In this document: piece by piece, positions 1 to 64,000 of the stretch
Numbering within the stretch: the first letter of the stretch is position 1
How the letters are laid out: the number at the start of each line of letters is the position of its first letter
NCBI GenBank assembly: GCA_010672185.1
Contig: JAAHHL010000032.1
Coordinates: 5,937 to 69,936 of the forward strand
Length of the DNA: 64,000 bases
Source of the DNA: Caldora sp. SIO3E6
GTDB lineage: Bacteria > Cyanobacteriota > Cyanobacteriia > Cyanobacteriales > Coleofasciculaceae
Direction of reading: 5' to 3'
Translations under genes and position numbers: made by a program
The notes under the pieces: model-generated
What the model was told of the DNA's origin: nothing
The model's input: only the letters and a program-made list of their open reading frames with translations
Database searches by the model: none

Positions 1-78
1 CGCTCAGCATTTGAAGCAGGCGGGGTTTGTATCCATGCAAAGCAAATTACGAAGGGTCAAAGAAACGCGAAGCTGAAG

Positions 79-92
79 ATAAGTAATAAGTA
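79..92. repeat. Tandem heptamer TAAGTAA x2 (same family as the array at 34884-34974)
   Basis: Read directly from the sequence, downstream of the minus-strand ORF 102-527. Confidence 0.5.
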
Positions 93-101
93 AATGGTTT
101 C

Positions 102-527
102 TCATACCGAAGAACCCCTCCGGATGCGATAGTCCACCTCAAGGGTACAGTTATCCCCCAGTATTTTCCTCAACACTGGAGCTAAAGATGATTGAGCAAC
201 AGACTTAATGGTTGCCTTGCAGGATCTGTCGTTGAACACCCCAGTTCCCACATCCCCTGGCTTGATATCGGTAGGCAGCTGGAAGGATTCAAAATCTCCA
301 TCAACTGCTACCACCTTACAACTATAGATTTCCGATAAGTCAGACCCCACCTCAGTCTGCTGTAATCCCCGTTCCGTCCCTTGCTTCTTCATCTTGAAAG
401 TCACTGCAATCTCTTTGCCTGTACTGATTTGATTGCCGAAACGGTCTATTGCCGTTGTGTCGCCAACAGCAGTAAAGGTAAACGTGGCGTGATTCCAGAG
501 ATTGGGGTCAGCAAATGGAGTGGGCAT
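102..527 (-). CDS. Hypothetical protein at the last visible position of the phage head/structural operon
   Basis: 141-aa ORF, same strand and tightly packed with the structural genes. No motif recognised. Confidence 0.5.
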   Translation of the reverse strand: MPTPFADPNLWNHATFTFTAVGDTTAIDRFGNQISTGKEIAVTFKMKKQGTERGLQQTEVGSDLSEIYSCKVVAVDGDFESFQLPTDIKPGDVGTGVFNDRSCKATIKSVAQSSLAPVLRKILGDNCTLEVDYRIRRGSSV

Positions 528-573
528 CTAATTAGGTATTAGGTCTTAGGTGACTTATTATCTGCATCTCTCT

Positions 574-894
574 CTAAGGTTCTCTCAAAAATTCTTCCCT
601 TGTCATCCACTGCTGGGATGTATGGCGGATGTGGTAAATTCTAACTGTTTCACCTTCAACGCCATAGAGAATCCGGTAGTATTTCTTGTAGAGGAGACAT
701 CGAATCTTTTGCCCTACCAATTTCGTTTCCGGCGCAATTGGACAGCGCCTGGGCATAGAAGCAAGAGTCTCAATGGCTTCAAAAAGTCCATTGAACCAGT
801 CAGCAGCTGCTTCAGGGGAATCGTGCCTAATCCACAGATAAAATCCTTCAGCATCCGCGAAGGCTGTGGGAGTAATCCTAACGCGGTATGTCAT
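574..894 (-). CDS. ParE/RelE-family type II toxin
   Basis: 106 aa with an ATG start. ParE-like pattern (YRVRITPTAFADAEGFYLWI ... YRILYGVEGETVRIYHIRH). Overlaps the upstream antitoxin gene by 17 nt. Confidence 0.8.
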   Translation of the reverse strand: MTYRVRITPTAFADAEGFYLWIRHDSPEAAADWFNGLFEAIETLASMPRRCPIAPETKLVGQKIRCLLYKKYYRILYGVEGETVRIYHIRHTSQQWMTREEFLREP

Positions 895-1192
895 ACTTTA
901 ATCGCAATTCCTCTAAAGCTTCCACTGCATCCCGATCTTTCCCTTCTGCTGCCTCCGTTATGCCTTGTTGAATCATCGCAGCTGACCGCGCTAATGCTAA
1001 CTCGTCTAGTAACTCCTGATAGGATACAGCATCCTGCATGATTAGAGCAGCCTTACCATTGACAGTTAGGACAATCGGTTTGTGACTTTGCTGTAACTGT
1101 TCAATAAATTGTCTGGCATTCCGCTGAAAGTCTGAAAGAGGGTAAATCTCCCTTGCATCAAGCATTGACCTTACCTCAACTAAAACATTCAT
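878..1192 (-). CDS. Phd/YefM-family antitoxin
   Basis: 104 aa with an ATG start. The N-terminus (YPLSDFQRNARQFIEQLQQSHKPIVLTVNGKAALIMQD) is typical of Phd/YefM. Lies immediately upstream of, and overlapping, the toxin. Confidence 0.8.
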   Translation of the reverse strand: MNVLVEVRSMLDAREIYPLSDFQRNARQFIEQLQQSHKPIVLTVNGKAALIMQDAVSYQELLDELALARSAAMIQQGITEAAEGKDRDAVEALEELRLKYDIPR

Positions 1193-1249
1193 GAAATTTC
1201 ATGTTATCGCATGGAGTCAAGAAATCCAGGGATTTTTCTGGTTCGACGC

Positions 1250-2041
1250 CTAAAATGTTTCCTTCTCGGCAGTTTGAACAGAGCAAGCATCCTCTCTAGA
1301 ACTCCTGAATTTCACTGTACATTTACAATTTGTCCTACACTCACATTGTTGTGTAGGCAAGATTAACTCAGATAGTGGAACCCATCCTAGAGCTGCATAT
1401 TTAGGGCAGTGGCGGCAATGCTCACCGCTTCCGAGTACCCGTCGAGCCTCCCTCATTCCGTTGGTTTTTGCAATCGCAGATTTAGTTCCCCAAAACGTCA
1501 CCTTCCCCGACTCCGAAAACATTCTGAGGCGGTTGGTTAGCTGTGCAGGAGATACTTTTTCCTGGAGCATATCTATCGCTAAATATTTGATTCCAAATCG
1601 CTCACCGGTTAGGACATCTTTTCCTGAATGATACTGTTGCTTGAGGTTTCTAGCTACTAACAGGAATTTATCAGAAGTTAAATCCTCTTGCTTATCCAAT
1701 GCCTGAATCATCTGGGCAATATGGATATGTTTAAGAGCTAATCCTGCTTTCTGTTGCAGCTCTTTTAAGTCTATTCTCCCTTCGTTGTAATCGTTTCCTA
1801 GTTTGATTAGAGTCTGTTTTTCTTGCAAAAAATAGCGCTCAGCCTGAGTGCGTACCGCTTCCATTGATGCGAAGGCTTTGGAATCGCGGTATCTCCATCG
1901 ACGCGAGCGCACATCGAAGGAAATTTGGGGCAGAGCATCCGAATAGAATGACGAATTTAGAATGTAGAATTTAGAATTATTTTTTTCTTTATTCTTCATC
2001 CTTAATTCTTCATTTTTACATTGATTTTTCATATTTGACAA
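1250..2041 (-). CDS. Phage head-morphogenesis (Mu F / SPP1 gp7-like) protein; start uncertain
   Basis: The C-terminal Cys-rich tail (GEHCRHCPKYAALGWVP...PTQQCECRTNCKC) resembles the Mu-F C-terminus, and the gene lies downstream of the capsid gene. The ORF-track start is TTG, and the first ~30 codons read through a degenerate heptamer array (1953-1978). The real start may be internal, e.g. the Met at 1864. Confidence 0.5.
   Translation of the reverse strand: MSNMKNQCKNEELRMKNKEKNNSKFYILNSSFYSDALPQISFDVRSRRWRYRDSKAFASMEAVRTQAERYFLQEKQTLIKLGNDYNEGRIDLKELQQKAGLALKHIHIAQMIQALDKQEDLTSDKFLLVARNLKQQYHSGKDVLTGERFGIKYLAIDMLQEKVSPAQLTNRLRMFSESGKVTFWGTKSAIAKTNGMREARRVLGSGEHCRHCPKYAALGWVPLSELILPTQQCECRTNCKCTVKFRSSREDACSVQTAEKETF
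1953..1978. repeat. Degenerate tandem heptamer GAATTTA/GAATGTA (~3.7 copies)
   Basis: Read directly from the sequence. Confidence 0.6.
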
Positions 2042-2378
2042 TCAGTGGGATTGCATCCCTCCAACCTGTTGAGGGCTTAGTAATCCCGTACTCAGCCGCT
2101 ATTTTGCTGATAGCTGCATATCCTTGCGATTCGTACAACTGCTCAAGCTCCACAGTACGCCCATAGGAAGTCTCTGGTTCATCCCTGAAGATGATTGCTC
2201 CTTTATCCAAGTAGTATTCTAAGCCATCAAACTGTTTGAGCTTTTGAACCTGAGAATCTGATAGCTCATTCAGCCCCTTCTTCAGTTCAATGCGCCAAAA
2301 ATGTTGCTCCAAATAGCCACTAATGTAATGGTTATTTGACATCTCGCCAATCTTTTTTGGGTCAAATTCTATTATCAT
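2016..2378 (-). CDS. Hypothetical protein (moron-like; flanked by heptamer arrays)
   Basis: 120-aa ORF with an ATG start, same strand as the head genes. No motif recognised. Confidence 0.5.
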   Translation of the reverse strand: MIIEFDPKKIGEMSNNHYISGYLEQHFWRIELKKGLNELSDSQVQKLKQFDGLEYYLDKGAIIFRDEPETSYGRTVELEQLYESQGYAAISKIAAEYGITKPSTGWRDAIPLIVKYEKSM

Positions 2379-2383
2379 TTGGA

Positions 2384-2409
2384 AATTGCTAATTGCTAAT
2401 TGCTAATTG
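2384..2409. repeat. Tandem heptamer AATTGCT (~3.7 copies)
   Basis: Read directly from the sequence; intergenic. Confidence 0.8.
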
Positions 2410-2495
2410 AAAATAGGAGTCAGGAACCAGGAGTCAGGATAGATTGATTTTCATTCATAGTAGTGAAAAAATATTTTATTGGACTGCTTTCTGCC

Positions 2496-2526
2496 TTCTA
2501 AATTCTAAATTCTAAATTCTAAATTC
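2496..2526. repeat. Tandem heptamer TTCTAAA (~4.4 copies)
   Basis: Read directly from the sequence; intergenic, just downstream of the capsid gene. Confidence 0.85.
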
Positions 2527-2534
2527 CCAATTCA

Positions 2535-3467
2535 TCACGCTTTCACCGGGATATCAATATAGCGGCAATCAGTAGGATAATCAAAGATTGCAGGAGTGAT
2601 ACAAGAAAACATCGGGTAAATTCTTCTTAATCCATCTGTCCGAATGTACTCCTCTGGAGCCAGCATTGCCACCTGCTCTTCAATGTGACGATTAATGATA
2701 TCAGATTCCTTAGGATAGAGCATGATGCGGTCTTTCCCAACCCCTGGTCTAGTTATCCCGGAGCTATCTATTTGGGCAGCTTCTAGTTCTTTAACCTTAG
2801 TAATCATCAAATCAGGATAAAGCTGCTCTAACCTTTCCTTCACACTAATAGTTCCTAGGGAATTCTCCAAACTTACTATTAGATGGTGAGGGTCTTTTGG
2901 CAGTAGCAAATCCGTAGGGTAATCGGTGACAAAGTTATCTGTAAGACTCTCGATAACGTCTACGAAAAAATCCAAACACTGCTGATAGGTTGACGTGTAG
3001 ATGTTAAATGCACTGTTATCTGTAGCAACTAGCCCATTGACCAAAAAGCCAGGGAAGTTGAAGTTAGGAACACCTAAGGCTGTGAATTTATTGGTTCGTT
3101 GGGCGATCGCTTTTCTCGCTACCGCCATCCGTCGCTGAAACCGATCTAGATTGAATGCATGATAATGCTGAGCATTGTAAGCCCGTTCTTCCTGCAAACT
3201 CAAGGGGAACCCAGATGCAACCATGTAAATTGGGTATCTATCCTCATCTAGGGAGATATCCACCACTGGAATATTGGTAGCAGCATCAGACACTAAATCT
3301 GCATCCCCAAATTCGTTGATCTTTTCATATGCAATTTCCTTCATGCCTGGAGCAAGATCAACCATTGTCGGAATCAAGTCCCCATTCTCAAAGTACATGG
3401 TTCGGTATCTCGGTTCTAATACCTTCTCCATGCGTTGAGTCAAATCTTCATACAAAAAAGCCGCCAT
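2535..3467 (-). CDS. Putative major capsid protein (DUF2184-like)
   Basis: 310 aa with an ATG start. Position follows portal, scaffold and decoration genes. Size and sequence character fit the capsid family that accompanies DUF2213-type scaffold proteins. The family assignment is from memory only. Confidence 0.6.
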   Translation of the reverse strand: MAAFLYEDLTQRMEKVLEPRYRTMYFENGDLIPTMVDLAPGMKEIAYEKINEFGDADLVSDAATNIPVVDISLDEDRYPIYMVASGFPLSLQEERAYNAQHYHAFNLDRFQRRMAVARKAIAQRTNKFTALGVPNFNFPGFLVNGLVATDNSAFNIYTSTYQQCLDFFVDVIESLTDNFVTDYPTDLLLPKDPHHLIVSLENSLGTISVKERLEQLYPDLMITKVKELEAAQIDSSGITRPGVGKDRIMLYPKESDIINRHIEEQVAMLAPEEYIRTDGLRRIYPMFSCITPAIFDYPTDCRYIDIPVKA

Positions 3468-3480
3468 CAGTCCTCCTGAA

Positions 3481-3505
3481 AATTTAGAATTTAGAATTTA
3501 GAATT
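3481..3505. repeat. Tandem heptamer AATTTAG (~3.6 copies)
   Basis: Read directly from the sequence; intergenic. Confidence 0.85.
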
Positions 3506-3522
3506 GGAGCATTCCCTATTCC

Positions 3523-3555
3523 TCATTACTCATTACTCATTACTCATTACTCATT
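3523..3555. repeat. Tandem heptamer TCATTAC (~4.7 copies)
   Basis: Read directly from the sequence. The same unit recurs at 35119-35134. Confidence 0.85.
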
Positions 3556-3557
3556 CT

Positions 3558-4091
3558 TCATATCATCCTCAATTCCAAAATTCCCACTCCCATCTCTCCA
3601 GCTACTGGAGCAGGTGCAGCTTTCAGGAAAGTAGCATTAGGAATTGCGATCGCATTTGCTGTATCTGCATCCTTTCTAAAGCACCCTGCTATCCCCGTCG
3701 TTCCAGGCGTTGCTGTGTGACGTAGGAATACTGGACTGCCACGGCTCACATCAGAATCAATAAAGACAGCTATCACACCACGTCTGACTATTGAGACTTC
3801 CCGGTCCTTGGGATAGCCAACCCTCCCAGTGGCATCATCCAGGGTATACCCGCTGCGTTTCTCAAACGTATCAGTGCGGTAGGTAATCCCCTCAAACTTC
3901 CCATTAGCATCAGCTGGTAAAATCACCTTCCCCGTCGCACCTTCCCCAGTACCAGCAACCACACCCAAACCAAAAGGGAGGATTACTCCTGTGCCGTTAG
4001 TGAATGTCCAAATCTGAGCATCATCGAGGGAAACCAGTTCCCCTGGTTCATGGGACTTTTCAATAATCAAGTCATAGTTAGTTACTGGCAT
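3558..4091 (-). CDS. Putative head decoration / cement protein (DUF2190-like)
   Basis: 177-aa Gly/Ala/Thr-rich protein encoded between the scaffold-like and capsid genes. Its start overlaps the upstream gene's end by 14 nt. Confidence 0.45.
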   Translation of the reverse strand: MPVTNYDLIIEKSHEPGELVSLDDAQIWTFTNGTGVILPFGLGVVAGTGEGATGKVILPADANGKFEGITYRTDTFEKRSGYTLDDATGRVGYPKDREVSIVRRGVIAVFIDSDVSRGSPVFLRHTATPGTTGIAGCFRKDADTANAIAIPNATFLKAAPAPVAGEMGVGILELRMI

Positions 4092-5241
4092 TGCGTCTGC
4101 TCCTTCGGTATGCTCCTTCGTAATTCGCCACCACTTTAGAGCGGATGGTGCTCACCCCATCTGTTCTCTGCTTAGTTTGGGTGAGGAATCGGTCAGTTTT
4201 TCTTTGGCTACCTCTATCCTTGATGCCCTCCCAAAGACCATCAATGTAGCTATCGCTCTTATCGTCTAGGTTGAGTTTGGGGTCGATGAGTGCGATCGCA
4301 GCGGCTTTAATCTGTGATGGGGTTAGCTTACTATCAATCTCAAGTTTGTCAGACCCAACTACTGGGATAACTTCGTTCCAGGCATCAAACCGCGCCTGGA
4401 CTTGAGTCTCTATATCCTCATCAGTATTAGTTGTGGTATCAGCTGCGTCAAGCCGTCCCTGTAAGGTATCGTTTTCCTTTTCTAGTTCCCCAATCTTCCC
4501 CTCTGCTCCCTCTAAGTCTTTGGTGAGGGTGTCAATTCGAGATTGTAAGGCTGTAATTGCATCCTTCACATCATCAGCCACATCCTTCAAGATGCGCTGG
4601 TCCTTCTCATCTATTTTTACTATCAAATCGCTCACATTACGTTCCTCCTTTTTCTCACTATCGTTGTTAAACAAGAAATACAGAGGCTCTACCACAGCAT
4701 CTCCTGTATCAAATCTGAGTGTTAAGTTTTGTCCTCCTCTACCCTGTCCCGGTAGTAGTGGTGCTGCTACATGGTTGTACTCCTCCCTGATTTGTTCAAA
4801 AATTCCATCTTCTCGCTCTCTCAACTCTTTCAAAAAATAGCCGCTGCTAGCCTCTGGCGTTTTCCCTTCTGCTAGCAAGCGGTCAATGATTTCCACGGCT
4901 CGGTAATCATCAATGATAGCTTCAGCTATTAGCTTGCCATCCTCTCTGCCAATTGTTCCTAATAGATGCCCAACCTTTAACCCGTCGCGGTTTAGATTAA
5001 ATCGACGGCTTTTGGGGTGAGCAAGAAGAATTGGCAGTCCTGCAACAGACTTGACGGAATCGTTAAACAATCCCTCCTCTGTAACAACTTCTACCCGTTT
5101 TTGGGTTATACCACTCTTATCCGGGAAAAGATAAGTAAGAGGAATATCCTTTTGTCCCAAAGTAACGTGCATCCAATATCTGCCGTCGGCTTTCTTTTCC
5201 CACGGCAGAGGGCTGTATTTGTCTAAGCGCAGTAAGTCCAT
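4078..5241 (-). CDS. Putative scaffolding / prohead-processing protein (DUF2213-like N-domain plus coiled-coil C-terminus)
   Basis: 387 aa, immediately downstream of portal. The acidic coiled-coil segment (DEKDQRILKDVADDVKDAITALQSRIDTLTKDLEGAEGKIGELEKENDTLQGRLD) is typical of scaffolds. Confidence 0.55.
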   Translation of the reverse strand: MDLLRLDKYSPLPWEKKADGRYWMHVTLGQKDIPLTYLFPDKSGITQKRVEVVTEEGLFNDSVKSVAGLPILLAHPKSRRFNLNRDGLKVGHLLGTIGREDGKLIAEAIIDDYRAVEIIDRLLAEGKTPEASSGYFLKELREREDGIFEQIREEYNHVAAPLLPGQGRGGQNLTLRFDTGDAVVEPLYFLFNNDSEKKEERNVSDLIVKIDEKDQRILKDVADDVKDAITALQSRIDTLTKDLEGAEGKIGELEKENDTLQGRLDAADTTTNTDEDIETQVQARFDAWNEVIPVVGSDKLEIDSKLTPSQIKAAAIALIDPKLNLDDKSDSYIDGLWEGIKDRGSQRKTDRFLTQTKQRTDGVSTIRSKVVANYEGAYRRSRRNASN

Positions 5242-5253
5242 CCCTTTAAACTA

Positions 5254-7242
5254 TCACAGCTCCATCGCTACTTCTACAAAATCTGCCGCTGTCACCGTTG
5301 CTAGTTCCTCCCACTCTTCATCAGTGAGGATGTCATTGCTATCAGTACGAATTTCCGAGTGCATCACCTCACGTATGCCACCAAAGAATTCAGGAGGCAT
5401 CACCTGCTTGTAAATCGCCTCGGCTTCTTCCTTGGACTCCACACCAATAAAGAGCTTCTCTTCATCGAACTTCCCATCAATATACTGTGCGATTGCAAAT
5501 ATCTTCGGTGAGTTCAACTTAGTCCCCACATACACATCCAATGCCATACCATCAGCACCTTTGGTCTTTTGGATGTGTCCATAGCCAACAGGCAGCATTT
5601 TACCGTGACGTAGCTGGAAAGGAAAGTATTGAAGTCCAATATTAAACCCATTCCACTCAATGATCCGCTGTACCGGAGTAGCATCATCTGACCTAAGCTG
5701 ACGAGCCGACTCTACAGGCTGGTCATGCCCTGCGACTTTCTTGTTCCGTGCTTTGCTAATTGCGCTCGTGCGATCGCTAGCCTCAACCACTGTTGGGGTA
5801 TTTCTTCCTTGGAACCACACCCCCCATAGAGCATCTTCTCTCTTTGAGTCATCCTCACTACTAACATCGTCACTCAAAACAAAGTCCGGGGAAAACTGGG
5901 AACCTTCGTACCCTGAGCGCACTTCTTCTGGGGTAATTGCTCCAATCTCAGTCAGAGTCTTACTTCTGTCAGCTGCTAGCTTCTCGTATTCCATGCGTTC
6001 TGTATCTGTTAGCTGCAAGTCGAAGGGAACTTTGATGTCCCATGATTCGGGAATTTTTCCCTTTGATGGGGAATCTTTGGCAAGAAAAGTATAAATTAGC
6101 AGCTGCCGTAAGTTACTTACCCAGCTGTGAGCATAGTCCTGCACAAGGATTGCCCACTCAGAGCGCATAGCCAACCCTTGATTATTAGTCAGTCCCTGGC
6201 TCCCTATCTCTCCGAATAACTTAAACTTTGGAATACCTGATGCTGCCGCCCAACGATTTTCTAGGGATTCCATAATGTCCTTTGCCCCACCGTAGGAACG
6301 AGTTACACTCCCCGGTTCCTCATTTTCCAAATCGTAGTAGATACCCCTAACCACAGACTTCCCCATATCCAAAGCAAGGGAGCGGTTGATAATTTGCTGC
6401 TGACCTGCTTGAGTTCCTTTCTGTTTGTCTTGTAGGAGTATCTGTCCCAAACCTTTCATACCAAGGGTAAATACATCGTAATCAGCCAACATTGCGCTGC
6501 CAGCTTTGATACCCTGGAGCCAATCAATGTAAGCATCGTACATTGCTTGGATAACGCTCACACCGTCGTCATTCAGTCCTGTTTTCAGGTAGTTCCGTCT
6601 ACTGTAGATTCGATTACCCCAAAATGGCAGAATTCGAGACTTGTGGATTTTTGCCCCATACTGTTGGTCTGATTCTACAGAATACAAACGGTAAAAGTTG
6701 GGTTGGCGAGTCCTGTTATTGCCCCAATCTGGGTAAAGCTCCCAGCAGTCATAAACCTGGAGCCATCTAATAGATTTAATATTATTTTTATCAACGGGTT
6801 CACTAAATTCTTTCCTGTCATCTATACCGATTAAAATATAAGCTTTGCCGAATTGACGGGCTAGGATAGCGGCAATCGGAAAAGCATCATTAGCACCATA
6901 AATATCAGCCTCATCTTCCGATTCTGTTTTGTCCTCCCTGTTTCCTAATTCGGAAATATACTCCATCATTAAATCAGGGAGATTATCACCAGAATTATTG
7001 TTTGCGATCGCAAGGTGGAACCAAGCTTTAGCAGCACATTCAGGATAAAGAAACACAGCCTTCCTGAGCAACTCGTCTCGGTAGGGTAAAGCTTCTAGGG
7101 ATTGCCTAGTGAGTCGTGTTTTACTTGTGTTGATAGTAACATTCTCAGTTTTACTTCGAGATGTCCCAATCCCGGTGTAGGGGTTGCTTAAAGCTGCAAA
7201 AGCTCCAAACAAAGCTTGAGAATCAATTCGCAGTTCACTCAT
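5254..7242 (-). CDS. Portal protein with a ~180-aa C-terminal extension
   Basis: 662 aa, located after TerL plus a small ORF. Resembles the DUF1073-type portal in size and position. For the C-terminal extension, see findings. Confidence 0.7.
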   Translation of the reverse strand: MSELRIDSQALFGAFAALSNPYTGIGTSRSKTENVTINTSKTRLTRQSLEALPYRDELLRKAVFLYPECAAKAWFHLAIANNNSGDNLPDLMMEYISELGNREDKTESEDEADIYGANDAFPIAAILARQFGKAYILIGIDDRKEFSEPVDKNNIKSIRWLQVYDCWELYPDWGNNRTRQPNFYRLYSVESDQQYGAKIHKSRILPFWGNRIYSRRNYLKTGLNDDGVSVIQAMYDAYIDWLQGIKAGSAMLADYDVFTLGMKGLGQILLQDKQKGTQAGQQQIINRSLALDMGKSVVRGIYYDLENEEPGSVTRSYGGAKDIMESLENRWAAASGIPKFKLFGEIGSQGLTNNQGLAMRSEWAILVQDYAHSWVSNLRQLLIYTFLAKDSPSKGKIPESWDIKVPFDLQLTDTERMEYEKLAADRSKTLTEIGAITPEEVRSGYEGSQFSPDFVLSDDVSSEDDSKREDALWGVWFQGRNTPTVVEASDRTSAISKARNKKVAGHDQPVESARQLRSDDATPVQRIIEWNGFNIGLQYFPFQLRHGKMLPVGYGHIQKTKGADGMALDVYVGTKLNSPKIFAIAQYIDGKFDEEKLFIGVESKEEAEAIYKQVMPPEFFGGIREVMHSEIRTDSNDILTDEEWEELATVTAADFVEVAMEL

Positions 7243-7250
7243 AGTTCTAA

Positions 7251-7274
7251 GAATTTAGAATTTAGAATTTAGAA
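7251..7274. repeat. Tandem heptamer GAATTTA (~3.4 copies)
   Basis: Read directly from the sequence, immediately upstream of the portal start. Confidence 0.85.
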
Positions 7275-7298
7275 AAAATCATTCTACATTCACTCGTC

Positions 7299-7703
7299 TC
7301 ATATAACATTAGCTCCTAGCAACCCTACAACAACATTACCTGTTTCGGCTTCACAACCACAGTTAAGCCGCTGCCTAAGAGCATCCACCCCCCAACATTC
7401 ATCAATCGTTAGTCCACAATCTGCTGATTCCTGTAGGGTAAGTAATGAGGTAATTAGTGGGGTAAAATCAGCAGGTTTTAACCACTTTGCCCCATCTCCT
7501 TCTATCAACCCAGAGCGCGATACAGCCCCCCACAGTGGGAGAAAGTAGGCAGCTACTAGATAGGGGCGATAGTTAATAGTCCCGTTGTTATCAGTCCCAG
7601 TTGAAGCAGTCAAAATAGCTGTTATTTCAGCATCCTTGGTGGTGTCGGTTACACCAAGGTTAGACTTTGTGATCGCAAGGGCTGTGTTTAGGTCGGTGAA
7701 CAT
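7299..7703 (-). CDS. Hypothetical protein between terminase and portal
   Basis: 134-aa ORF with an ATG start, co-oriented with its neighbours. Confidence 0.45.
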   Translation of the reverse strand: MFTDLNTALAITKSNLGVTDTTKDAEITAILTASTGTDNNGTINYRPYLVAAYFLPLWGAVSRSGLIEGDGAKWLKPADFTPLITSLLTLQESADCGLTIDECWGVDALRQRLNCGCEAETGNVVVGLLGANVI

Positions 7704-7781
7704 GGTGAGACAAGGGAGGACACTATCTACTAGCGTACAAAAAAAGTTACAGTATTTGGGGATTATTTCCGAAAATGGGAA

Positions 7782-9221
7782 TCAGGTAAGTAACAATGGA
7801 TTGATAAGTGCTAGTTGCCTTGCCTCTTCAATATAAGCAAAAGCCACAGCCCATGCCATCACACTATCATCATGCCCGGTAATCGCTTCCCTGGAATATG
7901 AGCTAAAACTCCTCAGCTCATCAATCCCGTCCCAATCTGGAGGGAACTGAATTAAGCCTTCTTCCAATGCGATCGCAATCCTGTCGGTATTGATAATTTT
8001 AGAGTTCTTTGTGGTAGTCACAGCCTCAATCCGAACACCAGGGAAATGCTCAATAAGGCGTTCCTGGACTGTTCTACCACCTCCATTAGTTTCTACTGCC
8101 ACCAAAACAGGAGTGTACTTATCGACCAACTTACTGCATTGATTAATCGAAGAAGTAATTGATGCATTACTTTGTTTATACTCAGCAACCAGCTGGTAAG
8201 GGATATCAGAAATATCCCAAACTTGGCAGCTAAAAGCATCATCACCACCAAAGTTAGGGTCAATGCCGAATAGGTAAGACTTGGCAAACACAGGATCAGA
8301 CCATTCCCCATGAGCTGAAGCGGTAATAGCCTCTGCCTTAAATAGCCGTGATTCAGATTTCTTGACCCGCCAATTCCCATCCAGAAGTCTAGCCCGTTCC
8401 ACCACATCTTGAGCTTCGAGGTTGGCTAGGTAATGGGGGTCTTTTTCTAATAGGGCTGGGTTATCAGTGAGCTTTGCACTGATGAAGGTGAAGGATTTGG
8501 GGTTACTGTTGGGATATCTTGATCGCAAATCTTGGGCTGTATCTGCCCAAATTACCTCATCCGACTTCACTATAAACCAACGCAACACCCCAGAGCGCTC
8601 AGGGTAGGGGTAACCTTGGGGGTTTATCCACCAATCAATCAGCTCAGCCAGCCAGGATTCAGCATCAGGGTTGCAGGTAGCTCTCAACTGAGGTTTGATG
8701 CCGTGAGTTGACCTCATCCTGGTCATGAGGTAGAAGAACATTTTCTTAGAAAAGTGGGTCAGCTCATCGTAAGCAATTCTACTCACCTGTGCGCCCTGCC
8801 AGTTATAGATATTCTTCTCATGCTGTAGATGAGCAAACCTAACACTAGCACCCGTTGGGAACGTCCACCTCAACCATTTCTGATTGGATGTAGCACCCAG
8901 CGTTGGATACCAAATACCAGCTTCATCCCATAATCCCCCCTCATTGGTAATTTCTGGGGAAGTTCGGCGAAATATTACACCGCCATAGTGGGGATTCTCC
9001 AACAGTTCTGGTTTGGCAAAGTCGAGAAGTAGTGCCAGGGTTTTCCCGCTACCTGCACTGCCACCATAGATGGCAATGTCAGCATCACTATCCAGAAACT
9101 CCTGCTGCTTGGGTTGAGGGGTGGGAAATCCGCTATCAGTATCAGTTGGTTTCGGAGCTAGGAGAGAGTTTAGTTTGACCCGCGCTGCCATTTTGGGGGT
9201 TAATGACGGGAATTTCTCCAT
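7782..9221 (-). CDS. terL: Terminase large subunit
   Basis: 479 aa. Walker A (YGGSAGSGKT), a Walker B-like motif (RIAYDELTH), and a C-terminal RNaseH-like nuclease region (FGIDPNFGGDDAF ... HDDSVMAWA). Confidence 0.9.
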   Translation of the reverse strand: MEKFPSLTPKMAARVKLNSLLAPKPTDTDSGFPTPQPKQQEFLDSDADIAIYGGSAGSGKTLALLLDFAKPELLENPHYGGVIFRRTSPEITNEGGLWDEAGIWYPTLGATSNQKWLRWTFPTGASVRFAHLQHEKNIYNWQGAQVSRIAYDELTHFSKKMFFYLMTRMRSTHGIKPQLRATCNPDAESWLAELIDWWINPQGYPYPERSGVLRWFIVKSDEVIWADTAQDLRSRYPNSNPKSFTFISAKLTDNPALLEKDPHYLANLEAQDVVERARLLDGNWRVKKSESRLFKAEAITASAHGEWSDPVFAKSYLFGIDPNFGGDDAFSCQVWDISDIPYQLVAEYKQSNASITSSINQCSKLVDKYTPVLVAVETNGGGRTVQERLIEHFPGVRIEAVTTTKNSKIINTDRIAIALEEGLIQFPPDWDGIDELRSFSSYSREAITGHDDSVMAWAVAFAYIEEARQLALINPLLLT

Positions 9222-9705
9222 CTGCTACTACCCTAAATCCATGTCTTTCAATAAATGCGATCGCAGCATTAATGTCATCCTCAATCGGTCGGGGAATTAC
9301 CCTCTCTATTGCCCACTTTGGCGCTGGACGGTGTTCTGTATGCTCCTCTGTAACTGTCTCCTCCTGATGCCATTTTAACTGAGGGGGCTGACCTTTCCTT
9401 CCTGGAACATAATGTTCAAGCCGTCTGGTTTTCTTAGTAGTCCACTTAATTGGTTGTCCGTTTTCAAGAGCATCAGTCAATTTTTGCAGCGCCAAACCCT
9501 TTTGGTACTTGGGACAGCGTTTTCGGAACTCTTCTCTTGCATGTACAACTGCGTCCCTAAATTCCGGTTTGTCCTCAATCCACTTATAAAAGGTTGTCTT
9601 CCCTATTCCCCCAGCCAACCAGCCAACCTCATCCCCTCCCTCTGTGGCTATCGCTTCACAAATGGTTTCGACAATTTCTTGGTTGTAACGCGATTTTCTA
9701 GGCAT
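9142..9705 (-). CDS. terS: Putative terminase small subunit (HTH)
   Basis: ATG at 9705 gives MPRKSRYNQEIVETICEAIATEGG...GIGKTTFYKWIEDKPEFRDAV, a typical TerS HTH N-terminus. Lies immediately upstream of, and overlapping, terL. Confidence 0.6.
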   Translation of the reverse strand: MPRKSRYNQEIVETICEAIATEGGDEVGWLAGGIGKTTFYKWIEDKPEFRDAVVHAREEFRKRCPKYQKGLALQKLTDALENGQPIKWTTKKTRRLEHYVPGRKGQPPQLKWHQEETVTEEHTEHRPAPKWAIERVIPRPIEDDINAAIAFIERHGFRVVADGEIPVINPQNGSAGQTKLSPSSETN

Positions 9706-9796
9706 AAGTGAACAAAATTCTTTCCTCAACCATAACGGATTGAGGGGGGAGTGGGGAAGGGAGATTCACTTCCCCAATTGTTGGGAAGTGGGGGAA

Positions 9797-10831
9797 TTAA
9801 TGCTTGAGCAACACCTCCATTTGGCAATTCCAATATTTGTACTGCTCCACCAAGCTTTTCTCTAAAGCTTGGTAGCACCCTGACTCCCGGCTCCAGATAT
9901 TTCGAGCACCATCGCTCCAAACAGCCTTGCAGTGCTTTGCCACTTCCATAGCATAATTGGCATCAAGGCTAATCACATCCATCTGAGGATAAAGCAGAAC
10001 CTGCCTTATTGGGGAGCCTCCTAGCAAGTGTACAAGTCTGCCTTCAAACCGCTCAGGAACAAGGTTGGTAGAACCGTGCCCCGACGGAACACTGTAGCCA
10101 AGCCAGTACTGTGATGGGAGTTCCGCATCGCACTTTGGGATTAAAAGCACACGCCCTGCATATTGAGCCAGTTCAGCTGCCTGCTCCAGAATCTCTGGCA
10201 ACTGCTCAGGGGATTCTATATCCCTTGCTGTAGCAAGCAGCGGCTTATTTTGGCGCACCATCTCTAGGTGCTTGGGGTGCTTGTAATTTTTCCATTTATT
10301 GTCAACCATCGCCATGTGGCAATGAGCTTTCACTTTGCCGCTGCTATTGATGCCAAGCCTCCAGCCAGATGTAGAAGCGATCGCATCGTACCGGCTCTTT
10401 CCTCCGCCTCCGCAATAGAAGAGCAACGGCAGTTTGATTTTGTACTCCCAGCAGTTGAGCGGGCGCTTTTTGCCAGGATCTGTGCCGATCAATTTAAATC
10501 CTAAGCGCTCATAAAAGCTATTGGCTTTTAGATCCACAGGGCACTTGACAAAGATGCGATTGCACCCAGCTTCTATAGAGGAGCAAAGCACCCGGTAAAA
10601 CAGCAACCTCCCCCATCCCAAGCCCTGGCACTCTGGCACTACCGCTATTGAATAGATTGTAGTTTGCCCATCCCTACGGTGGTGGAAATGAGCAAATCCT
10701 ATATCCTTCAATACTTCCAAGCATCCAGAGGCGGCAGACTTTTCCAGTGCCCAAATATTTACAAAGCCCAATTCCTTAGAGAACCTTGAAGCGATACGCT
10801 TAGCTTCAATTGGTATAGGGTTCGGTAGCAA
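9797..10831 (-). CDS. GNAT acetyltransferase domain fused to a TGT/DpdA-like TIM-barrel-like domain
   Basis: N-terminal GNAT acetyl-CoA motif (VVPECQGLGWGRLLFYRV). The C-terminal half has a motif series reminiscent of tRNA-guanine transglycosylases (YWLGYSVPSGHG; HLLGGSP; VISLDANY). TTG start in the ORF track. Confidence 0.55.
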   Translation of the reverse strand: MLPNPIPIEAKRIASRFSKELGFVNIWALEKSAASGCLEVLKDIGFAHFHHRRDGQTTIYSIAVVPECQGLGWGRLLFYRVLCSSIEAGCNRIFVKCPVDLKANSFYERLGFKLIGTDPGKKRPLNCWEYKIKLPLLFYCGGGGKSRYDAIASTSGWRLGINSSGKVKAHCHMAMVDNKWKNYKHPKHLEMVRQNKPLLATARDIESPEQLPEILEQAAELAQYAGRVLLIPKCDAELPSQYWLGYSVPSGHGSTNLVPERFEGRLVHLLGGSPIRQVLLYPQMDVISLDANYAMEVAKHCKAVWSDGARNIWSRESGCYQALEKSLVEQYKYWNCQMEVLLKH

Positions 10832-10857
10832 GGGAATTTGGGGGATATCCCCTTGCT

Positions 10858-13800
10858 CTAACCCTTTCCCACCAGTACCGTATTTGATGTTGATTTACCG
10901 TTTTTGGTAAAAGTCAGACATTGTAAATCGACCAAGCGTTGCTCAATGCGATCACGAACTTCCACCAGTTGCTCAGCACTCATCTGGTCAATGTTGGTGA
11001 GGAAGCCAATCACATAATCGGTCACTTGGATTTCCGGCTTAATCCACAAGCACTCCATCGTATCTTTACCACTAGTCGCTCTGGAGGTCGTCTCTTTCCG
11101 ATGCCACCCTTTTAGAAGAGAAGCATACTTACTGCTTGGATAGCCCGAAATAATTGCCTTCCCCTTAATTGACCCCAGGAGTTCAATCAATTTAGAGTGC
11201 TGCTCAATCGAATATTCGTATTCGTATGGGGTGTGAGAATTCCGAGTAGATTGAAGATAGGGGGGGTCGCAATAGAAAAAGGTGTCAGGACTATCGAATC
11301 TCTTGATAATTTCCAAAGCATCCAGCTGGTAAATTTGGATATCCTTAATCCTGGATGCGATCGCCTGTAAGTGTGAGTGGTCATTATTTTCTGGCTTGTC
11401 AAGTGACTTTGAACTATAGCCTGATGCCCAACCTGTCCCACCTCCTGCGAAACTAATGCGACATTGGACGTAGAACCTCAGTGCTGATTCAATCGGGTCA
11501 TCTGATGCAACTTTAGCCCACTCTACAGTTTCCTCGTTGAAAGTGAGCGCTTCAATGAGGCGAATGAGTTCATCCGAATTGTCCTTGAGTTGCTGCCAAA
11601 AGTTAACGGCTTCTGGGTGGATATCGTTGTAGACTTCGACTTCTGACGGGGATTTTAAGATGCCTACACTATACATTCCCCCAAATGGCTCGACATAAAT
11701 CTTGTGTTCTGGGAAATGAGAAGCGATCCATTTCCCAATTCGCCATTTCCCCCCATACCAACGGTTAGCTGGTCGGTTGATTTTAAAAGCATCCCCATTG
11801 CCATTATTCCCAGTATGTTCAAGAGAGGACATAGAGGACATAACTGTTCGTTTTACCTTTATCCCCCTTGATTCCAAGGATTGGAGATATTTGGGTAGCG
11901 CGATAGTGTAGCTGTATTCGCGCTGTGTCATTTTTTCTCGATATTCTTCCTCCCATGTTTTGCGATCGCGAGGACCTGCTAACCCATCCCAGGCTGCTGA
12001 ATCAAAACTCATAATCTGAGAAGCTTTGAGAATAGGAGCAGCATCAAGCTTCACCCCCCACAGGTGAAACTCGAAATCTGGCAGCACTGTTGATACAGCC
12101 TCAACCACTTCCTTAATTTGCTGATTACTGGCACGAGCACACAATGTGCCAATCCCTACCTTCCATCCTTCACCATAGTGCTGCTTCATTTGCTCTATCA
12201 GGGGTTTGAGCTGCTGGGCATGGTGGACGTAATCTTCGGTGTCCCATCCCTGAACGGTTGGAACCCACTGCCAAGGACAATCCCGGTATTTTTCCCAAAA
12301 ATGCCAAGCTAACTTAGTAGTCTGCTTTTGGCGGTGGCGAATTTTGCGGCGATCGCCTCCTGTAATGGGAGGCTCACAGCAATAATCCATTGTTGCTACC
12401 CATTCGGGATTCCAAGATTCCAGCCATTCCACATACTGAGATGGAGTGTAAGGATACCTTCCTCCCCAATCAGTGGCAGCAACATATCCCCCAGAGTCTG
12501 CCGCTGTCCTTGCACCCTCAGGGAACTGGGGAGACCGGGGAAATGATTTGTTTTTGGCGCGGCTGCGATTCCAGAAACTAGATGCTGGAAATAGGTAACA
12601 GAGGTCGGGGGGCATCAAGTCAGGGCGTTCATGAGAAGCCGCAACAGTTACCCAAAATTCTTTAACAATTTTTTCTGAGTCTTGATCATTTGAGAGTACT
12701 TTCCCAGTCTCCCCAATTTCGGAGTCCCCTTTCCCAATATTCCCAACCTGCATCGTGGCAGTAGTGCCGTGTTTGGTGATGTAAGTGCGGGTTTTTAAAT
12801 TATTATCACCCCCCTCACTGATAATATTATCAGTGAGCTTTTTCCTAAGTCCCGAAACAAAGGGTTGAGTAACCTTGCACTGACGGGCTATTTCCCTGTC
12901 ACTCCACTTACTCCACTCCTGATCTCTGAGGAGCATCATCACAGCACGGCGCTTATCTGCACGGCTACGAGGCTTAGCTGCTTTATGATCAGCGTTGGCG
13001 GCAGCAGCGTATAATACGGCATCGCGGCGGGTTCCCTGGTGAATGATTACCGGAATATCCTCAATCCCTAATTCTTCATAAGCCTTGCAACGGTGGAAAC
13101 CGTCAGCTAACCAGTCGTTTTCCCCGTCATAGAAAACGTCAGCCGGATCTAGTTCAGCGCCTTCTTCTATCGCCTCTTTTAAAGTAGCAACGTGGCTCAA
13201 GTCCAGTTTCTCACGAGGTTGAGTCCCGCCGTCACGGCGGATTTGTGCAATGGGGAGAGAGGTAGGAGTTGGGGACGGGGAGACACGGGGACACGAGGAC
13301 ACGGGGACAGGGAGACGGGGGGACGAGGGAGCACCATTTAAAGCATGATTGCCATTTCCTTGGATAGCTTCCATCGCTTCATCAAGAGCCTTCTTTGATG
13401 CACTCTTTGCAGATTCGGAGGGCTGGCAGACTTCTACTTCCCCTTCATCCTTATAAACACAATCCCAAACCCCAAATTCCTCTCTTCCATCCTCAAACTC
13501 TATAAAAGGGTGCAACGCTGTTCCGCTTATGGGGCGAAAATCAATGAGCTTCCCTCTTTTAATAAGTGAGGTGTTCCTGTTTTTCAATCCCCATTCTGGT
13601 TTGTTCAGATCCTGAACAACTCTGTCCCCTGGAGCAAAAGGTATAACAGCGAACCTAACCACCCACAACGGTTGTGTGGTATCAAAATTTCCAAAAAACT
13701 TATCAATAAATTCCTGCTTTGATAGCTCCGGATATCCTTCTAATGCTACCTCCGACTCTGGCATATCCTCTAATTTCTCCTGATAAGGCTCCGCAGTTAG

Positions 13801-15246
13801 CCGTAGGATAGCAATCTTTTTCCCACCATTCCGAGGTGATTTGTCGTAAGCATCTACCAGCTTCCCTTCTCGAAAAGATTTGATGAACTGCTTGGCATGG
13901 CGCTCTTTCCAGTTCCTTCGAGTCACAGTTTTTTGATGAAGGCGATCCGCTGTGTAGCCAAAGCTCAGTATCATTTCCTCTTCTTCTTCTAATTTTTGCA
14001 GTTGATCAACAGAAGTTGGTGTAATCTGTCCAATTTGCTTGAGAAATAGCTCTACAAATTTGGGGGGAACTGAATACCCCAAAATTGAACCTGCTACCCC
14101 GACTTCTTCTGGAAACTCGTACCAATCCGGAAAGGATTGCAGTCTGCGCACGCATTCAATAGTGACCTGTTTTACCTGGCCAGACGCTCCTACGTCGCTA
14201 CCGTTGACGCTATCAGGGAGCCAGATGTCGGCAAATTTAGAGCGATTACAACCTTTTCCATCAGTGAAGTGCGATCGCAAGATTGTGTTCGCAGGTCTGG
14301 AACTAGGTATTGCTGCATACCTACTGCGGCCACCAACGCGCTCAATTAGCAGTGGTGAAGGTTCACCACTTTCTAAAAATTTATCAACTGACCGCTGTTG
14401 CCCTTTTAGCAATTCAGAATCAGGCAAGCTAGGAATTAAATCTTTAATCGTTTCGTACCAGCTAATTTTTGCAGATTTTTCTGGCACTTCCAAGCTCGAT
14501 TGGTCATCCCGTGATGCCCAGGCAATAAATCTTTTCCGTGCCTGGGGAACACCGTAATCACTCAAATCTACAATGGTGGATTTGAGATTGTAACCAAAAG
14601 ACGAGATAACAAACTCAATTTGCCTCCAGCTTTGAGATTTTTGATAAGCTGGCACATTTTCCAAGACAAAGTGCTTGGGCTTAATTTTCTTGATACAAGC
14701 TACTACTGCTTTCGCCGCTGCCACATCATCATCTTGCTCAGTGCCACCTTTCTTGGCAACACTGAAGTTGGAGCACATTGGAGATGCCCAGAGGATATCT
14801 GGCTCTTGGGGAAAATCAGGGAAATCCTCTGCTGCCAGTTCCTGTATTGTGCGCCTAAATACCTTGCAGTTTGGGAAGTTTTTCTCATGGGCTACAGACA
14901 TTGCCTCGCTTAGTTCTGGTTTATCTGGATTGAATTCCACTGACAACAGTGGCTCAATCCCAGCTTCAACTAAGCCAGCTTCAACACCACCGCCACCGGA
15001 GAACAATACTACCGCCGTCGCTTTTTTTTCGACTTTCAATATTGAATCCATTGAATATGGAAGGACACCATACCCCGCCTCGTGTACCCAGAATTGAGGC
15101 ATTCCTCCAGGAGAAAAAAACTTCTCGGTAATGATGCCAATTTTTCCATTCTTCATGGTGGCAATCATTCCCACTTCTGCTGAGTCGTAAAGTTCTTGAG
15201 AATGTTGCTTGTCTACTGTTGTTTTGGTCTTTTTGCGTCGTGCCAT
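10858..15246 (-). CDS. Giant multi-domain DNA-modification protein: C5-cytosine MTase, ASCH, ParB-like N-domain/HTH, TGT (DpdA-like), Dam-type N6-adenine MTase
   Basis: The first ATG is at 15246; the ORF-track start at 15252 is TTG.
- C5-MTase motifs: LFSGGGG, SPMCSNFS, LENV, QARKR, GYSVPP.
- ASCH: HQKTVTRRNW...
- ParB/Srx: WLADGFHR.
- TGT-like: ADSGGY, MDY, VQGW, GIGTLC, HLWGVK, SFDSAAW.
- Dam (D12): RWYGGK, EPFGGMYS, FYCDPPY. Confidence 0.85.
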   Translation of the reverse strand: MARRKKTKTTVDKQHSQELYDSAEVGMIATMKNGKIGIITEKFFSPGGMPQFWVHEAGYGVLPYSMDSILKVEKKATAVVLFSGGGGVEAGLVEAGIEPLLSVEFNPDKPELSEAMSVAHEKNFPNCKVFRRTIQELAAEDFPDFPQEPDILWASPMCSNFSVAKKGGTEQDDDVAAAKAVVACIKKIKPKHFVLENVPAYQKSQSWRQIEFVISSFGYNLKSTIVDLSDYGVPQARKRFIAWASRDDQSSLEVPEKSAKISWYETIKDLIPSLPDSELLKGQQRSVDKFLESGEPSPLLIERVGGRSRYAAIPSSRPANTILRSHFTDGKGCNRSKFADIWLPDSVNGSDVGASGQVKQVTIECVRRLQSFPDWYEFPEEVGVAGSILGYSVPPKFVELFLKQIGQITPTSVDQLQKLEEEEEMILSFGYTADRLHQKTVTRRNWKERHAKQFIKSFREGKLVDAYDKSPRNGGKKIAILRLTAEPYQEKLEDMPESEVALEGYPELSKQEFIDKFFGNFDTTQPLWVVRFAVIPFAPGDRVVQDLNKPEWGLKNRNTSLIKRGKLIDFRPISGTALHPFIEFEDGREEFGVWDCVYKDEGEVEVCQPSESAKSASKKALDEAMEAIQGNGNHALNGAPSSPRLPVPVSSCPRVSPSPTPTSLPIAQIRRDGGTQPREKLDLSHVATLKEAIEEGAELDPADVFYDGENDWLADGFHRCKAYEELGIEDIPVIIHQGTRRDAVLYAAAANADHKAAKPRSRADKRRAVMMLLRDQEWSKWSDREIARQCKVTQPFVSGLRKKLTDNIISEGGDNNLKTRTYITKHGTTATMQVGNIGKGDSEIGETGKVLSNDQDSEKIVKEFWVTVAASHERPDLMPPDLCYLFPASSFWNRSRAKNKSFPRSPQFPEGARTAADSGGYVAATDWGGRYPYTPSQYVEWLESWNPEWVATMDYCCEPPITGGDRRKIRHRQKQTTKLAWHFWEKYRDCPWQWVPTVQGWDTEDYVHHAQQLKPLIEQMKQHYGEGWKVGIGTLCARASNQQIKEVVEAVSTVLPDFEFHLWGVKLDAAPILKASQIMSFDSAAWDGLAGPRDRKTWEEEYREKMTQREYSYTIALPKYLQSLESRGIKVKRTVMSSMSSLEHTGNNGNGDAFKINRPANRWYGGKWRIGKWIASHFPEHKIYVEPFGGMYSVGILKSPSEVEVYNDIHPEAVNFWQQLKDNSDELIRLIEALTFNEETVEWAKVASDDPIESALRFYVQCRISFAGGGTGWASGYSSKSLDKPENNDHSHLQAIASRIKDIQIYQLDALEIIKRFDSPDTFFYCDPPYLQSTRNSHTPYEYEYSIEQHSKLIELLGSIKGKAIISGYPSSKYASLLKGWHRKETTSRATSGKDTMECLWIKPEIQVTDYVIGFLTNIDQMSAEQLVEVRDRIEQRLVDLQCLTFTKNGKSTSNTVLVGKG
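13271..13329 (+). repeat. G-run-rich low-complexity tract (degenerate GGGGACAC-like octamers) encoding the Pro/Ser linker on the opposite strand
   Basis: Seven runs of three or more G on the plus strand within 59 nt. It meets the canonical G3+N1-7 x4 quadruplex motif at 13303-13329. Confidence 0.6.
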
Positions 15247-15248
15247 TT

Positions 15249-15680
15249 TCAATTTCCAAATAACTTTAACTGTCCGGAGTTCTCTAACTGCTGCTGTTTC
15301 TTTCTAAATCTCGTTGAGGCAGCTTTCTTAGCGTGTTCGGTAGCGTCGTAGCGTAGGTGACACACGCTACACAATGCTTTTAAATTGTTGCGATCGCAAT
15401 TAGATGGATCGTGGTCAAGGTGGGCTACTGTAAGAACAAAGCGCCTATATTTTGGCAACTCACAGCCCAACTCTTCCTCGTATTCAAATAATTCCGACCA
15501 CCATTTGTCTTCTCCAAAATGCACGGCATTGCCATTAAGTTGCTCAGCAAACTCATCCCAGCTTTGTGATGGTCTTTTGCAGGGACGTTGGCATTCTTGG
15601 CAATGCCAATCTGCTGCCTCTTTTATCTCTAGTGCTATCGATTCCCAATTCTTGGGATATAGCTTGCGATTCATTGGCAT
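15249..15680 (-). CDS. HNH endonuclease
   Basis: 143 aa. Contains CQECQRPC ... AHLDHDPSNCDRNNLKALCSVCHLRYD (HNH with a Zn-finger Cys pair). Confidence 0.85.
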   Translation of the reverse strand: MPMNRKLYPKNWESIALEIKEAADWHCQECQRPCKRPSQSWDEFAEQLNGNAVHFGEDKWWSELFEYEEELGCELPKYRRFVLTVAHLDHDPSNCDRNNLKALCSVCHLRYDATEHAKKAASTRFRKKQQQLENSGQLKLFGN

Positions 15681-15725
15681 CGTTTTTGAGTAAAATTATC
15701 GTATTTGGTGAAGTGGTGGTAAAAA

Positions 15726-17069
15726 TTAGGTCAAACTTAGGAACTGACTGGTCTCAGGTTTGAAAAGGCATTTCACAGTTCCCGTTTTTCCACCCCGATG
15801 CTTGCCAACAATGATTTCTGCTATCCCTTGGTCTGGGGTGTCCGGGTTGTAATACTCATCCCGATACAGCAACATAATCACATCCGATGCCTGTTCAAGT
15901 CCCCCTGATTCTCTGAGTTGGGAAATAGTTGGTCGCTTATCCTTCTGACTCTCTACGGAGCGATTAATCTGGGCTAGAGCCAAGAAAGGAACGTCAAACT
16001 CTTTGGCAATCGATTTGCAGCCATTAGCAAGCCTATCAAGCTCGGATACTCGGTTAGTCCTACCGTCTTCTGAGCCTAGTAGTTGTAGATAATCCAGTAT
16101 CACTAATCCAGGATGCCCGTAGGTGGCAGTAGCACGTCTGATACCTGCTCGTATTCGCATCAAGTTCAAGCCAGAACCTGGGGTATCATCAATCCAGAGT
16201 GGAACAGTTCCCGCCTTTTCCACAGTGTTAAGAATAGCTGCATAGTCGGATGCTTGAAGAGAGCCTTCTTCAATCTGGCGTGAATCGACACCAGAATCTC
16301 TGGCAATAATCCGCGTCATCAGCTCATCTCTATCCATCTCAGCAGAAAAGAAAATGACTGGCTTTCGTTGGAAGACTGCTGTTTGATGGGCTAGCCATAC
16401 TGATAGCTGGGTTTTCCCGATGCCAGAACGCCCAGCAACTACATAAAGCTTCTTCTTTTTCAGCCCACCGATTAGTTTATCAAGATCATAAATCTCGGTT
16501 TTTAACCCTGCTTCATTTACACCGATTTGTTTATAAATCCGGCTCATGATATCTACTGGGGTTTCAATATTGGTAGTCGTACTTTCAGATAGCTTGAAGA
16601 TTTTTTGTTCGGAACAGTCAAGGACATTTTCCAATTCGGTGGATGTCTCATAACCTAGCTGCACAATCTCGTTGCCAGCTTTGATTAGTTGGCGACGGGT
16701 AAATTTGTCCATCACCAAATCTGCGTATCGGTCAATATTAACCGCTGATACAGTACGCTCAACTAGCTGTGCTAACTTACTCTGACCGCCAACCTTATCT
16801 AAAGTTTTATGATCATACAAAAAGGTAGTGACACTCATTAAATCTGTTGGTTTACCCACAAGATAGAGGGCTAAGGCAGCTTCGTAAATATCTCTGTGGA
16901 CATTGATATAAAACGCTTGCGGGTACAAAATGTCCACAATCCGACTCATAGCCTCTGGGTCTAGCAGAATCCCTCCAAGGATTGCTTCTTCGGCATCAAT
17001 GTTCTGAGGGGGTAAGGCGTTATCTCCAAAGGTTTGAAAACTGATAACGTTGTTTGTATTTGAGTACAT
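15726..17069 (-). CDS. dnaB: Replicative DNA helicase DnaB
   Basis: 447 aa. Has the N-terminal DnaB signature (PPQNIDAEEAILGGILLDPEA), Walker A (AGRSGIGKTQLS), and the YLQLL and RxxSQLRESG motifs. Confidence 0.95.
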   Translation of the reverse strand: MYSNTNNVISFQTFGDNALPPQNIDAEEAILGGILLDPEAMSRIVDILYPQAFYINVHRDIYEAALALYLVGKPTDLMSVTTFLYDHKTLDKVGGQSKLAQLVERTVSAVNIDRYADLVMDKFTRRQLIKAGNEIVQLGYETSTELENVLDCSEQKIFKLSESTTTNIETPVDIMSRIYKQIGVNEAGLKTEIYDLDKLIGGLKKKKLYVVAGRSGIGKTQLSVWLAHQTAVFQRKPVIFFSAEMDRDELMTRIIARDSGVDSRQIEEGSLQASDYAAILNTVEKAGTVPLWIDDTPGSGLNLMRIRAGIRRATATYGHPGLVILDYLQLLGSEDGRTNRVSELDRLANGCKSIAKEFDVPFLALAQINRSVESQKDKRPTISQLRESGGLEQASDVIMLLYRDEYYNPDTPDQGIAEIIVGKHRGGKTGTVKCLFKPETSQFLSLT

Positions 17070-17073
17070 TTAT

Positions 17074-18321
17074 CTAAAACTCCATTGCTTGAATCATCCA
17101 TTTCTGGACTTTTTCTACGGGAATCTCGCCATTTTTAATCGCCCCTGGTAGCCACTTGGGAATGAACATTTTCTTGCCTTCGGGAATGGCATTCAGTTGG
17201 TCTATTCGACGTTTAAGTAGATTCGCCGCTTCTTCTTCTGGGGATGGTGGCTTGCGGATTGTGTATAAGGGGGCTGTGAGGGGCTGTGAGAGTTGTTTAT
17301 CTTCCTTTGAAGCAGAGTAAGCATCCCACTCGATAAGAAGCTCGTCACGGCGCTTAAAATCGTATTTCCCAGCTGAGATGTGCTTCCGAACCTTCGTGAT
17401 CAAGTCTCCGTTCATTAATCCCTGGTAGGCGGGGTAGTCTGACAAAGACTTGGACATCCACTCTTCAAACCCCTGCTCAAACTGTCTCGGACTCTTGCTG
17501 GTTTCCCACGGCAGCTGGTCACTCCCGTCAAGATTCTTTTGGTAACGAGAACCATTCTCAATCGGGGCAGCGGAATCCTTGATCCTTTGGAGAGTCTGGT
17601 GAGTTGGGTTTAATTCTTCCTTTTTTTGAGCGACTGGAGAGGAGAGTATTTCGGTTACTTCTTCTTGTCCGGAAGAATTTTCTTTACACACACTCTCTTG
17701 GGTGGGGGGTGGGGGAGAGTGATCTGATGAGTGATCTGATCTATTGATCTGATCTATATAAGGAGGAACATCCAAATTTGGCACTAACTTAGTACCAAAT
17801 TTGGCACTAACCCCATCCAGATTTGGCACTAACCCTTCATCCAGATTTGGCACTAACCCTTCATCCAGATTTGGCACTAACCCTTCATCCAGATTTGGCA
17901 CTAACCCCCCCTTAAGCAAGAGTGTTCCAATTACTTCCGCGTTAACCCTGTAATATTTGGTAGGGTTCCCTTTCTTGAGTGAAGCTTGGCAAGAGATGAT
18001 GTAGTTTTCTTTGGTTAGCTTCAGAAAAATTCTCTGGATTTTTCGAGCGCTGCCTAATGCGGGATACATTTCTCCCCATTGTTTGTAGCTGGCAGCCGTC
18101 CACCATTCGCCATCGTGGTAGTAGTTGCGTTTGTTGGAATCTTCGTTCTTCTCACACCATCGCTCCACTACCTCAATTAATATGGCTTCGTGGATGCCAA
18201 TGGAATTGGCTACATCCCAGTAAAGCTTGGTGTACGAGCGCTTTCGATGCAGCGCTTTGTAAAGAGCAATGGCTGAACTAGTGTCCACCCCTTGCCGACT
18301 CTGTTGATTTTTAGATATCAT
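17074..18321 (-). CDS. Putative replication initiator / replisome organiser (N-terminal winged-helix-like domain; internal GLVPNLDE peptide repeat)
   Basis: 415 aa, immediately upstream of dnaB. It contains the iteron array listed below. Confidence 0.5.
   Translation of the reverse strand: MISKNQQSRQGVDTSSAIALYKALHRKRSYTKLYWDVANSIGIHEAILIEVVERWCEKNEDSNKRNYYHDGEWWTAASYKQWGEMYPALGSARKIQRIFLKLTKENYIISCQASLKKGNPTKYYRVNAEVIGTLLLKGGLVPNLDEGLVPNLDEGLVPNLDEGLVPNLDGVSAKFGTKLVPNLDVPPYIDQINRSDHSSDHSPPPPTQESVCKENSSGQEEVTEILSSPVAQKKEELNPTHQTLQRIKDSAAPIENGSRYQKNLDGSDQLPWETSKSPRQFEQGFEEWMSKSLSDYPAYQGLMNGDLITKVRKHISAGKYDFKRRDELLIEWDAYSASKEDKQLSQPLTAPLYTIRKPPSPEEEAANLLKRRIDQLNAIPEGKKMFIPKWLPGAIKNGEIPVEKVQKWMIQAMEF
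17776..17905. repeat. Six direct copies of ATTTGGCACTAAC (iteron-like); the last four are at exact 24-bp spacing
   Basis: Copies start at 17776, 17799, 17821, 17845, 17869 and 17893. All lie inside the initiator ORF. Confidence 0.85.
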
Positions 18322-18509
18322 AAATTCAGTCGTAATCCTCCGTTGGTTACGTTTAGTTCACGGTAAATGTCATAAGTCCTCGATTGGTTTTGTGGTTTGA
18401 CTGTGAATCGACACCCCTCACAAAGGTGTCAATATCAGAAATCAGAGGCTTCCCGTTGGCAGCGGGGGGCTTCGCCGTTTTTAGGGGCTTGCTCCAACCT
18501 CCCCTTTAT

Positions 18510-18527
18510 GTTAACGTATACGTTAAC
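18510..18527. promoter_or_regulatory. Perfect 18-bp palindrome GTTAACGTATACGTTAAC (operator candidate)
   Basis: Lies in the divergent region between the initiator gene (minus strand) and the HTH gene. It is 19 nt upstream of that gene's ATG and just 5' of the AAGGAGG RBS. Confidence 0.55.
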
Positions 18528-18545
18528 GATAGTCAAGGAGGATAT

Positions 18546-18794
18546 ATGAAAAAACAAGAATTTATGGAAAAAAGCTTGCGAGAGCTGGAAGCATTGACAG
18601 GAGCCTCTTATACTCATTGGATGCGATACTTTAATGGTGGAAATTCCCCTACTTTGACAACTTTGGAGAAGTACTCAGATGCTCTTGATGTACCGTTGGG
18701 GGAACTATGCGAATGGGTTGCAGAAAGGCGGGATACAACGATGAAACGCCTTAAACGTTCTCGTCATCCAGCTCAAACAGCTCAAGCTGGATGA
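18546..18794 (+). CDS. XRE/Cro-type HTH regulator
   Basis: ATG at 18546, preceded by AAGGAGG. HTH region: LEALTGASYTHWMRYFNGGNSPTLTTLEKYSDALDVPLGEL. The longer ORF-track start (18384) lacks support. Confidence 0.75.
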   Translation: MKKQEFMEKSLRELEALTGASYTHWMRYFNGGNSPTLTTLEKYSDALDVPLGELCEWVAERRDTTMKRLKRSRHPAQTAQAG

Positions 18795-19075
18795 ACTCTG
18801 GGTTTGTACAGCCAATCAATTCTTTCTTCTGAAGTTTGGCACTCTTCGGCTCCCACTTCATGGGGCAATAGCCCCCAATCTTCACAGAAAGATTCAGAGT
18901 GGATGCGCATATGGGATTTTTTCCCGTACTGTATCTTGCCCTCAAGATACACGTAAGCCTCAAGGTTGATAGTTTTGGCTCTCCGTAGTTTTTTGAGTTC
19001 TTTGGCGTTAAGCGTGAACTCTCTTATTTCGATGGGGTGCGGTATGTCTACTGTTCCAATTAGTTCTAGTGGCAT
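18782..19075 (-). CDS. Hypothetical small protein in the switch region
   Basis: 97-aa ORF with an ATG start, divergent from the HTH gene at 19160. Confidence 0.4.
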   Translation of the reverse strand: MPLELIGTVDIPHPIEIREFTLNAKELKKLRRAKTINLEAYVYLEGKIQYGKKSHMRIHSESFCEDWGLLPHEVGAEECQTSEERIDWLYKPRVHPA

Positions 19076-19117
19076 AATCTACGTAGTATTACTTAGAAGA
19101 TTGATTGAAAAAATTAC

Positions 19118-19135
19118 ATTCCCAAATTTGGGAAT
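19118..19135. promoter_or_regulatory. Perfect 18-bp palindrome ATTCCCAAATTTGGGAAT (operator candidate)
   Basis: Lies in the 84-bp divergent intergenic region between 19075 (minus strand) and 19160 (plus strand). Its core CCAAATTTGG is shared with iterons 1 and 2. Confidence 0.55.
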
Positions 19136-19159
19136 AAATACATTATATGGGGAGCCATT

Positions 19160-19462
19160 ATGGATATTGAGTTAGCGAGAGAGCAGCTGAAGCGTATCAT
19201 TCAAGATTATGACCTCAATGTAGCCAGCCTGAGCAGTACTACAGATATTCATCACAACAGCCTGTACCGTTTCCTAAAGGGGGAGCAGGACTTATCGTTA
19301 TCCAGATGGCTAAAACTCTTACAAGCTCTACCACCGAGGGCAAGAGAGGAGTATCTATCAGTAATGTTTGGGATAGGGGATATTAACAGGCTCAGTAGTG
19401 AGGCGAAAAAAAGTATACTCTTTCGGATGGTGAGCGAAATCGTTGATAGCTCTAAAGTTTAA
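19160..19462 (+). CDS. Small HTH-like regulator
   Basis: 100 aa with an ATG start and a GGGGAG RBS-like motif. HTH-like segment: VASLSSTTDIHHNSLYRFLKGEQDLSLSRWLKLL. Confidence 0.55.
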   Translation: MDIELAREQLKRIIQDYDLNVASLSSTTDIHHNSLYRFLKGEQDLSLSRWLKLLQALPPRAREEYLSVMFGIGDINRLSSEAKKSILFRMVSEIVDSSKV

Positions 19463-19816
19463 GTGGTATGTCTCAAAAAAGCATTTACCACTATGGATAA
19501 TAATCACCTCCCTTGCAGGAGAGACAAAGTGAACGCAGAAGACTTGCTCAAATTTATAGAAACCATTGAAGTTGGGGCTTTAAGCCCAGATGAGAAAACC
19601 CAGATATGCACAACGCTTAATCAAAAATTTTTAGGGATTGAGATACCAGAAACAGTATCTCAATCCTTTTCATTAGGGGGGATTCAGCCAGTAGGAGGAA
19701 ATATCAGTCTCAATATTTTTAATCCAGAAGTATTGTTAGAGTTGGTTGATAAAATGGCAGAGAAAGAGCCAGAAATTTTGCTTAAACTAGCTGAAATAAT
19801 TGCCAAAAGATTTTGA
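19463..19816 (+). CDS. Hypothetical protein
   Basis: 117-aa ORF. Start is either GTG at 19463 or ATG at 19493. Confidence 0.45.
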   Translation: MVCLKKAFTTMDNNHLPCRRDKVNAEDLLKFIETIEVGALSPDEKTQICTTLNQKFLGIEIPETVSQSFSLGGIQPVGGNISLNIFNPEVLLELVDKMAEKEPEILLKLAEIIAKRF

Positions 19817-20325
19817 CAAATGCTGAAATTCAAGCCAGTATCGCTTCAATACTGGCTGACCAAACAAAAACACCACTCTATAGTTTGCTGGGACTTTCTT
19901 CTATCGATTACCAGATAGAAGCTGAGCGGATGGTACGGAGTGCGATCGCAAAGTACGAACCTCGCGCTGAAGTAATGGCGGTAGAGTTTTCTGACGGGTT
20001 GGAGGTACTGTGGCAACCTCTCACTCATAATATTATGAGTGACACTTACCCAAACTACTCATCACTACCCCCACAAGAAGCTGCGGATAAATTAGTGGAA
20101 TATGCTTTGGCTCAGTATTTAGGGAGTACCTACCCCCAACTCCTCCAAGGAGGGGAGGTAGTTGAGGAAATAAGGAGAGCAGTAGAGTCGGATGCTAGGT
20201 TGAGTGTCGTCACTGTGTCCGGACACAGCGACGGATACCAAGTAGAGATTGTATCGTCGGCAGCTATCGAAAAAATTCTCAGATACGATAGCATCTCACA
20301 GTATGATGGCACTTGGAGCTACTAA
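19813..20325 (+). CDS. Hypothetical protein, possibly gp25/GPW-like baseplate component
   Basis: 170 aa with a TTG start. The segment AERMVRSAIAKYEPRAEVMAVEF resembles the gp25-family core. Weak support. Confidence 0.35.
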   Translation: MTNAEIQASIASILADQTKTPLYSLLGLSSIDYQIEAERMVRSAIAKYEPRAEVMAVEFSDGLEVLWQPLTHNIMSDTYPNYSSLPPQEAADKLVEYALAQYLGSTYPQLLQGGEVVEEIRRAVESDARLSVVTVSGHSDGYQVEIVSSAAIEKILRYDSISQYDGTWSY

Positions 20326-21101
20326 TACGATCCGTGCCTGACCTTCCTGAAAATTCAGCAACCTACCCCGCCGCTGTACGCCAAATTGATTCTGGGGAAT
20401 TTGCAGTAGGGGGAGATACTACTAAACCCCCAAATGAGCAGCTGCTTGCTTTGGCTAGTCGGACAGCATTTCTGAAGGCTCAAGTTGATGCTCTTACAGC
20501 TGCGATTAACGGATTGACTATTGGAGAAGAGGTCCAGGCACACTCTGGTACACTAGATGCGATCACAGGGTTAAACCTGATTGCTGATAAATTCATTGGA
20601 ACCAATAGTGCTGGAACGATCACTTTAAAATCTGTTCCGACAATATCAATAGCCATTTTACAAGATTTCAAAACTGCCTTTGGGGGACAGGGAAATACTA
20701 CCGGGTGGTTGAAGCGTGACTTGAATGATAAACAGGAAACTGGTACAAGTTTCTGTACTTTGAATGGTGACAGTACCTTCAGCTTGCCAGCTGGGAGTTA
20801 TTTAGTTTGGGCTAGAGTGCCAGGGACAATGGTAGATAAGCATCAGTGTCGCGTCGCAAATACTACCGACACTATTTACTATAAGGGCAGTTCAACTCAG
20901 ACACTAACCGCCGCTGCTGTATCGGGGCAGAGTATTACTACCGATAGCTGGGTGTTTGCTACTTTTGCGATCGCATCTACAAAAACGTTTCAGATTGAAC
21001 ATAGAATCTACGATACTATTATTGACCGCAGTTTAGGTGCTGAGGTGGGTACAGGGATGGGGGAGGTTTATACTCAGGTTGTCATTGTTAAGTTGGGCTG
21101 A
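20313..21101 (+). CDS. Tail-fibre-like protein
   Basis: 262 aa with a TTG start. The N-terminal motif (NEQLLALASRTAFLKAQVDAL) resembles the conserved tail-fibre N-terminal helix, and the C-terminus is beta-rich. Confidence 0.45.
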   Translation: MELLIRSVPDLPENSATYPAAVRQIDSGEFAVGGDTTKPPNEQLLALASRTAFLKAQVDALTAAINGLTIGEEVQAHSGTLDAITGLNLIADKFIGTNSAGTITLKSVPTISIAILQDFKTAFGGQGNTTGWLKRDLNDKQETGTSFCTLNGDSTFSLPAGSYLVWARVPGTMVDKHQCRVANTTDTIYYKGSSTQTLTAAAVSGQSITTDSWVFATFAIASTKTFQIEHRIYDTIIDRSLGAEVGTGMGEVYTQVVIVKLG

Positions 21102-21120
21102 GGTGAAAGTTGAATAAGTA

Positions 21121-21411
21121 ATGTCGAACAACCGTTACCCTGATAATTGGTCAGAAATCGCTACAGCAATCAAAGAATCAGCTAAATGGCGCTGTAGTAA
21201 GTGTGGGTGTCAGTGCATCCGTCCTGGGGAAGATACATCGCATCTATCGCACTCAGAGAGGATGGCAAAAACTCTCACAGTGCATCATTACAATCGGATT
21301 CCGGAGGATAATCGTCCTGAGAATTTAGTCGCACTCTGTACCGGGTGTCATCTGGCTTATCATCAAGGCGGTTTGTCTAATGTCTCTCCTGGACAGTTGT
21401 CACTGTTGTAG
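21121..21411 (+). CDS. HNH endonuclease (paralog of 15249-15680)
   Basis: 96 aa. Contains WRCSKCGCQC ... HHYNRIPEDNRPENLVALCTGCHLAYH. Its N-terminus YPDNWSEIATAIKESAKW parallels YPKNWESIALEIKEAADW in the other HNH. Confidence 0.85.
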   Translation: MSNNRYPDNWSEIATAIKESAKWRCSKCGCQCIRPGEDTSHLSHSERMAKTLTVHHYNRIPEDNRPENLVALCTGCHLAYHQGGLSNVSPGQLSLL

Positions 21412-21445
21412 GTACAGTACGCAGTCGAGTCAGCTATGCAGTTCT

Positions 21446-21570
21446 TATACTAAATCCGGGTTAGATACCCCCGTTTTCGCAGGGATAAGGCAGATGGCAG
21501 AAGGAAAAGAAGGCTTAGGCGAAAACGGGGGTTTGAAAGGCTGATTTGGTATTATACCAAATCCGGTTTA
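21446..21570. repeat. 125-bp element: 18-bp imperfect direct repeats (TATACTAAATCCGGGTTA / TATACCAAATCCGGTTTA) flanking a 14-bp-stem hairpin
   Basis: Stem arms are 21467-21480 (ACCCCCGTTTTCGC) and 21519-21532 (GCGAAAACGGGGGT). Lies between convergent genes. Confidence 0.6.
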
Positions 21571-21930
21571 CTCAGACCAATTATCAATTCCTAGGTGTTC
21601 GGAATAGAATTGAGTGGCATTAGCGTGGATGATTTCGCTCATCTCGCACTCTGCTTCTGCTACTTCTTGAGCTTCAGCTTCGATTATCTGCCCCATCTGC
21701 TTGTTGATTGAAGCCCGTTGAGCCTCCAGAATGCTGCGGAACATATGGCGGCTGATGGGCCATGAACCGCGAGTTAGCTTTACCCATACCATGTCGCCTT
21801 CTATTCGGATGGCTTCAATCTCATCAGGGCTGAAGGTTTTGTTAATCGCGTCCCAGGTCAAAACTGAGGCAATGGTTACGCGATCAGCATATGAGAGAGC
21901 TTCTCGTGTGCGAGTTGCTGTGTATGTCAT
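21568..21930 (-). CDS. Hypothetical protein
   Basis: 120-aa ORF with an ATG start. Confidence 0.5.
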   Translation of the reverse strand: MTYTATRTREALSYADRVTIASVLTWDAINKTFSPDEIEAIRIEGDMVWVKLTRGSWPISRHMFRSILEAQRASINKQMGQIIEAEAQEVAEAECEMSEIIHANATQFYSEHLGIDNWSE

Positions 21931-22010
21931 AATTTTTCCAGATGTACTTGTTACGTCGCACCCACCCTGTCAGGTTCCAATTGTCGGGGTGGGTTTATAC
22001 TTCTATTCTA

Positions 22011-22106
22011 CCGTGCGGACACGGCGATAACAATGCTTTTGTTATTTGTAATACTAATCGTGCGGACACGAAAGGAATAAGTTATTATAATACCGTGCGG
22101 ACGCGG
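22011..22106. promoter_or_regulatory. Three copies of CGTGCGGAC(A/G)CG (operator-like) upstream of the RHH gene
   Basis: Copies at 22011-22024 (CCGTGCGGACACGG), 22059-22070 (CGTGCGGACACG) and 22093-22106 (CCGTGCGGACGCGG). The last ends 20 nt before the ATG at 22126. Confidence 0.55.
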
Positions 22107-22125
22107 TAAGTGGTATGGTTGAAGA

Positions 22126-22350
22126 ATGAACAAACAACCAAGAAATAAAGGTAAATTTGCCCCCAAAGGTACTGAATTCTTGGGCAAAAGAATCAGTGTC
22201 AGGCTGCATCGATCAGTTGAGGAAAAATTGAATGCGATCACAGCGGAAAAAGGCATCTCAGCATCTGAGTTAATTCGCCAATTGGTGACAGATTCTTTGA
22301 TGGGGGAAGGTAAATATCTGGAATTAATTGGAAAACAAAACAATGACTGA
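22126..22350 (+). CDS. Ribbon-helix-helix (CopG/Arc-like) DNA-binding protein
   Basis: 74 aa. The segment KRISVRLHRSVEEKLNAITAEKGISASELIRQLV shows the RHH beta-strand plus two-helix pattern. Confidence 0.7.
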   Translation: MNKQPRNKGKFAPKGTEFLGKRISVRLHRSVEEKLNAITAEKGISASELIRQLVTDSLMGEGKYLELIGKQNND

Positions 22351-22924
22351 ATCAATCAGAGCCACCCGTGCATCAGTACAAATTGGCTCCCTGGAAGTAG
22401 ATGGCTTCATGCTGCCGGATGGGTCATACCGAATGTCCCAGACTCAAGCTGCTGAATGTGTGGGACTTAGTGAGAGAAACGCCCGCGATTTTTTACGGTC
22501 AAAAGCGCTAAAATCATTACTGGGAGAAGGTTATACGCCCGCGATTTCCGCCGTAGAAATTGAGTCTAACGACCAATTGCGAGGTCAAAGCCGATTTAAT
22601 GCATTACCACTGGAAGTGGTTTGTGCCTACTGGCAATGGCAGGCTTTTCGAGGTAACAAGCAAGCTCTTAGTTTATGCATGGCGCTCATGCTTGAATCCC
22701 TAGAACGTCGATTTGATAATGCTTTTGCGGTGACTCGCACAGAACAAGAACGTCAGGAACGGCTGACCAGTCGCATCCAGCAGCTTGAGCGTGACCTAAC
22801 CCAACTAGGTGAAGATTTTGCTCTGGATGACCAGATTCGACGGGAACGGGATTACTTCGAGAGGCTGCTAAGAGAAAATGGCATCGACCCTTGGGCACTA
22901 CCAAATAGTGAGGAGGAAGCTTAG
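22343..22924 (+). CDS. Hypothetical protein, possibly DNA-binding (antirepressor/KilA-N-like N-terminus)
   Basis: ATG at 22343 overlaps the RHH stop (ATGACTGA). Contains a MSQTQAAECVGLSERNARDF HTH-like segment. Confidence 0.45.
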   Translation: MTESIRATRASVQIGSLEVDGFMLPDGSYRMSQTQAAECVGLSERNARDFLRSKALKSLLGEGYTPAISAVEIESNDQLRGQSRFNALPLEVVCAYWQWQAFRGNKQALSLCMALMLESLERRFDNAFAVTRTEQERQERLTSRIQQLERDLTQLGEDFALDDQIRRERDYFERLLRENGIDPWALPNSEEEA

Positions 22925-23015
22925 TGATGCAAAAAGCTGACCTTTTGCTGGGGTTACCCTCCTTCACTCAATTAGTCCATCCAGTAACTCTTTGACATAC
23001 TCCCGACGCTAACCC

Positions 23016-23309
23016 TTATTCGCCTCCCAGCTGTTTTGAGATGCGATCACACAGCCATTCTTCCAGTTCCATACCATCAATCTTTGCTTTGAGCTTGCAC
23101 TCTGACAGATGCTTTTCAGCATTTCTCATCGTGTAAGTCTCCAGAGCAGTCATCATACAATTGGTTCTTGATTTATTGGTTGCCAAGCCAGCAATGATCA
23201 GCCTTAGGTACAGTAAGGAGGGCATTTCATTGGTTGTCATCCGCTTGCCATCCAGCTCCTTTAGTATTCCTTTTTCGCTTAAGCAATTAATTAATTTGTC
23301 GAAATCCAT
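23016..23309 (-). CDS. Hypothetical protein
   Basis: 97-aa ORF with an ATG start. Confidence 0.4.
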   Translation of the reverse strand: MDFDKLINCLSEKGILKELDGKRMTTNEMPSLLYLRLIIAGLATNKSRTNCMMTALETYTMRNAEKHLSECKLKAKIDGMELEEWLCDRISKQLGGE

Positions 23310-23402
23310 GATTAGATGAATATCCCGTGACTATACTCATCATGCTATCATCAGCATAGCTAGAGCGATCGAACATGGGACGTTCCGGCTAAAGCTCGTC
23401 CC

Positions 23403-23672
23403 ATGTCACCGCCGCAGCGGCTAACCCCTAAAACACGCTTAGAGGCTTTTAAAATCATGCACCCTATAGAATTACTGAGCAAGCCACAATGGTCATACTC
23501 TAGGTTATCTTTCTTTTTGGGAGTATCGGAAACTGAAGTAAGACGGTGGAACTGCCAGACAAAGAAAACACGCCGCAATCCTTCCAGAACAGCTCAAATA
23601 CTGGCAGCTGTGATTGATAAGCATCCAGAAGTTGTCAAAACTATCGCTAATTTGGACGTGCTTTACGACTAG
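23403..23672 (+). CDS. Hypothetical small protein (HTH-like)
   Basis: 89 aa with an ATG start. HTH-like segment: SYSRLSFFLGVSETEVRRW. Followed by a clear terminator. Confidence 0.45.
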   Translation: MSPPQRLTPKTRLEAFKIMHPIELLSKPQWSYSRLSFFLGVSETEVRRWNCQTKKTRRNPSRTAQILAAVIDKHPEVVKTIANLDVLYD

Positions 23673-23698
23673 CCCAATGTTATGACCAAAAGGCATAG

Positions 23699-23721
23699 CC
23701 CCTCAATGCGAGGGGTTTTTT
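23699..23721 (+). terminator. Rho-independent terminator
   Basis: CCCCTC-AATGC-GAGGGG stem-loop followed by TTTTTT, 27 nt after the stop at 23672. Confidence 0.7.
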
Positions 23722-23777
23722 AATGGAATTGAACCGAAATAAAGGCGAAATGATATCAGACACAAAAACCGAAATGT

Positions 23778-24161
23778 ATGGAAGCGACCATCAGAAGACT
23801 AACACCAGAAGAAAGTGATAATTTGCTTCAAAAATCAACCCCCAAGCCAGAGGAGGGGAGGTTTCCTGCCAGGGTAAGGATTGACTGGCTGAGTCGGGTT
23901 TTAGGGAAAAGCGATCGCACTTTAGCTAGGTATAGAAAGATTGCCTTTGAAGAGATTGCTGAGTACTGGTTAATCTGTCTGGACACTAACCCAGGATACA
24001 TATTAGGGGAAACCAAGCTACCAGACAAACCACCACTCACTCAGCGTCAGGCGGAAATCCTAGTCATTATCAGCAAACTATTTGACTCTCTTAAAGACCA
24101 ATATTTAGTCCGGCATCAACTTAATCAATTCTTTGTCCATCCAAACGATTTACAGGAGTAA
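23778..24161 (+). CDS. Hypothetical protein
   Basis: 127-aa ORF with an ATG start. Possible HTH (GKSDRTLARYRKIA). Confidence 0.45.
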   Translation: MEATIRRLTPEESDNLLQKSTPKPEEGRFPARVRIDWLSRVLGKSDRTLARYRKIAFEEIAEYWLICLDTNPGYILGETKLPDKPPLTQRQAEILVIISKLFDSLKDQYLVRHQLNQFFVHPNDLQE

Positions 24162-24163
24162 AA

Positions 24164-24907
24164 ATGACACATTACACAGTCAAAAGCCTAGCAGATGAAG
24201 CAGGGATGTATTTAGAGGATATGATTCCTTTGTTGGCAAGGCTGGGAATGAAAGATGCTACGCATGATCAAAAGGTAAAATCTGCGATCGCATCAGCAGT
24301 TCTTCGGACAGTTAAAACCCACAATGACTCGCTACAAAAACAGATAGCAGCTTCTGCTACTAACCCACCCCTAACCTCTCCCAGGAGGGGAACGGAAGGG
24401 GAAGGAGATCCAGGGGAACTGGCACTACCAGAAAAATTGAAATTGAAGGAGGTAAAGGGAGTTGCTCAACAAGCTGGGGTTACTCAAGTTTTTGTCAAAG
24501 AACTATCAACAGCCATCTACAACCGCAAGATGGACTTGTTGGTAGAGCAAGGGCTGGAAGAATACCGTAGAGAGCAGGAAGCCGTAGAAGCAGGCAGGTT
24601 ATATGGTCAAATCCAAGACCTCCAAACCCAACAAAATGAGCTTCTTGAGATGGAAGAAAGACTCTATAAGTCTCAGGCAAAAGCACGGACTGAAGAAGTG
24701 CTTGATAGTGTTGGCTGTGACTTACAAGCTGTTATTGATTCTATTCAAAACCAACAAGAGGAAGATGCCAACAAACGTGAGAAACGTCGTCAGCTCGTAG
24801 CCAAGATTGAAAGCGGGGAAGAGTTAACGGAGGAAGAGCTACAAGACCCTTTCGTTATGTCTCGGTACGACTGGTATCAATCAAGGGTAGGAAATTTGTC
24901 CGCATAA
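24164..24907 (+). CDS. Hypothetical coiled-coil protein
   Basis: 247 aa. ATG lies 2 nt after the upstream stop. C-terminal half is rich in E, Q and K. Confidence 0.5.
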   Translation: MTHYTVKSLADEAGMYLEDMIPLLARLGMKDATHDQKVKSAIASAVLRTVKTHNDSLQKQIAASATNPPLTSPRRGTEGEGDPGELALPEKLKLKEVKGVAQQAGVTQVFVKELSTAIYNRKMDLLVEQGLEEYRREQEAVEAGRLYGQIQDLQTQQNELLEMEERLYKSQAKARTEEVLDSVGCDLQAVIDSIQNQQEEDANKREKRRQLVAKIESGEELTEEELQDPFVMSRYDWYQSRVGNLSA

Positions 24908-24978
24908 ATGGTCAGTTGTGTGCGGTACTTACTTCAAGGGAATTAGAAAAATTAAACCAGAGTTTGAGGAAAAGGAAA

Positions 24979-25170
24979 ATGGGTACAGCTATCGGATTGG
25001 GTATCGGGGTAGTTATTGGTCGTAACTGGAATCGTATCAAGAAAGGGCTGACTTGGTTAGGTAATTGCCTCTCTGAAGAGTTGACATTAACAGAAAACGA
25101 CTATCAAGAACACTATGCAGGCTATGAGCCGCTCACAACGCTTGGACTGGTTTTGCTAGAACGAGACTAA
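24979..25170 (+). CDS. Hypothetical small protein with a Gly-zipper-like hydrophobic N-terminus
   Basis: ATG at 24979 after a GAGGAAAAGGAAA tract, giving MGTAIGLGIGVVIGRNW... The ORF-track start at 24916 is TTG. Confidence 0.4.
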   Translation: MGTAIGLGIGVVIGRNWNRIKKGLTWLGNCLSEELTLTENDYQEHYAGYEPLTTLGLVLLERD

Positions 25171-25619
25171 AGCGTACTTTAATTTCCCTTGAGGTTCCGG
25201 GTGCATTTCGGACAAAATGCACGTACTGCAAATAGCAGGCGATGCCTAAAAGTTCCAAAACGGAAACCAGAGAACTATTGACAGATAAAGTTTTCAAAGA
25301 TTGCAGTTTCAATATGTACGGTGAGTAAGTTCCTTCCTTTGAGATAGCCGAAAGAACTAAAGGGTAAAGGCTGTAGCGATCGCAACCAAAAACTGTACGG
25401 CAAACGGAACTAAAACAGTTCTCATTCAAAAGTTTTGTACTAACAATGAATCGCTGAAACTGTTTATTTCTCGTGAAAGAGTCAGTTCCACAGTTCCAGA
25501 TTAGCTCCGGAATTGTGAAGAGCTGTAATAAAGAGCGGGGCTGTGGTGACCCAATAGGACGGAAAACAGCCATTTTGGATGGGACACCAAAAAATACAAC
25601 CATTCTTGATAAACATACC

Positions 25620-26354
25620 ATGACTAATTCATCTGAGAAAGTGTGGGCAGTCAAACCGTTAACCCCTTCTCCTGAGGTAAAAACCAAACAGCCTGTTGCA
25701 GCAAATCCAATTGGTATCAACACAGAGGAGCCTGGTGCATTGAGCGCTCCGGTAAGCAATGCTCAACCAGTTGAGGTTGATGTGATTGATGATGCAATCG
25801 CAGAAGTCTCTGGAAAAACTCAAGCACTATTGGATAAGACAGAGAAGTTCGCCTCAGCTTTCATTAACAAAGCTGAGGGACGGTTTGCCGCTTCAGAAGA
25901 GTTCATGTTGGACTTGATAGAAGGTAATGTTGACCAAGCTTACTTGGCTCAGCGTTTTGGTAAAATCACCAATGCAGAGTTGCAGCGGGAATTGGTCGAG
26001 ATTGAGCAGATTGGCAATGCTATTCGCCTCTCAATTGAGAAGAAAGGGTTGACTGTTATGGCGTTGAAGGAACAGCAAGCAACCCTTCAAGTGGTGGAAG
26101 AAGAAGCAAACACCGCTACTGCTGTTAATCGTGCTGCTGATGCTACCAACAAGGCAGAACATTCAGGAGTCATGCTCAAGCTCCGCGCTCGACTCCGGGA
26201 ACAACAACAGCGCAAGACTCAAGCCAATCTTCAAGTAGCAACCATTCGTGCTGATGAACGGGAAGAGGCAGCACAAACCTTGCTTCAGAAAGTACAAGGC
26301 AAGTACAAGCAATCCCAAGGACAACGCAAAGCTGATGCTGCAACTCCTGTGTAA
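25620..26354 (+). CDS. Hypothetical Ala/Gln-rich coiled-coil protein
   Basis: The internal ATG at 25620 (MTNSSEKVW...) is preferred over the ORF-track start at 25473. Confidence 0.45.
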   Translation: MTNSSEKVWAVKPLTPSPEVKTKQPVAANPIGINTEEPGALSAPVSNAQPVEVDVIDDAIAEVSGKTQALLDKTEKFASAFINKAEGRFAASEEFMLDLIEGNVDQAYLAQRFGKITNAELQRELVEIEQIGNAIRLSIEKKGLTVMALKEQQATLQVVEEEANTATAVNRAADATNKAEHSGVMLKLRARLREQQQRKTQANLQVATIRADEREEAAQTLLQKVQGKYKQSQGQRKADAATPV

Positions 26355-26436
26355 TTACACAGTTGTCAAGCGTCCATTAGCTTTCCGAGCCTGAGGCACT
26401 CCTCAGGCTCCAAAGAGCACACTACTTTCAAGGATT

Positions 26437-26598
26437 ATGACCACTTTCATTAAAAGCTCTATTGCTACTTTCACTGTCCTTCTCATTGGACACGTCATCA
26501 TCTCCGCTGTTATCTGGATTGGCAATCATTCTATTCTTATCGCTTCAGTCATCATTTTTGTCGTCATGATCGCACTCATCGCTTTAGCTTCCAACTAA
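26437..26598 (+). CDS. Small (53-aa) two-TM hydrophobic protein, absent from the ORF track
   Basis: Hand translation: MTTFIKSSIATFTVLLIGHVIISAVIWIGNHSILIASVIIFVVMIALIALASN. Its stop overlaps the next ATG (TAATG at 26596-26600). Confidence 0.5.
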   Translation: MTTFIKSSIATFTVLLIGHVIISAVIWIGNHSILIASVIIFVVMIALIALASN

Positions 26599-28382
26599 TG
26601 AAACCTTTATTCCCATTTACCGCGACATTAACAGGAGTAATTTTAATGTTTACTCCTATGGATGGGAGGTTTAAAATGTTGGTTGCCTCCCTGACTGCAA
26701 TTCCTGGTTGCAGTTACTTATTAGACGAAAGAGCGCAATTACAACAAGCAATTTCTCGACTTGCTCAGCTCAAAAAAGAAGCAGATGCGATCGCTCTGAC
26801 CAATTCTCAGCTAACTGCTGAGTTTGAAGCAACAGAAGTAGAGATTAGAACGAAGCTCAAAGAGGCAGAGCTTTCCTTAACCAAGGCTAATGATGAAGCT
26901 AATCGGATTAAGGCTTTAGCTCAAATTGAGGCAGAACAAGCGATTAATGATGCAGCCGAAATTGAGTCGCAAGCCAAGAGGGACGCTGCTGCCATCAAAA
27001 ATCAAGCTGAGGAGGAAAAACAGCAGTTACTTCAAGATGCTAGGAGAACTGTTAATGGCATCACAGAAGAAGTTGCAGTTGCTCGGAGTAAGGCAGCTCA
27101 CTCAATTTGGAGGGCAAGAAGAAAAGCTCGATTACGTTGTGAAGTAATGGCGCGAGAACTGCATGAGGCGATTGCCTTCGACACCAAACAACTCGAACTA
27201 AAAAAAGCTGAACTAGAAACTGAATTAAAGCACAAACAAGCTGAGGCTGACCAACAAATAGCCACTCAATTGAAAGAAATTCAGGAAAATAAAAATGCCA
27301 TTGAAGACGAGATACGCCAAAAACGAGCTGAGCTTGAGGCTAAAATCGCTTCATCGTGGATTGAATTTGAGAAGGAAAAGGAGGAAGCAGCAGAAGCTTT
27401 TGCTAGCCAATTAGTGGCAGAGAATAACGCAACCTTACAAGAACAACTTGACCAGTACAACGAGGAATTCGTTGCTAAGAAGAAAGAATATGACGAGGCG
27501 ATTGCGGCAGCTGAGAAAGAGCTGAAAAAGCAAGAGCGGGAACTCAAAAAGCAATGGGAAGAAAAGTACAATCAGTGGTTGATTCCCCATATTCAAGAGT
27601 ATCAGCAACTGAAAGAGACTCTAGAAGACTGGAAACAGAAGTATTACGCGGCAGAGGAAGAAATTGCTTCACTCAAAGATATTGTATTACCTGATAATCC
27701 TTGGCGATCAATGCACACTACAAGAGCGGTGGCGGTTCAACAATATATGAAAGCTCAGGGAGTACTAGTCAACTACTATAACTCCGCTATAGACAAAAAT
27801 GGGAAGTTTACCCTATTCTTCAAGCCTTGGCAGTCTGGAGTCAAATTTAAGCGCTCTTTGGAAGGTATCTTACCAGGGATGCAAAGTAATTTTTGTCTTA
27901 TTGCCCCTCCAGTGTTTGGGGAGCAAGTTGATTGCTGGTTTTTGGAAATGTCTCCGTCAGTGGACTCGCTAACTAATTCTATGGAGTCTGCCTACCAACT
28001 AGAGGCATCATTCCCCTCTAGCCCTGCTGTCTTAACAGTACCGCAAACAGTCGAAAATAACCAAGTTACGCGCTCACTTGACTACGAGCAAAAAGTAGCT
28101 TTCATGATGAATTTGCGACCAGGAACTCTCCCAAAGCCAGTAACTGAAGAAATTACTGATCAGGAGTTAACTGTAGCTGATTGGTTATGCAATTGGCGGT
28201 TTACTGCTACCAAAGGAGAACAAGCCAATATTAGACAGGTAAACAAGTTGATTGAGGCTCTTTATGGTATAAAACCCGGTCGCTCTACTGAAGTTAGAGA
28301 TCCGGTGACTAGGGAGAGCTTAAGGCAGCGGGTTCACAGGATTCTTGAACTATTAAAAATTGAAGGCAATCGATTTGATTAA
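26598..28382 (+). CDS. Large coiled-coil protein with a hydrophobic N-terminus and a globular C-terminal domain
   Basis: 594 aa. Has ~300 aa of E/K/A/Q-rich heptad-like sequence. No catalytic motif recognised. Confidence 0.55.
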   Translation: MKPLFPFTATLTGVILMFTPMDGRFKMLVASLTAIPGCSYLLDERAQLQQAISRLAQLKKEADAIALTNSQLTAEFEATEVEIRTKLKEAELSLTKANDEANRIKALAQIEAEQAINDAAEIESQAKRDAAAIKNQAEEEKQQLLQDARRTVNGITEEVAVARSKAAHSIWRARRKARLRCEVMARELHEAIAFDTKQLELKKAELETELKHKQAEADQQIATQLKEIQENKNAIEDEIRQKRAELEAKIASSWIEFEKEKEEAAEAFASQLVAENNATLQEQLDQYNEEFVAKKKEYDEAIAAAEKELKKQERELKKQWEEKYNQWLIPHIQEYQQLKETLEDWKQKYYAAEEEIASLKDIVLPDNPWRSMHTTRAVAVQQYMKAQGVLVNYYNSAIDKNGKFTLFFKPWQSGVKFKRSLEGILPGMQSNFCLIAPPVFGEQVDCWFLEMSPSVDSLTNSMESAYQLEASFPSSPAVLTVPQTVENNQVTRSLDYEQKVAFMMNLRPGTLPKPVTEEITDQELTVADWLCNWRFTATKGEQANIRQVNKLIEALYGIKPGRSTEVRDPVTRESLRQRVHRILELLKIEGNRFD

Positions 28383-28414
28383 ATTCTAAATTCTAAATTC
28401 TAAATTCTAAATTC
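28381..28414. repeat. Tandem heptamer AAATTCT (~4.9 copies)
   Basis: Read directly from the sequence. It fills the whole intergenic gap 28383-28417. Confidence 0.85.
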
Positions 28415-28417
28415 ATT

Positions 28418-29128
28418 ATGATTTACTCGAAACGGGAGGGGATAGACCCGCGAGATTGGTTGAAGCAGGCTAACTTCCCCAGTAATTGGAAAGAATTAGA
28501 TTTACAGCAGTGGATTGCTGACAGATTGCGATCGCAAGGTTATGACCTCAAGGAAGGGGTTTGGATGGATCTCCCTGGTGGTGGTAAAGGACAAGCAGAT
28601 ATAGTTTTATATTACGATGGTAAACCCTGGCAAGTATTGGAAGTAAAAAAAATCATTAACAGGGAGGGTGTTTTACTTGGAACCAATCAAGCAAGAGCCT
28701 ACACGAGTATTCTAGGGGCGACAGAACAACCTTTGCTAATGGGGTTAGCACCTTGGTCAGAGAAGGAGTACTGGAGCGGTAAGAATGCAATAAATTTATC
28801 AGCGCACAATCAAGTAGGGATTATTTTCCTCAATGAAGATGATCGCTGGTTTCCAGCGCCTAACGAGGGGATTGCACAGACTCAGCATCGCGACAATAAC
28901 TTTAACTTTCAGTTTAAGTTATTGAATTTAGGACTGATAAACTCACTTTTGTCCAACTGTTATAGCTTAATCAATCGAGGAATCAATAAGCTAAATTGGA
29001 AGAAAAAAGCAATTGCTATCATCACACTATTCTTTATTTCATTTCTGCTATCCTGGTTTCATGGTTCTAAGGCTTTTGATCCGTATCGGGACATAAATAA
29101 CAATAATGTGCAAGAGCAATGCAGGTAA
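28418..29128 (+). CDS. PD-(D/E)XK-like nuclease-fold protein with a C-terminal TM segment
   Basis: 236 aa. GGGKGQADIVLYYDGKPWQVLEVKK fits the D...E-x-K core (Hjc/VRR-NUC-like pattern). C-terminal hydrophobic stretch: AIAIITLFFISFLLSWF. Confidence 0.45.
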   Translation: MIYSKREGIDPRDWLKQANFPSNWKELDLQQWIADRLRSQGYDLKEGVWMDLPGGGKGQADIVLYYDGKPWQVLEVKKIINREGVLLGTNQARAYTSILGATEQPLLMGLAPWSEKEYWSGKNAINLSAHNQVGIIFLNEDDRWFPAPNEGIAQTQHRDNNFNFQFKLLNLGLINSLLSNCYSLINRGINKLNWKKKAIAIITLFFISFLLSWFHGSKAFDPYRDINNNNVQEQCR

Positions 29129-29157
29129 TTAGGTTGATGCAAGGAGGTTTTAGCTTT

Positions 29158-30294
29158 TTACTGCGGTTTTAATATTTCATCTATTTGTGCCAGTTTTTGA
29201 GTCAAGAGTTCCTTCAACTCCAAAAGTTGCGATGGTTCAGCTTGGTCAAACATTTCACCAGACAGTTTGGAGAGAGTCGCTGTGGCAAGTGATATTTGTT
29301 TAACTCGCCTAGGTGGTGTTGGCTCCGATGCAACTTGGGCAGAGATCACTTCTTTAACTAATTTTCGAGTTTGGGAGGCAGACAATTTCTCGGCGAGCAC
29401 TCTTTGGGTTGTCTTGACCCTGATTGACTTAGCTTTTTGCTCTGACAACTTCAAGTTTTTGGCTGAGAGCTTCTGTAGTGCCAGTGCATGAACACCAAAA
29501 AGTCCCGATTCCCTGATAGCAGCTTTGAGGTCTACAGCTAAAGAAAGCATGGGGAAAATATTGGCATCGATGGAGGCTGGATTGAGCTGTAAATCCAGTA
29601 GTAACAATAATATGGCTTGCTCTTGCTCATCTAGACCCAAAGATGCTAAGCCCTGTTTTTGCTCTGGCTCAGCAGCATTCATGAGTTCAACGACTTGACT
29701 CATGCGTCCCTGTTTGTTCAACCTTCGCACTGCCGTTGAGAGCAGACGGGGAATATCAACACCATCTATACCAGTATTATCAGCTAATTCCCGAACAATT
29801 GCCTCTGCTTTATCAAGAGGGTTGAGGTCTTCTCGATGCAGGGAAGTCAATAGCGCTTTACGGTGTAAGGCAGTTGGTTCGGGAATAATTACAGCTTGCA
29901 GGCTCTGCCAGCCTAAATTTTTAGCACTGCGCCAGCGCCGTTCTCCATCAAATAGTACTAAATCTCCTCGCTCAACCAAAATAATCGGCTCTAGTTGTCC
30001 ATCTTTAGATAGTGAGCGGGACATTGAGGAGATACTTTCAGGCAAAAATGTCTGTCTGGGTTGCTCAGGGTTAGGTTGAATTTGTTCCAAAGAAATAGAA
30101 ACAACCCCCGCTCTGGATTGCAATTGCTCCCGCAAGGCTTTCAGCTGAGCTTCTAATTCGGTTGAACCAGAGTTCCTCAGTTCTTCAATTTCTGCTTTGA
30201 GTCGCTGGATTTCTTCGACCGCAGCCGATAGCTGCTGAGACTGCTTGGCGGCTGAAAAATAGTTGTTAAGGTTAGGAGCTTTCTGAGCACTCAT
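29158..30294 (-). CDS. parB: ParB-family partition protein
   Basis: 378 aa. ParB N-domain: ISLEQIQPNPEQPRQTF ... LEPIILVERGDLVLFDGERRWRSAK. Confidence 0.9.
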   Translation of the reverse strand: MSAQKAPNLNNYFSAAKQSQQLSAAVEEIQRLKAEIEELRNSGSTELEAQLKALREQLQSRAGVVSISLEQIQPNPEQPRQTFLPESISSMSRSLSKDGQLEPIILVERGDLVLFDGERRWRSAKNLGWQSLQAVIIPEPTALHRKALLTSLHREDLNPLDKAEAIVRELADNTGIDGVDIPRLLSTAVRRLNKQGRMSQVVELMNAAEPEQKQGLASLGLDEQEQAILLLLLDLQLNPASIDANIFPMLSLAVDLKAAIRESGLFGVHALALQKLSAKNLKLSEQKAKSIRVKTTQRVLAEKLSASQTRKLVKEVISAQVASEPTPPRRVKQISLATATLSKLSGEMFDQAEPSQLLELKELLTQKLAQIDEILKPQ

Positions 30295-30395
30295 ACTGAT
30301 TTTTTATATCATAAGATGTCAAATCACCCATAATAAAAATTTCTCCGCGTCCGGTGCGTCTCCGTGTCTGGAGCGTTAATCCTAATTATGGTTAT

Positions 30396-31214
30396 TCAAG
30401 CGGACATGATATTACTCTTCTTCTTCGGCTTCCCCATCAACTTGGCTAGGTGTGAAGTGATCTCTCTGAAGTCACTCAACGCCGGATGAGAAGGGCGGTG
30501 AAGACGTAAGGGCAACCCTTGTCCACTGGCATTGACAAATTCTGCACTATTGCGAATTGCTGGAAATGCCCGGATATCCATCTGTTCTAGCTGAGCGGGT
30601 AATGATTCTTGAAGCTGTCGATGTACTGCTCGCTTCCTGTCGTATTGGCTTGGCACAAATCCCAACACTTCTGGCTGAGGTTTTAAGCGCAAGTGTCGGC
30701 AATTATAGTAATACCATTCGAGTAAATGAGCGGCTCCCTGAATTGACTTCGGCTCTAGTTGCACAGGTACTACTAAATGAGTGCTGGCTGCTAGTGCCAT
30801 CAAAGGTAAAGGACCAAGGGTAGCTGGGCAGTCAAAGATAATCAGGTCATGATTGAGTGGATAGTCACTTAAGCAGTCATCTAGCAGGTAAGCTCCTCGT
30901 TTGTGTAACACTAGCTCATCTGCTGTTTGGGTTAACACCATGCCACCTTGACAGATGACTACCTTCTTCGTGTGTTCGCTCCAGCAAGGGGTCAAGGGCC
31001 AGTTGCCGTCAAATTTATCTTGCAATACAGCAGCCAGTGTTTGCTCTGGTTCTGGCGGCGTCAAGCCACAAAAGAGGGTCAGCGACCCTTGGGGGTCAAG
31101 ATCCATGAGTACCACCTTGAAGCCGCTTAATCCTAGTTCGTAGGCCAGATGCACAGAAAGAGTGGTTTTACCACTGCCACCAGCATTGCTGAGCACAGCC
31201 AGTCTAATTTGCAT
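30396..31214 (-). CDS. parA: ParA-family partition ATPase
   Basis: 272 aa. Deviant Walker A (SNAGGSGKTT), then DLDPQGSLT, and a Walker B-like motif (LIIFDCPA). Confidence 0.9.
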   Translation of the reverse strand: MQIRLAVLSNAGGSGKTTLSVHLAYELGLSGFKVVLMDLDPQGSLTLFCGLTPPEPEQTLAAVLQDKFDGNWPLTPCWSEHTKKVVICQGGMVLTQTADELVLHKRGAYLLDDCLSDYPLNHDLIIFDCPATLGPLPLMALAASTHLVVPVQLEPKSIQGAAHLLEWYYYNCRHLRLKPQPEVLGFVPSQYDRKRAVHRQLQESLPAQLEQMDIRAFPAIRNSAEFVNASGQGLPLRLHRPSHPALSDFREITSHLAKLMGKPKKKSNIMSA

Positions 31215-31245
31215 TTCTACAAATTGGTTAAGTGTTATGTGAGCA

Positions 31246-31263
31246 TCATATATCGATATATGA
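31246..31263. promoter_or_regulatory. Perfect 18-bp palindrome TCATATATCGATATATGA upstream of parA (operator/centromere candidate)
   Basis: Centre lies ~40 bp upstream of the parA ATG (31214, minus strand). Confidence 0.5.
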
Positions 31264-31330
31264 CGTTAGCCAAGTATTAAAGATGGATATTAATCAGAAT
31301 TCGACTGTTCAAGTAACCCCATCTTGAAAC

Positions 31331-32449
31331 TTACAGCTTGATTGTTCTGAAACGTCTGATTAAAGCTGGACGATTACTGTAGTCAGACTTAAGTTTTTCC
31401 AAGTGTTGGATGAATTCAGGCAATCTTCCCTGATGTTCTGCCAAATCACGCAAATCTTTGAGTAAAGCAGTGGCTTGATCATAGGGTTTGGCTTGCTTGA
31501 GTTCAATGAGTTCCACCACTGTGTTCCAGGTTTGGGCTTCTTTGGGTGCCAGTGCCTCTAATTCCCGAATTCGCTTTTTTCTCGCTGCATCCCGTTCTTT
31601 TTGTTTACGCCTTACCCTCAGGGTATCAGCGATCGCTTCTAGTTCAGACAGTCGCCGATGTCCTGAAGCTAATTGAGGACTTGAGCGAGTTGTGCCAGCC
31701 AACTCCTGCAATCGATTAATCAATTGCAAGTCAACATGAGGTTCGCGCCGTACAAGTTTGAGCAAAAATTCTTGCTGTTCGTCTTCTGACAGAGCAGACA
31801 ACCAGTTTTCCAGCGGCACCTCTGAGGTAAATTGATGGCGAGGACTTGCCTGAGCTGCTGCTGCAACTAAATCGGAGTCAAGTTCTACTAGCTCAATGAA
31901 TGCCTTGAGGGGTTGAGAAAGCTGGCTCAAATTAGGGGGAATTGGTGGCTCAACCGGATCTTCCTTTAGAACGTATCCAGCGAGGTAGGGAGCTACTCGC
32001 AACCAAACCAAGTACAGCAAGCGTAGATCTCCACCCAACAGCTCATCGCGGAGGGGCAGTAAGCGCGGTAGCCATCCTTCACCTTCAACCCAACCCTGTA
32101 TTCCTTCTTCCTCATTGATTTCAATATCAAGGACGATGTACTTAGAGCTAGTGGTGATGGCGATCGCATCCGGCAAGTTGTAAGGTTGGAACCACTTGAG
32201 GTCAATGATCGCTTTAGGGAACCGAAACATTAATCGCCAAGTGCCCCAGTTGGCGATGTAAAACATGATATCAAAGTATTGGGTTAATACTTTCTCTGGC
32301 TCGCCGCGAAAGTCGCCATAGTTATAGAGAAAAATTGCCTGAGTTGGCGTGAGTTGAACCCGACTGGATAGTTTTTGGATCTCCGCCTGTTCTTGAGCTG
32401 TGAGCAGACGATCAATCACTTGAAATTCGTAATACTGATACTCACTCAT
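31331..32449 (-). CDS. Conserved hypothetical protein
   Basis: 372-aa ORF with an ATG start (MSEYQYYEFQVIDRLLT...). C-terminal basic coiled coil. Confidence 0.55.
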   Translation of the reverse strand: MSEYQYYEFQVIDRLLTAQEQAEIQKLSSRVQLTPTQAIFLYNYGDFRGEPEKVLTQYFDIMFYIANWGTWRLMFRFPKAIIDLKWFQPYNLPDAIAITTSSKYIVLDIEINEEEGIQGWVEGEGWLPRLLPLRDELLGGDLRLLYLVWLRVAPYLAGYVLKEDPVEPPIPPNLSQLSQPLKAFIELVELDSDLVAAAAQASPRHQFTSEVPLENWLSALSEDEQQEFLLKLVRREPHVDLQLINRLQELAGTTRSSPQLASGHRRLSELEAIADTLRVRRKQKERDAARKKRIRELEALAPKEAQTWNTVVELIELKQAKPYDQATALLKDLRDLAEHQGRLPEFIQHLEKLKSDYSNRPALIRRFRTIKL

Positions 32450-32632
32450 CTACAATAAAAAATTTTCTGAACTCTTTTGCTTCTGCATCACCATACAACT
32501 CCAACTTCCTGGAACTCATCAAGCCGAATTGTCTATCAACCCGTCACTCACTGAAGAACTGGGGAAGCAGATCTCTTCGGCTATCATACTGAGAAGTAAG
32601 CACAGATTTCTAAGAAGCAACTGGGAAAATCC

Positions 32633-34886
32633 TTGTCCACATCAACGAACCAACCTCCTAAAGCTTCTCCCCAGTATGAAACGCTCACCGGAGTTGTGGA
32701 GCGTCTGACTTTCTATTCGGAAGAGTCAGGCTATACCGTTGCACGTCTGATGCGCCCCAAAGCCAAAGAGCTGACAACCATTGTCGGCAGCTTCGCCAAC
32801 ATCCAGCCTGGACAGACGCTGCAACTAACAGGCTTTTGGCGAGAGCATCCCCAATACGGCTCTCAGTTCCAGGTTAGCAAATACATTGAAACCAAACCCG
32901 CCACCCTCACAGGAATTGAGAAATATTTAGGCAGCGGCTTAATTAAAGGTGTTGGACCTGTGACTGCCAAGCGTATTGTAGAGCACTTTGGACTCACCAC
33001 CCTCGATATCATTGAAAACCATATTGAACGCTTGCTAGAAGTCCCAGGAATTGCCCACAAGCGGGTTGAGATGATTCAAAGTGCTTGGGAGACCCAAAAA
33101 GCCATCAAAGAGGTGATGGTGTTTTTGCAAGGGCATGGCGTCTCCACCACCTACGCAGTCAAGATTTATAAACAATATGGTGATAGTGCGATTGCCTACG
33201 GCACCAGCGAAGCTGATCGCTACTGTTCAAAATAACCCCTACCAATTAGCCGTTGATATTTATGGCATTGGTTTTCTCACCGCTGATAAGATTGCACAAA
33301 ATCTGGGTATTCCCCTTAACTCCAGGTTCCGTTACCAGGCTGGTATTTTGCACGTTCTGGGTGAAGCGGCAGAGGAAGGACATAGCTGCTTGCCACAACC
33401 GCATTTAGTGAACTTGAGTGTAAAACTGCTTTCGACAGAGGAACACCCAGCCATACCAGAGACGATGGTTGATGTTATTGAGGACATGGTACAGCAGAGG
33501 GAGTTAATCGTTGAAACTCCAGAAGAAGGAATGTTGTTGTGCTATAAACCCACCTTCTACTACACCGAGATTAACTTGGCACAACGCCTCAATCAGCACC
33601 TCAGCAAACCCGTCGCGGTTGACCTGCCCCGTGTGAGAAACTGGATTGAGCGGTTTACCGAGAGTCGGGGTATCGCTCTCTCCCACCAGCAACAGCAAGC
33701 GGTGGAAATGGCGGCTTACTCCCGAATCATGGTTCTCACAGGGGGTCCTGGCTGTGGTAAGACCTTCACCACCCATACCATTGTCTCATTGTGGAAAGCA
33801 ATGGGCAAATCCATTGCCTTGGCTGCACCCACCGGACGGGCTGCACAGCGGCTAGCTGAGATGACAGGGCTAGAAGCCAAAACCCTGCACCGGCTGTTGG
33901 AGTTTGACCCCAGAACAATGGATTTTAAGCTTGGCGTTGATAACCCTCTGCCCCATCAGGCAATTGTGGTGGATGAGGCTAGCATGTTAGATCTGTTTTT
34001 AGCCAACTCTTTGGTGAAAGCTCTACCGCTAGACGCTCAACTTCTGCTGGTAGGAGATATTGATCAACTGCCTTCAGTTGGACCTGGAAAGGTATTGCAG
34101 GATTTAATCAACTCCAAGCGAGTGCCTGTAGTGCGCCTAACCCAAGTCTTTCGCCAAGCAGCCCAAAGCGCCATTATTGCAGCAGCTCACCACATCAATC
34201 GGGGGCAGTATCCGGCAATTGAACATATTTCCGACACACCCCGCTCTGACTGCCTCTGGCATGGTGGCGGACATCAGCCGGAGCATGGGGTGCAAGTAAT
34301 TGGGGAGCTGATTGGGGAGCTGATTCCCAAATTGGGCTTTAATCCCGCCACAGATGTTCAAGTGCTTTGCCCTATGACTAGGGGTTTAGTGGGGACTCGG
34401 AACCTCAATCAAGTTTTGCAGCAGCTCATCAATCCCAGATGTCCTGAGCAGACCGAGATTCAAAGAGGTGGGATGCTTTTGAGAGTTGGCGATCGCGTGA
34501 TACAACAAACCAATGACTATCAGCGGGAAGTCTTCAACGGGGACTTAGGGATAATTACCAAGATTGATACCACTGAGCAGGAGGTAAGTGTACAGTATGA
34601 CCAACGTAATGTGAGTTATGATTATGCTGACCTCAATGAGATTACCCTAGCCTGGGCAGTAACCATCCACAAAAGCCAAGGCTCAGAGTATCCGGTGGTT
34701 ATTCTACCACTATATATGCAGCACTATCTGATGCTCTCTCGCCACCTGCTCTACACAGGACTGACTCGCGCCAAGAGATTAGCGATTGTGATCGGGGCAA
34801 AGAAGGTAATTGGCATCGTGGTGAACTCTGGTGAAAGACAGCAACGCTACACAAGGTTGCAGCAGCGGCTGGAGATGGTAGCTTAA
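32633..34886 (+). pseudogene. recD2: RecD2-like SF1B DNA helicase split into two overlapping frames (32633-33235 and 33135-34886)
   Basis: The first ORF carries the N-terminal OB/HhH region (LIKGVGPVTAKRIVEHFG). The second carries NPYQLAVDIYGIGFLTADKIA, Walker A (LTGGPGCGKTF), VVDEASM and TIHKSQGSEYP. The frame switches at ~33190-33225. Confidence 0.65.
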
Positions 34887-34974
34887 GTAATAAGTAATAA
34901 GTGATAAGTAATAAGTGATAAGTGATAAGTAATAAGTGATAAGTGATAAGTGATAAGTGATAAGTGATAAGTGA
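34884..34974. repeat. Tandem heptamer TAAGT(A/G)A, 13 copies
   Basis: Counted directly. The array begins at the recD2 stop codon. Confidence 0.95.
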
Positions 34975-35003
34975 AGAATTCATGTTTGGATTCCCAATCG
35001 AAA

Positions 35004-35043
35004 GTGCAAGTAAATTGAGACAAAAGATACAATTTACTTGCAC
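35004..35043. terminator. 13-bp perfect-stem hairpin between convergent recD2 and ruvC (bidirectional terminator candidate)
   Basis: GTGCAAGTAAATT, a 14-nt loop, then AATTTACTTGCAC. No strong U-tract. Confidence 0.4.
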
Positions 35044-35118
35044 AATGTTGGCTTAAAAATGATATTGAAGGCGTTGTCGTGTATGGCTTACACACCCATG
35101 CAGTAAACCCTAATTAAC

Positions 35119-35134
35119 TCATTACTCATTACTC
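35119..35134. repeat. Tandem heptamer TCATTAC (~2.3 copies)
   Basis: Read directly from the sequence. Same unit as 3523-3555. Confidence 0.6.
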
Positions 35135-35170
35135 CAAAACGCTTTTATTGTGGACTTATTCTCCCAAGTT

Positions 35171-35665
35171 CTAACTAATATTGTTGGTCAAACCGCACAT
35201 TCCCGCGTAAGCTATACCGATTGCATCAACGCTATCATCAATGGGAAGTTGTTTCAAATCAAAAAGGGACTGGATAACTTCAGCTACTTCAGTTTTGGTT
35301 GCTCTTCCGTTACCAAGGTGTGCCTTCCAGCTGGCTTGGTGGAGGGCTACAGGAAGCAGTCCCGCCTCTCGATAACAAACCAAATTGATAATTCCTACTG
35401 CCTGTAAAACTCCTCCTGCTGCCTTTATTTGTCTAGTAAAGAAAGGCATTTCCAAAACTACATTATCTGGTTCAAATTCCTTGAGCAATTCCACTAAATC
35501 CTGCTCTATCTCTGCCAGTCTTTGAGGAGTCGGTAGGTTTTTACTTGTTTGAATTGTTCCATAGTCAACCAGATGAGGGTGATTGTCATTGTCTTCAGCG
35601 ACAACGCCCCAACCGATGCGAGCAAGTCCAGGATCTAAACCGAGCCAGAAGTTGTCTAATTCCAT
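35171..35665 (-). CDS. ruvC: Crossover junction endodeoxyribonuclease RuvC
   Basis: 164 aa. Contains LGLDPGLARIGWGV (catalytic Asp), VLEMPFF (Glu) and DDSVDAIGIA (Asp pair). Confidence 0.9.
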   Translation of the reverse strand: MELDNFWLGLDPGLARIGWGVVAEDNDNHPHLVDYGTIQTSKNLPTPQRLAEIEQDLVELLKEFEPDNVVLEMPFFTRQIKAAGGVLQAVGIINLVCYREAGLLPVALHQASWKAHLGNGRATKTEVAEVIQSLFDLKQLPIDDSVDAIGIAYAGMCGLTNNIS

Positions 35666-35836
35666 AGCTTGCGATAATTAAGAGATGACTGTTTTATAGC
35701 ACTACAAGTTTAGGTTAGGACATTCCTACATCCACCAAACCGACTCACAGTTTACTTTTACCTGTTGCCTAGCGCGTAGCGCTATACATGATAGAATGCG
35801 CTTGCGATAAGGTTTATTTCCGCAAGCAGATATTCC

Positions 35837-36796
35837 ATGAGTTCCCCCACATTAGCCTCAAACCCTAACCCCTTAGCAGCGATCGCCAATCGTGACTTAC
35901 TGGCGCAGCTGCTCTCAGACAAGCGTTCACCCCATACTCGCCACGCCTATGCCAAGGATTTAAAGGATTTCTTTCGCACCATTGCCGATTCAGAAGCAAC
36001 CCCAGAGATGGTGACATATTTCCTGCAATTGGAGCGAGCTGATGCAGTGACGCTGGTGCTGCGCTACAAAGCGATGTTGATTGAGCGGGGGTTGAAGGAG
36101 GCAACTATTAACCGCCGCCTATCTGCGATTAAATCTTTGGTGAAGTTGGCTAGGAGTGCAGGCAAGTGCGACTACACCCTCGAAGAGGTCAAAGGGGAGA
36201 AAGTGCAAGTTTATCGGGATACCGCAGGTATTAGTCGGGAGTTGTACCGCAAAGTGCTAGCTTTGCCTGATAGGGTGGAGTTGAAGGGAAAGCGGGACTA
36301 TGCTCTGCTGCGACTGCTGTGGGATAATGCCCTGCGGCGGGGGGAAATTGCTAAGGCGAATATTGGCGATTTTGATGCGGAGACCAAGACCCTCAAAATT
36401 AGGGGGAAGGGAAAGGGGACGGTATTTGAAGTGATTGACCTGTCGTTAACTACTACAGAAGCAATTCGAGATTGGCTTTTAGCGCGGCGGGAGTTAAATA
36501 CTTCGGCACCGTTGTTTATTTCTGTTGACCCGGTGAAAAAGGGTAATCGGATTACGGGGGCAGGAATTTATTGGATTGTGCAGCAATATTGTAGGGCGGC
36601 GGGAGTTAGCAAGCAGATGTCTCCCCACCGCATTCGCCACAGCAGTATTACTGCGGCATTGGATGCTACTAATGGCAATGTGCGTAAGGTGCAGAAGCTA
36701 TCTCGCCATGCTCAGATTGATACGCTGATGGTGTATGATGACAACCGCTCCAAAGACCAATTGGAGATTTCAACTCTGCTGGCGGATATGGTTTGA
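35837..36796 (+). CDS. Tyrosine site-specific recombinase (XerC/D / phage-integrase family)
   Basis: 319 aa. Contains LRRGEI (Arg), HRIRHSSIT (His-x-x-Arg) and SRHAQIDTLMVY (His ... Tyr). Confidence 0.9.
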   Translation: MSSPTLASNPNPLAAIANRDLLAQLLSDKRSPHTRHAYAKDLKDFFRTIADSEATPEMVTYFLQLERADAVTLVLRYKAMLIERGLKEATINRRLSAIKSLVKLARSAGKCDYTLEEVKGEKVQVYRDTAGISRELYRKVLALPDRVELKGKRDYALLRLLWDNALRRGEIAKANIGDFDAETKTLKIRGKGKGTVFEVIDLSLTTTEAIRDWLLARRELNTSAPLFISVDPVKKGNRITGAGIYWIVQQYCRAAGVSKQMSPHRIRHSSITAALDATNGNVRKVQKLSRHAQIDTLMVYDDNRSKDQLEISTLLADMV

Positions 36797-36858
36797 CTTT
36801 CAATTTAGTTTAAATTCCTTAAACAGAGAAATATTATATTATAATTTAGTTACTAATT

Positions 36859-39800
36859 ATGTTTGAGAAATTTACTGAAAAAGCAATAAAAATAGTTATG
36901 CTAGCTCACGAAGAAAGTATCTACCTGGGTCATCAAGAGATTGGTACAGGAGAGCTTCTCTTGGGCTTAATCAAGGAAGAAACTAGTCAAGCCTCTAAAG
37001 TTCTTAGAGAGGCAAAAGTCAATGTAGAAAATGCTCGTAGAAATGTAAAAAAAATAGTGGGTGGGAGTTCAGATTTTATCAGCAAAGGAAAAGAAATTTC
37101 TTTCAATGCCCACATTAGGAGAGTTATTCAATTTGCTTCGGAAGAAGCTGAGCAATTAAAACACAAAGAGATTACTCCAGAACATCTCCTATTAGGTTTA
37201 CTTAGGGAAGAAAAGTCAACTGCTGTTAGAGTTTTACAGAACTTGGGAGTTGAACCAATCCAGATACGTACTCGCATTCTGCCTGATGGAGCTAGCAATA
37301 TTCAAAATTACTTTACCTTAGTTCAAGAACTGCTCGATAATCCAGACAAAAGAACTGAAATTCTCAAGGTAAAGTCTGAACTGGTAAATAGCGAGTTTAC
37401 AGTTATCCTGACAGGATTAGTAGATTTGCTTATCAAGGGTAGCAATAAACAGGTAGCTAATTCTTTGCAGGATATTTCAGCCCAACTAGATCTGAAGGAG
37501 GAAAGTTCCCAGAGTAGTTACCAGTCTCGTGAAGTAGAAGCTGATTATCAAACCAGTCCTGATTTTTTCTATCAGCTTTTGCGGCTGATTTATGAGAGCA
37601 AAGCTGACTCTCAAGTAGTATATTCTTTCCTAGAGCAGAATTTAGATAAGCTTAACAAAAGCTTAATCAAACACTTGCAAAACTGGGCAAACAAAGCTCT
37701 ACATAACGTTAAAGAAGAACAAAGGCCAGAGATAGCTAAGCGAATTACTACTTTGTGTGCCCTAATCAAAGAGTTTCCCCAGGGAGATCCACTGATTAAA
37801 CAGGAAATAGCTATGGCTGGTTATGAGATTGTGGCTACTGTTTTAACTAAAAACAAAAAAAAGGAAGTTAAGGAAGTTCAACATAACCAAGAGACTAAAT
37901 CGGAGAAAGAGGAAAAAATAGTTCAAGTTGAAGAGGAGAAAACTGAGCTCACAAACCTATCTTTAACTGAACCAAAGCAACCTGAGAAAAAATCAGGGGT
38001 AGTAACGTTTAATAATTTTGCAGAAAAAGCAATAAAAGCGCTGGCAATAGCTCAAGAAGAAGCTCTGCGTCTAAAAAGCGAATATATAGATACAATTCAT
38101 ATTTTGCTGGGTTTAATCGGTGAAGGAACAGGACTTGCAGCTCGCATCCTGAGGGCAGAAGGTGTGAAGCTGAAAGATGCCAGGAATCAGGTTCGAGAAA
38201 CTATTGGTGGCGGTTCTAATTCCGCCCAGGAAATTTCCTCTTTTACACCAAGGACTAAAGAAGCTCTTAAAGGTTCTATAGAATTAGCTTCTCAATGGAA
38301 AAGTGACCAAGTTGACACAGAGCATATGCTGATTAGTTTACTTCAAGAAAATGATGAAGTTACAGCTCTAGTACTAGGAAAATTAGGTATTCAATTACAA
38401 GAATTAACCAATAAGTTGCTGGAAATGGCGAAAAAAAAAAGTAACCCTAATTTAGGTGAACAATCGTCCAATAACCAACCACGCAAAAAAGCAATTATTG
38501 TCAATGACAAGTCAGTTGATCTACAGTACGTAGACTTTTTTGTACAAGTTCTTGATGTAGTAGCAACTAATAGAGACCAACAATTTATCAACTCGCTATT
38601 ACAATCTAATTCTGACAAACTCGATTATAAATTTATTCAAACATTACAAATTTGCTCCCAGACAACCATCTCAGATCTACTTGATAATAAACCACTGAAC
38701 TACAAAGAGGAACTCCAAACATTTGCCAGGGATATTGGTGATTTGGCAATAGCAATTGCAGATATTTCCATCGAAGATAAAGAAATTAATTTAGAAATTG
38801 CGATCGCTGCCTTGGAAATTGTTATGACTATATTCACTCGTCAGGAATTTCCAGAGCAATGGGCAATTGCTCAATACCATCTAGCCAATGTTTATTTAGA
38901 AAGAACTAGTGGAGGCATAACTAATAACCTCAAAAAAGCTGTTGATGGTTATGGAAGGGCTTTACAAGTGCAACCAGACTGGAAAGAAGCTTGGTTACAT
39001 AAAGGTAGAACACTTTTGAAATTAGAGCGTTTTCAGGAAGCAATTACTAGTTTTGACCGAGCCTTGGCAGTACAGTTAGATACCTCTGATGCGTTTCATG
39101 ATGCCTGGATTTGGTATCTCAAAGGTATTGCACTAGGACATTTAAGAAATTATGAGGAGTCAATTGTTAGTTTTGACCGAGCTTTAGAAATAAGTCCTGA
39201 CTATTCTGGTGCTTGGTTTAACCGTGGTACTTCACTGTATTGCCAAGAGCGCTACGAAGATGCCCTTTATAGTTATGATAAAGCTATCGAGTTTCAACCT
39301 GAAAATGCTTCGATTCGGTTGAGCCGAGGTTTTGCACTAAGGAAACTGGGGAATTGGGTAGAGGCTGCTGCTAGCTTTGACCAAGCTTTGAGACTTGAAC
39401 CAAATAACTATAAAGCTCTGGAATGTAGAAATGATATTTTTCAAAGGATAGTAAGTAGTAGTAGTGCAGAGGAAATCGCAGCATTAGCGAAAAGATACAG
39501 AGGACAGGGAAATCAAAGCTTAGCTGAACAGTTGCAGGAAGAAGTAGAACACCAGGAAGGATTTGCAGAATTAGAGAGATTGGCTTGGGAATTAGCAAAT
39601 GAGGGTAAAGAACTAGCTGACAGCTTAAGGAATAATGAATCTCCACCAAATCACCCAACGTCAGCGTTACTAGGAGAAAAAGAAAGAAAGCAATGGCAAT
39701 TTTTCCAAGAAGCCATACTAAATAGGCAATGGACATTCTTAGAAGAAGCTATAGCAAAAATTACATATGATTACAACGAAAAAGAATATAGAAAGTTTTT

Positions 39801-42800
39801 GCAAGACAACTCAGAATTGTTAAAGGGAGAGCTTTTCAATGTATATGTGGCTGGGTTTATTTACGAAAAAGTCGAACAAAATAATTTACATCAAGCTCTA
39901 AAGTACGCCAATAGTGTTCTTGAGTTTTGCATGATTTTTCAAGATTATCAAGAACGTTTTTGGCCTGAGATTGGTCAAACAGTTGTTTATATATACCATG
40001 AACTTATATCATCACTGGGACTTAAATTAGGAATTTTTCAGTCTGGCGAAAATAAGGCATCTAATTGGTTCTCTTCCGAAGATGTTATAGCGAATATCTC
40101 CCAGATAAAATCTTATATTACTCAGAAGTCCTATATAGATAATCGACCCTTCGGTAAACCAAAGCCGAGAAAGGGCATTTCAGGAATGTTCGGTTCATTG
40201 CAAGCAATTTTTAATCCGATTCCTGTTCCTGATGATTATGGACTGATTCTGCTAGCAATCATCTTCACTAGACTTGGTCGTGCTTACCTTGAGCAAACTG
40301 AGCTTAAGTTATGGGAAAAGAATAGTAATGAAAAACTTGCGATTAAATGTTGCGAACTTTCATTGGCAGTATGGGAACGTACTGATTTACCAACTGAGTG
40401 CATTTACACTCATTATTGTCTGGCTAAAGCTTATAGTGAATTGAAGGAAGGAAATAGAGCCGAAAATATAGATAAGGCAATTTATCACTATGAAAAAACT
40501 CTAGAGAGTGTTACTCGCTCTGACAATCCTGATCAGTGGGCAACAACTCAAAATAACTTAGGTGTTGCTTACCGCCGACGTATTCGCGGCAATAAGTCTG
40601 AAAATATTAGGAAAGCAATTAGTTATTATCAAGAAGCTTTGAAGGTGAGAAAGCAAGATGTTCATCCCGCTCAATGGGCTAATACCCAAACTAATTTAGG
40701 TTTTGCTTATTTGTGTATTCGCGAAGATAAAGTCTCCAACATAAAGAAGGCAATTGACTGTTTTCATAAGTCATTGCAAGTTCTCACTCTAAAAAGTTTT
40801 CCTGAGTATTGGATAAGAGCTCAATTCAATCTAGGTAATGCGTACTTGGAACTATCTATCTTCCAAGGAAATGGTTACAAAGAGCAGTCCATTCATCATT
40901 ATGAAAATGCTTTACAAGCTTGTCAGAATTTGAGGTTACAAAAACAAGCTGCTGACATACAGATATGTCTAGGCAAAGCTTACTCCACGTACTTTGCTAC
41001 GGATGGTAAGGCTGAGTACGGGGAGTTAGCTATCAAATACTGTAACAGTTACTTGAGTGTTGTTAATCAAAAAGATAATCCATTAGGTTTTGTAAATGCC
41101 CAAACTACTTTTGGCAATATCTACAAACAATCCCAACAATATGACAAGGCATATAGTTCCTTGGCTACAGCGATTGAGACATTAGAATCTTTGCGTGGCG
41201 ATATTGCTCAAAAGTTGGCCACAGAAGAGGACAAACAAAAATTGTCAGAGCAACAGAGTTTACCCTATCTGGGCATGGTAGAGGTCTGCGTGGAATTGGC
41301 AAAAAAAGACCCCAACTATTATATCCAGGCAATTGAATATGCAGAGCGTAGTAAAGCCCGTAACTTAGTTGAACTTCTGGCTAACAAAGACTTCTACCCA
41401 GATTCAAAACTTTTCTCCAATCCCAATGAGTATCAAGAAATCTGCGAGTTGCTGGATAAATTACGACAAGAAATTCCTGCTAAACAGCGTCAATTAGAGA
41501 TGATAGTGGGTAATAGTGAGTTGCAAGAAAAAGAAGCCGAACGTGTTGAACAACTACGCCAAGAGTTGCAGGAGTCACGAGGAAGGCAAAATGAGCTTAT
41601 AGAGTTCATTGGTAGAGTAGATACTAAATTCAAGTTTACCCAACAAGTCGAACCTATCCCCTTCGAGCAAATCAAAACCTTACTGGGGGCAAATACGGCA
41701 ATCATTGAGTGGTATGTTACACAAGAAAGGTTTTTTGCCTTTATCATCACCTCCAAAGCAGAGACTCCCATCATTTGGGAATCTTCTATTGAGGACTGGA
41801 GGACTCTAGAGGAGTTAATTGCCGACTACCAAGACAGTTACTATCGCGAGAAGGAGACTTGGCAGAAAAGGCTAAATCACTACTTGAGGAGTGTTGCTCA
41901 AATTCTGCGCTTAGAGGAAATTTTAACCAGCTATCTACCCCCAGACTGTCAGCAACTTGTACTCATTCCCCATCGTTCTTTACATTTAATCCCACTCCAT
42001 GCCTTACCACTTGCTGATGGTAGTTGTCTGTTGGATAGATTTGCTCAGGGGGTACGCTATGCACCAAGCTGTCAACTACTGCAATTGAGCCAAACTCAGC
42101 AATATCATGAGTTTGCTAATCTCTTTGCTATCCAAGAACCGGAAAATAGTCAATCAAAGCTAGCATATACTAAGGTGGAAGTTGAAGCTATTGGCTCCTT
42201 ATTCCCTGCTGCTGAAGTTTTAGTCGGAGGTGGGGCCACAAAAGAGGCGACAAGTTCTGCTCTAACGGTTAGCAATTCCTTCAATTATGTCCATTTTTCT
42301 TGTCATGGAGGTTTTAACCCAGATTTTCCCCTTGAGTCAGCCTTACTTTTAGCTGAGGATAAAAATCTGACATTAGGAGAAATTTTTGCCCTGAATCTCA
42401 ATCAATGCCGCCTAGTTACCCTTTCCGCTTGTGAAACTGGCTTAACTAATATTCGTTCCCTCAGCGACGAGTACATTAGTTTACCCAGTGGCTTTCTTTA
42501 TGCCGGAAGTCCCAGTGTCGTTAGTAGCTTGTGGACGGTAAATGACTTATCCACTGCCTTCTTGATAATTAAGCTTTACCAAAATCTGCAAAGTCAAATG
42601 TCAGTAGCAGTAGCTCTTCAACAAGCTCAACTTTGGTTACGGGATGTTACCAAACAGGAATTGGCAACATGGAAAAACCAGTTAACTATACCTCCAGGAG
42701 TCAGAATAAGCTTAAATCGTCGATTACAGAAAATTCCTGATAATGCTCAACTATTTCGATCACCTTTTCATTGGGCAGGGTTTTGTGCGATAGGGCAGTA

Positions 42801-42801
42801 A
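36859..42801 (+). CDS. Clp_N(x2 pairs)-TPR-CHAT protein (caspase-like protease), array gene A
   Basis: 1980 aa. Two Clp N-terminal repeat domains (FTEKAIKIVMLAHEES...GTGELLLGL at aa 1-145; FAEKAIKALAIAQEEA...DTIHILLGL at aa ~382-525), each followed by a helical module. These are followed by TPRs, then CHAT with a His/Cys dyad (HFSCHG; TLSACETG). Confidence 0.85.
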   Translation: MFEKFTEKAIKIVMLAHEESIYLGHQEIGTGELLLGLIKEETSQASKVLREAKVNVENARRNVKKIVGGSSDFISKGKEISFNAHIRRVIQFASEEAEQLKHKEITPEHLLLGLLREEKSTAVRVLQNLGVEPIQIRTRILPDGASNIQNYFTLVQELLDNPDKRTEILKVKSELVNSEFTVILTGLVDLLIKGSNKQVANSLQDISAQLDLKEESSQSSYQSREVEADYQTSPDFFYQLLRLIYESKADSQVVYSFLEQNLDKLNKSLIKHLQNWANKALHNVKEEQRPEIAKRITTLCALIKEFPQGDPLIKQEIAMAGYEIVATVLTKNKKKEVKEVQHNQETKSEKEEKIVQVEEEKTELTNLSLTEPKQPEKKSGVVTFNNFAEKAIKALAIAQEEALRLKSEYIDTIHILLGLIGEGTGLAARILRAEGVKLKDARNQVRETIGGGSNSAQEISSFTPRTKEALKGSIELASQWKSDQVDTEHMLISLLQENDEVTALVLGKLGIQLQELTNKLLEMAKKKSNPNLGEQSSNNQPRKKAIIVNDKSVDLQYVDFFVQVLDVVATNRDQQFINSLLQSNSDKLDYKFIQTLQICSQTTISDLLDNKPLNYKEELQTFARDIGDLAIAIADISIEDKEINLEIAIAALEIVMTIFTRQEFPEQWAIAQYHLANVYLERTSGGITNNLKKAVDGYGRALQVQPDWKEAWLHKGRTLLKLERFQEAITSFDRALAVQLDTSDAFHDAWIWYLKGIALGHLRNYEESIVSFDRALEISPDYSGAWFNRGTSLYCQERYEDALYSYDKAIEFQPENASIRLSRGFALRKLGNWVEAAASFDQALRLEPNNYKALECRNDIFQRIVSSSSAEEIAALAKRYRGQGNQSLAEQLQEEVEHQEGFAELERLAWELANEGKELADSLRNNESPPNHPTSALLGEKERKQWQFFQEAILNRQWTFLEEAIAKITYDYNEKEYRKFLQDNSELLKGELFNVYVAGFIYEKVEQNNLHQALKYANSVLEFCMIFQDYQERFWPEIGQTVVYIYHELISSLGLKLGIFQSGENKASNWFSSEDVIANISQIKSYITQKSYIDNRPFGKPKPRKGISGMFGSLQAIFNPIPVPDDYGLILLAIIFTRLGRAYLEQTELKLWEKNSNEKLAIKCCELSLAVWERTDLPTECIYTHYCLAKAYSELKEGNRAENIDKAIYHYEKTLESVTRSDNPDQWATTQNNLGVAYRRRIRGNKSENIRKAISYYQEALKVRKQDVHPAQWANTQTNLGFAYLCIREDKVSNIKKAIDCFHKSLQVLTLKSFPEYWIRAQFNLGNAYLELSIFQGNGYKEQSIHHYENALQACQNLRLQKQAADIQICLGKAYSTYFATDGKAEYGELAIKYCNSYLSVVNQKDNPLGFVNAQTTFGNIYKQSQQYDKAYSSLATAIETLESLRGDIAQKLATEEDKQKLSEQQSLPYLGMVEVCVELAKKDPNYYIQAIEYAERSKARNLVELLANKDFYPDSKLFSNPNEYQEICELLDKLRQEIPAKQRQLEMIVGNSELQEKEAERVEQLRQELQESRGRQNELIEFIGRVDTKFKFTQQVEPIPFEQIKTLLGANTAIIEWYVTQERFFAFIITSKAETPIIWESSIEDWRTLEELIADYQDSYYREKETWQKRLNHYLRSVAQILRLEEILTSYLPPDCQQLVLIPHRSLHLIPLHALPLADGSCLLDRFAQGVRYAPSCQLLQLSQTQQYHEFANLFAIQEPENSQSKLAYTKVEVEAIGSLFPAAEVLVGGGATKEATSSALTVSNSFNYVHFSCHGGFNPDFPLESALLLAEDKNLTLGEIFALNLNQCRLVTLSACETGLTNIRSLSDEYISLPSGFLYAGSPSVVSSLWTVNDLSTAFLIIKLYQNLQSQMSVAVALQQAQLWLRDVTKQELATWKNQLTIPPGVRISLNRRLQKIPDNAQLFRSPFHWAGFCAIGQ

Positions 42802-42803
42802 TT

Positions 42804-45800
42804 ATGGATGAACAGCGCCGAGAAGCTTATTTGAATTTAATCAATACATTGCTCAGTTGTCATGGTGATGAGGAAATAAATCGAGTCTTAAACGCTAACC
42901 AGGATCTGATTGACTCAGGATTGTTACAGGTGATGGTACAGGTGGCAGAGATATTAGCTGAGAGGGGCGACGAAAGTGCTGCTAATTTTTTGATTCATCT
43001 TACCCATCAACTATCTAAAGCACTTGGATTGCTCTCATCAACCCCTACATCTACTTCACTATCAAATTCAGACCCTCAACAGAGCTTTCTGTTGGAGGTG
43101 TTGCGGGCAATTTACGATAGTGAGGGCGACCCAACAGTAGTGTATCCGCTATTACAGGCAAACCTGGATAAACTGGATGATAACTTTATCCAAGTTTTGC
43201 AAAGTTGGGCTATAGCTACCAAGCCAAAAGTTGAGCCAGAGCAAGTTTATGAATTTGCCATTATTCTTAGCACTTGCTGTAATCTTATCGCGCAGTTTTC
43301 ACTTGGTAATCGTGCTATCAATCTTGAAATTGCTATTGTTGGCTATGAGGTTGTTATGACAATCTTTACCCGCCAAATTTTCCCTCAAGAATGGGCAAAA
43401 ACTCAAAATAATTTAGGTCTTGTTTACTCTGATCGCATCCTTGGAGAAAGGGCAGAAAATTTGGAAGCAGCAATCAATTATTTTTTAGCTGCTTCAGATG
43501 TACATAGCCACCAATGCTATCCTGAAGAATGGGCTATGCTACAAAATAATCTGGGTAATGCTTACTGCAAGCGTATTTTGGGAAAAAGGTTAGAAAATAT
43601 CGAAGCAGCAATTCAATGCTATTTAGAAGCTTCAAAGGTGCTAATCCGCAACACTTATCCAGAACAATGGGCTATGACCCAAAACAATTTGGGAAACGCA
43701 TACAGTGATCGCATTTGTTGGAACAAGACAGAGAATATAGAAAGGGCGATTTGCTGTTTCTCAGAGGCATTGGAAGTATACACCCGCCAAACTTATCCAA
43801 AACAATGGGCTATGACCCAAAACAATTTGGGCAATGCCTACTACAATCGCATTCAGGGAAGTAAGGCAGAAAATTTGGAAGAAGCAATAAAATATTATCT
43901 AGAGGTATTGGAGGTATACAACCGCGAAGATTATCCAGAACAGTGGGCTATGCTACAAAACAATTTGGGCAATGCCTACTATGACCGTATTTCTGGAGAT
44001 AAAGCCAAAAATATCGAGATAGCAATCCACTATTTTTTAGCAGCTTTAGAGGTATACACCCAAGAAGATTTTCCACAAGATTGGGCAGATAGTCAAAACA
44101 ATTTGGGCAACGCATACAGTGAACGCATTTTTGGACAAAGGTCAGAGAATGTGGAAGCAGCAATCCGATGCTACTCAGAGGCATTGAAAATACGTAGCCC
44201 TCACAAGTTTCCACAAGATTGGGCAGACACTCAAACAAATATTGGCATTGCTTACTATTATCGTATTCAGGGAAGTAGGGCAGAAAATTTGGAAGCGGCA
44301 ATCAAGTGTTACTCGGATGTATTGAAATTACGCACCCATCAAACTTACCCAGAAGAGTGGGCAAAAATTCAAAATAACCTAGGAAATGCCTACGGTGAAA
44401 GAATTAAAGGGGATAAAGCAGAGAATTTAGATATAGCAATCGGCTGTTTCTCAAAAGCTTTGAAGGTATATACTTATGAAACCTTCCCACAAGACTGGGC
44501 GATGACCCAAAATAATCTAGGTGAGGTATATCGTGTACACATTGAAGAAAACACTGAAAATATAGAATCTGCAATTAAGTGTTACTTAGCTGCATTAGAA
44601 GTCTACACTTCCGAAGCCTTTCCCCAAGACTGGGGAGATATTCAAAACAATCTGGGCATTGCTTACTATTATCGTATTCAGGGAAGTAGGTCAGAAAATT
44701 TTAAAGCAGCAATCGACTATTTCTTAGCTTCTTTAAAAATACGCATCCCTGAAGCTTTCCCTCAAAAAAATGCCGAAACTCAATTTAACCTTGGTTATAC
44801 TTATCAAGAATATCAACAGTTTAACAATGCCTATACTACCTTAGCGGCTGCCATTAAGATGGTAGAATCTCTACGGAGTGAGAGCAACATAGTATCGGAA
44901 TCTAATAAAGAAGAAGTCAAACAAAAACTGGCTGAAAAATATAACCAAATCTATCAATGTATGGTGGAAGTATGCTTAGAACTGAAGAACTGTACTCAAG
45001 CCATAAAATACGTCGAACGCAGCAAAACCCGCAACTTAGTAGAACTTATCCTAACCCGCGATCGCCACACGATTTTCCCCGCAGAAGTAGTTGTTCAACT
45101 AGATCGACTCCGAGATGAAATCGCTGGCGGTCAATACGAACTCCAAAATGCTACGGCGGAAGACCCTACAGCTTTAGCTCAACATCTCCAACAACTGCGA
45201 CAGCAGCGCAACGAATTACAAGACCAATACCTGCCGATTGGTTCTGGTTTTCAGTTTGAGCCATTCCGGTCAAAAGTGGGCGATCACAGGGCAATTGTTG
45301 AGTTTTATGTTACGACCGATAAGCTACTGGTTTTCATTATTACCAAGCAATCCCCACAACCGATTGTTTTATCCCCCGATTTGGTAGACCTGAAAAAATT
45401 AGAGACTTGGGCTAGTAGCTATTTGAAAGCTTATAGTAATAAAAAAGACCACTGGCAGCGCCGCCTCACTACCCGTTTAAATCTGCTGGCCAAAATTCTG
45501 CACTTTGATGAAATTATTGAGCAAATTCCAACAGAGTGCGACCAGTTAACCTTAATTCCCCATCGCTTTCTCCATTTACTGCCACTTCATGCTTTACCCC
45601 TAGCAGGGAACTCCAGTCTGTTTGAGAGATTTCCCCAAGGAGTTAGCTATGCCCCTAGCTGTCAACTTCTCCAACTGGCCCAAACTAGAGAACGTCCCGA
45701 ATTTACTCATCTATTTGCCGTTCAGAATCCAAGTAATTCAGGACAACCATTAAGCTATGCTGATGTAGAAGTTGAAGCGATTCAAAACTACTTTGACACA

Positions 45801-46469
45801 AGTAACGTTTTCAAACAGAAAATAGCAACTAAAGAAGCGATTGATGAGACTTCCCTCAATACCGTCCACTGTGCCCACTTTAGCTGTCACGGTTACTTTA
45901 ACACCAGCCAACCTCGCCAATCTGCTCTCATCTTAGCTAATGCCGAGCTAAATGCTGCACCCACACAACCCGATACAGAAAATTATCTCAGTTTAGAAAA
46001 TGGGGGCGTACTTGACCTCAATAAGTGCCTTACCTTAGATAAAATTTTCACTCTAAGTTTAGATAAATGTCGCCTCGTTACCTTATCTGCTTGTGAAACG
46101 GGATTGATTGATTTCCGGAATACCAGTGACGAATATATTGGTTTACCTAGTGGTTTCCTGTATGCAGGTGCTGCGATTGTGGTTAGTTCTCTGTGGACGG
46201 TGAATGACTTATCCACGGCATTTTTGATGATTCGGTTCTATCAAAATCTCAAAGATGGTTTAGCTGGGGCATTGGCGCTCAATCAAGCTCAACTGTGGTT
46301 AAGGGATTTAACTAAGGGGGACTTGGAAAGATGGATTGAGGAAAGTTCGTTACCATTGAAACCAGCAGTTAGGATAAGTCTGCGTCGTCGTCTTCATAAA
46401 TTGGAGGATGGTGCTAAACCTTTTGCATCGCCTTTTTACTGGGCAGCGTTTTGTGGGATTGGTCAGTGA
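42804..46469 (+). CDS. TPR-CHAT protein, array gene B (class 1)
   Basis: ATG lies 2 nt after the A stop. N-domain (EAYLNLINTLLSCHGDEE), a helical module, about eleven 46-aa WAxTQNNLGxAY repeats, and CHAT (HFSCHGYF; LSACETG). Confidence 0.85.
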   Translation: MDEQRREAYLNLINTLLSCHGDEEINRVLNANQDLIDSGLLQVMVQVAEILAERGDESAANFLIHLTHQLSKALGLLSSTPTSTSLSNSDPQQSFLLEVLRAIYDSEGDPTVVYPLLQANLDKLDDNFIQVLQSWAIATKPKVEPEQVYEFAIILSTCCNLIAQFSLGNRAINLEIAIVGYEVVMTIFTRQIFPQEWAKTQNNLGLVYSDRILGERAENLEAAINYFLAASDVHSHQCYPEEWAMLQNNLGNAYCKRILGKRLENIEAAIQCYLEASKVLIRNTYPEQWAMTQNNLGNAYSDRICWNKTENIERAICCFSEALEVYTRQTYPKQWAMTQNNLGNAYYNRIQGSKAENLEEAIKYYLEVLEVYNREDYPEQWAMLQNNLGNAYYDRISGDKAKNIEIAIHYFLAALEVYTQEDFPQDWADSQNNLGNAYSERIFGQRSENVEAAIRCYSEALKIRSPHKFPQDWADTQTNIGIAYYYRIQGSRAENLEAAIKCYSDVLKLRTHQTYPEEWAKIQNNLGNAYGERIKGDKAENLDIAIGCFSKALKVYTYETFPQDWAMTQNNLGEVYRVHIEENTENIESAIKCYLAALEVYTSEAFPQDWGDIQNNLGIAYYYRIQGSRSENFKAAIDYFLASLKIRIPEAFPQKNAETQFNLGYTYQEYQQFNNAYTTLAAAIKMVESLRSESNIVSESNKEEVKQKLAEKYNQIYQCMVEVCLELKNCTQAIKYVERSKTRNLVELILTRDRHTIFPAEVVVQLDRLRDEIAGGQYELQNATAEDPTALAQHLQQLRQQRNELQDQYLPIGSGFQFEPFRSKVGDHRAIVEFYVTTDKLLVFIITKQSPQPIVLSPDLVDLKKLETWASSYLKAYSNKKDHWQRRLTTRLNLLAKILHFDEIIEQIPTECDQLTLIPHRFLHLLPLHALPLAGNSSLFERFPQGVSYAPSCQLLQLAQTRERPEFTHLFAVQNPSNSGQPLSYADVEVEAIQNYFDTSNVFKQKIATKEAIDETSLNTVHCAHFSCHGYFNTSQPRQSALILANAELNAAPTQPDTENYLSLENGGVLDLNKCLTLDKIFTLSLDKCRLVTLSACETGLIDFRNTSDEYIGLPSGFLYAGAAIVVSSLWTVNDLSTAFLMIRFYQNLKDGLAGALALNQAQLWLRDLTKGDLERWIEESSLPLKPAVRISLRRRLHKLEDGAKPFASPFYWAAFCGIGQ

Positions 46470-49400
46470 TGGACGAAAAACAAAGACTTCAAGAATACGT
46501 CAAACTAATTGAGGAACTGCTAAACTGCCCAGACGGGGAGGAAGCCCAAATCCTTAACGCCAACCGCGAGTTGGTAGATGCGGGATTATTGCAGGTAATG
46601 GCACAAGTGGCAGAACAACTGGAAGCAGATGGTAATCAAAACGCTGCCGACTTTCTACGCGACCTCAATAGTCAGCTTGTAGAAGTCCTGGAAATATCAG
46701 AAACTACCTCAGCTAATCCCTCATCCCAAGACTATGAGAAATTCTTGATGGAGGTATTGCAGGCAACTGTCTACAGCATTGACAATCCTGAAGTCATTTA
46801 CAACCTACTGCAAGCGAACCTAGACAAACTAGATGACACCTTTATCATTGTCTTGCAAAACTGGGCAGAAACGAAACTCTCAGAGGTGGAATCATCAAAA
46901 GTAGAATACATCGCCAGCGTGATTGTAGAATTCAGCAACCTCATCAGGAATTTTCCCCCAGACAATAAGGCAATTGGCATGGAAATCGCCATTGCTGGTT
47001 ACAAAGTGGCACAAAACGCCTTTACCCGTGAGAGCAACCCAGAAACTTGGGTAAATACTCAGAATAACTTAGGGGTTGCCTACTGGAACAGGACATTAGG
47101 AAACAGAGCAGAGAATCTGGAAATGGCGTTCGATTACTTTCAACAGACATTATTTGTTTACACAAAAGAAGTATTTCCTACCGAGTGGGCAAGTACTCAG
47201 AATAACTTGGGTGTTGCCTACTGTAAAAGAATGCTAGGAGACAAGGCAGAAAATTTGGAATCAGCCATCACTTGCTTTCAACAGACATTATTTGTTTACA
47301 CAAAAGAAGCATTTCCTACCAAATGGGCAAAGATTCAGAGTAACTTGGGCGTTGTCTACCACGAAAGAAGACTAGGAGACAAGGCAGAAAATTTGGAATC
47401 AGCCATCACTTGCTTTCAACAGGCGTTATCTGTTTACACAAAAGAAGCATTTCCTACCAAATGGGCAGATACTCAGAATAGCTTGGGTAATGTATACCTT
47501 GAGAGAATAATAAGAGATATGGCGGAAAACTTGGAATTGGCCATTGCAGCTTACCAACAGGCGTTATCTGTTTACACAAAAGAAGCATTTCCCATCGATT
47601 GGGCAGGAATCCGGAATAACTTAGGTATTGCCTACAGTGACAGAATACTAGGAGATAAGACAGAAAATTTAGAAATGGCGATCGCGGCTTATCAACAAGC
47701 ATTGGAAGTTTACACAAAAGAAGCATTCCCCACCGAATGGGCGATGACTCAGAATAACTTGGGCAACGCCTACCGTGACAGAATACTAGGAGACATAGCA
47801 GAAAATCTCGAAATGGCGATGACTGCCTTACAACAGGCATTGTCCGTTCGTACAAAAGAAGCATTTCCTACCAAATGGGCAGATACTCAGAATAACTTGG
47901 GTATTGCCTACAGTGACAGAATACTAGGAGATAAGGCAGAAAACTTGGAAATGGCCATCGCGGCTTATCAACAGGCATTGTCCGTTCGTACAAAAGAAGC
48001 ATTCCCCACCGACTGGGCAGATACTCAGAATAACTTGGGTCTTACCTATAATGACAGAATACTAGGAGATAAGGCGGAAAACCTGGAAATGGCCATCGCG
48101 GCTTATCAACAAGTATTGGAAGTTTACACAAAAGAAGCATTTCCTACCAAATGGGCAGGAACTCAAAATAACTTAGGCAATGCCTACCGTGACAGAATAC
48201 GAGGAGACAGAGCAGAAAATCTGGAAATAGCCATCGCGGCTTATCAACAGGCATTGTCCGTTCGCACAAAAGAAGCATTCCCCATCGACTGGGCAACTAC
48301 TCAGAATAACTTAGGTGCTGCTTACGCTGGCAGAATACGAGGAGATAAGGCAGAAAACTTGGAAATGGCCATCGCGGCTTATCAACAGGCATTGTCCGTT
48401 CGCACAAAAGAAGCATTCCCCATCAACTGGGCAACTACTCAGAATAACTTGGGCGCTGCCTACAGTGATAGAATACTAGGAGATATGGCAGAAAATCTGG
48501 AAATGGCCATCGCGGCTTACGAAAAAGCATTAGAAATTCGTACAAAAGAAGCATTCCCCACTGACTGGGCAGATATTCAAAATAATTTGAGTCTTGCCTA
48601 CACTGACAGAATATTAGGAGATATAGCAGAAAATCCGGAAATGGCCATCGTTGCTTATCAACGAGTATTAGAAGTTCACACAAAAGAAACCTTTCCCACT
48701 CGGTGGGCAATGACTCAGAATAATTTAGGTATTGCTTACTGTGAAAGAATACTGGGAGACAGAGCAGAAAATTTGGAAACGGCCATCGCTGCCTACGAGC
48801 AGGCATTAGAAGTTTACACAAAAGAAGCATTTCCTAGCAAATGGGCAGGAACTCAGAATAACTTAGGCATGGCCTACAGTAAAAGAATACTAGGAGATAA
48901 CACAGAAAATCTGGAAATGGCCATCGCGGCTTACGAAAAAGCATTAGAAGTCCGCACACTGACAGCAAATGTCATTGAGCATTTCATAACTACCCGCAAC
49001 CTCGGCAACCTCTACTTTAACCAAGGCAACTGGCAACCTGCCATTGATGCTTATGAAAAAGCCATAACTGCAACGGAATTCATTCGCAATGAGGGAATCA
49101 CAGATAAACATCGCAACGAGTTGTTGGCAGGAGGGATCAAAGTTTATCAAAAACAGGTGCAATCTTATATCAATACACAACAATGGGATAAAGCTATCGA
49201 AACAGTCGAACGCAGCAAAACCCGCAATCTCGTAGAACTCCTTGCTAACCGCGACCTCTATCCCAAAGGTGACGTTCCCCAAGAGATAATCTTCCAATTA
49301 GATCGACTGCGACGCAGCATCCCCTCACTGGAAAGGCAGTTACAAGTAGTCATAGAGCAACTATCTACAACTACAAGCGAACAAGAACAAGCACAGCGAC

Positions 49401-50773
49401 ACTCGCTAGAGGAGTCACAGAGGCGGCTACAGCAAGAATTACAATCCTCACGGCAGCAATTAGATGAGGTACTCAATCAGATCAAACCCATAGACTCCAG
49501 CTTCAGCCTAACTCAGAGGGTGGAACAGATTGCCTTTAGCGAGATCCAAAGTCTTCTTGACGAGCGCACTGCCGCGATTGAGTGGTATGTTACGGAAGAT
49601 AAAATTCTCACCTTTATTCTGACTACCAAGAGCCTACATCCTCTAGTCGAACAAGCCTCTGTTCAAGAACTAGAGGCTTTAGAGAATTGGGGAAATGATT
49701 ATTTAGCTGCATATCAAAAGGAAAATAAGCAATGGAAAACCAATATAGCTTCTAACCTTGAAAAGCTGGCTGAGATTTTAAATATCGATCGCCTCCTAAC
49801 CCAGGTTGATGAGATTTTTGACCAGCAAGGAGGGAAATGCGATCGCCTCATCCTCATTCCCCATCGCTTCCTACACCTATTTCCCTTCCATGCTATGCCT
49901 TTAGCGAATGGAGATTTACTCATGGAGCGCTTTCCCAGAGGTCTCAGCTATGCTCCTAGTATCCAACTGCTACAACTGAGTCAAACCTGGAGCCGTCCCT
50001 CACTCAAACATTTTTTCAGCCTCAAGAACCCTACAGAAGACCTCAGTTTTGCTAACCTAGAGGTCGATACTATCCGTAGTTACTTTCATCCTAACGATGA
50101 CGTATTAGAAAAACAAGCAGCTAGCAAAACAGCTCTAACCCAGGAACGTCTGGCTCAAACCAATGTGGCTCATTTCTCTTGTCACGGTTACTTCAACTTT
50201 GAAACCCCTAGCCAATCTGCCCTAGTATTAGCAGGAGGCAAAACCACAACTACAATAACACCTGCTGAGCAAACACGCTTTTGGGAGAGTCGGGATGGAG
50301 GGGCGATTAACCTAGAAAAATGCCTTACTCTGGGGGATATTTTTGCCTTAGACCTGCGCCAATGCCGTCTCACTACCCTCTCTGCCTGTGAAACGGGTCT
50401 CACCGATGTTAAATCCCTCGGTGATGAATATATCGGTCTGCCCAGTGGCTTTCTCTATGCAGGTAGCCCCAGCGTAGTCAGCAGTCTTTGGACAGTGGAC
50501 GACCTATCCACAGCTTTTTTGACCATTCAGTTCTATCAGAATTTGCAGGATACCGAGCAGTATCCTAGCGTAGCGATCGCTCTCAATCAGGCTCAACTCT
50601 GGCTGAGAAATCTTACTAAGAAGAAATTGGAAATATGGATGGCTCAAAACCAGTTAAAGTTAGCTCCAGCGCCCAAGATGAGCTTAAGTCGTCGATTACA
50701 TAAGATGTCTGATAATGCTCAACCCTTTAAATCGCCTTTCTACTGGGCAGCATTTTGCGCAATTGGACAATAA
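46469..50773 (+). CDS. TPR-CHAT protein, array gene C (class 1)
   Basis: TGATG overlap with B. Same architecture as B, with fourteen 46-aa repeats. CHAT dyad present. Confidence 0.85.
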   Translation: MDEKQRLQEYVKLIEELLNCPDGEEAQILNANRELVDAGLLQVMAQVAEQLEADGNQNAADFLRDLNSQLVEVLEISETTSANPSSQDYEKFLMEVLQATVYSIDNPEVIYNLLQANLDKLDDTFIIVLQNWAETKLSEVESSKVEYIASVIVEFSNLIRNFPPDNKAIGMEIAIAGYKVAQNAFTRESNPETWVNTQNNLGVAYWNRTLGNRAENLEMAFDYFQQTLFVYTKEVFPTEWASTQNNLGVAYCKRMLGDKAENLESAITCFQQTLFVYTKEAFPTKWAKIQSNLGVVYHERRLGDKAENLESAITCFQQALSVYTKEAFPTKWADTQNSLGNVYLERIIRDMAENLELAIAAYQQALSVYTKEAFPIDWAGIRNNLGIAYSDRILGDKTENLEMAIAAYQQALEVYTKEAFPTEWAMTQNNLGNAYRDRILGDIAENLEMAMTALQQALSVRTKEAFPTKWADTQNNLGIAYSDRILGDKAENLEMAIAAYQQALSVRTKEAFPTDWADTQNNLGLTYNDRILGDKAENLEMAIAAYQQVLEVYTKEAFPTKWAGTQNNLGNAYRDRIRGDRAENLEIAIAAYQQALSVRTKEAFPIDWATTQNNLGAAYAGRIRGDKAENLEMAIAAYQQALSVRTKEAFPINWATTQNNLGAAYSDRILGDMAENLEMAIAAYEKALEIRTKEAFPTDWADIQNNLSLAYTDRILGDIAENPEMAIVAYQRVLEVHTKETFPTRWAMTQNNLGIAYCERILGDRAENLETAIAAYEQALEVYTKEAFPSKWAGTQNNLGMAYSKRILGDNTENLEMAIAAYEKALEVRTLTANVIEHFITTRNLGNLYFNQGNWQPAIDAYEKAITATEFIRNEGITDKHRNELLAGGIKVYQKQVQSYINTQQWDKAIETVERSKTRNLVELLANRDLYPKGDVPQEIIFQLDRLRRSIPSLERQLQVVIEQLSTTTSEQEQAQRHSLEESQRRLQQELQSSRQQLDEVLNQIKPIDSSFSLTQRVEQIAFSEIQSLLDERTAAIEWYVTEDKILTFILTTKSLHPLVEQASVQELEALENWGNDYLAAYQKENKQWKTNIASNLEKLAEILNIDRLLTQVDEIFDQQGGKCDRLILIPHRFLHLFPFHAMPLANGDLLMERFPRGLSYAPSIQLLQLSQTWSRPSLKHFFSLKNPTEDLSFANLEVDTIRSYFHPNDDVLEKQAASKTALTQERLAQTNVAHFSCHGYFNFETPSQSALVLAGGKTTTTITPAEQTRFWESRDGGAINLEKCLTLGDIFALDLRQCRLTTLSACETGLTDVKSLGDEYIGLPSGFLYAGSPSVVSSLWTVDDLSTAFLTIQFYQNLQDTEQYPSVAIALNQAQLWLRNLTKKKLEIWMAQNQLKLAPAPKMSLSRRLHKMSDNAQPFKSPFYWAAFCAIGQ
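47048..48979 (+). repeat. Fourteen tandem 138-bp (46-codon) repeats inside gene C, several near-identical at nucleotide level
   Basis: Units begin with TGGG(C/T)A... (WAxTQNNLG). Long identical strings, such as GCGGCTTATCAACAGGCATTGTCCGTTCG-ACAAAAGAAGCATTCCCCA, recur at ~47950, ~48240 and ~48375. Confidence 0.9.
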
Positions 50774-50775
50774 CT

Positions 50776-53769
50776 ATGAGCGAAGAACAGCATCAATATT
50801 ATCTCAATTTAATTAATTTGCTGTTAACCTGCACTCAAGGCCAAGAAATAGAAATTTTACAGGCCAATCCAGACTTACATGATACTAACTTGGTAAGAAC
50901 GATATTAACAGCTGCTTCCAATTTGATAAAGCAGAAGGATTTCAACAGTGCTAATCGGTTGATGAATATTGCAGGGGTGAGACTGGGAGTTTATTTGCAC
51001 TCCTCAGGAATTTATAAAAGGGCAGAAAGTGACAAGCTATTTAACCAAGGGACGCAACAATTTCAGGGAAGTCAATTCGATTCTGCCCTCAAACTATGGA
51101 AACAAGCAATGGCTATTGATTGGGTAATAGGAGACCGTCAGAGAGAAGGTGGTTGTCTTAATAGTATAGGACAAGCTTACTATTCACAAGGGGAATACAA
51201 AAAAGCGATCTCTTGTCTTGAACAAGCTGTTAGCATTGCTAAGAATATTGGCTATCGTGAAGGAGAAGCACAATCTTCCAATTGGTTAGGAAGCGCTTAT
51301 GGATCTCTAGGCTATTACCAAAAAGCAATACAATATCATCAAGCAGCATTAAAGTTTTATCAGGATATAGGTGACTGTAAACAACAAGGAGATGTTTGTA
51401 ATAACTTGGGAAATGCTTACAGATATCTTGGAGAATATTCTTTAGCTAGGAGATATAACTTACAAGCTTTGATTATTGCCAAGAAAAGCAAAGATGATAA
51501 ATTAAAGACAAGCTCTTTTGCAAATTTAGGATTAACATTAGGATCTATTGGCAAACGTAAAAAAAGTATTAAGTATCATGAACAATGTCTGAAAATTGCT
51601 AGAAAAATTAAAGACGAATATCTAGAAGCTACAGCTCTAGGTAATTTAGGAGGAGTTTACCAATCATTAGGCAAATATCAGACAGCAATAGAATATCAGC
51701 AGCAAGATTTAGCTATTGCGATAAAAATCAAAGATCGTAAATTAGAATCAAATGCCCTGGATAGTATAGGGACTATTTATTCTAAATGTGGAGAACACAA
51801 GAAGGCGATAGATTACATTCTCAGGTCTTTAAATATTTCTCGACAAATTGAAGACAGACAAGGGCAGTCTAGTTCTCTAGTAAACTTGGGAACAATTTAT
51901 CAAGATTTAAGACAGCTTCAAGAAAGTTTTAAATGTTTTGAATCGTCATTAACAATAAAAAAAGAAATTGGAGATGTTCTAGGTGAAGCAATTTGCCTGG
52001 GAAACTTGGGAGACTTTTACTTTTTGAATCATCAATATCAAGAGGCAATTAAATATTATGAACAGGATTTAAAGATTGTAGAAGAAATTGGATCTCGTCA
52101 AGGAGAAGTTAATGCTTTTTGTTCACTAGGAGCTGCATATTATGCTTTGGGTGATATTCATTTGTCTCTAGATTATTCTCGAAAAGCTCTAGTAATTGCA
52201 GAAAAAGATGAATCTTTATTTGGACTTGGTACTTGTTTACACAACATCGGTTCTGCTCATTTTTTACAAGGAATGATAGAAGAAGCAAGAGATATACTTT
52301 ACCGAGCTGTTTGTGCTTGGGAGTCTCTCAGAGCAGATTTAAGAGACGCAGAAAAAATTTCAATTTTTGAGGGTCATTCTATAAGCTATCTTCTCTTACA
52401 AGAAGTTTTAGTTGCCCTAAATAGACAAGAAGAAGCGCTAGAAGTTGCAGAAAGAGGTCGTACTAGAGCATTTGTTGAACTATTGATAAAGCGAAAAGTT
52501 CAACCAGGTATTAATCTGAATCAAATTCCTTGGCCATCCTCTCAAAAAATTAGAGAGATTGCCCATTGTCAAAATTACACGATAGTCGAATATTCAATAG
52601 TTGATTCTGGAAATAAGCTATTAATTTGGCTCATCCTCCCTAACGGAATTATTCAGTTATTTCAAAAAGACCTTAAATCACTTCAAAAACAAAATATATC
52701 TCTCTCCAGTTTGGTGACTCAAGCTCGTGATTTTCTCAATATTGCTGAAACCAAACAGAATGAATCAATTCTTACTAGTACACAGCCTTCGTTCGCTAAC
52801 CGCGATAGATATCCCTACCTCCAGCAACTTTATCAACTTCTAATTGAGCCGATTAAACATCTCTTACCCACCAAGCCTGAGGTATCTATTGTTATTGTTC
52901 CCCAAAGCATCTTATTTCTGGTTCCTTTTTCAGCTTTACAGAACTCTGAAGGTGAGTTCCTTATTGAAAGATATACCACTCTGACCATTCCTTCAATTCA
53001 AGTACTGGAGTTAACCCACAAACGAAGTACGCAGGTATCAGAAACCTTCCGAGAAGCACTGGTTGTGGGAAATCCGAAAATGCCCACAATTCCCTTAACT
53101 GAGCCACCTGTCGAGTTGCGAGATTTACCCTGGGCAAAAACTGAAGCAAATGCGATCGCTCCCCTTCTCAATACACAAGCTATAACAGGTTCAGGTGCTA
53201 CCAAAGCTTACATTACGCAGCAAATGTCCCAAGCGCGATTAATACACCTCGCGACCCACGGTTTATTAGATGATATCCGACAATTGGGTATACCAGGAGC
53301 AGTAGCTTTGGCTCCCAGTGATGAGGATAATGGCTTTCTCACCGCTGGCGAAATTTATGATCTGGAACTAAACGCTGAACTGGTTGTGCTGAGTGCCTGT
53401 AGTACCGGACAGGGTAAAATTACAGGAGATGGAGTTGTTGGATTATCCCGCTGTTTAATTGCCGCTGGGGTCAAAAGTGTAATTGTCTCTCTTTGGTCAG
53501 TAGGCGACTTATCTACCGCCTTAATGATGGTGAAGTTTTATCAAATCTTCCAACAGGGAGTAGCAGCAGCCATCGCTCTAAATGAAGCTCAACGCTGGTT
53601 ACTGGGGATTAACAAGACAGAATTGGCAGTTTGGGTAAAAACAAACGAGCAATTTTTCGATGCTACTCTGAAAATGAGTTTAGGTCGGAGGTTAAATCAG
53701 TTAGATGATAGCGCCAAACCCTTTGAAAATCCTCGCCATTGGGCTGCGTTTTTTGCTATTGGTCAGTGA
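50776..53769 (+). CDS. TPR-CHAT protein, array gene D (class 2)
   Basis: ATG lies 2 nt after the C stop. N-domain (YYLNLINLLLTCTQGQE), 40-aa TPRs (GEAxxxxNLGxAYxxLGxYxxAIxY) and a CHAT variant (HLATHG; LSACSTGQG). Confidence 0.85.
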   Translation: MSEEQHQYYLNLINLLLTCTQGQEIEILQANPDLHDTNLVRTILTAASNLIKQKDFNSANRLMNIAGVRLGVYLHSSGIYKRAESDKLFNQGTQQFQGSQFDSALKLWKQAMAIDWVIGDRQREGGCLNSIGQAYYSQGEYKKAISCLEQAVSIAKNIGYREGEAQSSNWLGSAYGSLGYYQKAIQYHQAALKFYQDIGDCKQQGDVCNNLGNAYRYLGEYSLARRYNLQALIIAKKSKDDKLKTSSFANLGLTLGSIGKRKKSIKYHEQCLKIARKIKDEYLEATALGNLGGVYQSLGKYQTAIEYQQQDLAIAIKIKDRKLESNALDSIGTIYSKCGEHKKAIDYILRSLNISRQIEDRQGQSSSLVNLGTIYQDLRQLQESFKCFESSLTIKKEIGDVLGEAICLGNLGDFYFLNHQYQEAIKYYEQDLKIVEEIGSRQGEVNAFCSLGAAYYALGDIHLSLDYSRKALVIAEKDESLFGLGTCLHNIGSAHFLQGMIEEARDILYRAVCAWESLRADLRDAEKISIFEGHSISYLLLQEVLVALNRQEEALEVAERGRTRAFVELLIKRKVQPGINLNQIPWPSSQKIREIAHCQNYTIVEYSIVDSGNKLLIWLILPNGIIQLFQKDLKSLQKQNISLSSLVTQARDFLNIAETKQNESILTSTQPSFANRDRYPYLQQLYQLLIEPIKHLLPTKPEVSIVIVPQSILFLVPFSALQNSEGEFLIERYTTLTIPSIQVLELTHKRSTQVSETFREALVVGNPKMPTIPLTEPPVELRDLPWAKTEANAIAPLLNTQAITGSGATKAYITQQMSQARLIHLATHGLLDDIRQLGIPGAVALAPSDEDNGFLTAGEIYDLELNAELVVLSACSTGQGKITGDGVVGLSRCLIAAGVKSVIVSLWSVGDLSTALMMVKFYQIFQQGVAAAIALNEAQRWLLGINKTELAVWVKTNEQFFDATLKMSLGRRLNQLDDSAKPFENPRHWAAFFAIGQ

Positions 53770-53780
53770 TAGAGCAACTT

Positions 53781-53828
53781 TTTAACTCACCCTTTCACTG
53801 GGCACTGTTCTGTGTCATTGGTCAATGA
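53781..53828 (+). pseudogene. Relic of the last 15 codons plus stop of a class-1 CHAT gene (FNSPFHWALFCVIGQ*)
   Basis: Hand translation of the D-E spacer. Compare the paralog C-termini SPFHWAGFCAIGQ and SPFYWAAFCAIGQ. The relic stop overlaps the E start (CAATGATG). Confidence 0.75.
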
Positions 53829-56686
53829 TGAACAAACAAATCCAAAACCCTAACTCTCAACTTGACTTCCTCTTGCAGGTATTGCGAACAACCCACTACA
53901 GCAACAACAACCCGAAAGTAGTGTACTCGCTGTTACAAGATAACTTAGACCTACTTAATGATAACTGTGCCAGTGTTTTGCACAATTGGGCAACTACTAC
54001 CTTGCCAAGTATAGTACCAGAACAAGCCCAAAATTTGGCAGCAGATATAGTCAATTTCAGTATCCTTATTCGTAAGCTGCCTTTAGGGAATCAAGCCAGT
54101 AACATGGAAATTGCCATAGCAGGATATGAAGTTGCGGCTATGGTATTTACCAAGGAAGCTTTTCCTCAAGAATGGGCTTCAGTGCAAAACAATCTGGGGA
54201 TTGCCTATCGTAACCGCATTAGAGGAGAAAAAGCAGAAAATTTAGAAAAGGCAATTGGCTATTATTTGGCTGCTTTGAGGGTATGTACTCGCGAACTCTA
54301 TCCTGATGATTGGAGTATGACCCAACAAAATTTAGGTATCGTCTATCGAAATCGCATTCGGGGAGAACAAGCAGAGAACCTAGAAGCAGCGATTCACTGC
54401 TTTCAAGCTGCATTAGAAGTATGTACTCGCCAAGCCTTTCCCCAAGATTGGGCGATGACCCAACACAATCTTGGGATTGCCTACAGTAGTCGAATTCGGG
54501 GGAAGAAATCGGAAAATTTAGAAACAGCCATTCGTTGTTTTCAGACTGCTTTAGAAGTTCGTACCCGCGAAGTCAATTCCCAGGAGTGGGCAATGACTCA
54601 GAATAATTTGGGAATTGCTTACTATGAACGTACCGAGGAAGAAAAAGCAGAGAATTTGGAAGCAGCCATTCGCTGTTTTCATGCTGCTTTAGCAGTATAC
54701 ACTCGTGAAGCATCGCCTCACCAATGGGCTATGCTGCACAACAATTTGGGTAATGGCTATAGTAATCGTATTTGTGGGGAAAAAGCAGAAAACTTAGAAA
54801 TAGCTATTCGCCATTTAAAAGCTGCCTTAGAAGTCCGTACCCGCGAAGTCAATTCCCAGGAATGGGCCACAACCCAGAACAATCTAGGTGATACTTACCG
54901 CCGACGTATCAAAGGGGAAAAGTTAGAGAACTTAGAGATAGCCATTCGCCATTTAAAAGCTGCCTTAGAGGTGCGTACTCGCGAAGCTTTTCCTATATTA
55001 TATGTAGAAGCTCAATTCAATCTCGGTCTTGCCTACCAAGATGCTGGACAGTTTAGCGATGCCTACAATGTTTTTGCTGCTGCTATTGATACCTTGGAGT
55101 CTTTGCGAGGGGAGATAGTCTTTGGTTCGGCCAGAGAAGAAGACAAACAAAAACTTGCTGAAAAATGGAACAAGGTCTATGAATTGGCAGTAGAAGTTTG
55201 TCTAGAGTTAGAGAAACCTACTAAAGCCATAGAATACGTCGAGCGCAGCAAAACTCGGAACTTGGTAGAACTCATCCTCAACCGAGACCTCCAGGCTATT
55301 TTTCCTAGAGAAATCGTTAGACAATTGGAACAACTCCAAGAGGAAATTTCTACCAGTCAGCGCCAACTGCAAGCTGCTACAGCGAAAGCAAGCACCGCTC
55401 TGACACAACATCTTTCACAGCTCAGGCAGCAGCGCAATGAATTGCAAAACAAATACCTGCCCCTTGGTTCGGGGTTTCAGTTTGACCAATTAAGAGTAAC
55501 TTTGGATCAGCGCACTGCTATTGTCGAGTTATATGTTGCTATAAACAAGTTTCTTGTTTTTATTTTCACCGGTCAAACTCAGCAGCCTATCGTTTGGCAA
55601 TCTGAGCCAAAAGACCTAAAGCAATTGATGTATTGGGTAGCTGGATACATGGGAGTTTACTACGAGAAAAAAGCCCATTGGCAACGCCGCCTAAGTACTC
55701 GCCTCCATTTACTCGCTAAGATTCTGCACCTTGAGGAAATTATTCAACTGATTCCCGATAGATGTGAGAGACTAATTTTAATTCCCCATCAGTATTTGCA
55801 TTTATTTCCCCTTCATGCGTTGCCAGTTACAGAGAAATCCCGCCTCCTTGACTTATTTCCCCAAGGCGTGAGTTACGTCCCTAGTTGTCAACTGCTCCAG
55901 CTTGCTCAGAGGAAAAAACTTCCTCACTTCACAAGCTTCTTTGCGGTTCAAAACCCTACAAAAGACCTCGACTATACCAATATCGAAGTGGAAATCATTC
56001 AACGTTATTTTGATACAACTAATGTCCTCAAAGAAGAGATGGCAACCAGAGAAACCGTTGATGATATTTCTTTTACCGCTGCCCACTGCACCCACTTTAG
56101 CTGTCATGGTTATTTTCACCCAAACCAGCCTCGCCAATCTAGTCTTATCCTCGCAGATGCATATCTTGACACTGCACCCACCGAAACTAACCCAGAACAG
56201 TACCTCACTTTACCAGATGGAAAAGTGCTAGATTTGGATAAATGCCTTACTTTGGAGAAAATATTCACCCTTAGCTTAGATCAATGTCGCCTCGTTACTC
56301 TATCTGCTTGCGAAACCGGATTGATTGATTTCCGCAATACGAGCGACGAATATATTGGTTTGCCCAGTGGCTTTGTTTATGCAGGTGCTGCCAGTGTCGT
56401 TAGCTCTCTGTGGACGGTAAACGACTTATCTACAGCTTTTTTGATGATTCAGTTTTATCAGAACCTACAAAAGGGTTTGGTTGTGGGTTTGGCGCTCAAT
56501 CAAGCTCAACTGTGGTTAAGGGATTTGACTAAGGGGGACTTGGAAACATGGATTGAGGAAAATCAGTTACCATTGAAGCCAGCTATTAGGATGAATCTGC
56601 GTCGTCGTCTTTATAAGTTGGAGGATGATGCTAAACCCTTTCAATCGCCTTTTTACTGGGCAGGATTTTGTGCCATTGGTCAGTGA
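53825..56686 (+). CDS. TPR-CHAT protein, array gene E (class 1, no YLNLI N-domain)
   Basis: 953 aa. Helical module, about seven 46-aa repeats, and CHAT (HFSCHGYF; LSACETG). Confidence 0.85.
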   Translation: MMNKQIQNPNSQLDFLLQVLRTTHYSNNNPKVVYSLLQDNLDLLNDNCASVLHNWATTTLPSIVPEQAQNLAADIVNFSILIRKLPLGNQASNMEIAIAGYEVAAMVFTKEAFPQEWASVQNNLGIAYRNRIRGEKAENLEKAIGYYLAALRVCTRELYPDDWSMTQQNLGIVYRNRIRGEQAENLEAAIHCFQAALEVCTRQAFPQDWAMTQHNLGIAYSSRIRGKKSENLETAIRCFQTALEVRTREVNSQEWAMTQNNLGIAYYERTEEEKAENLEAAIRCFHAALAVYTREASPHQWAMLHNNLGNGYSNRICGEKAENLEIAIRHLKAALEVRTREVNSQEWATTQNNLGDTYRRRIKGEKLENLEIAIRHLKAALEVRTREAFPILYVEAQFNLGLAYQDAGQFSDAYNVFAAAIDTLESLRGEIVFGSAREEDKQKLAEKWNKVYELAVEVCLELEKPTKAIEYVERSKTRNLVELILNRDLQAIFPREIVRQLEQLQEEISTSQRQLQAATAKASTALTQHLSQLRQQRNELQNKYLPLGSGFQFDQLRVTLDQRTAIVELYVAINKFLVFIFTGQTQQPIVWQSEPKDLKQLMYWVAGYMGVYYEKKAHWQRRLSTRLHLLAKILHLEEIIQLIPDRCERLILIPHQYLHLFPLHALPVTEKSRLLDLFPQGVSYVPSCQLLQLAQRKKLPHFTSFFAVQNPTKDLDYTNIEVEIIQRYFDTTNVLKEEMATRETVDDISFTAAHCTHFSCHGYFHPNQPRQSSLILADAYLDTAPTETNPEQYLTLPDGKVLDLDKCLTLEKIFTLSLDQCRLVTLSACETGLIDFRNTSDEYIGLPSGFVYAGAASVVSSLWTVNDLSTAFLMIQFYQNLQKGLVVGLALNQAQLWLRDLTKGDLETWIEENQLPLKPAIRMNLRRRLYKLEDDAKPFQSPFYWAGFCAIGQ

Positions 56687-56702
56687 TTAACTAAAGTAAC
56701 TT

Positions 56703-59387
56703 ATGTCATCAAAAATCTCTCCTTCATTTGTTAATTTTTTGCAATTGATCTTGCAGACAGTCCGTGAAAGTGATGCAGAGCCAGAGGCTTTATACTCAAT
56801 ACTAGAGAAACACTTGGAGCAACTAGAGAATAACTTTCCTCAGAAATTTAAAAATTGGGCAAAGGAGAGGTTAGCAGAGTTAGAACCAGAAGAACGCCGT
56901 AACATAGCCAAAGATATTGGCAATTTATGTATTTTAATACGCAGTTACCCTTTTCCTTCTCAAGCCAATAATATAGAAATAGCTATTGCTGGTTATGAAG
57001 TGATCAGTACTGTTTTGGATCGTGAATGTTCTCCAGAAAATTGGGCAACAAATCAAAACAATCTAGGGGTTGCCTATTGTGCTCGTATTCTGGGAGATAA
57101 GGCCCATAATTTAGAACAGGCAATAGCCTATTTCAAGAAAGCTTTACAAGTTCGCACTCGCAAGGATTTACCTTCGGATTGGGCGGCAACTCAAAGCAAC
57201 CTGGGCAATGCTTACTACAGCCGCATTGTAGGCAAAAAGGAAGAAAACTTAGAACAGGCAATTAGATGTCACAAACGAGCATTAGGTATTCATACTTACG
57301 ACGCTTTTCCAGAAAACTGGGCAAGTGTTCAGTACAGTTTGGGAAATGCCTACAGCGATCGCCTTTCAGGAGCAAGAGACAAGAATCTGGAGAGGGCAAT
57401 TCAGCATTATGAAAATGCTTTACAGGTATACACCCGTACTGCTTACCCAGAACAGTGGGCTGGAATTCAAGATAATTTGGGTGGTGTCTATCACAAACGC
57501 CTGCTAGGAGAAAAAGCAGAAAATCTGGAGAAAGCGATCGCCCATCACAAAAATGCTTTATTGGTTTACACTTATGAATCAGATCCAGAGCAATGGGCTA
57601 AGACTCAAAGTAATCTAGGAGTTGCTTATGGTAAGCGCATTTTGGGTAAAAAAGTAGAAAATCTGAGGAAAGAGAGTAAATGCTATAAAAAAGCTTTACT
57701 AGTGTACACCAGAGAGTCATTTCCCTTAGATCATGCTATAACCCTATACAATCTCGGTCTTACTTACAAAAGTTCTCAAAAATTTGATTCTGCTTACAAT
57801 ACCTTTGCTGCTGCCATTGAAACAGTTGAATCTCTGCGCAGTTTGATTGCCTTTGAAGATGACACGGCTTTAACAACTGCTATTAACACTTTAGAGTCAG
57901 ACCCAGTTAAGATTCTCTCGGAAGAAGAAGCTGGGCAAGAAGTCAAACGCAAACTTGCTGAAGAATGGAACTTACTTTACCAAGCTATGGTGGAAGTATG
58001 TTTAGAATTAGGCTACCCTGATCGAGCTATTGAATATGTAGAGCGCAGCAAAACTCGTAATTTAATTGAGTTCCTTGCTCAGAAAGACAGCTATTCAGAT
58101 TTTGAGTTTATTTGCTTTCCCCAAATCTTAGATATCCTACCTGATGGCTACAGTAGCATCATTGAGTGGTACATTACTCCTGAGACCTTTGTTGTCTTTA
58201 TTATCAGCAGCCAAACACGGAATCCTATTGTTTGGCAACCTCCTTCAGAGGAAAGGGAAGGGACTTTACGAGCTTTAATTGATTGGGGTAATAGATACCT
58301 TGACGACTACGAAGATGATGGAGAAGGCGGAGAACGGTGGGAAAAACAGTTAGATGACTCCCTCCACCACCTTGCTCTAATTCTCCATTTTGATGAAATA
58401 CTCTCCCTCCTTCCCAAAAGCTGTAATCAACTTATTCTGATTCCTCATTGGTTCTTACATCTGTTACCCCTCCACGCTTTACCTCTAGCCACTCGGAAAA
58501 ACCAATGTCTTTTAGATCGATTCAGTCGAGGTGTGCGCTATGCTCCTAGCTGTCAGCTATTGCATATGACCAAAAATCAGCCACGCCACAGACCAACATC
58601 AGATATGTTCCTTCCTCACCTTTTTGCTATGCAAAATCCCACGGAAGATTTGTCCTATGCTGATTTGGAAGTCCAAGCTATCTGCCGCTATTTTCAGAAA
58701 ACTAAAGTTCTCGCTAAGTCAGAAGGGACAAAAGCAGCCCTTTATCAGGAGTTATCTAACTATAACTTAGCTTCCGGCAACTACCTTCATTTTTCCTGCC
58801 ACGCATTCTTTAGCCCTCATTTTCCCCTCAAGAGTTCTGCTTTGTTTTTGGCAGGTTGTTACGTTCCTACCGCAGAAGAGTTAGCTTCTCAATTGTATCT
58901 AATATTCGACGAAGATAGTAAGACAAAAATTGCTCTTAATCAATGTCTAACTCTCAGAGAAATCTATACTCTCAAACTGCCTAAATGTTATTTAATTACT
59001 CTCTCTGCTTGTGAAACAGGTATAACAGACTTCTACAACACAAGTGATGAATACGTCGGCATTGGTGGCGGTTTTCTCTATGCAGGTACTCCCAATGTAG
59101 TAAATAGTCTTTGGGTAGTGAACGACTTATCCACGGCCTTTTTGATGATTCGGTTTTATCAGAATCTGCAAAACTTCCAGTCAGTCGCAGTTGCTCTCAA
59201 TCAAGCTCAACTCTGGCTCCGAGATATCACTAAAAAAGAACTGGAAACATGGATTGAGGAAAATCAGTTACCATTGAAACCAGCAGTTAGGATGGGTCTG
59301 CGTCGTCGTCTTTATCAGTTAGAGGATGATGCTAAACCCTTTAAAGACCCGTTTCACTGGGCAGCTTTTTGTGCTATTGGTCAGTAA
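56703..59387 (+). CDS. TPR-CHAT protein, array gene F (class 1)
   Basis: 894 aa. About six repeats, and CHAT (HFSCHAFF; LSACETG). Confidence 0.85.
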   Translation: MSSKISPSFVNFLQLILQTVRESDAEPEALYSILEKHLEQLENNFPQKFKNWAKERLAELEPEERRNIAKDIGNLCILIRSYPFPSQANNIEIAIAGYEVISTVLDRECSPENWATNQNNLGVAYCARILGDKAHNLEQAIAYFKKALQVRTRKDLPSDWAATQSNLGNAYYSRIVGKKEENLEQAIRCHKRALGIHTYDAFPENWASVQYSLGNAYSDRLSGARDKNLERAIQHYENALQVYTRTAYPEQWAGIQDNLGGVYHKRLLGEKAENLEKAIAHHKNALLVYTYESDPEQWAKTQSNLGVAYGKRILGKKVENLRKESKCYKKALLVYTRESFPLDHAITLYNLGLTYKSSQKFDSAYNTFAAAIETVESLRSLIAFEDDTALTTAINTLESDPVKILSEEEAGQEVKRKLAEEWNLLYQAMVEVCLELGYPDRAIEYVERSKTRNLIEFLAQKDSYSDFEFICFPQILDILPDGYSSIIEWYITPETFVVFIISSQTRNPIVWQPPSEEREGTLRALIDWGNRYLDDYEDDGEGGERWEKQLDDSLHHLALILHFDEILSLLPKSCNQLILIPHWFLHLLPLHALPLATRKNQCLLDRFSRGVRYAPSCQLLHMTKNQPRHRPTSDMFLPHLFAMQNPTEDLSYADLEVQAICRYFQKTKVLAKSEGTKAALYQELSNYNLASGNYLHFSCHAFFSPHFPLKSSALFLAGCYVPTAEELASQLYLIFDEDSKTKIALNQCLTLREIYTLKLPKCYLITLSACETGITDFYNTSDEYVGIGGGFLYAGTPNVVNSLWVVNDLSTAFLMIRFYQNLQNFQSVAVALNQAQLWLRDITKKELETWIEENQLPLKPAVRMGLRRRLYQLEDDAKPFKDPFHWAAFCAIGQ

Positions 59388-62300
59388 TGAAAGAAAAACG
59401 CCAAGCCTATCTGGAGCTAATTGAAGCCCTCATCAACTGTTCTAGCGGTGAGGAAGAGTCGATTTTGCAAGCCAACTCAAGCCTAATAGATTCTGGTTTG
59501 GTGCAGGTAATACTCCAATTGAGCACAAAGCTAGCAGAGCAGGGAGATCAACAGGTAGCGGACTGGTTGGAAAATATTGCTTCCTACCTTGCTAGTACCA
59601 TAGGCGAATCCTCAGCTCAAAACCCCCCTGAGGCAGAAGCAGAAAAACTCTTCCAACAAGGGATTCAGGACTTTCAGGCAGGTCAATTTCAAGATGCCTC
59701 ACACTGCTGGCAACAAGCTTTAACACTTTATCGCCAGCTGGGAAATCGCCAGGGAGAAGCTCAATGTCTGGGCAATCTGGGTAATATTTTTTACCAACTT
59801 CAGGATTACGAGCAAGCCATTAAATACCACAAACAAGACCTGAGTGTCGCACGGGAGATAGGAGATGGGGAGGGAGAAGCCTATTCTCTAAACAACTTGG
59901 GTAGAACCTGCGAATCCCAATGGAAATACCAACAGGCTATTGAATATTACGAGCAATCCCTACTGACTGCACAAAAAATAGGCGATCGCCAAGTAGAAGC
60001 GACTGCTCTGAATAATTTAGGTAACACTTACAACTTCCAGGGAAAATACCAGGAAGCTATTAAGAGTTATAAGCGGTTCTTAGTAATTGCACGAGAAATA
60101 GATAATCGTCGTTGGGAAACCATTGCCCTGAATAATTTAGGTAATGCTCATGATTCCCTAGGACATTACCAGCAAGCGATAAAAATGTATGAGGAATCCC
60201 TAGCTATTGCACGAAAAATAAGCGATCGCGAAGGAGAAGCCAATTCCCTAAACAATTTAGGCAGTGTTTACTTTTCTCAAGGGCAGTACCAACAGGCGAT
60301 CAACAAGCATGAGGAGTCATTGGCGATCAAACGGGAGATAGGCGATAGCCGTGGTGAAACCAAATGCTTGGGAAATTTGGGTTTAACTTACCACTGTTTA
60401 GGACAATACCAACAGGCCATTGATTACCACGAGCAGAGTCTAACCACCGCACAAGAAATAGGCGATCGCCTTGGTGAAGCAACTGTTTTTGGAAATTTGG
60501 GCTTAACTTATCGTTCTTTGGGTCAATATCAGCAGTCGATTAAGAATTACAAACGGCAATTGCTGATCACACGAGAAATAGGTGATCGCCTTGGCGAGGC
60601 AACTGTTTTAGGAAATCTAGGCTTGACTCACTACTTTCGAGAAAAATATCAGGAGGCAATTAACAAGTATCAAGAATCCTTAGCTATTGCGCAGAAAATA
60701 GGTTATCGTGCGGGAGAAGCTGCTTGCTTAGGAAATTTGGGCAATGCCTACTATTCAAGAGGTCAATGTCAGCAAGCGATTGAGTATCACCAACAATCCT
60801 TAATGATTTCTCAGGAAATAGGTGATCGTCGAGGAGAAGCTAGTACTCTAGGTCATCTGGGCATGGTTTACTATGCCCAAAAACAATATCAGCAAGCCAT
60901 CGATTATCATAAGCAGCAGTTAAATATTGCCAGGGATATAGGTTATCAATTGGGAGAGGGGGCTTCTCTAAACAATTTAGGACTGGCTTTTCTGGAATCT
61001 GGTCGGTTAGCAGAAGCCGAGGAAAACCTACGCCAGGGAATTAAAGTTTGGGAATCGATCCGAACCTCTCTAGGAAGTAATGACACCAATAAGGTGTCAA
61101 TTTTTGATACACAAACCGCTGCTTATCAACTGTTGCAAAAAGTCCTAGTTACCCAAAATAAACCTCTAGCTGCTCTAGAAATTGCCGAACGAGGAAGGGC
61201 AAGAGCTTTTGTGGAGTTATTAGAGGAGCAATTAGCTAAAAAAAAGCTGCCAAATCCTGAGCAATTAACTGTTTTGTCTATTAGCAAGATTCGAGAAATA
61301 GCCCAAGCACAAAAAACTACTTTGGTGGAATATTCGGTAATTTTTGCTGAAGAACTGTACATTTGGGTTATTTGCCCTGATGGTGAAATTTACTTTCGCT
61401 CAGTTGAACTCGAATCTTTGGAGAAGCAGCCAAGCTCATCTTCATTACTATCTGAGCTAGTTCTCCAAGCCCGTAAATCTCTTGGTATCGCGGAAAAACT
61501 GCAAGATATTGTAACTGGTAGTAGCATTGAGGCTAGACCAAATTTCAACAGCATCTCTTCACCGTTGAAGCAACTATATCAATACCTAATTGCCCCAATT
61601 AGTGACCTCCTGCCCAGTAACTCTACAGCCACCGTAGTTTTTATTCCCCAAAAGGTTTTATTCCTGCTTCCTTTCTCAGCGCTTCAAGATAGCAAGGGCA
61701 AATTCTTAATAGAGCAACATACTATCATAACCGTTCCCTCCATACAGGTTTTGGCATTAACCAGTAAGCCAAGAAGCAAAGTAGTAAAAGAAAAATTCCT
61801 TGCTACATTGATCGTTGGCAATCCCAAAATGCCAACTATACCTCTCTCCCAACCTCCTCAAACCTTAGCCAGTCTACCAGGGGCAGAAGTAGAAGCAAAA
61901 GCGATCGCTTCCTTACTACAAACTAAAGCTTTATTAGGTGAGAGAGCTACCAAGTCAAAGGTTGTCGAACAACTGCCCAAGGCTAAGTTGATTCATCTGG
62001 CTACTCATGGGTTATTAGGAGATATCAAGCAACTCGGTGTGCCGGGAGCCATCGCTTTAGCTCCCAGTGAGAATGATGGGTTTCTGACCTCTGGTGAAAT
62101 TTTAGAACTGGAACTATGTGCCGAGCTAGTTGTACTGAGTGCCTGTAGTACAGGACAGGGAAGAATTACCGGAGATGGTATAATTGGCTTATCTCGATCT
62201 TTTATTGCGGCTGGAGTAGATAGTTTAATAGTTTCCCTTTGGTCAGTAAATGACCAATCTACTGCTTTCTTGATGGTTAAGTTTTACCAGATTCTTCAGC

Positions 62301-62515
62301 AGGGAATAACTGCTACCATTGCTCTTAACCAAGCTCAGCGCTGGTTACTGGGGGTAACCAAAAAAGAACTTTTAGTCTGGGTTGAAGCCAATCAACAATT
62401 TTTAGCTCCCGCTTTGAGAATGAATTTGCGTCATCGATTGCATAAACTGGAAGATAGTGTCAAGCCGTTTCAAAGTCCTCGGCACTGGGCAGCTTTTTGT
62501 GGGATCGGGCAATGA
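59387..62515 (+). CDS. TPR-CHAT protein, array gene G (class 2)
   Basis: TAATG overlap with F. N-domain (AYLELIEALINCSSGEE), about ten 40-aa TPRs, and CHAT (HLATHG; LSACSTGQG). Confidence 0.85.
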   Translation: MKEKRQAYLELIEALINCSSGEEESILQANSSLIDSGLVQVILQLSTKLAEQGDQQVADWLENIASYLASTIGESSAQNPPEAEAEKLFQQGIQDFQAGQFQDASHCWQQALTLYRQLGNRQGEAQCLGNLGNIFYQLQDYEQAIKYHKQDLSVAREIGDGEGEAYSLNNLGRTCESQWKYQQAIEYYEQSLLTAQKIGDRQVEATALNNLGNTYNFQGKYQEAIKSYKRFLVIAREIDNRRWETIALNNLGNAHDSLGHYQQAIKMYEESLAIARKISDREGEANSLNNLGSVYFSQGQYQQAINKHEESLAIKREIGDSRGETKCLGNLGLTYHCLGQYQQAIDYHEQSLTTAQEIGDRLGEATVFGNLGLTYRSLGQYQQSIKNYKRQLLITREIGDRLGEATVLGNLGLTHYFREKYQEAINKYQESLAIAQKIGYRAGEAACLGNLGNAYYSRGQCQQAIEYHQQSLMISQEIGDRRGEASTLGHLGMVYYAQKQYQQAIDYHKQQLNIARDIGYQLGEGASLNNLGLAFLESGRLAEAEENLRQGIKVWESIRTSLGSNDTNKVSIFDTQTAAYQLLQKVLVTQNKPLAALEIAERGRARAFVELLEEQLAKKKLPNPEQLTVLSISKIREIAQAQKTTLVEYSVIFAEELYIWVICPDGEIYFRSVELESLEKQPSSSSLLSELVLQARKSLGIAEKLQDIVTGSSIEARPNFNSISSPLKQLYQYLIAPISDLLPSNSTATVVFIPQKVLFLLPFSALQDSKGKFLIEQHTIITVPSIQVLALTSKPRSKVVKEKFLATLIVGNPKMPTIPLSQPPQTLASLPGAEVEAKAIASLLQTKALLGERATKSKVVEQLPKAKLIHLATHGLLGDIKQLGVPGAIALAPSENDGFLTSGEILELELCAELVVLSACSTGQGRITGDGIIGLSRSFIAAGVDSLIVSLWSVNDQSTAFLMVKFYQILQQGITATIALNQAQRWLLGVTKKELLVWVEANQQFLAPALRMNLRHRLHKLEDSVKPFQSPRHWAAFCGIGQ

Positions 62516-62569
62516 CTAGTTCAGTATATCCCGAACCATAACAAAGAGATAGTGGTAAGGAATTATCAG

Positions 62570-64000
62570 CATCTATTCCAGAGGATTGACACATTGATTA
62601 GTTGTCCCAATGGAGAGTAATGAAAGAACAAATAAATTAACAATATTTTAATCTTATCCAAGCAATGTATCTCAATTTTTTACTTGAAATCTTGCAAGCA
62701 ACCAATGATAGTAATGGAGAGCCAACGGTAATTTATTCAATATTACAAGCAAACTTAAACAAGCTGGATGATAACTTTGCTGCTGTATTGCGCTCTTGGG
62801 CTACTACTAACTTACCTCCTCGGTCTGGTTTACCGAGATGCTCAACAGTTTGAAAATGCCTACACTACCTTTACTAATACAATAAATATTGTAGACTCAC
62901 TGCGTAGCAAAATTGTCTCTGGTGATGCAGCGAGGCAGAAGCTCGCAGATGAATACAATAGAGTCTATCAAAACCTAATCGAAATATGTCTGGAACTCAA
63001 TCAATACACTGAAGCCATTGAATATATCGAACGCAGTAAAGCACGGAGTCTTGTCGAACTTTTAGCCACAAAAAAAAATTACCCAAAACGCGATTACTAC
63101 TCTACTCAAAATGATTATCAAAAGGCTTGCACCCAACTCGATCAACTGCGAACAAAAATTACTACTAAAGAGCGGGAATTAGAAATTTTAACTAGAAATA
63201 AAGAATCAGAAGAGAGAAATTATGACTATGTGGTACAACTCCAGCAAGGATTATCTGAGCTCCAACAGCAATTGAATCAGATATTTGGGGAAATTCATAA
63301 AATAGACCCTAGCTTTAAATTAAACCAACAAATTGACCCTATTTCCTTCAGCCAGATTCAAACTCTTATAGATTCGCGTACTTGTCTTGTGATCTTGCAT
63401 ATTACCGATCAGCAAATTATAGCCTTTATCATTACCCGCAATAATCGAGCTCCCATTGTCCGGAAATATTCTGGTAAAGACCGAGATAGAACTATGAATC
63501 GGGCATTCGCATATTTGCGACTTTACTACCGAAAACGCAGTAATTGGTGGAGAAATCAGCTAGTATCTCGCTTAAAAGACCTAGCAAAAATTCTCCATAT
63601 TGAAGAAATTTTATCCCACCTCCCGACAGATTGCGATCGTTTGATTCTTATCCCTCACAGGGTATTACATTTACTGCCGCTTCACGCCCTCCCTATTTAC
63701 TCTGATGAAACTGGCAGTTTTTGCTTGTTAGATAAATTTCCCAGAGGGGTGCAATATGTCCCTAGCTGTCAGATCTTGCAACTTACTCAAAACCAACAAC
63801 GTCCTGACCTTCACAAACTATTCGCCATCCAAAATCCTACCAAGGATCTAAGTTATGCCAACCTAGAAGTTGAAAAGATCTGCTCATCTTTTTCCTCCAC
63901 TCAAGTGTTAGTCCAAGAAGCGGCAACTAAAGCTGCCCTCAATACAGCTCGAAACTTGAAGGAGGCTCACTGTATTCATTTTTCCTGTCATGGCTTATTT
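62570..64000 (+). pseudogene. Decayed eighth CHAT gene (H); runs off the window
   Basis: Three pieces:
- 62570-62620: N-domain relic (HLFQRIDTLISCPNGE*).
- 62665-62853: helical-module ORF.
- From ~62819: the linker/CHAT part (LGLVYRDAQQFENAY ... IPHRVLHLLPLHALP ... HFSCHGLF) continues in another frame, with the whole TPR array missing. An in-frame ATG exists at 62768. Confidence 0.7.

Follow-up and report, generated by a model that had tools for sequence, protein, structure and literature searches.

The locus analysed here raises the question of whether one gene of a cyanobacterial phage element encodes several DNA-modifying enzymes in a single chain, and whether one of these exchanges guanine in DNA for a 7-deazaguanine base. 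The window (the whole stretch of 64,000 nucleotides that was analysed) carries an element of Symploca, a filamentous cyanobacterium; it is myovirus-like, either a prophage or a phage-plasmid, and the large ORF lies in it between replication genes (DnaB, HNH) and packaging genes (TerS, TerL). The ORF encodes 1464 aa if translation begins at a TTG (15252) or 1462 aa if it begins at an ATG (15246); the ATG, which follows the stop codon of the HNH gene upstream by 2 nt, is the likely start, because homologues begin with MARRKK or MVRRKK. We read the product as a modular DNA-modification enzyme, and place the probability of this reading as a whole, including insertion of 7-deazaguanine, at about 0.6.

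Table 1. Coordinates of the large ORF, its domains and its neighbours in the window (aa numbering from the TTG start).
Feature	Position	Strand	Basis
HNH endonuclease gene, upstream	15249..15680	-	phrog_1571, E 3e-26
Whole large ORF, probable multi-domain DNA-modification enzyme	10858..15252	-	Stop-free ORF, homologue starts
N-terminal ~75-aa domain, no family match, conserved in most relatives	15028..15246	-	Comparison of relatives
C5-cytosine DNA methyltransferase domain, aa ~76-420	13993..15025	-	Pfam PF00145, TIGR00675, motifs
Conserved ~115-aa domain with KTVTRR, aa 425-540	13633..13980	-	phrog_11705
Optional ~88-aa cassette, aa 541-628, no family match	13369..13632	-	Comparison of relatives
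ParB-N-like domain and HTH, aa ~661-830	12763..13272	-	phrog_1033, weak Pfam
DpdA-type TIM-barrel transglycosylase cassette, aa 865-1138	11839..12660	-	PF23859, AF2, Foldseek, PADLOC
D12-class (Dam-type) N6-adenine DNA methyltransferase domain, aa ~1150-1410	11023..11805	-	PF02086, phrog_56
Family-specific C-terminal tail, aa 1411-1464	10861..11022	-	Kept even in D12-less relatives
GNAT acetyltransferase (aa ~33-125) fused to DUF6610 (aa 153-335)	9797..10831	-	PF20314, GNAT families, AF2

A first-pass annotation had described one minus-strand gene of ~1460 aa with C5-MTase, ParB, TGT/DpdA and Dam-type MTase domains; the uninterrupted ORF and the profile matches bear this out, and all the motifs it quoted were recovered from the translation close to where it had placed them. 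That the ORF represents a real single chain with C5-MTase, ParB-N/HTH, DpdA and D12 domains is, in our view, very probable. The sequence derives from a metagenome-assembled genome (MAG), and the 99-100% identity to the sister protein P0001 (100% over the N-terminal 626 aa) ends in a sharp drop at the C-terminal edge of the optional aa 541-628 cassette, a pattern that an assembler switching between co-occurring variants could yield. The exact 1462-aa product has no record in the protein collection, where a neighbouring protein of the same MAG is recorded; the depositor may have left the large ORF uncalled as a gene. These observations would also fit a chimeric assembly or a pseudogene in decay, giving no functional single protein, but either is extremely unlikely in view of the 4.4 kb without a stop codon, the intact catalytic motifs in all three enzymes, the relatives in which C5 through ParB to the tail form one ORF (ParB/HTH mapped in 18/28), and the DpdA-bearing fusions P0004, P0030 and P0244, which were assembled independently from other samples. 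Furthermore, both junctions of the DpdA cassette lie inside a diverged block, in which the neighbouring ParB and D12 domains are 75% and 81% identical to the sister element, respectively, so the cassette is not located at an assembly switch point.

Comparison of 28 relatives revealed a constant scaffold, comprising the N-terminal C5-cytosine MTase, the central ParB-N/HTH and the C-terminal tail, that receives optional cassettes as in-frame insertions; the window copy has received a phage-type DpdA of ~275 aa, minimal yet complete, along with a D12 N6-adenine MTase. The C5 domain matched Pfam PF00145 (DNA_methylase; aa 83-408, E 1.8e-33) and TIGR00675 (101.1 bits, cut-off 100.65), and displays motifs I (FSGGGG, aa 84-89), IV (SPMCSNFS, aa 157-164), VI (ENV, aa 198), VIII (QARKR, aa 237-241) and X (GYSVPP, aa 392-397), with Cys160 of motif IV as the predicted catalytic residue. 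The D12 domain matched Pfam PF02086 (MethyltransfD12; aa 1165-1377, E 1.1e-23) and phrog_56 (E 4.7e-66), and contains EPFGGMYS (aa 1188-1195) and DPPY (aa 1329-1332). The ParB segment was recognized by the PHROG ParB family phrog_1033 (E 1e-15), by Pfam ParB_N at 16.8 bits, i.e. under the cut-off of 26.3, and weakly by HTH_23/HTH_37; it shows the motif RRDGGTQPR and a GxxRxxA-type box (GFHRCKA, within DGFHRCKA at aa 717-724). An earlier assignment of aa 425-540, with KTVTRR at aa 441-446, to an ASCH/PUA-like fold could not be confirmed: this segment had no Pfam match at E <= 0.05, its six-sequence profile retrieved nothing real from the PDB, and its sole match was the function-unknown phrog_11705 (E 5e-18).

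For the DpdA cassette, the fold check called for by the first-pass annotation yielded a high-confidence TIM barrel (AF2, pLDDT 90, pTM 0.89), whose best structural match is DpdA itself: Foldseek ranked 7ui4, "DNA preQ0 insertase DpdA", first in the PDB (E 2e-8) with TGTs next, and the best BFVD match was a mycobacteriophage DpdA (E 5e-11), phiST DpdA3 and nt-1 DpdA2 also being among the matches. The cassette matched Pfam PF23859 (DpdA; aa 914-1070, 39.2 bits, cut-off 27), not PF01702 (TGT), and the PADLOC DpdA model (E 2.7e-7); the bacterial DpdA equivalog NF041059 gave 30 bits, far under its cut-off of 200. Its motifs are AADSGGY (aa 917-923), ATMDYCCE (aa 953-960), TVQGW (aa 999-1003), GIGTLC (aa 1033-1038), HLWGVK (aa 1063-1068) and SFDSAAW (aa 1082-1088). 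Asp919, Asp956 and Asp1084 (D55, D92 and D220 of the cassette) are predicted to serve as acid/base, base-binding residue and nucleophile, respectively, and Gln1001 in TVQGW, GIGTLC and HLWG (aa 1063-1066) are predicted along with them. Across 47 diverged homologues the three aspartates, GIGTLC and HLWG do not vary, an argument that catalysis has been kept. The aspartates align with GDCGAF (Asp95) and SLDHII (Asp130) of 7ui4, and with IGDSGAF, AALDVI and SVDSSGW of the DpdA of phage Rosebush, in whose DNA 28% of G is modified to dPreQ0. In bacterial DpdA, Asp95 and Asp256 are essential (PMC10164549).

Two features of the cassette count against insertion: bacterial DpdA has a large Ins8/Zn subdomain, which is missing here, and its His181 is replaced by Gln. 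The proposal that the window is devoid of queC, queD, queE and folE held for the ORFs scanned (all but ~8, of <=117 aa), as none of them matched a 7-deazaguanine pathway family; no preQ1 riboswitch was found, and queC/D/E and folE occurred in 0/8 contexts of cassette-clade members. Any precursor must therefore be host-derived. Carriage of dpdA without synthesis genes is seen in a large class of phages (76/180); the DNA of the DpdA-only phage Orion is unmodified, and that of the DpdA-only phage 7-11 has modification traces only. The cassette could thus have kept the TGT fold but lost the insertion of 7-deazaguanine into DNA; it might instead flip bases or bind DNA, work as a DNA glycosylase, exchange a different base, or be a transglycosylase directed at protein or tRNA. 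Repurposing in the TGT family is known, e.g., protein deazaguanylation by Cap10. We consider such a loss of insertion unlikely, given the invariant catalytic residues, the position of the cassette among DNA-acting domains, its match to the DpdA rather than the TGT family of Pfam, and a PF02592 gene, which we take to encode a preQ0 transporter of the YhhQ/COG1738 family, directly downstream of free-standing homologues in 2/8 contexts. Moreover, the Orion host has no preQ0 pathway, whereas cyanobacteria generally possess one. When expressed alone in E. coli, phage DpdA inserts preQ0 or preQ1 from host pools (PMC10516641).

The DpdA cassette has 135 homologues, and its clade comprises 56 representatives at E <= 1e-30 and 271 at E <= 1e-10. 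Free-standing homologues (~270 aa, 42-51% identity) are found in phage genomes, and DNA MTases are close by in 6/8 contexts. In-frame fusions with DpdA have arisen independently in P0004 (C5-DpdA-ParB-D12), P0030 and P0244, and the sister element, 98-99% identical, is without the DpdA cassette and has kept ParB. Judged by these comparisons, the DpdA part is a mobile, swappable cassette. This mobility, and a second DpdA-family gene downstream, had both been missed in the first-pass annotation.

The adjacency of ParB and DpdA had been interpreted as a DpdB-DpdA fusion. On that view, ParB would be orthologous to the DpdB ATPase, and base insertion would specifically require it. The dependence of bacterial DpdA on DpdB, a ParB-superfamily ATPase, was correctly stated (PMC10164549), and the association recurs: a ParB-like gene precedes the DpdA gene at Rosebush gp1-gp2, Rinkes gp1 is a ParB-DUF6610 protein, P0265 has ParB followed by DpdA in one chain, and the fragment P0030 is a further case. 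A DNA dioxygenase, moreover, is activated on dsDNA by a phage ParB. As a statement of homology, however, the fusion is quite improbable. ParB belongs to the constant scaffold, and DpdA is present in only one (P0004) of the 18 relatives with mapped ParB/HTH, in inverted order (DpdA, then ParB); the sister element has ParB without DpdA. No DpdB, DndB or DGQ(Q/H)R model of NCBIfam, Pfam or PADLOC matched, even when the isolated ParB+DpdA segment was searched at E <= 1, the motif is DGFHR (general ParB GxxRxxA) and not DGQQR, and the domain bears no similarity to Rosebush gp1. In addition, phage DpdA1 and DpdA2 are functional in E. coli without any DpdB (PMC10516641). In a reduced, functional version the idea still stands: elsewhere, ParB-fold proteins have repeatedly and independently come to lie next to, or in one chain with, DpdA-family enzymes (Rosebush gp1/gp2, Rinkes gp1, P0265).

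The gene 26 nt downstream of the large ORF, in the same direction, encodes a GNAT-DUF6610 protein, which matched Pfam PF20314 (DUF6610) over the full family length (E 1.4e-37) as well as GNAT families, was modelled by AF2 with pLDDT 95, and has 95 homologues, mainly cyanobacterial, with further matches in haloviruses (about 30% identity) and to Mycobacterium phage Rinkes gp1. DUF6610 corresponds to DpdA4, a TGT-like subfamily described as archaeal-virus-specific (PMC10516641); this family, earlier known only from archaeal viruses, is thus present in cyanobacterial prophages and mycobacteriophages. Fusion of GNAT with a TGT homologue has occasionally been observed computationally in BREX-related systems (PMC12839542). 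The acid/base Asp, judged by eye, is seemingly absent. The protein is probably part of the modification module of the large enzyme.

In the reading that we favour, that of a modular DNA-modification enzyme, the ParB domain with its GxxRxxA box would tether the protein to newly replicated phage DNA or slide it along, and the two MTases would use SAM to generate 5mC and 6mA. The DpdA barrel would flip out target guanines, Asp1084 attacking C1' with Asp919 as acid/base, and swap the guanine for preQ0 or preQ1, which, with synthesis genes missing from the element, would presumably be supplied by the queuosine pathway of the host. Since a C5 MTase, a D12 MTase and a DpdA are joined in one chain, it is reasonable to suppose that one protein can probably place three different protective marks on phage DNA, which might render it resistant to many host restriction enzymes.

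Among known systems, the cassette resembles phage DpdA1 and DpdA2 in its TGT-type TIM barrel, the three aspartates and the G-x-G-x-L and H-x-W-G motifs; these enzymes likewise need no DpdB, and the element joins the phages with dpdA but without synthesis genes. Among deposited phage proteins it is closest to the DpdAs of Mycobacterium cluster-B phages, e.g., Rosebush gp2; phage DpdAs, however, share only ~26% identity with the cassette over 64-81% of its length and are free-standing, whereas the cassette lies in frame within a 1464-aa multi-enzyme chain and has Gln at the His181 position. The DpdA/DpdB system of Salmonella Montevideo (7ui4) provides the top structural match, with equivalents of Asp95, Asp130 and Asp256 in the cassette, and also includes a ParB-superfamily domain; it differs in sequence (15% identity), in possessing Ins8 and dpdC-K, none of which is present here, in a DpdB unlike the ParB of the window, and in its setting in a defence island instead of a phage. 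With DpdA4 (Halovirus HVTV-1 gp69) the neighbouring gene shares the full-length PF20314 match; in contrast, it is a GNAT fusion in a bacterial setting with the acid/base Asp seemingly gone. Regarding ParB-MTase fusions, which had been cited as phage anti-restriction proteins, their enrichment in prophages is documented, but the anti-defence role is only suggested there (PMC12704722). They share with the large protein the ParB-CTPase-fold domain, the GxxRxxA box, the fusion to a DNA MTase, the prophage setting and a presumed anti-defence role. The partners in that survey are N6_N4 MTase, Methyltransf_23, DUF3850, DUF4417 and others, and its text nowhere mentions transglycosylase, TGT or DpdA; the large protein, by contrast, combines two MTase classes with a DpdA.

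The minus-strand gene at window 10858..15252 is one uninterrupted reading frame of 1464 aa, and its probable start is the ATG at 15246, because homologues begin MARRKK or MVRRKK; the HNH gene upstream has its stop codon 2 nt before this ATG. The gene-position index has no entry for the exact 1462-aa product (10858-15246, minus strand), although it records the adjacent protein of the same MAG; the depositor may have left the gene uncalled or labelled it a pseudogene. All motifs quoted in the first-pass annotation lie in this frame where it had placed them, and four of its five domain calls (C5-MTase, ParB-type, DpdA/TGT and D12) were recovered by profile search, whereas the fifth, ASCH, gave no usable match (see table). 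The core of that reading is sound: methyltransferases of two classes, a ParB domain and a DpdA that looks intact are joined in a single phage-borne chain, whose activity we infer. The C5 match covers profile positions 6-323 of 324, with motifs I, IV, VI (ENV), VIII (QxRxR) and X present, and TIGR00675 scored 101.1 (cut-off 100.65); by profile and motifs the domain is a predicted C5-cytosine DNA methyltransferase. Its motif IV reads P-M-C, compared with P-V-C or P-P-C in relatives. The D12 domain carries EPFGGMYS and DPPY and is predicted to be of the D12-class N6-adenine type; it is not classed as Dam proper, because its score with the Dam subfamily model TIGR00571 (73.8) is under the cut-off of 114.85. 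The GxxRxxA P-motif of the ParB-type domain, GFHRCKA, is kept in relatives. For the ASCH-like segment, a scan of aa 425-539 gave no Pfam match to ASCH/PUA (PF04266) at E <= 0.05, and its family profile met only spurious MHC matches in the PDB.

Domains of the 1464-aa frame (residue numbers), the neighbouring gene (window positions) and transporter-family genes at compared loci
Feature	Location	Strand	Evidence
C5-cytosine DNA methyltransferase	aa 83-408		Pfam DNA_methylase PF00145, E 1.8e-33
ASCH-like segment, conserved domain	aa 425-540		phrog_11705 (function unknown)
ParB-type domain	aa 666-802		Pfam ParB_N 16.8 bits (cut-off 26.3); PHROG phrog_1033, E 1e-15
DpdA domain	aa 914-1070		Pfam PF23859, 39.2 bits (gathering cut-off 27)
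D12 N6-adenine MTase	aa 1165-1377		Pfam MethyltransfD12 PF02086, E 1.1e-23
GNAT + DUF6610 gene	9797..10831	-	PF20314, E 1.4e-37, 129.7 bits (cut-off 27)
Short PF02592/YhhQ-family genes (169-170 aa), directly downstream of free-standing DpdA homologues on phage contigs	L001:10819-11331; L002:912-1424; L004:8864-9373		

The DpdA-type segment (aa 865-1138, here called the cassette) is also matched by the PADLOC DpdA model (E 2.7e-7). Searched alone it retrieved 135 proteins, all with PF23859, and its homologues are nearly all free-standing, 260-300 aa long and 42-51% identical; a library of 1.84 billion representatives yielded 271 relatives at E <= 1e-10, of which 56 reached E <= 1e-30. The cassette sequence itself found no match in the PDB, and a profile of 47 sequences matched the DpdA structure 7ui4 only weakly (E 0.68); the fold could be settled only by structure prediction. 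The AlphaFold2 model, made from the 47-sequence alignment, is a TIM barrel (mean pLDDT 90, pTM 0.89), and its top Foldseek match in the PDB is 7ui4, "DNA preQ0 insertase DpdA" (E 2e-8), ahead of about 40 TGT entries; the best viral model was a mycobacteriophage DpdA (E 5e-11), and proteins of Cellulophaga phiST (DpdA3) and Vibrio nt-1 (DpdA2) were matched as well. The TGT fold proposed earlier for aa ~885-1125 is thus borne out by prediction.

Across the alignment of 47 homologues, D55, D92, G169/G171/T172/L173/C174, H199-L-W-G-x-K and S218/D220 (cassette numbering) are invariant and Q137-G-W is kept in at least 90%; in whole-protein numbering the three aspartates become Asp919, Asp956 and Asp1084 and the glutamine Gln1001. 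The profile alignment to 7ui4 sets AADSGG against GDCGAF (Asp95, Phe99), MDY against SLDHII (Asp130) and VQGW against AHGW (His181), and Asp1084 falls at profile position ~257-258 in bacterial DpdA models. The motifs also align with Rosebush gp2, Asp1084 lying opposite SVDSSGW of the Rosebush DpdA. The three active-site aspartates of S. Montevideo DpdA (Asp95 acid/base, Asp130 base binding, Asp256 nucleophile) are thereby present; Asp95 and Asp256 are essential, and all three are invariant in DpdA and TGT (Gedara et al., PMC10164549). In bacterial DpdA/DpdA1, however, His181 touches the Watson-Crick edge, where the cassette has Gln1001; the conserved His is reported to be missing from DpdA2 too. 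Bacterial DpdA has a large Ins8 subdomain, which the modelled cassette lacks, stopping ~50 aa past strand 8. Because of the Gln at the His181 position and the missing Ins8, we regard the cassette as a minimal phage-type DpdA and not the bacterial equivalog, for which the model NF041059 gave 30.1 bits (cut-off 200) and spanned only positions 143-258 of 406. Literature searches for DpdA fused to methyltransferases, or for DpdA in cyanobacteria, found no report, and this would be the first case found of a chain that combines DpdA with a ParB domain and two DNA methyltransferases.

The DpdA of this clade (the cassette's close relatives) is also fused to other partners in P0271, P0265, P0253 and P0267: an Acb2/Tad1 hairpin domain, from a family of anti-defence sponges, in one, ParB in another, and long regions without a family match in several. 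On two unrelated contigs, DUF5131 genes (L007:2302-3105 and L011:6480-7277) stand just upstream of DpdA-bearing genes.

A full-length search with the large frame found 28 relatives, the named ones from Symploca and Coleofasciculus, and none among GenBank phages. Segment mapping gave a constant scaffold of C5-MTase, ParB/HTH and C-terminal tail, in this order, into which optional cassettes are set: the ASCH-like domain, an 88-aa domain, a PF05869 Dam, the D12 MTase and DpdA. Within the family DpdA occurs only in the large frame (after ParB), in P0004 (before ParB), in the fragment P0030 and in the 902-aa P0244. The DNA of a sister element, L008 (JGI Ga0247423_1086776), is 98-99% identical to window 1-9766 and 13339-13680, and the 3.6 kb between them (window 9767-13338, running from the middle of the large frame through the whole neighbouring GNAT-DUF6610 gene) is exchanged. 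In the sister's version of this block ParB is 75% and D12 81% identical to the large frame, a PF05869 Dam stands in place of DpdA, and the position of GNAT-DUF6610 is taken by an unrelated 350-aa ORF (L008:2475-3527). These sequences mark window 9767-13338 as a hot spot of DNA-modification cargo, and the DpdA of the large frame is a recently exchanged cassette. The first-pass annotation had allowed that the frame could be an assembly chimera; the cassette junctions inside the diverged block and the independent DpdA fusions argue against such an artefact. Near-identical elements that swap in-frame cassettes offer a natural experiment on how phage DNA-modification repertoires diversify. The 350-aa ORF of the sister shows by eye, in order, the candidate TGT-like motifs FDSCAF, SYD, SCQG, GLGGWC, VHIFGV and STD; it had no Pfam, PHROG or phage-tblastn match, and HHalign gave E 0.3.

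Genes for major capsid, cement, portal, TerL, TerS, HNH, DnaB and a Cro/CI-type regulator surround the large frame, ParA/ParB, RecD2, RuvC and a tyrosine recombinase lie farther along the window, and the sister contig runs on into tail sheath and tube genes; from this gene content the element is, by all appearances, a myovirus-like prophage or phage-plasmid. The portal protein (window 5254-7242, minus strand) has a C-terminal PF18823 "InPase" domain, a layout shared by the sister element. The stretch at 29158-34886, with ParB, ParA and a RecD2 helicase spread over two overlapping ORFs (32633-33235 and 33135-34886), looks like the backbone of a phage-plasmid, and the split of RecD2 may be a frameshift. 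Just beyond the tyrosine recombinase gene (35837-36796) starts a row of seven consecutive TPR-CHAT giant proteins of 894-1980 aa (36859-62515, plus strand), the first of which also has four Clp_N repeats.

The absence of queC, queD, queE and folE from the window, noted earlier, holds: none of the ORFs scanned matched the QueC, QueD, QueE, FolE, QueF or YhhQ families, and the window has neither a preQ1 riboswitch nor a tRNA. Cyanobacteria generally produce preQ0 and preQ1 on the way to tRNA queuosine, and we infer that the DpdA of the large frame relies on host precursors. Eight contexts of free-standing clade members were all phage-like, with DNA MTases nearby in six and a PF02592 gene immediately downstream of DpdA in two; PF02592 is the family of YhhQ, which its report describes as a preQ0 transporter (PMC5372724). 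No preQ0 synthesis genes were found within 8-10 kb of the clade member in any of the eight, which places the clade in the "DpdA only" class. This class accounts for 76 of 180 phages and has been proposed to draw its precursor from the host; of its two members tested, Orion, whose host is without the pathway, had unmodified DNA and phage 7-11 only traces of dADG (PMC6884629). The large frame bears on a question of the 7-deazaguanine field, the role of the many "DpdA-only" phages. A DpdA fusion that works as predicted would make the protein an "all-in-one" anti-restriction enzyme in compact form; with an inactive cassette, the locus would be a clear yet ordinary case of a modular ParB-MTase family.

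The first-pass annotation listed the large frame but overlooked a second DpdA-family gene next door, GNAT fused to DUF6610, which follows on the same strand after 26 nt (model pLDDT 95). Its protein is 100% identical to one encoded on a 100-kb contig of a Symploca sp. SIO3E6 MAG. DUF6610 (PF20314) corresponds to DpdA4, defined from HVTV-1 gp69 by HHpred (100% to PF20314, 92.5% to TGT) and called archaeal-virus-specific by Hutinet et al. (PMC10516641); it is not confined to archaeal viruses, however, as matches occur in cyanobacteria and mycobacteriophages. Halovirus proteins share ~30% identity with the neighbour's DUF6610, and gp1 of Rinkes and Funsized 35%. The neighbour has 95 homologues, most with GNAT and those with a named source all cyanobacterial, and the family is, on these matches, widespread in cyanobacterial prophages. 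Our TGT-like reading of DUF6610 leans on the published HHpred result, because HHalign with the profile of the cassette gave a marginal match (E 0.035 over 31 columns, HLxGG..SxD only), hmmsearch for similarity between the two was negative, and Foldseek on the whole neighbour model returned GNAT matches only. By eye, MVDNKW, HLLGG and SLD are kept and the acid/base position is without Asp. DpdA4/DUF6610 is moved from archaeal viruses into bacteria, and its GNAT partner hints at further chemistry; GNAT has occasionally been seen joined to a TGT homologue, a computational observation in BREX-related systems (PMC12839542).

It is conceivable, though in our estimate unlikely, that the large frame and GNAT-DUF6610 jointly make a 7-deazaguanine derivative new to DNA, in which case the locus would encode four marks and two different DpdA-family barrels; a candidate product is N-acetylated dPreQ1, which would parallel the formyl (DpdN) and methyl (DpdM) derivatives. 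Circumstantial support for such joint action comes from an overlapping operon on an unrelated phage contig (L012:1474-4966, Logan SRR28867352_64380), in which a C5-MTase and a free-standing clade DpdA are directly followed by a GNAT of the same subfamily (39% identical to the neighbour's GNAT, E 7e-21, with a different C-terminal half), and from the ParB-DUF6610 protein that Mycobacterium phage Rinkes encodes in its preQ0/dpdA operon. GNAT-DUF6610, however, also stands beside C5 MTases where a PF23859 DpdA is absent, and it accompanies these enzymes repeatedly: it is found on the contigs of P0003 and P0014, is joined to a C5 MTase in one protein in Nostoc CHAB 5844, and, in a prophage of Nostoc GT001, overlaps a C5 MTase gene at that gene's start.

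The ParB-TGT adjacency had been taken for a DpdB-DpdA fusion, which by homology it is not, because ParB belongs to the family scaffold (of the 28 relatives, 18 have a mapped ParB/HTH segment, and only P0004 among these 18 has DpdA), DpdB/DndB models found no match in Pfam, NCBIfam or PADLOC (the last also at E <= 1 on aa 640-1145), the motif DGFHRCKA is the general GxxRxxA box and not the DGQQR of DpdB, phage DpdA2 enzymes alone insert preQ0 or preQ1 in E. coli (PMC10516641), and ParB-MTase fusions are a known class enriched in prophages (PMC12704722). The likeliest role of the ParB domain is that of a shared DNA-loading module for all catalytic cassettes. A DNA dioxygenase is activated on dsDNA by a phage ParB (PMC13229309). 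ParB-fold partners recur with DpdA-family enzymes: in P0265, an unrelated 1223-aa protein, ParB directly precedes a DpdA of this clade, and the other cases are gp1 of Rosebush, whose similarity to the ParB domain of the large frame is undetectable, and gp1 of Rinkes. In Rosebush, gp1 (ParB-like, L009:1-792) overlaps gp2 (DpdA), ahead of queC, queD, queE and folE, whereas Rinkes gp1 (L006 1-1302), which heads an operon with folE, dpdA, queC, queD and queE, unites a ParB-like domain with DUF6610 at the place where Rosebush has only the ParB-like gene.

Follow-up and report, generated by a model that had tools for sequence, protein, structure and literature searches.

Among the described systems closest to the locus studied here are the iSTAND (MoxR-vWA-inactive STAND) ternary systems with bDLD1/EAD3 adaptors. 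Two papers present them as predicted conflict systems that are enriched in multicellular bacteria, with caspase-like and repeat domains among the effectors of iSTAND systems (PMC7159879, PMC8195603), and in one of the two the iSTAND systems are described as enriched in multicellular cyanobacteria (Kaur, Burroughs, Iyer, Aravind, eLife 2020, PMC7159879). Protease-adjacent latent effectors form another such group and are unleashed through site-specific cleavage (bioRxiv 10.1101/2025.11.14.688446). No experiments on iSTAND systems, or on the TPR-CHAT family described below, were found in the literature searched.

Here we compare these systems with an array of TPR-CHAT genes from Symploca/Caldora sp. 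SIO3E6. The window is the whole 64,000-nt stretch of DNA that was analysed. Its host is an Oscillatoriales MAG and not a member of the Nostocales, the order in which a preliminary description of the sequence had proposed a synteny survey.

Layout of the array

Positions 36859-64000 of the window carry, on the + strand, seven intact CHAT genes (894-1980 aa) and one frameshifted remnant. The ORF layout thereby upholds the earlier view of 27 kb of one strand filled by seven intact copies and one decayed copy. The features of the array and of its upstream border are as follows.

35837..36796, + strand: tyrosine recombinase (Pfam Phage_integrase and Phage_int_SAM_1; PHROG integrase)
36859-42801, + strand: gene A, 1980 aa; Clp_N pair, NTD1, NTD2, Clp_N pair, NTD2, classical TPRs, about four 46-aa repeats, coiled coil and CHAT, from N to C terminus; HFSCHG at aa 1812 and LSACETG at aa 1855; Pfam CHAT 4.5e-56, Clp_N 1e-44 in four stretches, TPR_1 9e-34
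42804-46469, + strand: gene B, 1221 aa, class 1, identical to NES17923.1; NTD1, NTD2, 10-11 46-aa repeats, coiled coil, CHAT
46469-50773, + strand: gene C, 1434 aa, class 1, fourteen 46-aa repeats, identical to NES17924.1
50776-53769, + strand: gene D, 997 aa, class 2; NTD1, classical 40-aa TPRs, CHAT (HLATHG/LSACSTG); Pfam CHAT 5e-67, TPR_12 3e-59
53770..53828, + strand: D/E deletion scar, ~17 codons (EQLFNSPFHWALFCVIGQ*) left from the 3' end of a lost CHAT gene
53825/53828-56686, + strand: gene E, 953/952 aa, class 1, the second ATG at 53828 being the start in NES17926.1; NTD2, 5-7 repeats, coiled coil, CHAT
56703-59387, + strand: gene F, 894 aa, class 1; NTD2, 3-6 repeats, coiled coil, CHAT (HFSCHA/LSACETG)
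59387-62515, + strand: gene G, 1042 aa, class 2, identical to NES17928.1
~62556-64000, + strand: H, decayed class-1 copy that runs past the window end (three-frame translation)

The four Clp_N repeats of gene A, arranged as two pairs, and its block of classical TPRs are absent from the preliminary description.

Four of the seven gene boundaries lie at -1 to +2 nt. These are the minimal junctions already described and confirmed in the sequence: 2-nt gaps at A/B and C/D, TGATG at B/C, where the ATG of C overlaps the stop of B, and TAATG at F/G, where the ATG of G overlaps the stop of F. The D/E and E/F spacers measure 55 and 16 nt. Such spacing suggests that the genes may be translationally coupled and co-transcribed across the array. 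Promoter-like and terminator-like sites in the array are as numerous as expected from shuffled sequence, and none falls within any spacer.

In the D/E scar, the TGA overlaps the second ATG of gene E, and the encoded peptide fits the family C-terminal consensus PFxSPFYWAAFCAIGQ. Copy H retains an NTD1 remnant with stops and a partial NTD2, and its entire repeat array has been deleted out of frame. Its coiled-coil/CHAT module is still open, reads HFSCHG and scores 327 bits against the class-1 C-terminal (CHAT1) HMM. Past the window end lie five annotated proteins (NES17929-17933) and a ninth, intact CHAT gene (NES17934.1).

Two classes of sensor repeats

The proteins fall into two classes, one with 46-aa WAxTQNNLG repeats (A, B, C, E, F and H) and one with classical TPRs (D and G), the same two subfamilies that had been proposed before. 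Tandem Repeats Finder recovered the 138-nt (46-aa) unit in 13.7 copies at 80 % matches in C, 4.7 copies in B and 4.9 in E. By motif, HMM and layout, the 46-aa repeats number ~4 in A, 10-11 in B, 14 in C, 5-7 in E and 3-6 in F, with none in H. Repeat number thus does vary as widely among the class-1 paralogs as previously noted, from 0 (H) to 14 (C). Of the two N-terminal helical modules, neither of which had a Pfam match, NTD1 is present in A, B, C, D and G and as a remnant in H, and NTD2 occurs in A (twice), B, C, E, F and H.

The gene order had been read as a duplicated 1-1-2 cassette. Identities of the C-terminal module agree with this for B-E (68 %) and D-G (59 %), but not for C-F (52 %), which stays within the class-1 background of 49-54 %. 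Microcoleus, Floridaenema and Planktothrix also show the orders 1,1,2 and 1,1,1,2, in which class 2 comes last, and this supports the proposal that class-1 and class-2 members belong together.

The CHAT domain and its fold

All seven intact proteins matched Pfam CHAT PF12770, with E-values of 3e-47 to 5e-67, well outside chance expectation, and scores of 162-227 bits against a cutoff of 24. The catalytic dyad is retained in every intact copy (7/7), in line with the earlier reading: HFSCHG/LSACETG in A, B, C and E, HFSCHA/LSACETG in F, and HLATHG/LSACSTG in D and G. The catalytic His and Cys are invariant across a 39-sequence alignment. By these sequence criteria, the array proteins are predicted CHAT-domain caspase-fold proteases (clan CD).

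An AF2 model of E (mean pLDDT 80) has helices at 9-544, forming a solenoid, followed by a caspase-like alpha/beta domain. Csx29 chains were the top PDB matches to this model in Foldseek, with E-values of 4e-12 to 3e-9 over 830-940 aligned columns (best chain 8eey_B, E 3.6e-12) and Csx29 TM scores of 0.35-0.45. They were followed by the TPR domains of LGN/OGT, separase and DdvA. Csx29 was also the sole sequence relative in the PDB (E ~7e-4, near the catalytic Cys). The model of E thus predicts a TPR-CHAT architecture with a Csx29-like overall fold, in agreement with the original assignment as caspase-fold TPR-CHAT proteases.

The adjoining phage-like element

Positions 1-36796 of the window represent a prophage or phage-plasmid, with capsid, portal, terminase, DnaB, ParAB, RecD2 and RuvC genes identified by Pfam and PHROG. 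The recombinase at its end is the integrase of this element and forms the context of the array, outside it; for an identity as XerC or XerD, NCBIfam scores were far under cutoff. A 44.6-kb IMG/VR contig (L070) is 96.9 % identical to the window over 36158-36794. The homology stops exactly at the integrase stop codon, from where the contig runs on into tail genes, and the array starts 62 nt past that stop. The earlier placing of the array next to a tyrosine recombinase does not amount to a functional link.

The locus does not qualify as an integron, shufflon or other recombinase-driven cassette array: the near-zero spacers (-1 to +2 nt) are too short to hold attC-like sites between the genes, and the recombinase is shared (97 %) with a phage contig that lacks the CHAT array. 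GC content is 0.37-0.45 in the array (mean ~0.41) versus 0.43-0.48 in the phage-like part at 1-36000 (mean ~0.45), with overlapping ranges. A Planktothrix locus (L040) has a 59 %-identical integrase just upstream of a 1,1,1,2 array, and there the integrase element interrupts a CHAT gene.

Related arrays and their downstream genes

The TPR-CHAT family was confined to cyanobacteria, mostly filamentous, in the searches made, and protein E has matches in >6,000 90 %-identity clusters at E <= 1e-30. We collected 68 related loci, all cyanobacterial, with same-strand CHAT runs of up to 4-5 genes, some of which end in class 2. Clp_N-CHAT relatives of A occur in Trichodesmium and a Nostocaceae MAG (L053, L054).

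A ~115-aa protein (p114) and/or a conserved ~390-aa module follows the last CHAT gene in 41 of 68 runs, counting runs from other cyanobacteria with at least 1 kb downstream and a partner within 800 nt. The ~390-aa module consists of an alpha/beta domain and three long helices, has no Pfam family and gave only a weak CorA-like match in a fold search (E 8e-3). Its ends vary among TM helices, bDLD1 with Trypsin_2, bDLD1 with Metallophos, and PNP_UDP_1. TM-like segments are found in 30 of 49 members, and bDLD1 occurs on the partner proteins of L001, L016, L053 and L082.

In Nostoc (L001), the CHAT array is followed by a module-bDLD1-trypsin protein, a 363-aa protein, a bDLD1-iSTAND protein, an AAA_5/MoxR-type ATPase and vWA_CoxE, past which a further TPR-repeat protein begins and is truncated by the locus end, leaving its N-terminal part. 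L082 encodes a 94 % ortholog of G and then a bDLD1-trypsin protein, a 360-aa protein, bDLD1-iSTAND and vWA; here the iSTAND and vWA genes overlap and an AAA+ gene was not called. Genes for iSTAND and vWA are also present in L083. Judged by its sequences, this downstream set represents the iSTAND ternary conflict system that Kaur et al. 2020 predicted. The expectation that the locus would match no described system is thus contradicted by relatives that carry a bDLD1-effector, bDLD1-iSTAND, MoxR-type AAA+ and vWA.

Homology of L082 to the window ends at 62519, and the window carries H where L082 has bDLD1-trypsin, iSTAND and vWA. Neither p114 nor the conserved module was found in the 64-kb window, and in iterative HMM searches started from the L082 proteins none of the window ORFs matched iSTAND, vWA or the 360-aa protein. 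The eight window proteins had no Pfam match to bDLD1 at E <= 0.01. The 100,279-bp source contig was not among the matches of the conserved-module search, which suggests that the array may do without that partner or use one encoded at another site.

Transfer, decay and selection

The CHAT part of gene B is 82.6 % identical at the DNA level to a Pseudanabaena plasmid gene, and the plasmid copies are flanked by IS elements. Such identity between distant orders points to horizontal transfer. CHAT copy number ranges from 1 to >8 across genomes.

Comparison of G with its 94 % ortholog gave an overall dN/dS of 0.22, indicating purifying selection. The value was 0.19 for the CHAT part and 0.41 for the TPR part, the latter on a small base of 12 nonsynonymous and 8 synonymous changes. 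This single close pair gives no sign of diversifying selection on the sensor, for which a dN/dS comparison had been proposed. G is itself mosaic, with dS of 0.03 versus 0.36. Copy H, the D/E scar and the dS contrast in G show that duplication, deletion and recombination continue to reshape the array.

Proposed function and alternative explanations

We suggest, with a probability of roughly 0.55, that the array is a battery of several paralogous sensor-proteases belonging to a system for immunity or programmed death. The earlier idea of a multi-sensor battery for conflict or cell death survives as the best reading, without a functional link to the recombinase and without the claim of no described counterpart that accompanied it. 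The TPR-CHAT family would form the protease arm of predicted immunity/programmed-death systems, on a protein plan in which a helical module at the N terminus leads into a TPR-like solenoid whose length varies, then a coiled coil and finally the caspase-fold CHAT protease. The solenoids may sense an invader protein or a damage signal, and binding of such a trigger would free the CHAT protease, by analogy with target binding for Csx29 in Craspase. The freed protease could then cut a partner pro-effector and/or neighbouring paralogs. In relatives, the putative partner would be the ~390-aa module ending in TM helices or in bDLD1 with trypsin, metallophosphoesterase or nucleoside phosphorylase. In multi-gene arrays, predicted bDLD1-iSTAND and vWA proteins come after this partner, with a MoxR-type AAA+ between them in L001, and bDLD1 may couple effector to core through homotypic contact. 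Paralogs with differing repeat numbers would widen the range of triggers.

A more elaborate proposal, tentative as a whole, is that the TPR-CHAT proteins, the ~115-aa protein and the pro-effector form a novel, CRISPR-independent 'Craspase-like' module. Taken jointly, its parts would be a pro-effector with a new constant fold (alpha/beta plus three-helix stalk); killing ends that can be swapped (a CorA-like TM pair, bDLD1-trypsin, phosphoesterase or phosphorylase); tandem arrays acting as multi-sensor batteries, whose many paralogous proteases converge on one effector or ternary switch, or act as a caspase-like cascade; and a phage-integrase family that prefers inserting into arrays, of which the window and L040 would be two cases.

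The position of the array, 62 nt past the integrase stop and where homology to the related phage contig ends, would also fit cargo of the phage or phage-plasmid, that is, a superinfection-exclusion, anti-defence or host-killing module that moves with the element. The ParA/ParB genes suggest a plasmid-like lifestyle that tolerates cargo, plasmid-borne family members exist, and in Planktothrix the related integrase likewise lies just upstream of an array. However, that integrase element breaks a CHAT gene and does not carry the array, most related arrays are held by ordinary chromosomal contigs, and class-1 CHAT homologs were not found in IMG/VR or in 50,697 GenBank phages. The mean GC content of the phage-like part is also higher (ranges overlapping), and a further >27 kb would be too much DNA for the capsid of a phage of ~45 kb, so we consider cargo unlikely. 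A housekeeping or developmental role in the manner of HetF or separase, in division, filament differentiation or protein quality control and not in immunity, has a precedent in HetF, a CHAT protease reportedly required for heterocyst differentiation and division in Anabaena, and separase is among the fold matches to E. The usual ligands of Clp_N domains are Clp-chaperone substrates or adaptors, and the Clp_N domains of A suggest protein quality control; G is under purifying selection. This role is nevertheless very unlikely given a copy number of 1 to >8 between genomes, pseudogenes and deletion scars within the array, plasmid and IS-adjacent copies, horizontal transfer at 82.6 % DNA identity across distant orders, and tight linkage to a Death-like-domain effector and iSTAND/MoxR/vWA genes.

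The array might also be an orphaned, decaying remnant of a non-functional system whose effector and ternary-core partners were lost by the D/E and G/H deletions. The scar of a deleted gene, the pseudogene H, which stands where the ortholog of G precedes bDLD1-trypsin, iSTAND and vWA, and the failure to detect the partner on the source contig in the conserved-module search are consistent with such a loss. Yet seven ORFs of 894-1980 aa remain open with intact dyads, dN/dS is 0.22 for G, and NES17929-17933 and the intact CHAT gene NES17934.1 lie beyond the window. Partners of the bDLD1 type may, moreover, be encoded elsewhere in a genome, as one account indicates (PMC7159879). We therefore see little chance that the array is a mere relic, and if it were an orphaned paralog cluster it would be of modest interest.

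TPR-CHAT genes rank with the most expanded gene families of filamentous cyanobacteria, and with those least understood. The analysis connects these genes with a conserved pro-effector partner and with the predicted MoxR-vWA-iSTAND/Death-like-domain network, opening a testable route, through protease substrate and trigger, into caspase-like cell death and immunity of multicellular bacteria. It also depicts arrays of this type as recombination-remodelled, horizontally moving and open to prophage insertion.

Comparison with known systems

PADLOC-DB v2, a search suggested in the preliminary description and run here, gave no system-specific match, only the generic 'TPR' model (D and G) and marginal matches. 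Pfam and PHROG scans and a repeat scan of the array region agree with the earlier statement that no gasdermin or CRISPR component is present. No Cas domains were found in the Pfam- or PHROG-scanned ORFs of 1-36.8 kb, which are phage, plasmid and recombination genes, and no CRISPR-like repeat in the array region. Gasdermin, Pepco, EACC1, MBL and hydrolase had no match in the window proteins or in the partners of relatives. A bacterial gasdermin-protease operon was rejected, with neither a gasdermin family match nor a gasdermin match in the partner fold search.

The array proteins resemble Csx29 of the type III-E CRISPR 'Craspase' in combining an N-terminal TPR solenoid with a C-terminal CHAT caspase-fold protease, and the conserved-module partner of relatives parallels the neighbouring-substrate logic of Csx30. 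They differ in their greater size, in carrying 46-aa repeats, additional modules at the N terminus and a long coiled coil, and in forming several tandem paralogs. Their NCBIfam scores of 40-95 bits, versus a cutoff of 300, do not make them Csx29 equivalogs. Cas7-11/gRAMP, Csx30, Csx31 and RpoE are absent, as is a CRISPR array from the scanned TPR-CHAT region, and the Csx29 score and lack of Cas genes place the array outside type III-E Craspase. HetF, separase and DdvA share the CHAT/caspase fold with helical-repeat N-terminal regions, but are single-copy with cell-cycle or anti-sigma roles and lack the tandem paralogy, plasmid/IS context and Death-like-domain neighbours.

Like protease-adjacent latent effectors, the locus type encodes a sensor-fused caspase-like protease beside a putative dormant effector that cleavage would unleash, and the partner in relatives has polymorphic, toxic-looking ends (TM, trypsin, phosphoesterase). 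The likeness to iSTAND systems lies in relatives of the array genes directly upstream of bDLD1-effector, bDLD1-iSTAND and vWA_CoxE, with an AAA_5/MoxR-type gene in L001. MoxR AAA+, vWA and inactive STAND occur together in L001 but not in the window, where the HMM searches covered iSTAND and vWA, and the eight window proteins had no match to the bDLD1/EAD3 adaptor that these systems carry on effector and core component. Arrays of 5-9 CHAT genes and the ~390-aa module are not among the features met in the portions of the Kaur papers drawn on here (eLife 2020, 2021). The TPR-CHAT array is thus most likely a new variant of conflict systems that have already been predicted computationally.

A tandem array of TPR-CHAT genes

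The array of caspase-like CHAT protease genes proposed in the preliminary description is real. Seven long ORFs (A-G) and one remnant (H) fill the + strand from position 36859 to the end of the window.

Genes of the TPR-CHAT array (coordinates, strand, gene, product)
36859-42801, +, A, 1980 aa, class 1
42804-46469, +, B, 1221 aa, class 1
46469-50773, +, C, 1434 aa, class 1
50776-53769, +, D, 997 aa, class 2
53825-56686, +, E, 953 aa (952 aa from the second ATG), class 1
56703-59387, +, F, 894 aa, class 1
59387-62515, +, G, 1042 aa, class 2
~62556-64000 (window end), +, H, class-1 remnant

The junctions are as tight as had been claimed, with 2-nt gaps at A/B and C/D, TGATG at B/C and TAATG at F/G, while the E/F and D/E spacers measure 16 and 55 nt. 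A Pfam CHAT domain was found in all seven intact proteins (E 3e-47 to 5e-67), and all seven carry both motifs of the His/Cys dyad, as first described. The proteins have the protease fold and dyad, with an overall architecture that, in the model of E, resembles Csx29. Profiles from PADLOC and NCBIfam yielded no system-level match for the array.

The two classes differ in their repeats. Class 1 (A, B, C, E, F and H) is built from a 46-aa unit with the consensus FPxxWAxTQNNLGxAYxxRIxGxKAENLExAI, which at the DNA level is a 138-nt tandem repeat present in 13.7 copies in C. Class 2 (D and G) contains classical LGN-like TPRs. Gene A also encodes Clp_N repeats, arranged as two pairs, and a stretch of classical TPRs (Pfam). 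Two N-terminal helical modules, neither with a Pfam family, precede the repeats: NTD1 is common to both classes and NTD2 is restricted to class 1, with two copies in A.

Duplication and loss within the array

The earlier proposal of a duplicated 1-1-2 cassette holds in part: in the C-terminal modules, identity is 68 % for the pair B and E and 59 % for the pair D and G, whereas C and F share 52 %, which lies within the class-1 background of 49-54 %. At the DNA level the best identity among the window paralogs is just 76 %, over 400 nt. The duplications are therefore old, and recent gene conversion between these paralogs was rejected on the same grounds. Whether the class order is conserved had also been raised, and an order with class 2 last does recur in relatives, as 1,1,2 in Microcoleus (L038) and 1,1,1,2 in Floridaenema (L016) and Planktothrix (L040). 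This order is therefore a family trait and not an accident of the Caldora sp. SIO3E6 genome.

Genes have also decayed in the array. H has stop codons in NTD1, and an out-of-frame deletion took out its repeat array. The D/E spacer consists of the final ~17 codons of a vanished CHAT gene, whose stop overlaps the second ATG of E; at least one gene was therefore lost there. The array also extends beyond the window. The window comes from a MAG contig of Symploca/Caldora sp. SIO3E6, 100,279 bp long, on which B, C, E and G are annotated as NES17923, NES17924, NES17926 and NES17928. By accession order, G is followed by five annotated proteins (NES17929-17933) and then by an intact class-1 CHAT protein, NES17934.1 (P0279, 1043 aa), so that the array has at least nine CHAT genes.

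A phage-like element ends at the array

Window positions 1-36796 form a phage-like element. From 1 to ~21 kb it encodes a capsid, a virion protein, a portal, TerL, a methyltransferase fusion, DnaB, a replication initiator and a tail fibre. Its right part holds ParB, ParA, a split RecD2-like helicase, RuvC and then the tyrosine recombinase that precedes gene A. The ParAB genes suggest a phage-plasmid lifestyle.

Features of the phage-like element (coordinates, strand where assigned, product)
2535-3467, major capsid
5254-7242, -, portal (Phage_portal_3)
7782-9221, large terminase TerL
15726-17069, DnaB
17074-18321, replication initiator
20313-21101, tail fibre
29158-31214, ParB/ParA
35171-35665, RuvC

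The portal bears a C-terminal inorganic pyrophosphatase-like InPase domain (E 5e-18). The interval from the terminase to the methyltransferase holds a gene (9797-10831, -) for a fusion of a GNAT acetyltransferase with DUF6610 (E 1e-37). A single ORF of 1464 aa (10858-15252, -) joins a C5-cytosine methyltransferase (Dcm), a DpdA-like region of the DNA transglycosylase family and a D12-class N6-adenine methyltransferase (Dam), and would be an unusual three-in-one DNA-modification protein. The RecD2-like helicase (32633-34886, +), which has relatives on Nostoc and Fischerella plasmids, lies in two overlapping ORFs of different frames (32633-33235 and 33135-34886); either the gene is frameshifted or a pseudogene, or the MAG sequence is in error here.

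Two metagenomes in IMG/VR yielded contigs that match the phage part of the window, mostly at 94-100 % identity and in some stretches at 81-85 %. A 44.6-kb viral contig in IMG/VR shares 96.9 % identity with the final 637 nt of the recombinase gene; exactly at the stop codon the two part, and the contig runs on into genes for tape measure, tube, sheath and morphogenesis. This identifies the recombinase as the integrase of a prophage or phage-plasmid and puts the start of the CHAT array at the element boundary. The recombinase, first described as the neighbour of the array, is shared with the viral contig, and its adjacency is incidental or reflects prophage insertion. An integron-like or shufflon-like role was likewise rejected, because there are no sites between the genes and the recombinase belongs to the phage.

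The array could be cargo of this phage, given how closely it abuts the integrase, or host DNA flanking the integrated element. We disfavour cargo, as searches of IMG/VR and of GenBank phages returned no class-1 CHAT homolog and more than 27 kb of extra DNA is too much for a ~45-kb genome. GC content also averages lower in the array (0.37-0.45) than in the phage part (0.43-0.48), with overlapping ranges. On these three grounds we favour flanking host DNA. Neither the H protein nor a 40-nt exact pattern had a match in IMG/VR, and a metagenome scan with H returned only a 40 % relative. A second case was found in Planktothrix paucivesiculata PCC 9631 (L040 3658-5283), where a 59 %-identical integrase also lies upstream of a CHAT array. 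Behind this integrase lie a perfect inverted repeat pair of 25 nt and, beyond it, the 3'-terminal ~300 nt of a CHAT gene that has been truncated; here an integrase-bearing element has interrupted one CHAT gene of a 1,1,1,2 array. Together, the window and Planktothrix hint that this integrase family lands in CHAT arrays, which is a lead rather than a result.

Related loci and a conserved partner

A scan of one genome per species found 68 related loci, which we mapped with HMMs made from the window's own modules. All are cyanobacterial, mostly from filamentous species. Most class-1 genes in these loci stand singly, while same-strand runs of two to five CHAT genes occur in Nostoc, Sphaerospermopsis, Floridaenema, Planktothrix, Microcoleus, Elainella and on Pseudanabaena plasmids. 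One Pseudanabaena plasmid gene (L069) has 82.6 % DNA identity to window gene B, evidence that points to horizontal transfer across distant orders. This locus (113-154 kb of plasmid ABRG53a from Pseudanabaena sp. ABRG5-3) lies on a mobilizable, 215-kb plasmid with at least seven CHAT/TPR genes, among them a four-gene tandem CHAT array flanked by IS4, ISL3 and IS982 transposases.

A conserved ~480-aa gene upstream of arrays was considered and rejected, since the three candidates (L049, L040 and L069) are mutually unrelated. The L069 candidate pointed instead to a partner that usually lies downstream. Two neighbours of CHAT runs are conserved: p114, a ~115-aa helical protein, and a protein that is constant over its first ~390 residues (the constant module). 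Of 68 runs with 1 kb or more of sequence downstream, 41 have one or both of these genes 3' of the final CHAT gene, on its strand and no more than 800 nt away.

Examples of the p114/constant-module pair downstream of class-1 CHAT genes (~45 further loci)
L069 12476-14262
L050 11555-13526
L013 18149-19911

The constant module is annotated merely as 'hypothetical protein', and no Pfam family was found for it, for p114 or for a 360-aa protein encoded at some of these loci. Its structural model has pLDDT >90 over most of residues 11-385 and combines an alpha/beta domain with three long helices; a fold search returned weak CorA-like matches only, again a lead and not a result. The C-terminal ends are polymorphic. 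One or two TM-like segments occur in 30 of 49 members and bDLD1 in 13, and some proteins extend into Trypsin_2, a calcineurin-like phosphoesterase (metallophosphoesterase) or a nucleoside phosphorylase. Interchangeable toxic ends on a constant module are the hallmark of conflict-system effectors. The most promising leads are this p114/constant-module partner and the association of the integrase with arrays.

Within the 64-kb window itself, we found no ORFs for p114, the constant module, bDLD1, inactive STAND (iSTAND) or vWA, and noticed no MoxR-type gene. No constant-module match is listed on the 100,279-bp source contig either, so the partner may be absent there.

Selection and recombination

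Positive selection on the TPR surface, for which the preliminary description had suggested a dN/dS comparison, was not seen in the one suitable close pair, G and its 94 % ortholog, which differ by few substitutions. For G, this pair gives a dN/dS of 0.22, indicating purifying selection. G is a mosaic relative to this ortholog (59387-62515 versus L082 7300-10446), with a dS of 0.03 over the 5' NTD1/TPR region and of 0.36 over the CHAT region. Recombination is therefore reshaping these genes. The 3' end of the gene that precedes the G-like gene in L082 is closest to B (84 %), not F, and with the mosaic this points to recombination among paralogs or strains.

A proposed conflict-system model and its relation to iSTAND systems

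A conflict-system reading of the array is the best available. In such a model, the solenoids would sense a trigger and thereby release the CHAT protease, which could cleave the adjacent pro-effector and perhaps paralogs too. NTD1, which both classes share, is a candidate for homotypic contact between paralogs. bDLD1 would couple the effector to iSTAND, MoxR and vWA would set the threshold, and the outcome would be cell death or dormancy. Cleavage-activated effectors beside sensor-proteases have recent experimental precedent (bioRxiv 10.1101/2025.11.14.688446).

Several relatives stand beside such genes. On L082, the G ortholog (P0002) is followed by a constant module-bDLD1-trypsin protein, the 360-aa protein, bDLD1-iSTAND, vWA_CoxE, a transposase and a further CHAT gene. 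The DNA match with the window stops 4 nt past the stop of G, and H occupies that place in the window. In Nostoc sp. P6236, a five-gene class-1 array precedes module-bDLD1-trypsin, a 363-aa protein, bDLD1-iSTAND, an AAA_5/MoxR-type ATPase, vWA_CoxE and the start of another TPR-repeat protein, cut by the locus end. In Trichodesmium IMS101, a vWA gene lies upstream of an A-like Clp_N-CHAT protein, and genes for module-bDLD1, p114 and bDLD1-metacaspase come after it.

The earlier view that the locus matches no described system thus stands for what the window itself shows but not for the family. The loci of the relatives agree with a ternary system of MoxR, vWA and iSTAND, with bDLD1/EAD3 adaptors, that Kaur et al. 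predicted (PMC7159879; PMC8195603); these authors also place caspase-like and repeat domains among its effectors and show that such systems are enriched in multicellular bacteria. Our literature searches found no experimental work on iSTAND ternary systems or on this CHAT family. We rate the array family as a variant that belongs with these already known, computationally predicted conflict systems.

Follow-up and report, generated by a model that had tools for sequence, protein, structure and literature searches.

Judged by its sequence, the lead gene of a long protease array (gene A, Table 1) truly belongs to a recurrent but uncharacterised family of giant, caspase-like TPR-CHAT cysteine proteases, in which a ClpC docking domain has been captured at the N terminus. 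It is a single open reading frame of 5.9 kb without interruption, and it lies in a window, by which we mean the whole 64-kb stretch of DNA that was analysed, that contains both phage-like and plasmid-like genes.

Table 1. Gene A, its parts, and the neighbouring genes
Feature	Position (nt)	Strand	Basis or remark
Xer-type tyrosine recombinase	35837..36796	+	Pfam Phage_integrase and Phage_int_SAM_1; 62 nt upstream of gene A
Lead gene A, Clp_N-head-Clp_N-head-TPR-CHAT, 1980 aa	36859..42801 including stop codon	+	continuous ORF, ATG at 36859 to stop at 42799-42801; Met1-Phe2 aligned to Met1-Phe2 of the ClpC N-domain
Clp_N domain 1, ClpC-type double repeat, aa 1-145	36859..37293	+	Pfam, phmmer against PDB, local HMM, AlphaFold2, Foldseek
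Helical module 1, aa 146-344	37294..37890	+	helical stretch, disordered loop aa 213-231, family head aa 233-344; BLASTP, head HMM
Lys/Glu-rich flexible linker, aa 332-381	37852..38001	+	AlphaFold2 pLDDT < 50
Clp_N domain 2, aa 384-524	38008..38430	+	Pfam, phmmer against PDB, local HMM, AlphaFold2, Foldseek
Head module 2, E/F-paralogue type, aa 556-673	38524..38877	+	41% identity to paralogue B aa 106-225
Classical 34-residue TPRs, aa ~688-860	38920..39438	+	Pfam TPR_1, TPR_2, TPR_8, TPR_11, TPR_16
Middle region, probably helical, aa 861-1189	39439..40425	+	no match to any Pfam family
TPR_10/TPR_12-like ~46-residue repeats, aa ~1190-1420	40426..41118	+	Pfam; common to the paralogues
Helical stalk and CHAT caspase-like protease	41119..42798	+	Pfam CHAT aa 1689-1980, nt 41923-42798
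TPR-CHAT paralogue B, without Clp_N	42804-46469	+	
TPR-CHAT paralogue C, without Clp_N	46469-50773	+	
TPR-CHAT paralogue D, without Clp_N	50776-53769	+	
TPR-CHAT paralogue E, without Clp_N	53825-56686	+	
TPR-CHAT paralogue F, without Clp_N	56703-59387	+	
TPR-CHAT paralogue G, without Clp_N	59387-62515	+	
Head remnant downstream of paralogue G	62665-62853	+	
Eighth CHAT ORF	62759-64000	+	runs off the window

An earlier note, made from the letters of this DNA, had placed Clp_N domains at aa 1-145 and about 382-525. Both are confirmed by Pfam, HMM, PDB and model comparisons, and the coordinates were right to within a few codons. The Pfam family Clp_N (PF02861) matches gene A with E = 1.1e-44 (150.8 bits, cut-off 20.7) in four stretches, which implies two double-repeat domains. 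With a local HMM built from canonical ClpC N-domains, the domain E-values were 1.5e-41 for aa 1-141 (nt 36859-37281) and 2.3e-35 for aa 384-524 (nt 38008-38430). In phmmer searches of the PDB, aa 1-151 matched the N-domain of Arabidopsis ClpC1 (5gui, E = 1.7e-37) and aa 383-528 matched that of Bacillus subtilis ClpC (E = 2.7e-30). AlphaFold2 modelled both domains with pLDDT of about 85-95, and Foldseek aligned the modelled Clp_N fold to ClpC N-domain structures with target-normalised TM scores of 0.90-0.95 and rmsd of 1.1-1.4 Å, ranges that do not specify domain 1 or domain 2 for each match. Domain 1 is 50% identical to a cyanobacterial ClpC N-domain versus 37% to that of B. subtilis; domain 2 is 44% identical to a cyanobacterial ClpC N-domain and 33% identical to domain 1. 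As the earlier note had also held, no AAA+ module appears among the Pfam or NCBIfam matches of gene A, and the models for ClpB, ClpK, ClpG and ClpV match it over the N-domain only, far under their cut-offs. These scans show that gene A does not encode a Clp ATPase. Family scans of gene A and its paralogues found no NB-ARC, NACHT or STAND NTPase domain either, and on this count we rejected the candidate assignment to the STAND/NLR-like NTPase systems.

To compare ligand sites, we took the definitions from PMC12583610, with the groove given in M. tuberculosis numbering (F2, V13/V14, F80 and neighbours). In ClpC, this hydrophobic groove binds unfolded segments and cyclic peptides. The residue alignment has F2, F5, A9, V/L13 and F80 kept in both domains of gene A, and the groove core (F2, F5, A9, a hydrophobic residue at V13/V14, and F80) is also kept in most of the tabulated Clp_N domains of other fusion proteins. 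The groove rim varies relative to ClpC (Q17H, K85R and E89Q in domain 1; E89K in domain 2, which keeps K85). The ClpC N-domain also has two phospho-arginine pockets, pArg1 (T7/E106) and pArg2 (E32 and the T81 region; PMC12583610). The first is kept in domain 1 and half kept in domain 2 (T7 to A, E106 kept), while the second is gone in both (E32 to G and T81 to N in domain 1; E32 to I in domain 2). A kept groove together with a lost pArg2 suggests selection for groove-type binding, not simple decay. Part of the conservation of F2, F5 and F80 may be due to folding.

The claim that the whole unit of Clp_N plus module is repeated was borne out: units 1 and 2 align at 30% identity (E = 3e-25) in a match that takes in the helical module. 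By this comparison the repetition is real but old, and the first half of the helical module is missing from unit 2. A helical module does follow each Clp_N domain, as described earlier, and a flexible linker joins each domain to its head, but these modules are not new: they are the standard N-terminal head of paralogues B, C, E and F (31-41% identity, E to 2e-23). In BLASTP, module 1 matches aa 20-201 of paralogue B (32%, E = 2e-23) and aa 13-199 of paralogue C; a head HMM matches gene A at aa 233-344, and the module has pLDDT of 70-85. The cassette of Clp_N, linker and head is also found in P0121, P0124, P0131, P0133, P0136, P0139, P0007 and P0012, and its alignment has 16 invariant columns. 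We define the Clp_N-headed TPR-CHAT group by an N-terminal ClpC-type domain, a family head (the F-x-x-Q-L-L-R ... N-L-E-I-A motif region), TPR repeats and a C-terminal CHAT domain, and gene A has all of these according to its architecture map, the cassette alignment and its full-length relatives (27-41% identity). Among the matches that the representative search listed, P0172 (80% identity) alone aligned through the middle region, while the others had their best stretch in the TPRs; P0139 aligns over the full length of gene A, middle region included. The AlphaFold2 model of gene A has a pTM of 0.31 and disordered linkers, which indicates that the Clp_N domains would be flexibly tethered, like beads on a string.

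At the other end of the protein, Pfam CHAT (PF12770) matches aa 1689-1980 with E = 4.5e-56 (190.8 bits, cut-off 24). The intact dyad that was noted earlier stands: it is predicted to be His1816 (FSCHGG, nt 42304-42306) and Cys1858 (LSACETG, nt 42430-42432), which align with H585 and C627 of Scalindua Csx29 and are conserved in at least 90% of 24 relatives. The CHAT region was modelled with pLDDT 87.8 and pTM 0.87, and among structures compared by Foldseek the best matches were Csx29/TPR-CHAT (E = 9e-18) and separase (E = 1e-10), with gingipain and SAVED-CHAT lower. From its sequence and model, this domain has a caspase-hemoglobinase fold with an intact predicted His/Cys dyad.

Csx29, the TPR-CHAT protease of the type III-E CRISPR system Craspase, is thus the closest structural match, and like gene A it has a TPR scaffold followed by CHAT with an aligned dyad. 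Csx29 is a partner-gated, ATP-independent protease. Gene A differs in being about three times larger, and its Clp_N domains and family-specific heads are absent from Csx29. Gene A scores 95.4 bits against the NCBIfam Csx29 model (cut-off 300), and neither gRAMP/Cas7-11 nor any other Cas family was found among the scanned ORFs of the window. We rejected the assignment to Craspase Csx29 on both counts.

Gene A heads an array of at least eight tightly packed TPR-CHAT paralogues. Its stop codon and the start of paralogue B are 2 nt apart, and B/C and F/G appear to overlap by 1 nt, given the first Met in their translations. The array adjoins partition and recombination genes, with phage-like structural genes further upstream. 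The earlier note had not noticed the phage-like and plasmid-like genes of the window, a setting that bears on how gene A is interpreted. An HMM scan of the window found Clp_N in gene A only, and neither a second Clp_N protein nor an AAA+ gene was found there, nor is there a recognisable ligand gene near gene A. Against PADLOC-DB v2, paralogue C had one weak, generic TPR match and A, B and E had none; a role in defence is therefore undocumented.

The earlier note did not recall this architecture as described. We too found no paper that describes Clp_N-CHAT proteins, and database names are missing or generic ("CHAT domain-containing protein" or "DUF3110 domain-containing protein"). But the combination recurs in at least 19 protein clusters (at 90% identity), so it is moderately common, although not functionally annotated. 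The sources are Nostocaceae (for example P0121), Microcystis (P0122 and P0126), Symploca (P0135) and Trichodesmium (P0014 and P0131); there are also two actinobacterial-type proteins. Most of the full-length relatives have one Clp_N. The metagenomic protein P0139 has the same two-Clp_N layout as gene A, with classical TPRs after the second, at 27% identity and 100% coverage; this arrangement has thus long been preserved.

By the sequence comparisons, host-type ClpC N-domains have been captured repeatedly and independently: identity of the fused Clp_N to cyanobacterial ClpC is as high as 88% (P0003) and as low as 38%, Clp_N is joined to the rest of the protein in different ways (through a DUF3110 insert in Microcystis; through a SKAD-type head cassette in the subfamily of gene A), and the domain of P0163 matches the M. 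tuberculosis ClpC1 N-domain with E = 2.5e-65. By that match, the actinobacterial-type proteins captured the ClpC1 N-domain of their own phylum. In other database proteins, Clp_N sits beside caspase C14, sigma-70, beta-helix, Roadblock, vWA or DinB domains, and it thus behaves as a portable input module. There are also losses. L082, the nearest sequenced relative (88-90% nucleotide identity across two long segments), carries an internal deletion and has lost the two Clp_N units along with some of the rest of the protein. In one lineage or more, the N terminus and middle are therefore either not needed or in decay.

Clp_N is found outside Clp ATPases in other settings as well. The chloroplast proteins ClpT1 and ClpT2 ("double Clp-N motif"), which act on the ClpP/R core, share with gene A the domain and a cyanobacterial/plastid lineage, and their structures (4y0b and 4y0c) are weak PDB matches of gene A in sequence and fold searches. 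Unlike gene A, they are small, stand-alone, single-domain proteins without a protease fusion, and their identity to it is much lower. Mycobacterial ClpC2, which is among the PDB matches, also has a ClpC-type N-domain that is coupled to a different output and no ATPase. This AAA-less homologue of the ClpC1 N-domain senses and sequesters cyclomarin A, as both sensor and sponge (PMC10030653). It differs from gene A in being small and actinobacterial, with one Clp_N-like domain and with promoter binding and autoregulation as its output. Kaur, Burroughs, Iyer and Aravind (2020) noted that vWA proteins carry fused ClpN repeats in ternary conflict systems of the FtsH type, which are typical of multicellular bacteria, another recruitment of ClpN outside Clp ATPases (PMC7159879). 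P0170, with Clp_N and VIT/vWA, fits their description, and the word CHAT is absent from the main text of that paper.

What might these domains do? The earlier proposal that recognition has been rewired to a protease, or that the protein is a decoy or a bridge to the host Clp system, is compatible with all of our findings and has a precedent in ClpC2 (PMC10030653). Our tentative view, which we consider plausible if somewhat short of probable, is that the Clp_N domains dock ligands of the ClpC type, or act as bait for them, and in this way feed or gate a CHAT protease that works without ATP. They would be input modules on tethers and would use the retained groove to dock a ligand that is otherwise bound by ClpC. 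This could be a peptide, a protein resembling an adaptor, or one encoded by a phage or plasmid, and two copies on flexible tethers would provide avidity. The docked ligand might be presented to the CHAT active site and cleaved without ATP. Or, by analogy with the gating of Csx29 by its partner, it might relieve autoinhibition via the TPR scaffold, so that CHAT would cleave a downstream target. The paralogues without Clp_N would then be related sensors that differ in specificity. We base this on the identity and fold of the Clp_N domains, the intact and conserved CHAT dyad, the retained groove core with loss of pArg2, the layout shared with P0139, the repeated capture, the portability of Clp_N, the low pTM with disordered linkers, and ClpC2. 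Furthermore, NblA is encoded by cyanophages, and ClpC is a binding partner of NblA proteins (PMC12695635). On the other hand, no ligand gene is recognisable nearby, Clp_N is confined to gene A within the window, L082 has lost both units, PADLOC gave no match, F2, F5 and F80 are perhaps kept partly for folding, and the changes at the groove rim mean that the ligand may no longer be a ClpC ligand.

Plant integrated-decoy NLRs offer an analogy. These immune receptors incorporate a copy of a host domain which is itself a target of pathogens, and they are often clustered with paralogues that lack the decoy. The likeness is one of concept and not of homology; gene A has a protease output and no STAND/NB-ARC NTPase. 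By this analogy, gene A could be a mobile-element immune sensor whose copies of the ClpC N-domain bait hijackers of ClpC-ClpP (phage-encoded NblA-like adaptors or ClpC-targeting peptide toxins), with capture switching on CHAT; we think this unlikely. The downstream paralogues would then possibly be helpers, as in paired plant NLRs. If it were true, cyanobacteria and actinobacteria would have reached one solution independently of each other, and these are the two phyla in which hijackers of the ClpC N-domain are known (viral NblA, whose site is putative; cyclomarin, ecumicin and rufomycin).

Other explanations do without a coupling of docking to the protease. The ClpC mimics might only titrate adaptors or ligands away from host ClpC-ClpP, which would protect the element's proteins or rewire host proteolysis, while CHAT acts independently on other targets. 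Phage-like and plasmid-like genes are present in the window, ClpC2 is a molecular sponge (PMC10030653), proteins with 7-10 Clp_N domains and nothing else (P0001, P0141-P0155) look like pure sponges, and mycobacteriophages Myrna and Phabba encode Clp_N-like proteins. But a sponge needs a high copy number, for which a protein of 1,980 aa is expensive, and fusions of Clp_N to a protease (CHAT or caspase C14) in independent lineages argue for coupling of input to protease, so we consider titration quite improbable. We are as doubtful that the Clp_N domains are leftovers that now serve as a soluble helical cap, with gene A working like its neighbours. Six or more paralogues presumably function without Clp_N, L082 lacks the N terminus, and one pArg pocket is degraded per domain. 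Yet both domains are complete, far above threshold and confidently folded in the model, their groove residues are selectively retained, the layout persists in P0139, and independent captures in two phyla would be hard to explain without a function.

The N-domains could also have an adaptor-domain or "EAD-like" role and bind either the Clp machinery or further proteins with Clp_N, which would bring CHAT to an unfoldase or under its control. The targets might be the M-domains or AAA1 of ClpC, partner Clp_N repeats or, in line with a proposal for plant ClpT1/T2, the ClpP/R core. The resting-state ClpC N-domain touches the M-domains and AAA1 via T7, R9 and K85 (PMC12583610), but these contacts are only partly kept (T7 is A in domain 2, K85 is R in domain 1). 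A single frame in Trichodesmium (L002), split by one stop, encodes three Clp_N, two AAA+ modules, two more Clp_N, TPR and CHAT, and both the ClpN-vWA fusions of FtsH-type systems (PMC7159879) and the ClpT matches point the same way. With no AAA+ gene or second Clp_N protein in the window, and no homotypic Clp_N interaction found documented in the cited literature, we consider this very doubtful. As for a chimeric assembly or a fused pseudogene, the family is prone to recombination and decay (the deletion in L082, the in-frame stop in L002, the head remnant), and the exact protein is absent from the public protein collection that we searched. Nevertheless, an uninterrupted frame, a start codon that coincides with Met1-Phe2 of ClpC, a domain order that P0139 matches along 100% of the length and the two long segments shared with L082 at 88-90% nucleotide identity make an artefact scarcely credible.

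Among the relatives, P0121 and P0126 are not part of a CHAT array, and a conserved membrane protein that is absent from the window follows both P0121 and P0125. The tandem repeats at 35-64 kb of the window are coding TPR repeats only.

The domain calls and the coordinates that the earlier note gave for gene A, the open reading frame (ORF) that heads the TPR-CHAT array, are correct. Pfam found Clp_N in four stretches (E = 1.1e-44), TPRs of many families at aa ~690-860 and ~1230, and CHAT, the caspase-like protease domain, at aa 1689-1980 (E = 4.5e-56); no AAA+ family was among the Pfam matches. Among PDB sequences, aa 1-151 matched the N-domain of Arabidopsis ClpC1 (E = 1.7e-37), and aa 383-528 matched the ClpC N-domains of B. 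subtilis and M. tuberculosis (E = 1e-30 to 1e-25). A hidden Markov model (HMM) of canonical ClpC N-domains from cyanobacteria and plants found two full-length copies (domain 1, aa 1-141, and domain 2, aa 384-524) and had zero matches in all other ORFs of the window. The NCBIfam models for ClpB, ClpK, ClpG, and ClpV covered only the N-domains and scored far under their cut-offs. Given these scores and the lack of AAA+, we rejected gene A as a Clp ATPase. It also does not belong to any STAND system, and no PADLOC model matches it, so membership in a PADLOC system was rejected as well.

The other end of the protein is a bona fide CHAT protease, and it is probably active. In an alignment with Csx29 from Scalindua, FSCH(1816)GG pairs with ...LCH(585)G... 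and LSAC(1858)ETG pairs with ...GAC(627)ET..., and H1816 and C1858 are each at least 90% conserved across an alignment of 24 relatives. An AlphaFold2 model of aa 1421-1980 (pLDDT 87.8, pTM 0.87) had Csx29/TPR-CHAT chains as its best structural matches in Foldseek (E = 9e-18 to 1e-12), followed by separases, the CHAT anti-sigma factor DdvA, gingipain, and SAVED-CHAT. Gene A does not encode a Craspase component: its score with the NCBIfam model for Csx29 was 95 bits against a cut-off of 300.

What could the Clp_N domains bind? Adaptors, phospho-arginine (pArg) substrates, and antibacterial peptides enter through the N-domains of ClpC, whose known sites are the pArg1 pocket (T7 and E106), the pArg2 pocket (E32), a hydrophobic groove that takes unfolded substrate and cyclic peptide antibiotics, and K85 (PMC12583610). 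In ClpC numbering, the core of the groove (F2, F5, A9, V13/V14, and F80) is kept in both domains of gene A. The pArg2 pocket is lost in both (E32 to G and T81 to N in domain 1; E32 to I in domain 2), and pArg1 is kept in domain 1 (T7 and E106) and half kept in domain 2 (T7 to A, with E106 kept). K85 is R in domain 1 and K in domain 2. This pattern, with the aromatic positions of the groove mostly kept and position E32 variable, recurs across the subfamily of gene A (P0121, P0124, P0131, P0133, P0135, P0136, P0139, and P0007; P-numbers are proteins from databases and metagenomes). Domains 1 and 2 are 50% and 44% identical to cyanobacterial ClpC, 37% and 38% identical to ClpC from B. subtilis, and 33% identical to each other. 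Both are old and stem from a cyanobacterial ClpC-type domain.

The two N-terminal units did not arise by a recent tandem duplication, which we rejected because they share just 30-33% identity and both lie nearer to ClpC than to one another. (The alignment of unit 1, aa 1-380, with unit 2, aa 381-700, takes in the region after Clp_N and shows 30% identity.) The helical modules that the earlier note saw after each Clp_N domain are present, but they are not new, as they align with the heads (the N-terminal helical modules) of the downstream TPR-CHAT paralogues. Module 1 is 31-32% identical to paralogues B and C over their first ~200 residues (E ~1e-23), and module 2 is 29-41% identical to the heads of B, C, E, and F. 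So gene A is a composite: Clp_N, a B/C-type head, another Clp_N, an E/F-type head, and the usual TPR-CHAT body. When we modeled the N-terminal part with AlphaFold2 from a 10-sequence alignment, pLDDT was 85-95 in both Clp_N domains, 70-85 in the heads, and below 50 at aa 213-231, 332-381 (a Lys/Glu-rich stretch), and 530-547. The pTM of this model is only 0.31, so the model shows the modules as flexibly strung beads and packs none of them together with confidence. The modeled Clp_N fold matches solved ClpC N-domains with target-normalised TM-scores of 0.90-0.95 (Foldseek).

In full-text searches, CHAT combined with Clp_N or "Clp N-terminal domain" turned up only papers that were irrelevant or tangential, and by these searches the architecture is undescribed. 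Kaur et al. (2020) report ClpN repeats fused to rare vWA proteins (FtsH-type conflict systems), and CHAT is absent from their text. The architecture itself is not unique: full-length searches gave at least 19 clusters of proteins with both Clp_N and CHAT, a recurrent group that has no name. The finding is real and is not a singular invention. Carriers include P0121 (Nostocaceae), P0135 (Symploca), P0014 and P0131 (Trichodesmium), and the metagenomic P0124, P0125, P0133, and P0136. In P0122, P0123, P0126, P0129, P0134, and P0137, from Microcystis and relatives, DUF3110 (PF11360) directly follows Clp_N, and the second Clp_N repeat is degenerate. P0126 lies among toxin-antitoxin genes on the chromosome of Microcystis aeruginosa. 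P0139 has the same order as gene A (Clp_N, head, Clp_N, classical TPR, and CHAT), with 27% identity over 100% of the length, and an OB_YrrC helicase fragment lies just upstream of its gene, as in the window. Gene A and P0139 are a distinct subgroup with two Clp_N domains.

The captured domains range from 88% down to 38% identity to cyanobacterial ClpC, and their junctions differ, which indicates several independent captures of the ClpC N-domain. Two proteins of high G+C, P0158 and P0163, carry actinobacterial ClpC1-type N-domains ahead of TPR-CHAT (E = 2.5e-65 for P0163 against the N-domain of M. tuberculosis ClpC1). The cassette of Clp_N, linker, and head is also found before other C-termini (P0007, with a beta-helix, and P0016), and Clp_N is paired with caspase C14 (P0009), sigma-70 (P0027), Roadblock (P0013), DinB (P0021), and VIT/vWA (P0170). 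A contig of Trichodesmium sp. MAG_R02 (L002, 4926-15329) has a pair of ORFs that share one frame and are parted by a single stop codon. Together (~3,450 aa) they encode Clp_N three times, an FtsH-like AAA module, part of another AAA module, TPR, Clp_N twice more, TPR, and CHAT, so Clp_N and CHAT can coexist with AAA+ modules. Upstream of this pair is a gene for an AAA_15/AAA_21 ATPase. We also found giants with Clp_N only (P0001 and P0141-P0155), of 1,187-1,805 aa with 7-10 consecutive double-repeat domains; some are labelled as uncultured Cyanobacteria or come from soil metagenomes. We found no description of these giants, which are possibly multivalent sponges or scaffolds.

The closest sequence to gene A is on a metagenomic contig (L082, 9986-12983, JGI metagenome 3300021392), with 88-90% nucleotide identity. 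Only two segments remain, aa 543-1270 joined to aa 1710-1970, without aa 1-542 and 1271-1709, so this is a decayed copy that has lost Clp_N. A gene for a type IV secretion coupling protein adjoins it. Gene A moves between elements and decays by deletion. An exact-sequence look-up returned no public record of the protein, and we found no relative among the viral contigs of IMG/VR, a collection without the source genome. A scan of representative-genome contigs, where the source genome is also absent, mostly drew ClpB/ClpC N-termini of other phyla via MFEKFTEK and gave only three useful loci (L002, L005, and L006). A profile search with the N-terminal alignment added nothing further: ClpC proteins dominated, and its candidates did not include the long CHAT relatives. 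When aa 384-1200 were compared to 1.84 billion representatives, generic TPR proteins swamped the results, and the only specific match was P0172, at 80% identity.

The gene A protein thus lacks an ATPase and has two intact, flexibly tethered docking domains of the ClpC type, each with its groove retained; a TPR scaffold and a CHAT protease, also intact, complete it. Csx29, SAVED-CHAT, HetF, and separase show that its protease class is known, and it differs from them by an unreported input module; relative to ClpC2 and ClpT it is a variant whose Clp_N heads a protease. From these parts, we infer that the Clp_N domains may be inputs that dock a ligand of the ClpC type, to which we give a little under an even chance. 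The docked ligand would be handed to CHAT, or else docking would gate CHAT via the TPR scaffold, much as a partner gates Csx29. A version of this docking model in which the domains are bait, as in integrated-decoy immunity, seems rather doubtful. Cyanophages encode NblA, from a family of proteolysis adaptors with ClpC-binding members (PMC12695635). Captures that took place independently in two phyla, each matched to its host, together with the range of output domains, argue for selection on the ClpC-like binding specificity.

Clp_N domains might instead act purely as a sponge or in a takeover of the host. There is a precedent: ClpC2 of mycobacteria, a homologue of the ClpC1 N-domain without AAA, binds and senses cyclomarin A and has a sponge role (PMC10030653). 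We consider this role unlikely for gene A. That the domains dock onto the Clp machinery or onto other Clp_N proteins strikes us as quite unlikely. That they are functionless passengers we doubt about as much as the sponge. An artefact is very improbable.

TPR-CHAT proteases are plentiful in filamentous cyanobacteria and on their plasmids; to our knowledge, those with a known trigger or substrate are very few (Csx29, SAVED-CHAT, and HetF). Here the input module is a recognisable copy of a ClpC docking domain, which makes a concrete and testable handle. Some ligands of ClpC N-domains are known, namely adaptors, phospho-arginine, unfolded segments, and cyclic peptides, so both Clp_N domains, small and well folded as they are, could serve in pull-downs to reveal the switch of a bacterial caspase-like protease. 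Gene A is therefore a tractable entry to the triggers of these proteases. If the domains are bait, then integrated-decoy immunity would have a counterpart in bacteria, and Clp-targeting phage proteins or antibiotics would be tied to a cell-fate protease. If they deliver substrates, then it would be an ATP-independent re-use of Clp-type recognition.

Features of the window and of related contigs
Feature	Coordinates	Strand	Remarks
Major capsid	2535-3467	-	
DUF2213	4078-5241	-	
Portal	5254-7242	-	
Large terminase	7782-9221	-	
Triple DNA methyltransferase	10858-15252	-	1,464 aa; C5-cytosine methylase, DpdA-like domain, Dam-type N6-adenine methylase
DnaB	15726-17069	-	
Replication initiator	17074-18321	-	
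Tail-fibre-like ORF	20313-21101	+	
RecD2/TraA-type helicase	32633-34886	+	two overlapping ORFs: OB_YrrC+HHH, then AAA_30/SH3/UvrD_C
Gene A	36859-42801	+	single uninterrupted ORF, 1980 codons
Tandem repeat arrays	43518-44170, 47048-48951, 54197-54867		138-nt (46-residue) repeats, in paralogues B, C, E
Family head remnant	62665-62853	+	62 aa
Eighth CHAT-bearing ORF	62759-64000	+	runs off window end
Conserved membrane protein	L001:17299-18906; L083:16399-17958; L086:10946-12391		

Gene A is the first of at least eight paralogues and lies in a mobile-element context. Its stop codon is followed after 2 nt by paralogue B, and then come C, D, E, F, and G, with intergenic gaps of -1 to +55 nt; the array exceeds seven genes and includes decayed copies. 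In paralogue C the repeat is present 13.7 times at 80% identity, a sign that this region, presumably a sensor, expanded recently and is diversifying fast. Comparable tandem CHAT arrays are found on a plasmid of Pseudanabaena ABRG5-3, and plasmids of cyanobacteria and Streptomyces commonly carry TPR-CHAT genes. None of 50,697 records of sequenced phages has a CHAT homologue.

The window comes from a cyanobacterium and carries both phage-like and plasmid-like genes. Genes for a Xer-type tyrosine recombinase, 62 nt from gene A, and for RuvC, the RecD2/TraA-type helicase, ParA, and ParB lie upstream. The helicase DNA is 75-80% identical to plasmid genes of Nostoc and Fischerella, and its split into two ORFs indicates a frameshift or a pseudogene. 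Further upstream are phage-type genes, from the tail-fibre-like protein to the major capsid. Compared with sequenced phages, the terminase reaches at most ~40% identity along most of the protein and up to 53% in the N-terminal half; with this set of phage-type genes (positions 1-21101), the window therefore includes part of a novel (pro)phage or phage-plasmid. G+C falls from ~0.45 to ~0.41 at ~36 kb, which is compatible with the CHAT array being either inside or abutting this element. The multi-methyltransferase probably serves the element in anti-restriction or self-protection. The portal has a C-terminal InPase domain (PF18823, inorganic-pyrophosphatase-like; aa 547-630), which looks unusual for a portal. 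Elsewhere, mycobacteriophages Myrna (gp251, NC_011273.1) and Phabba (NC_054714.1) encode a "Clp family protein" with a Clp_N-like region that is ~32% identical to gene A aa 1-210, so there may be phage-borne mimics of the ClpC N-domain in actinobacteria.

Rfam and tRNA scans gave nothing informative, and promoter and terminator scans were uninformative too: the sole promoter-like site upstream of gene A (36809-36837) is no better than chance. By tblastn and HMM searches, the window also lacks a conserved protein of ~480-535 aa that neighbours TPR-CHAT relatives. This protein has C-terminal hydrophobic (probably transmembrane) segments and belongs to no Pfam family; its copies are 53% and 33% identical (E = 1e-59 or better). 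We regard it as a candidate for a partner or a substrate of these CHAT proteases. Its gene closely follows the Clp_N-TPR-CHAT genes for P0121 and P0125, with a short gene in between, and in L083 and L086 it is preceded by a protein of ~115-120 aa. It also lies beside the CHAT array of the Pseudanabaena plasmid.
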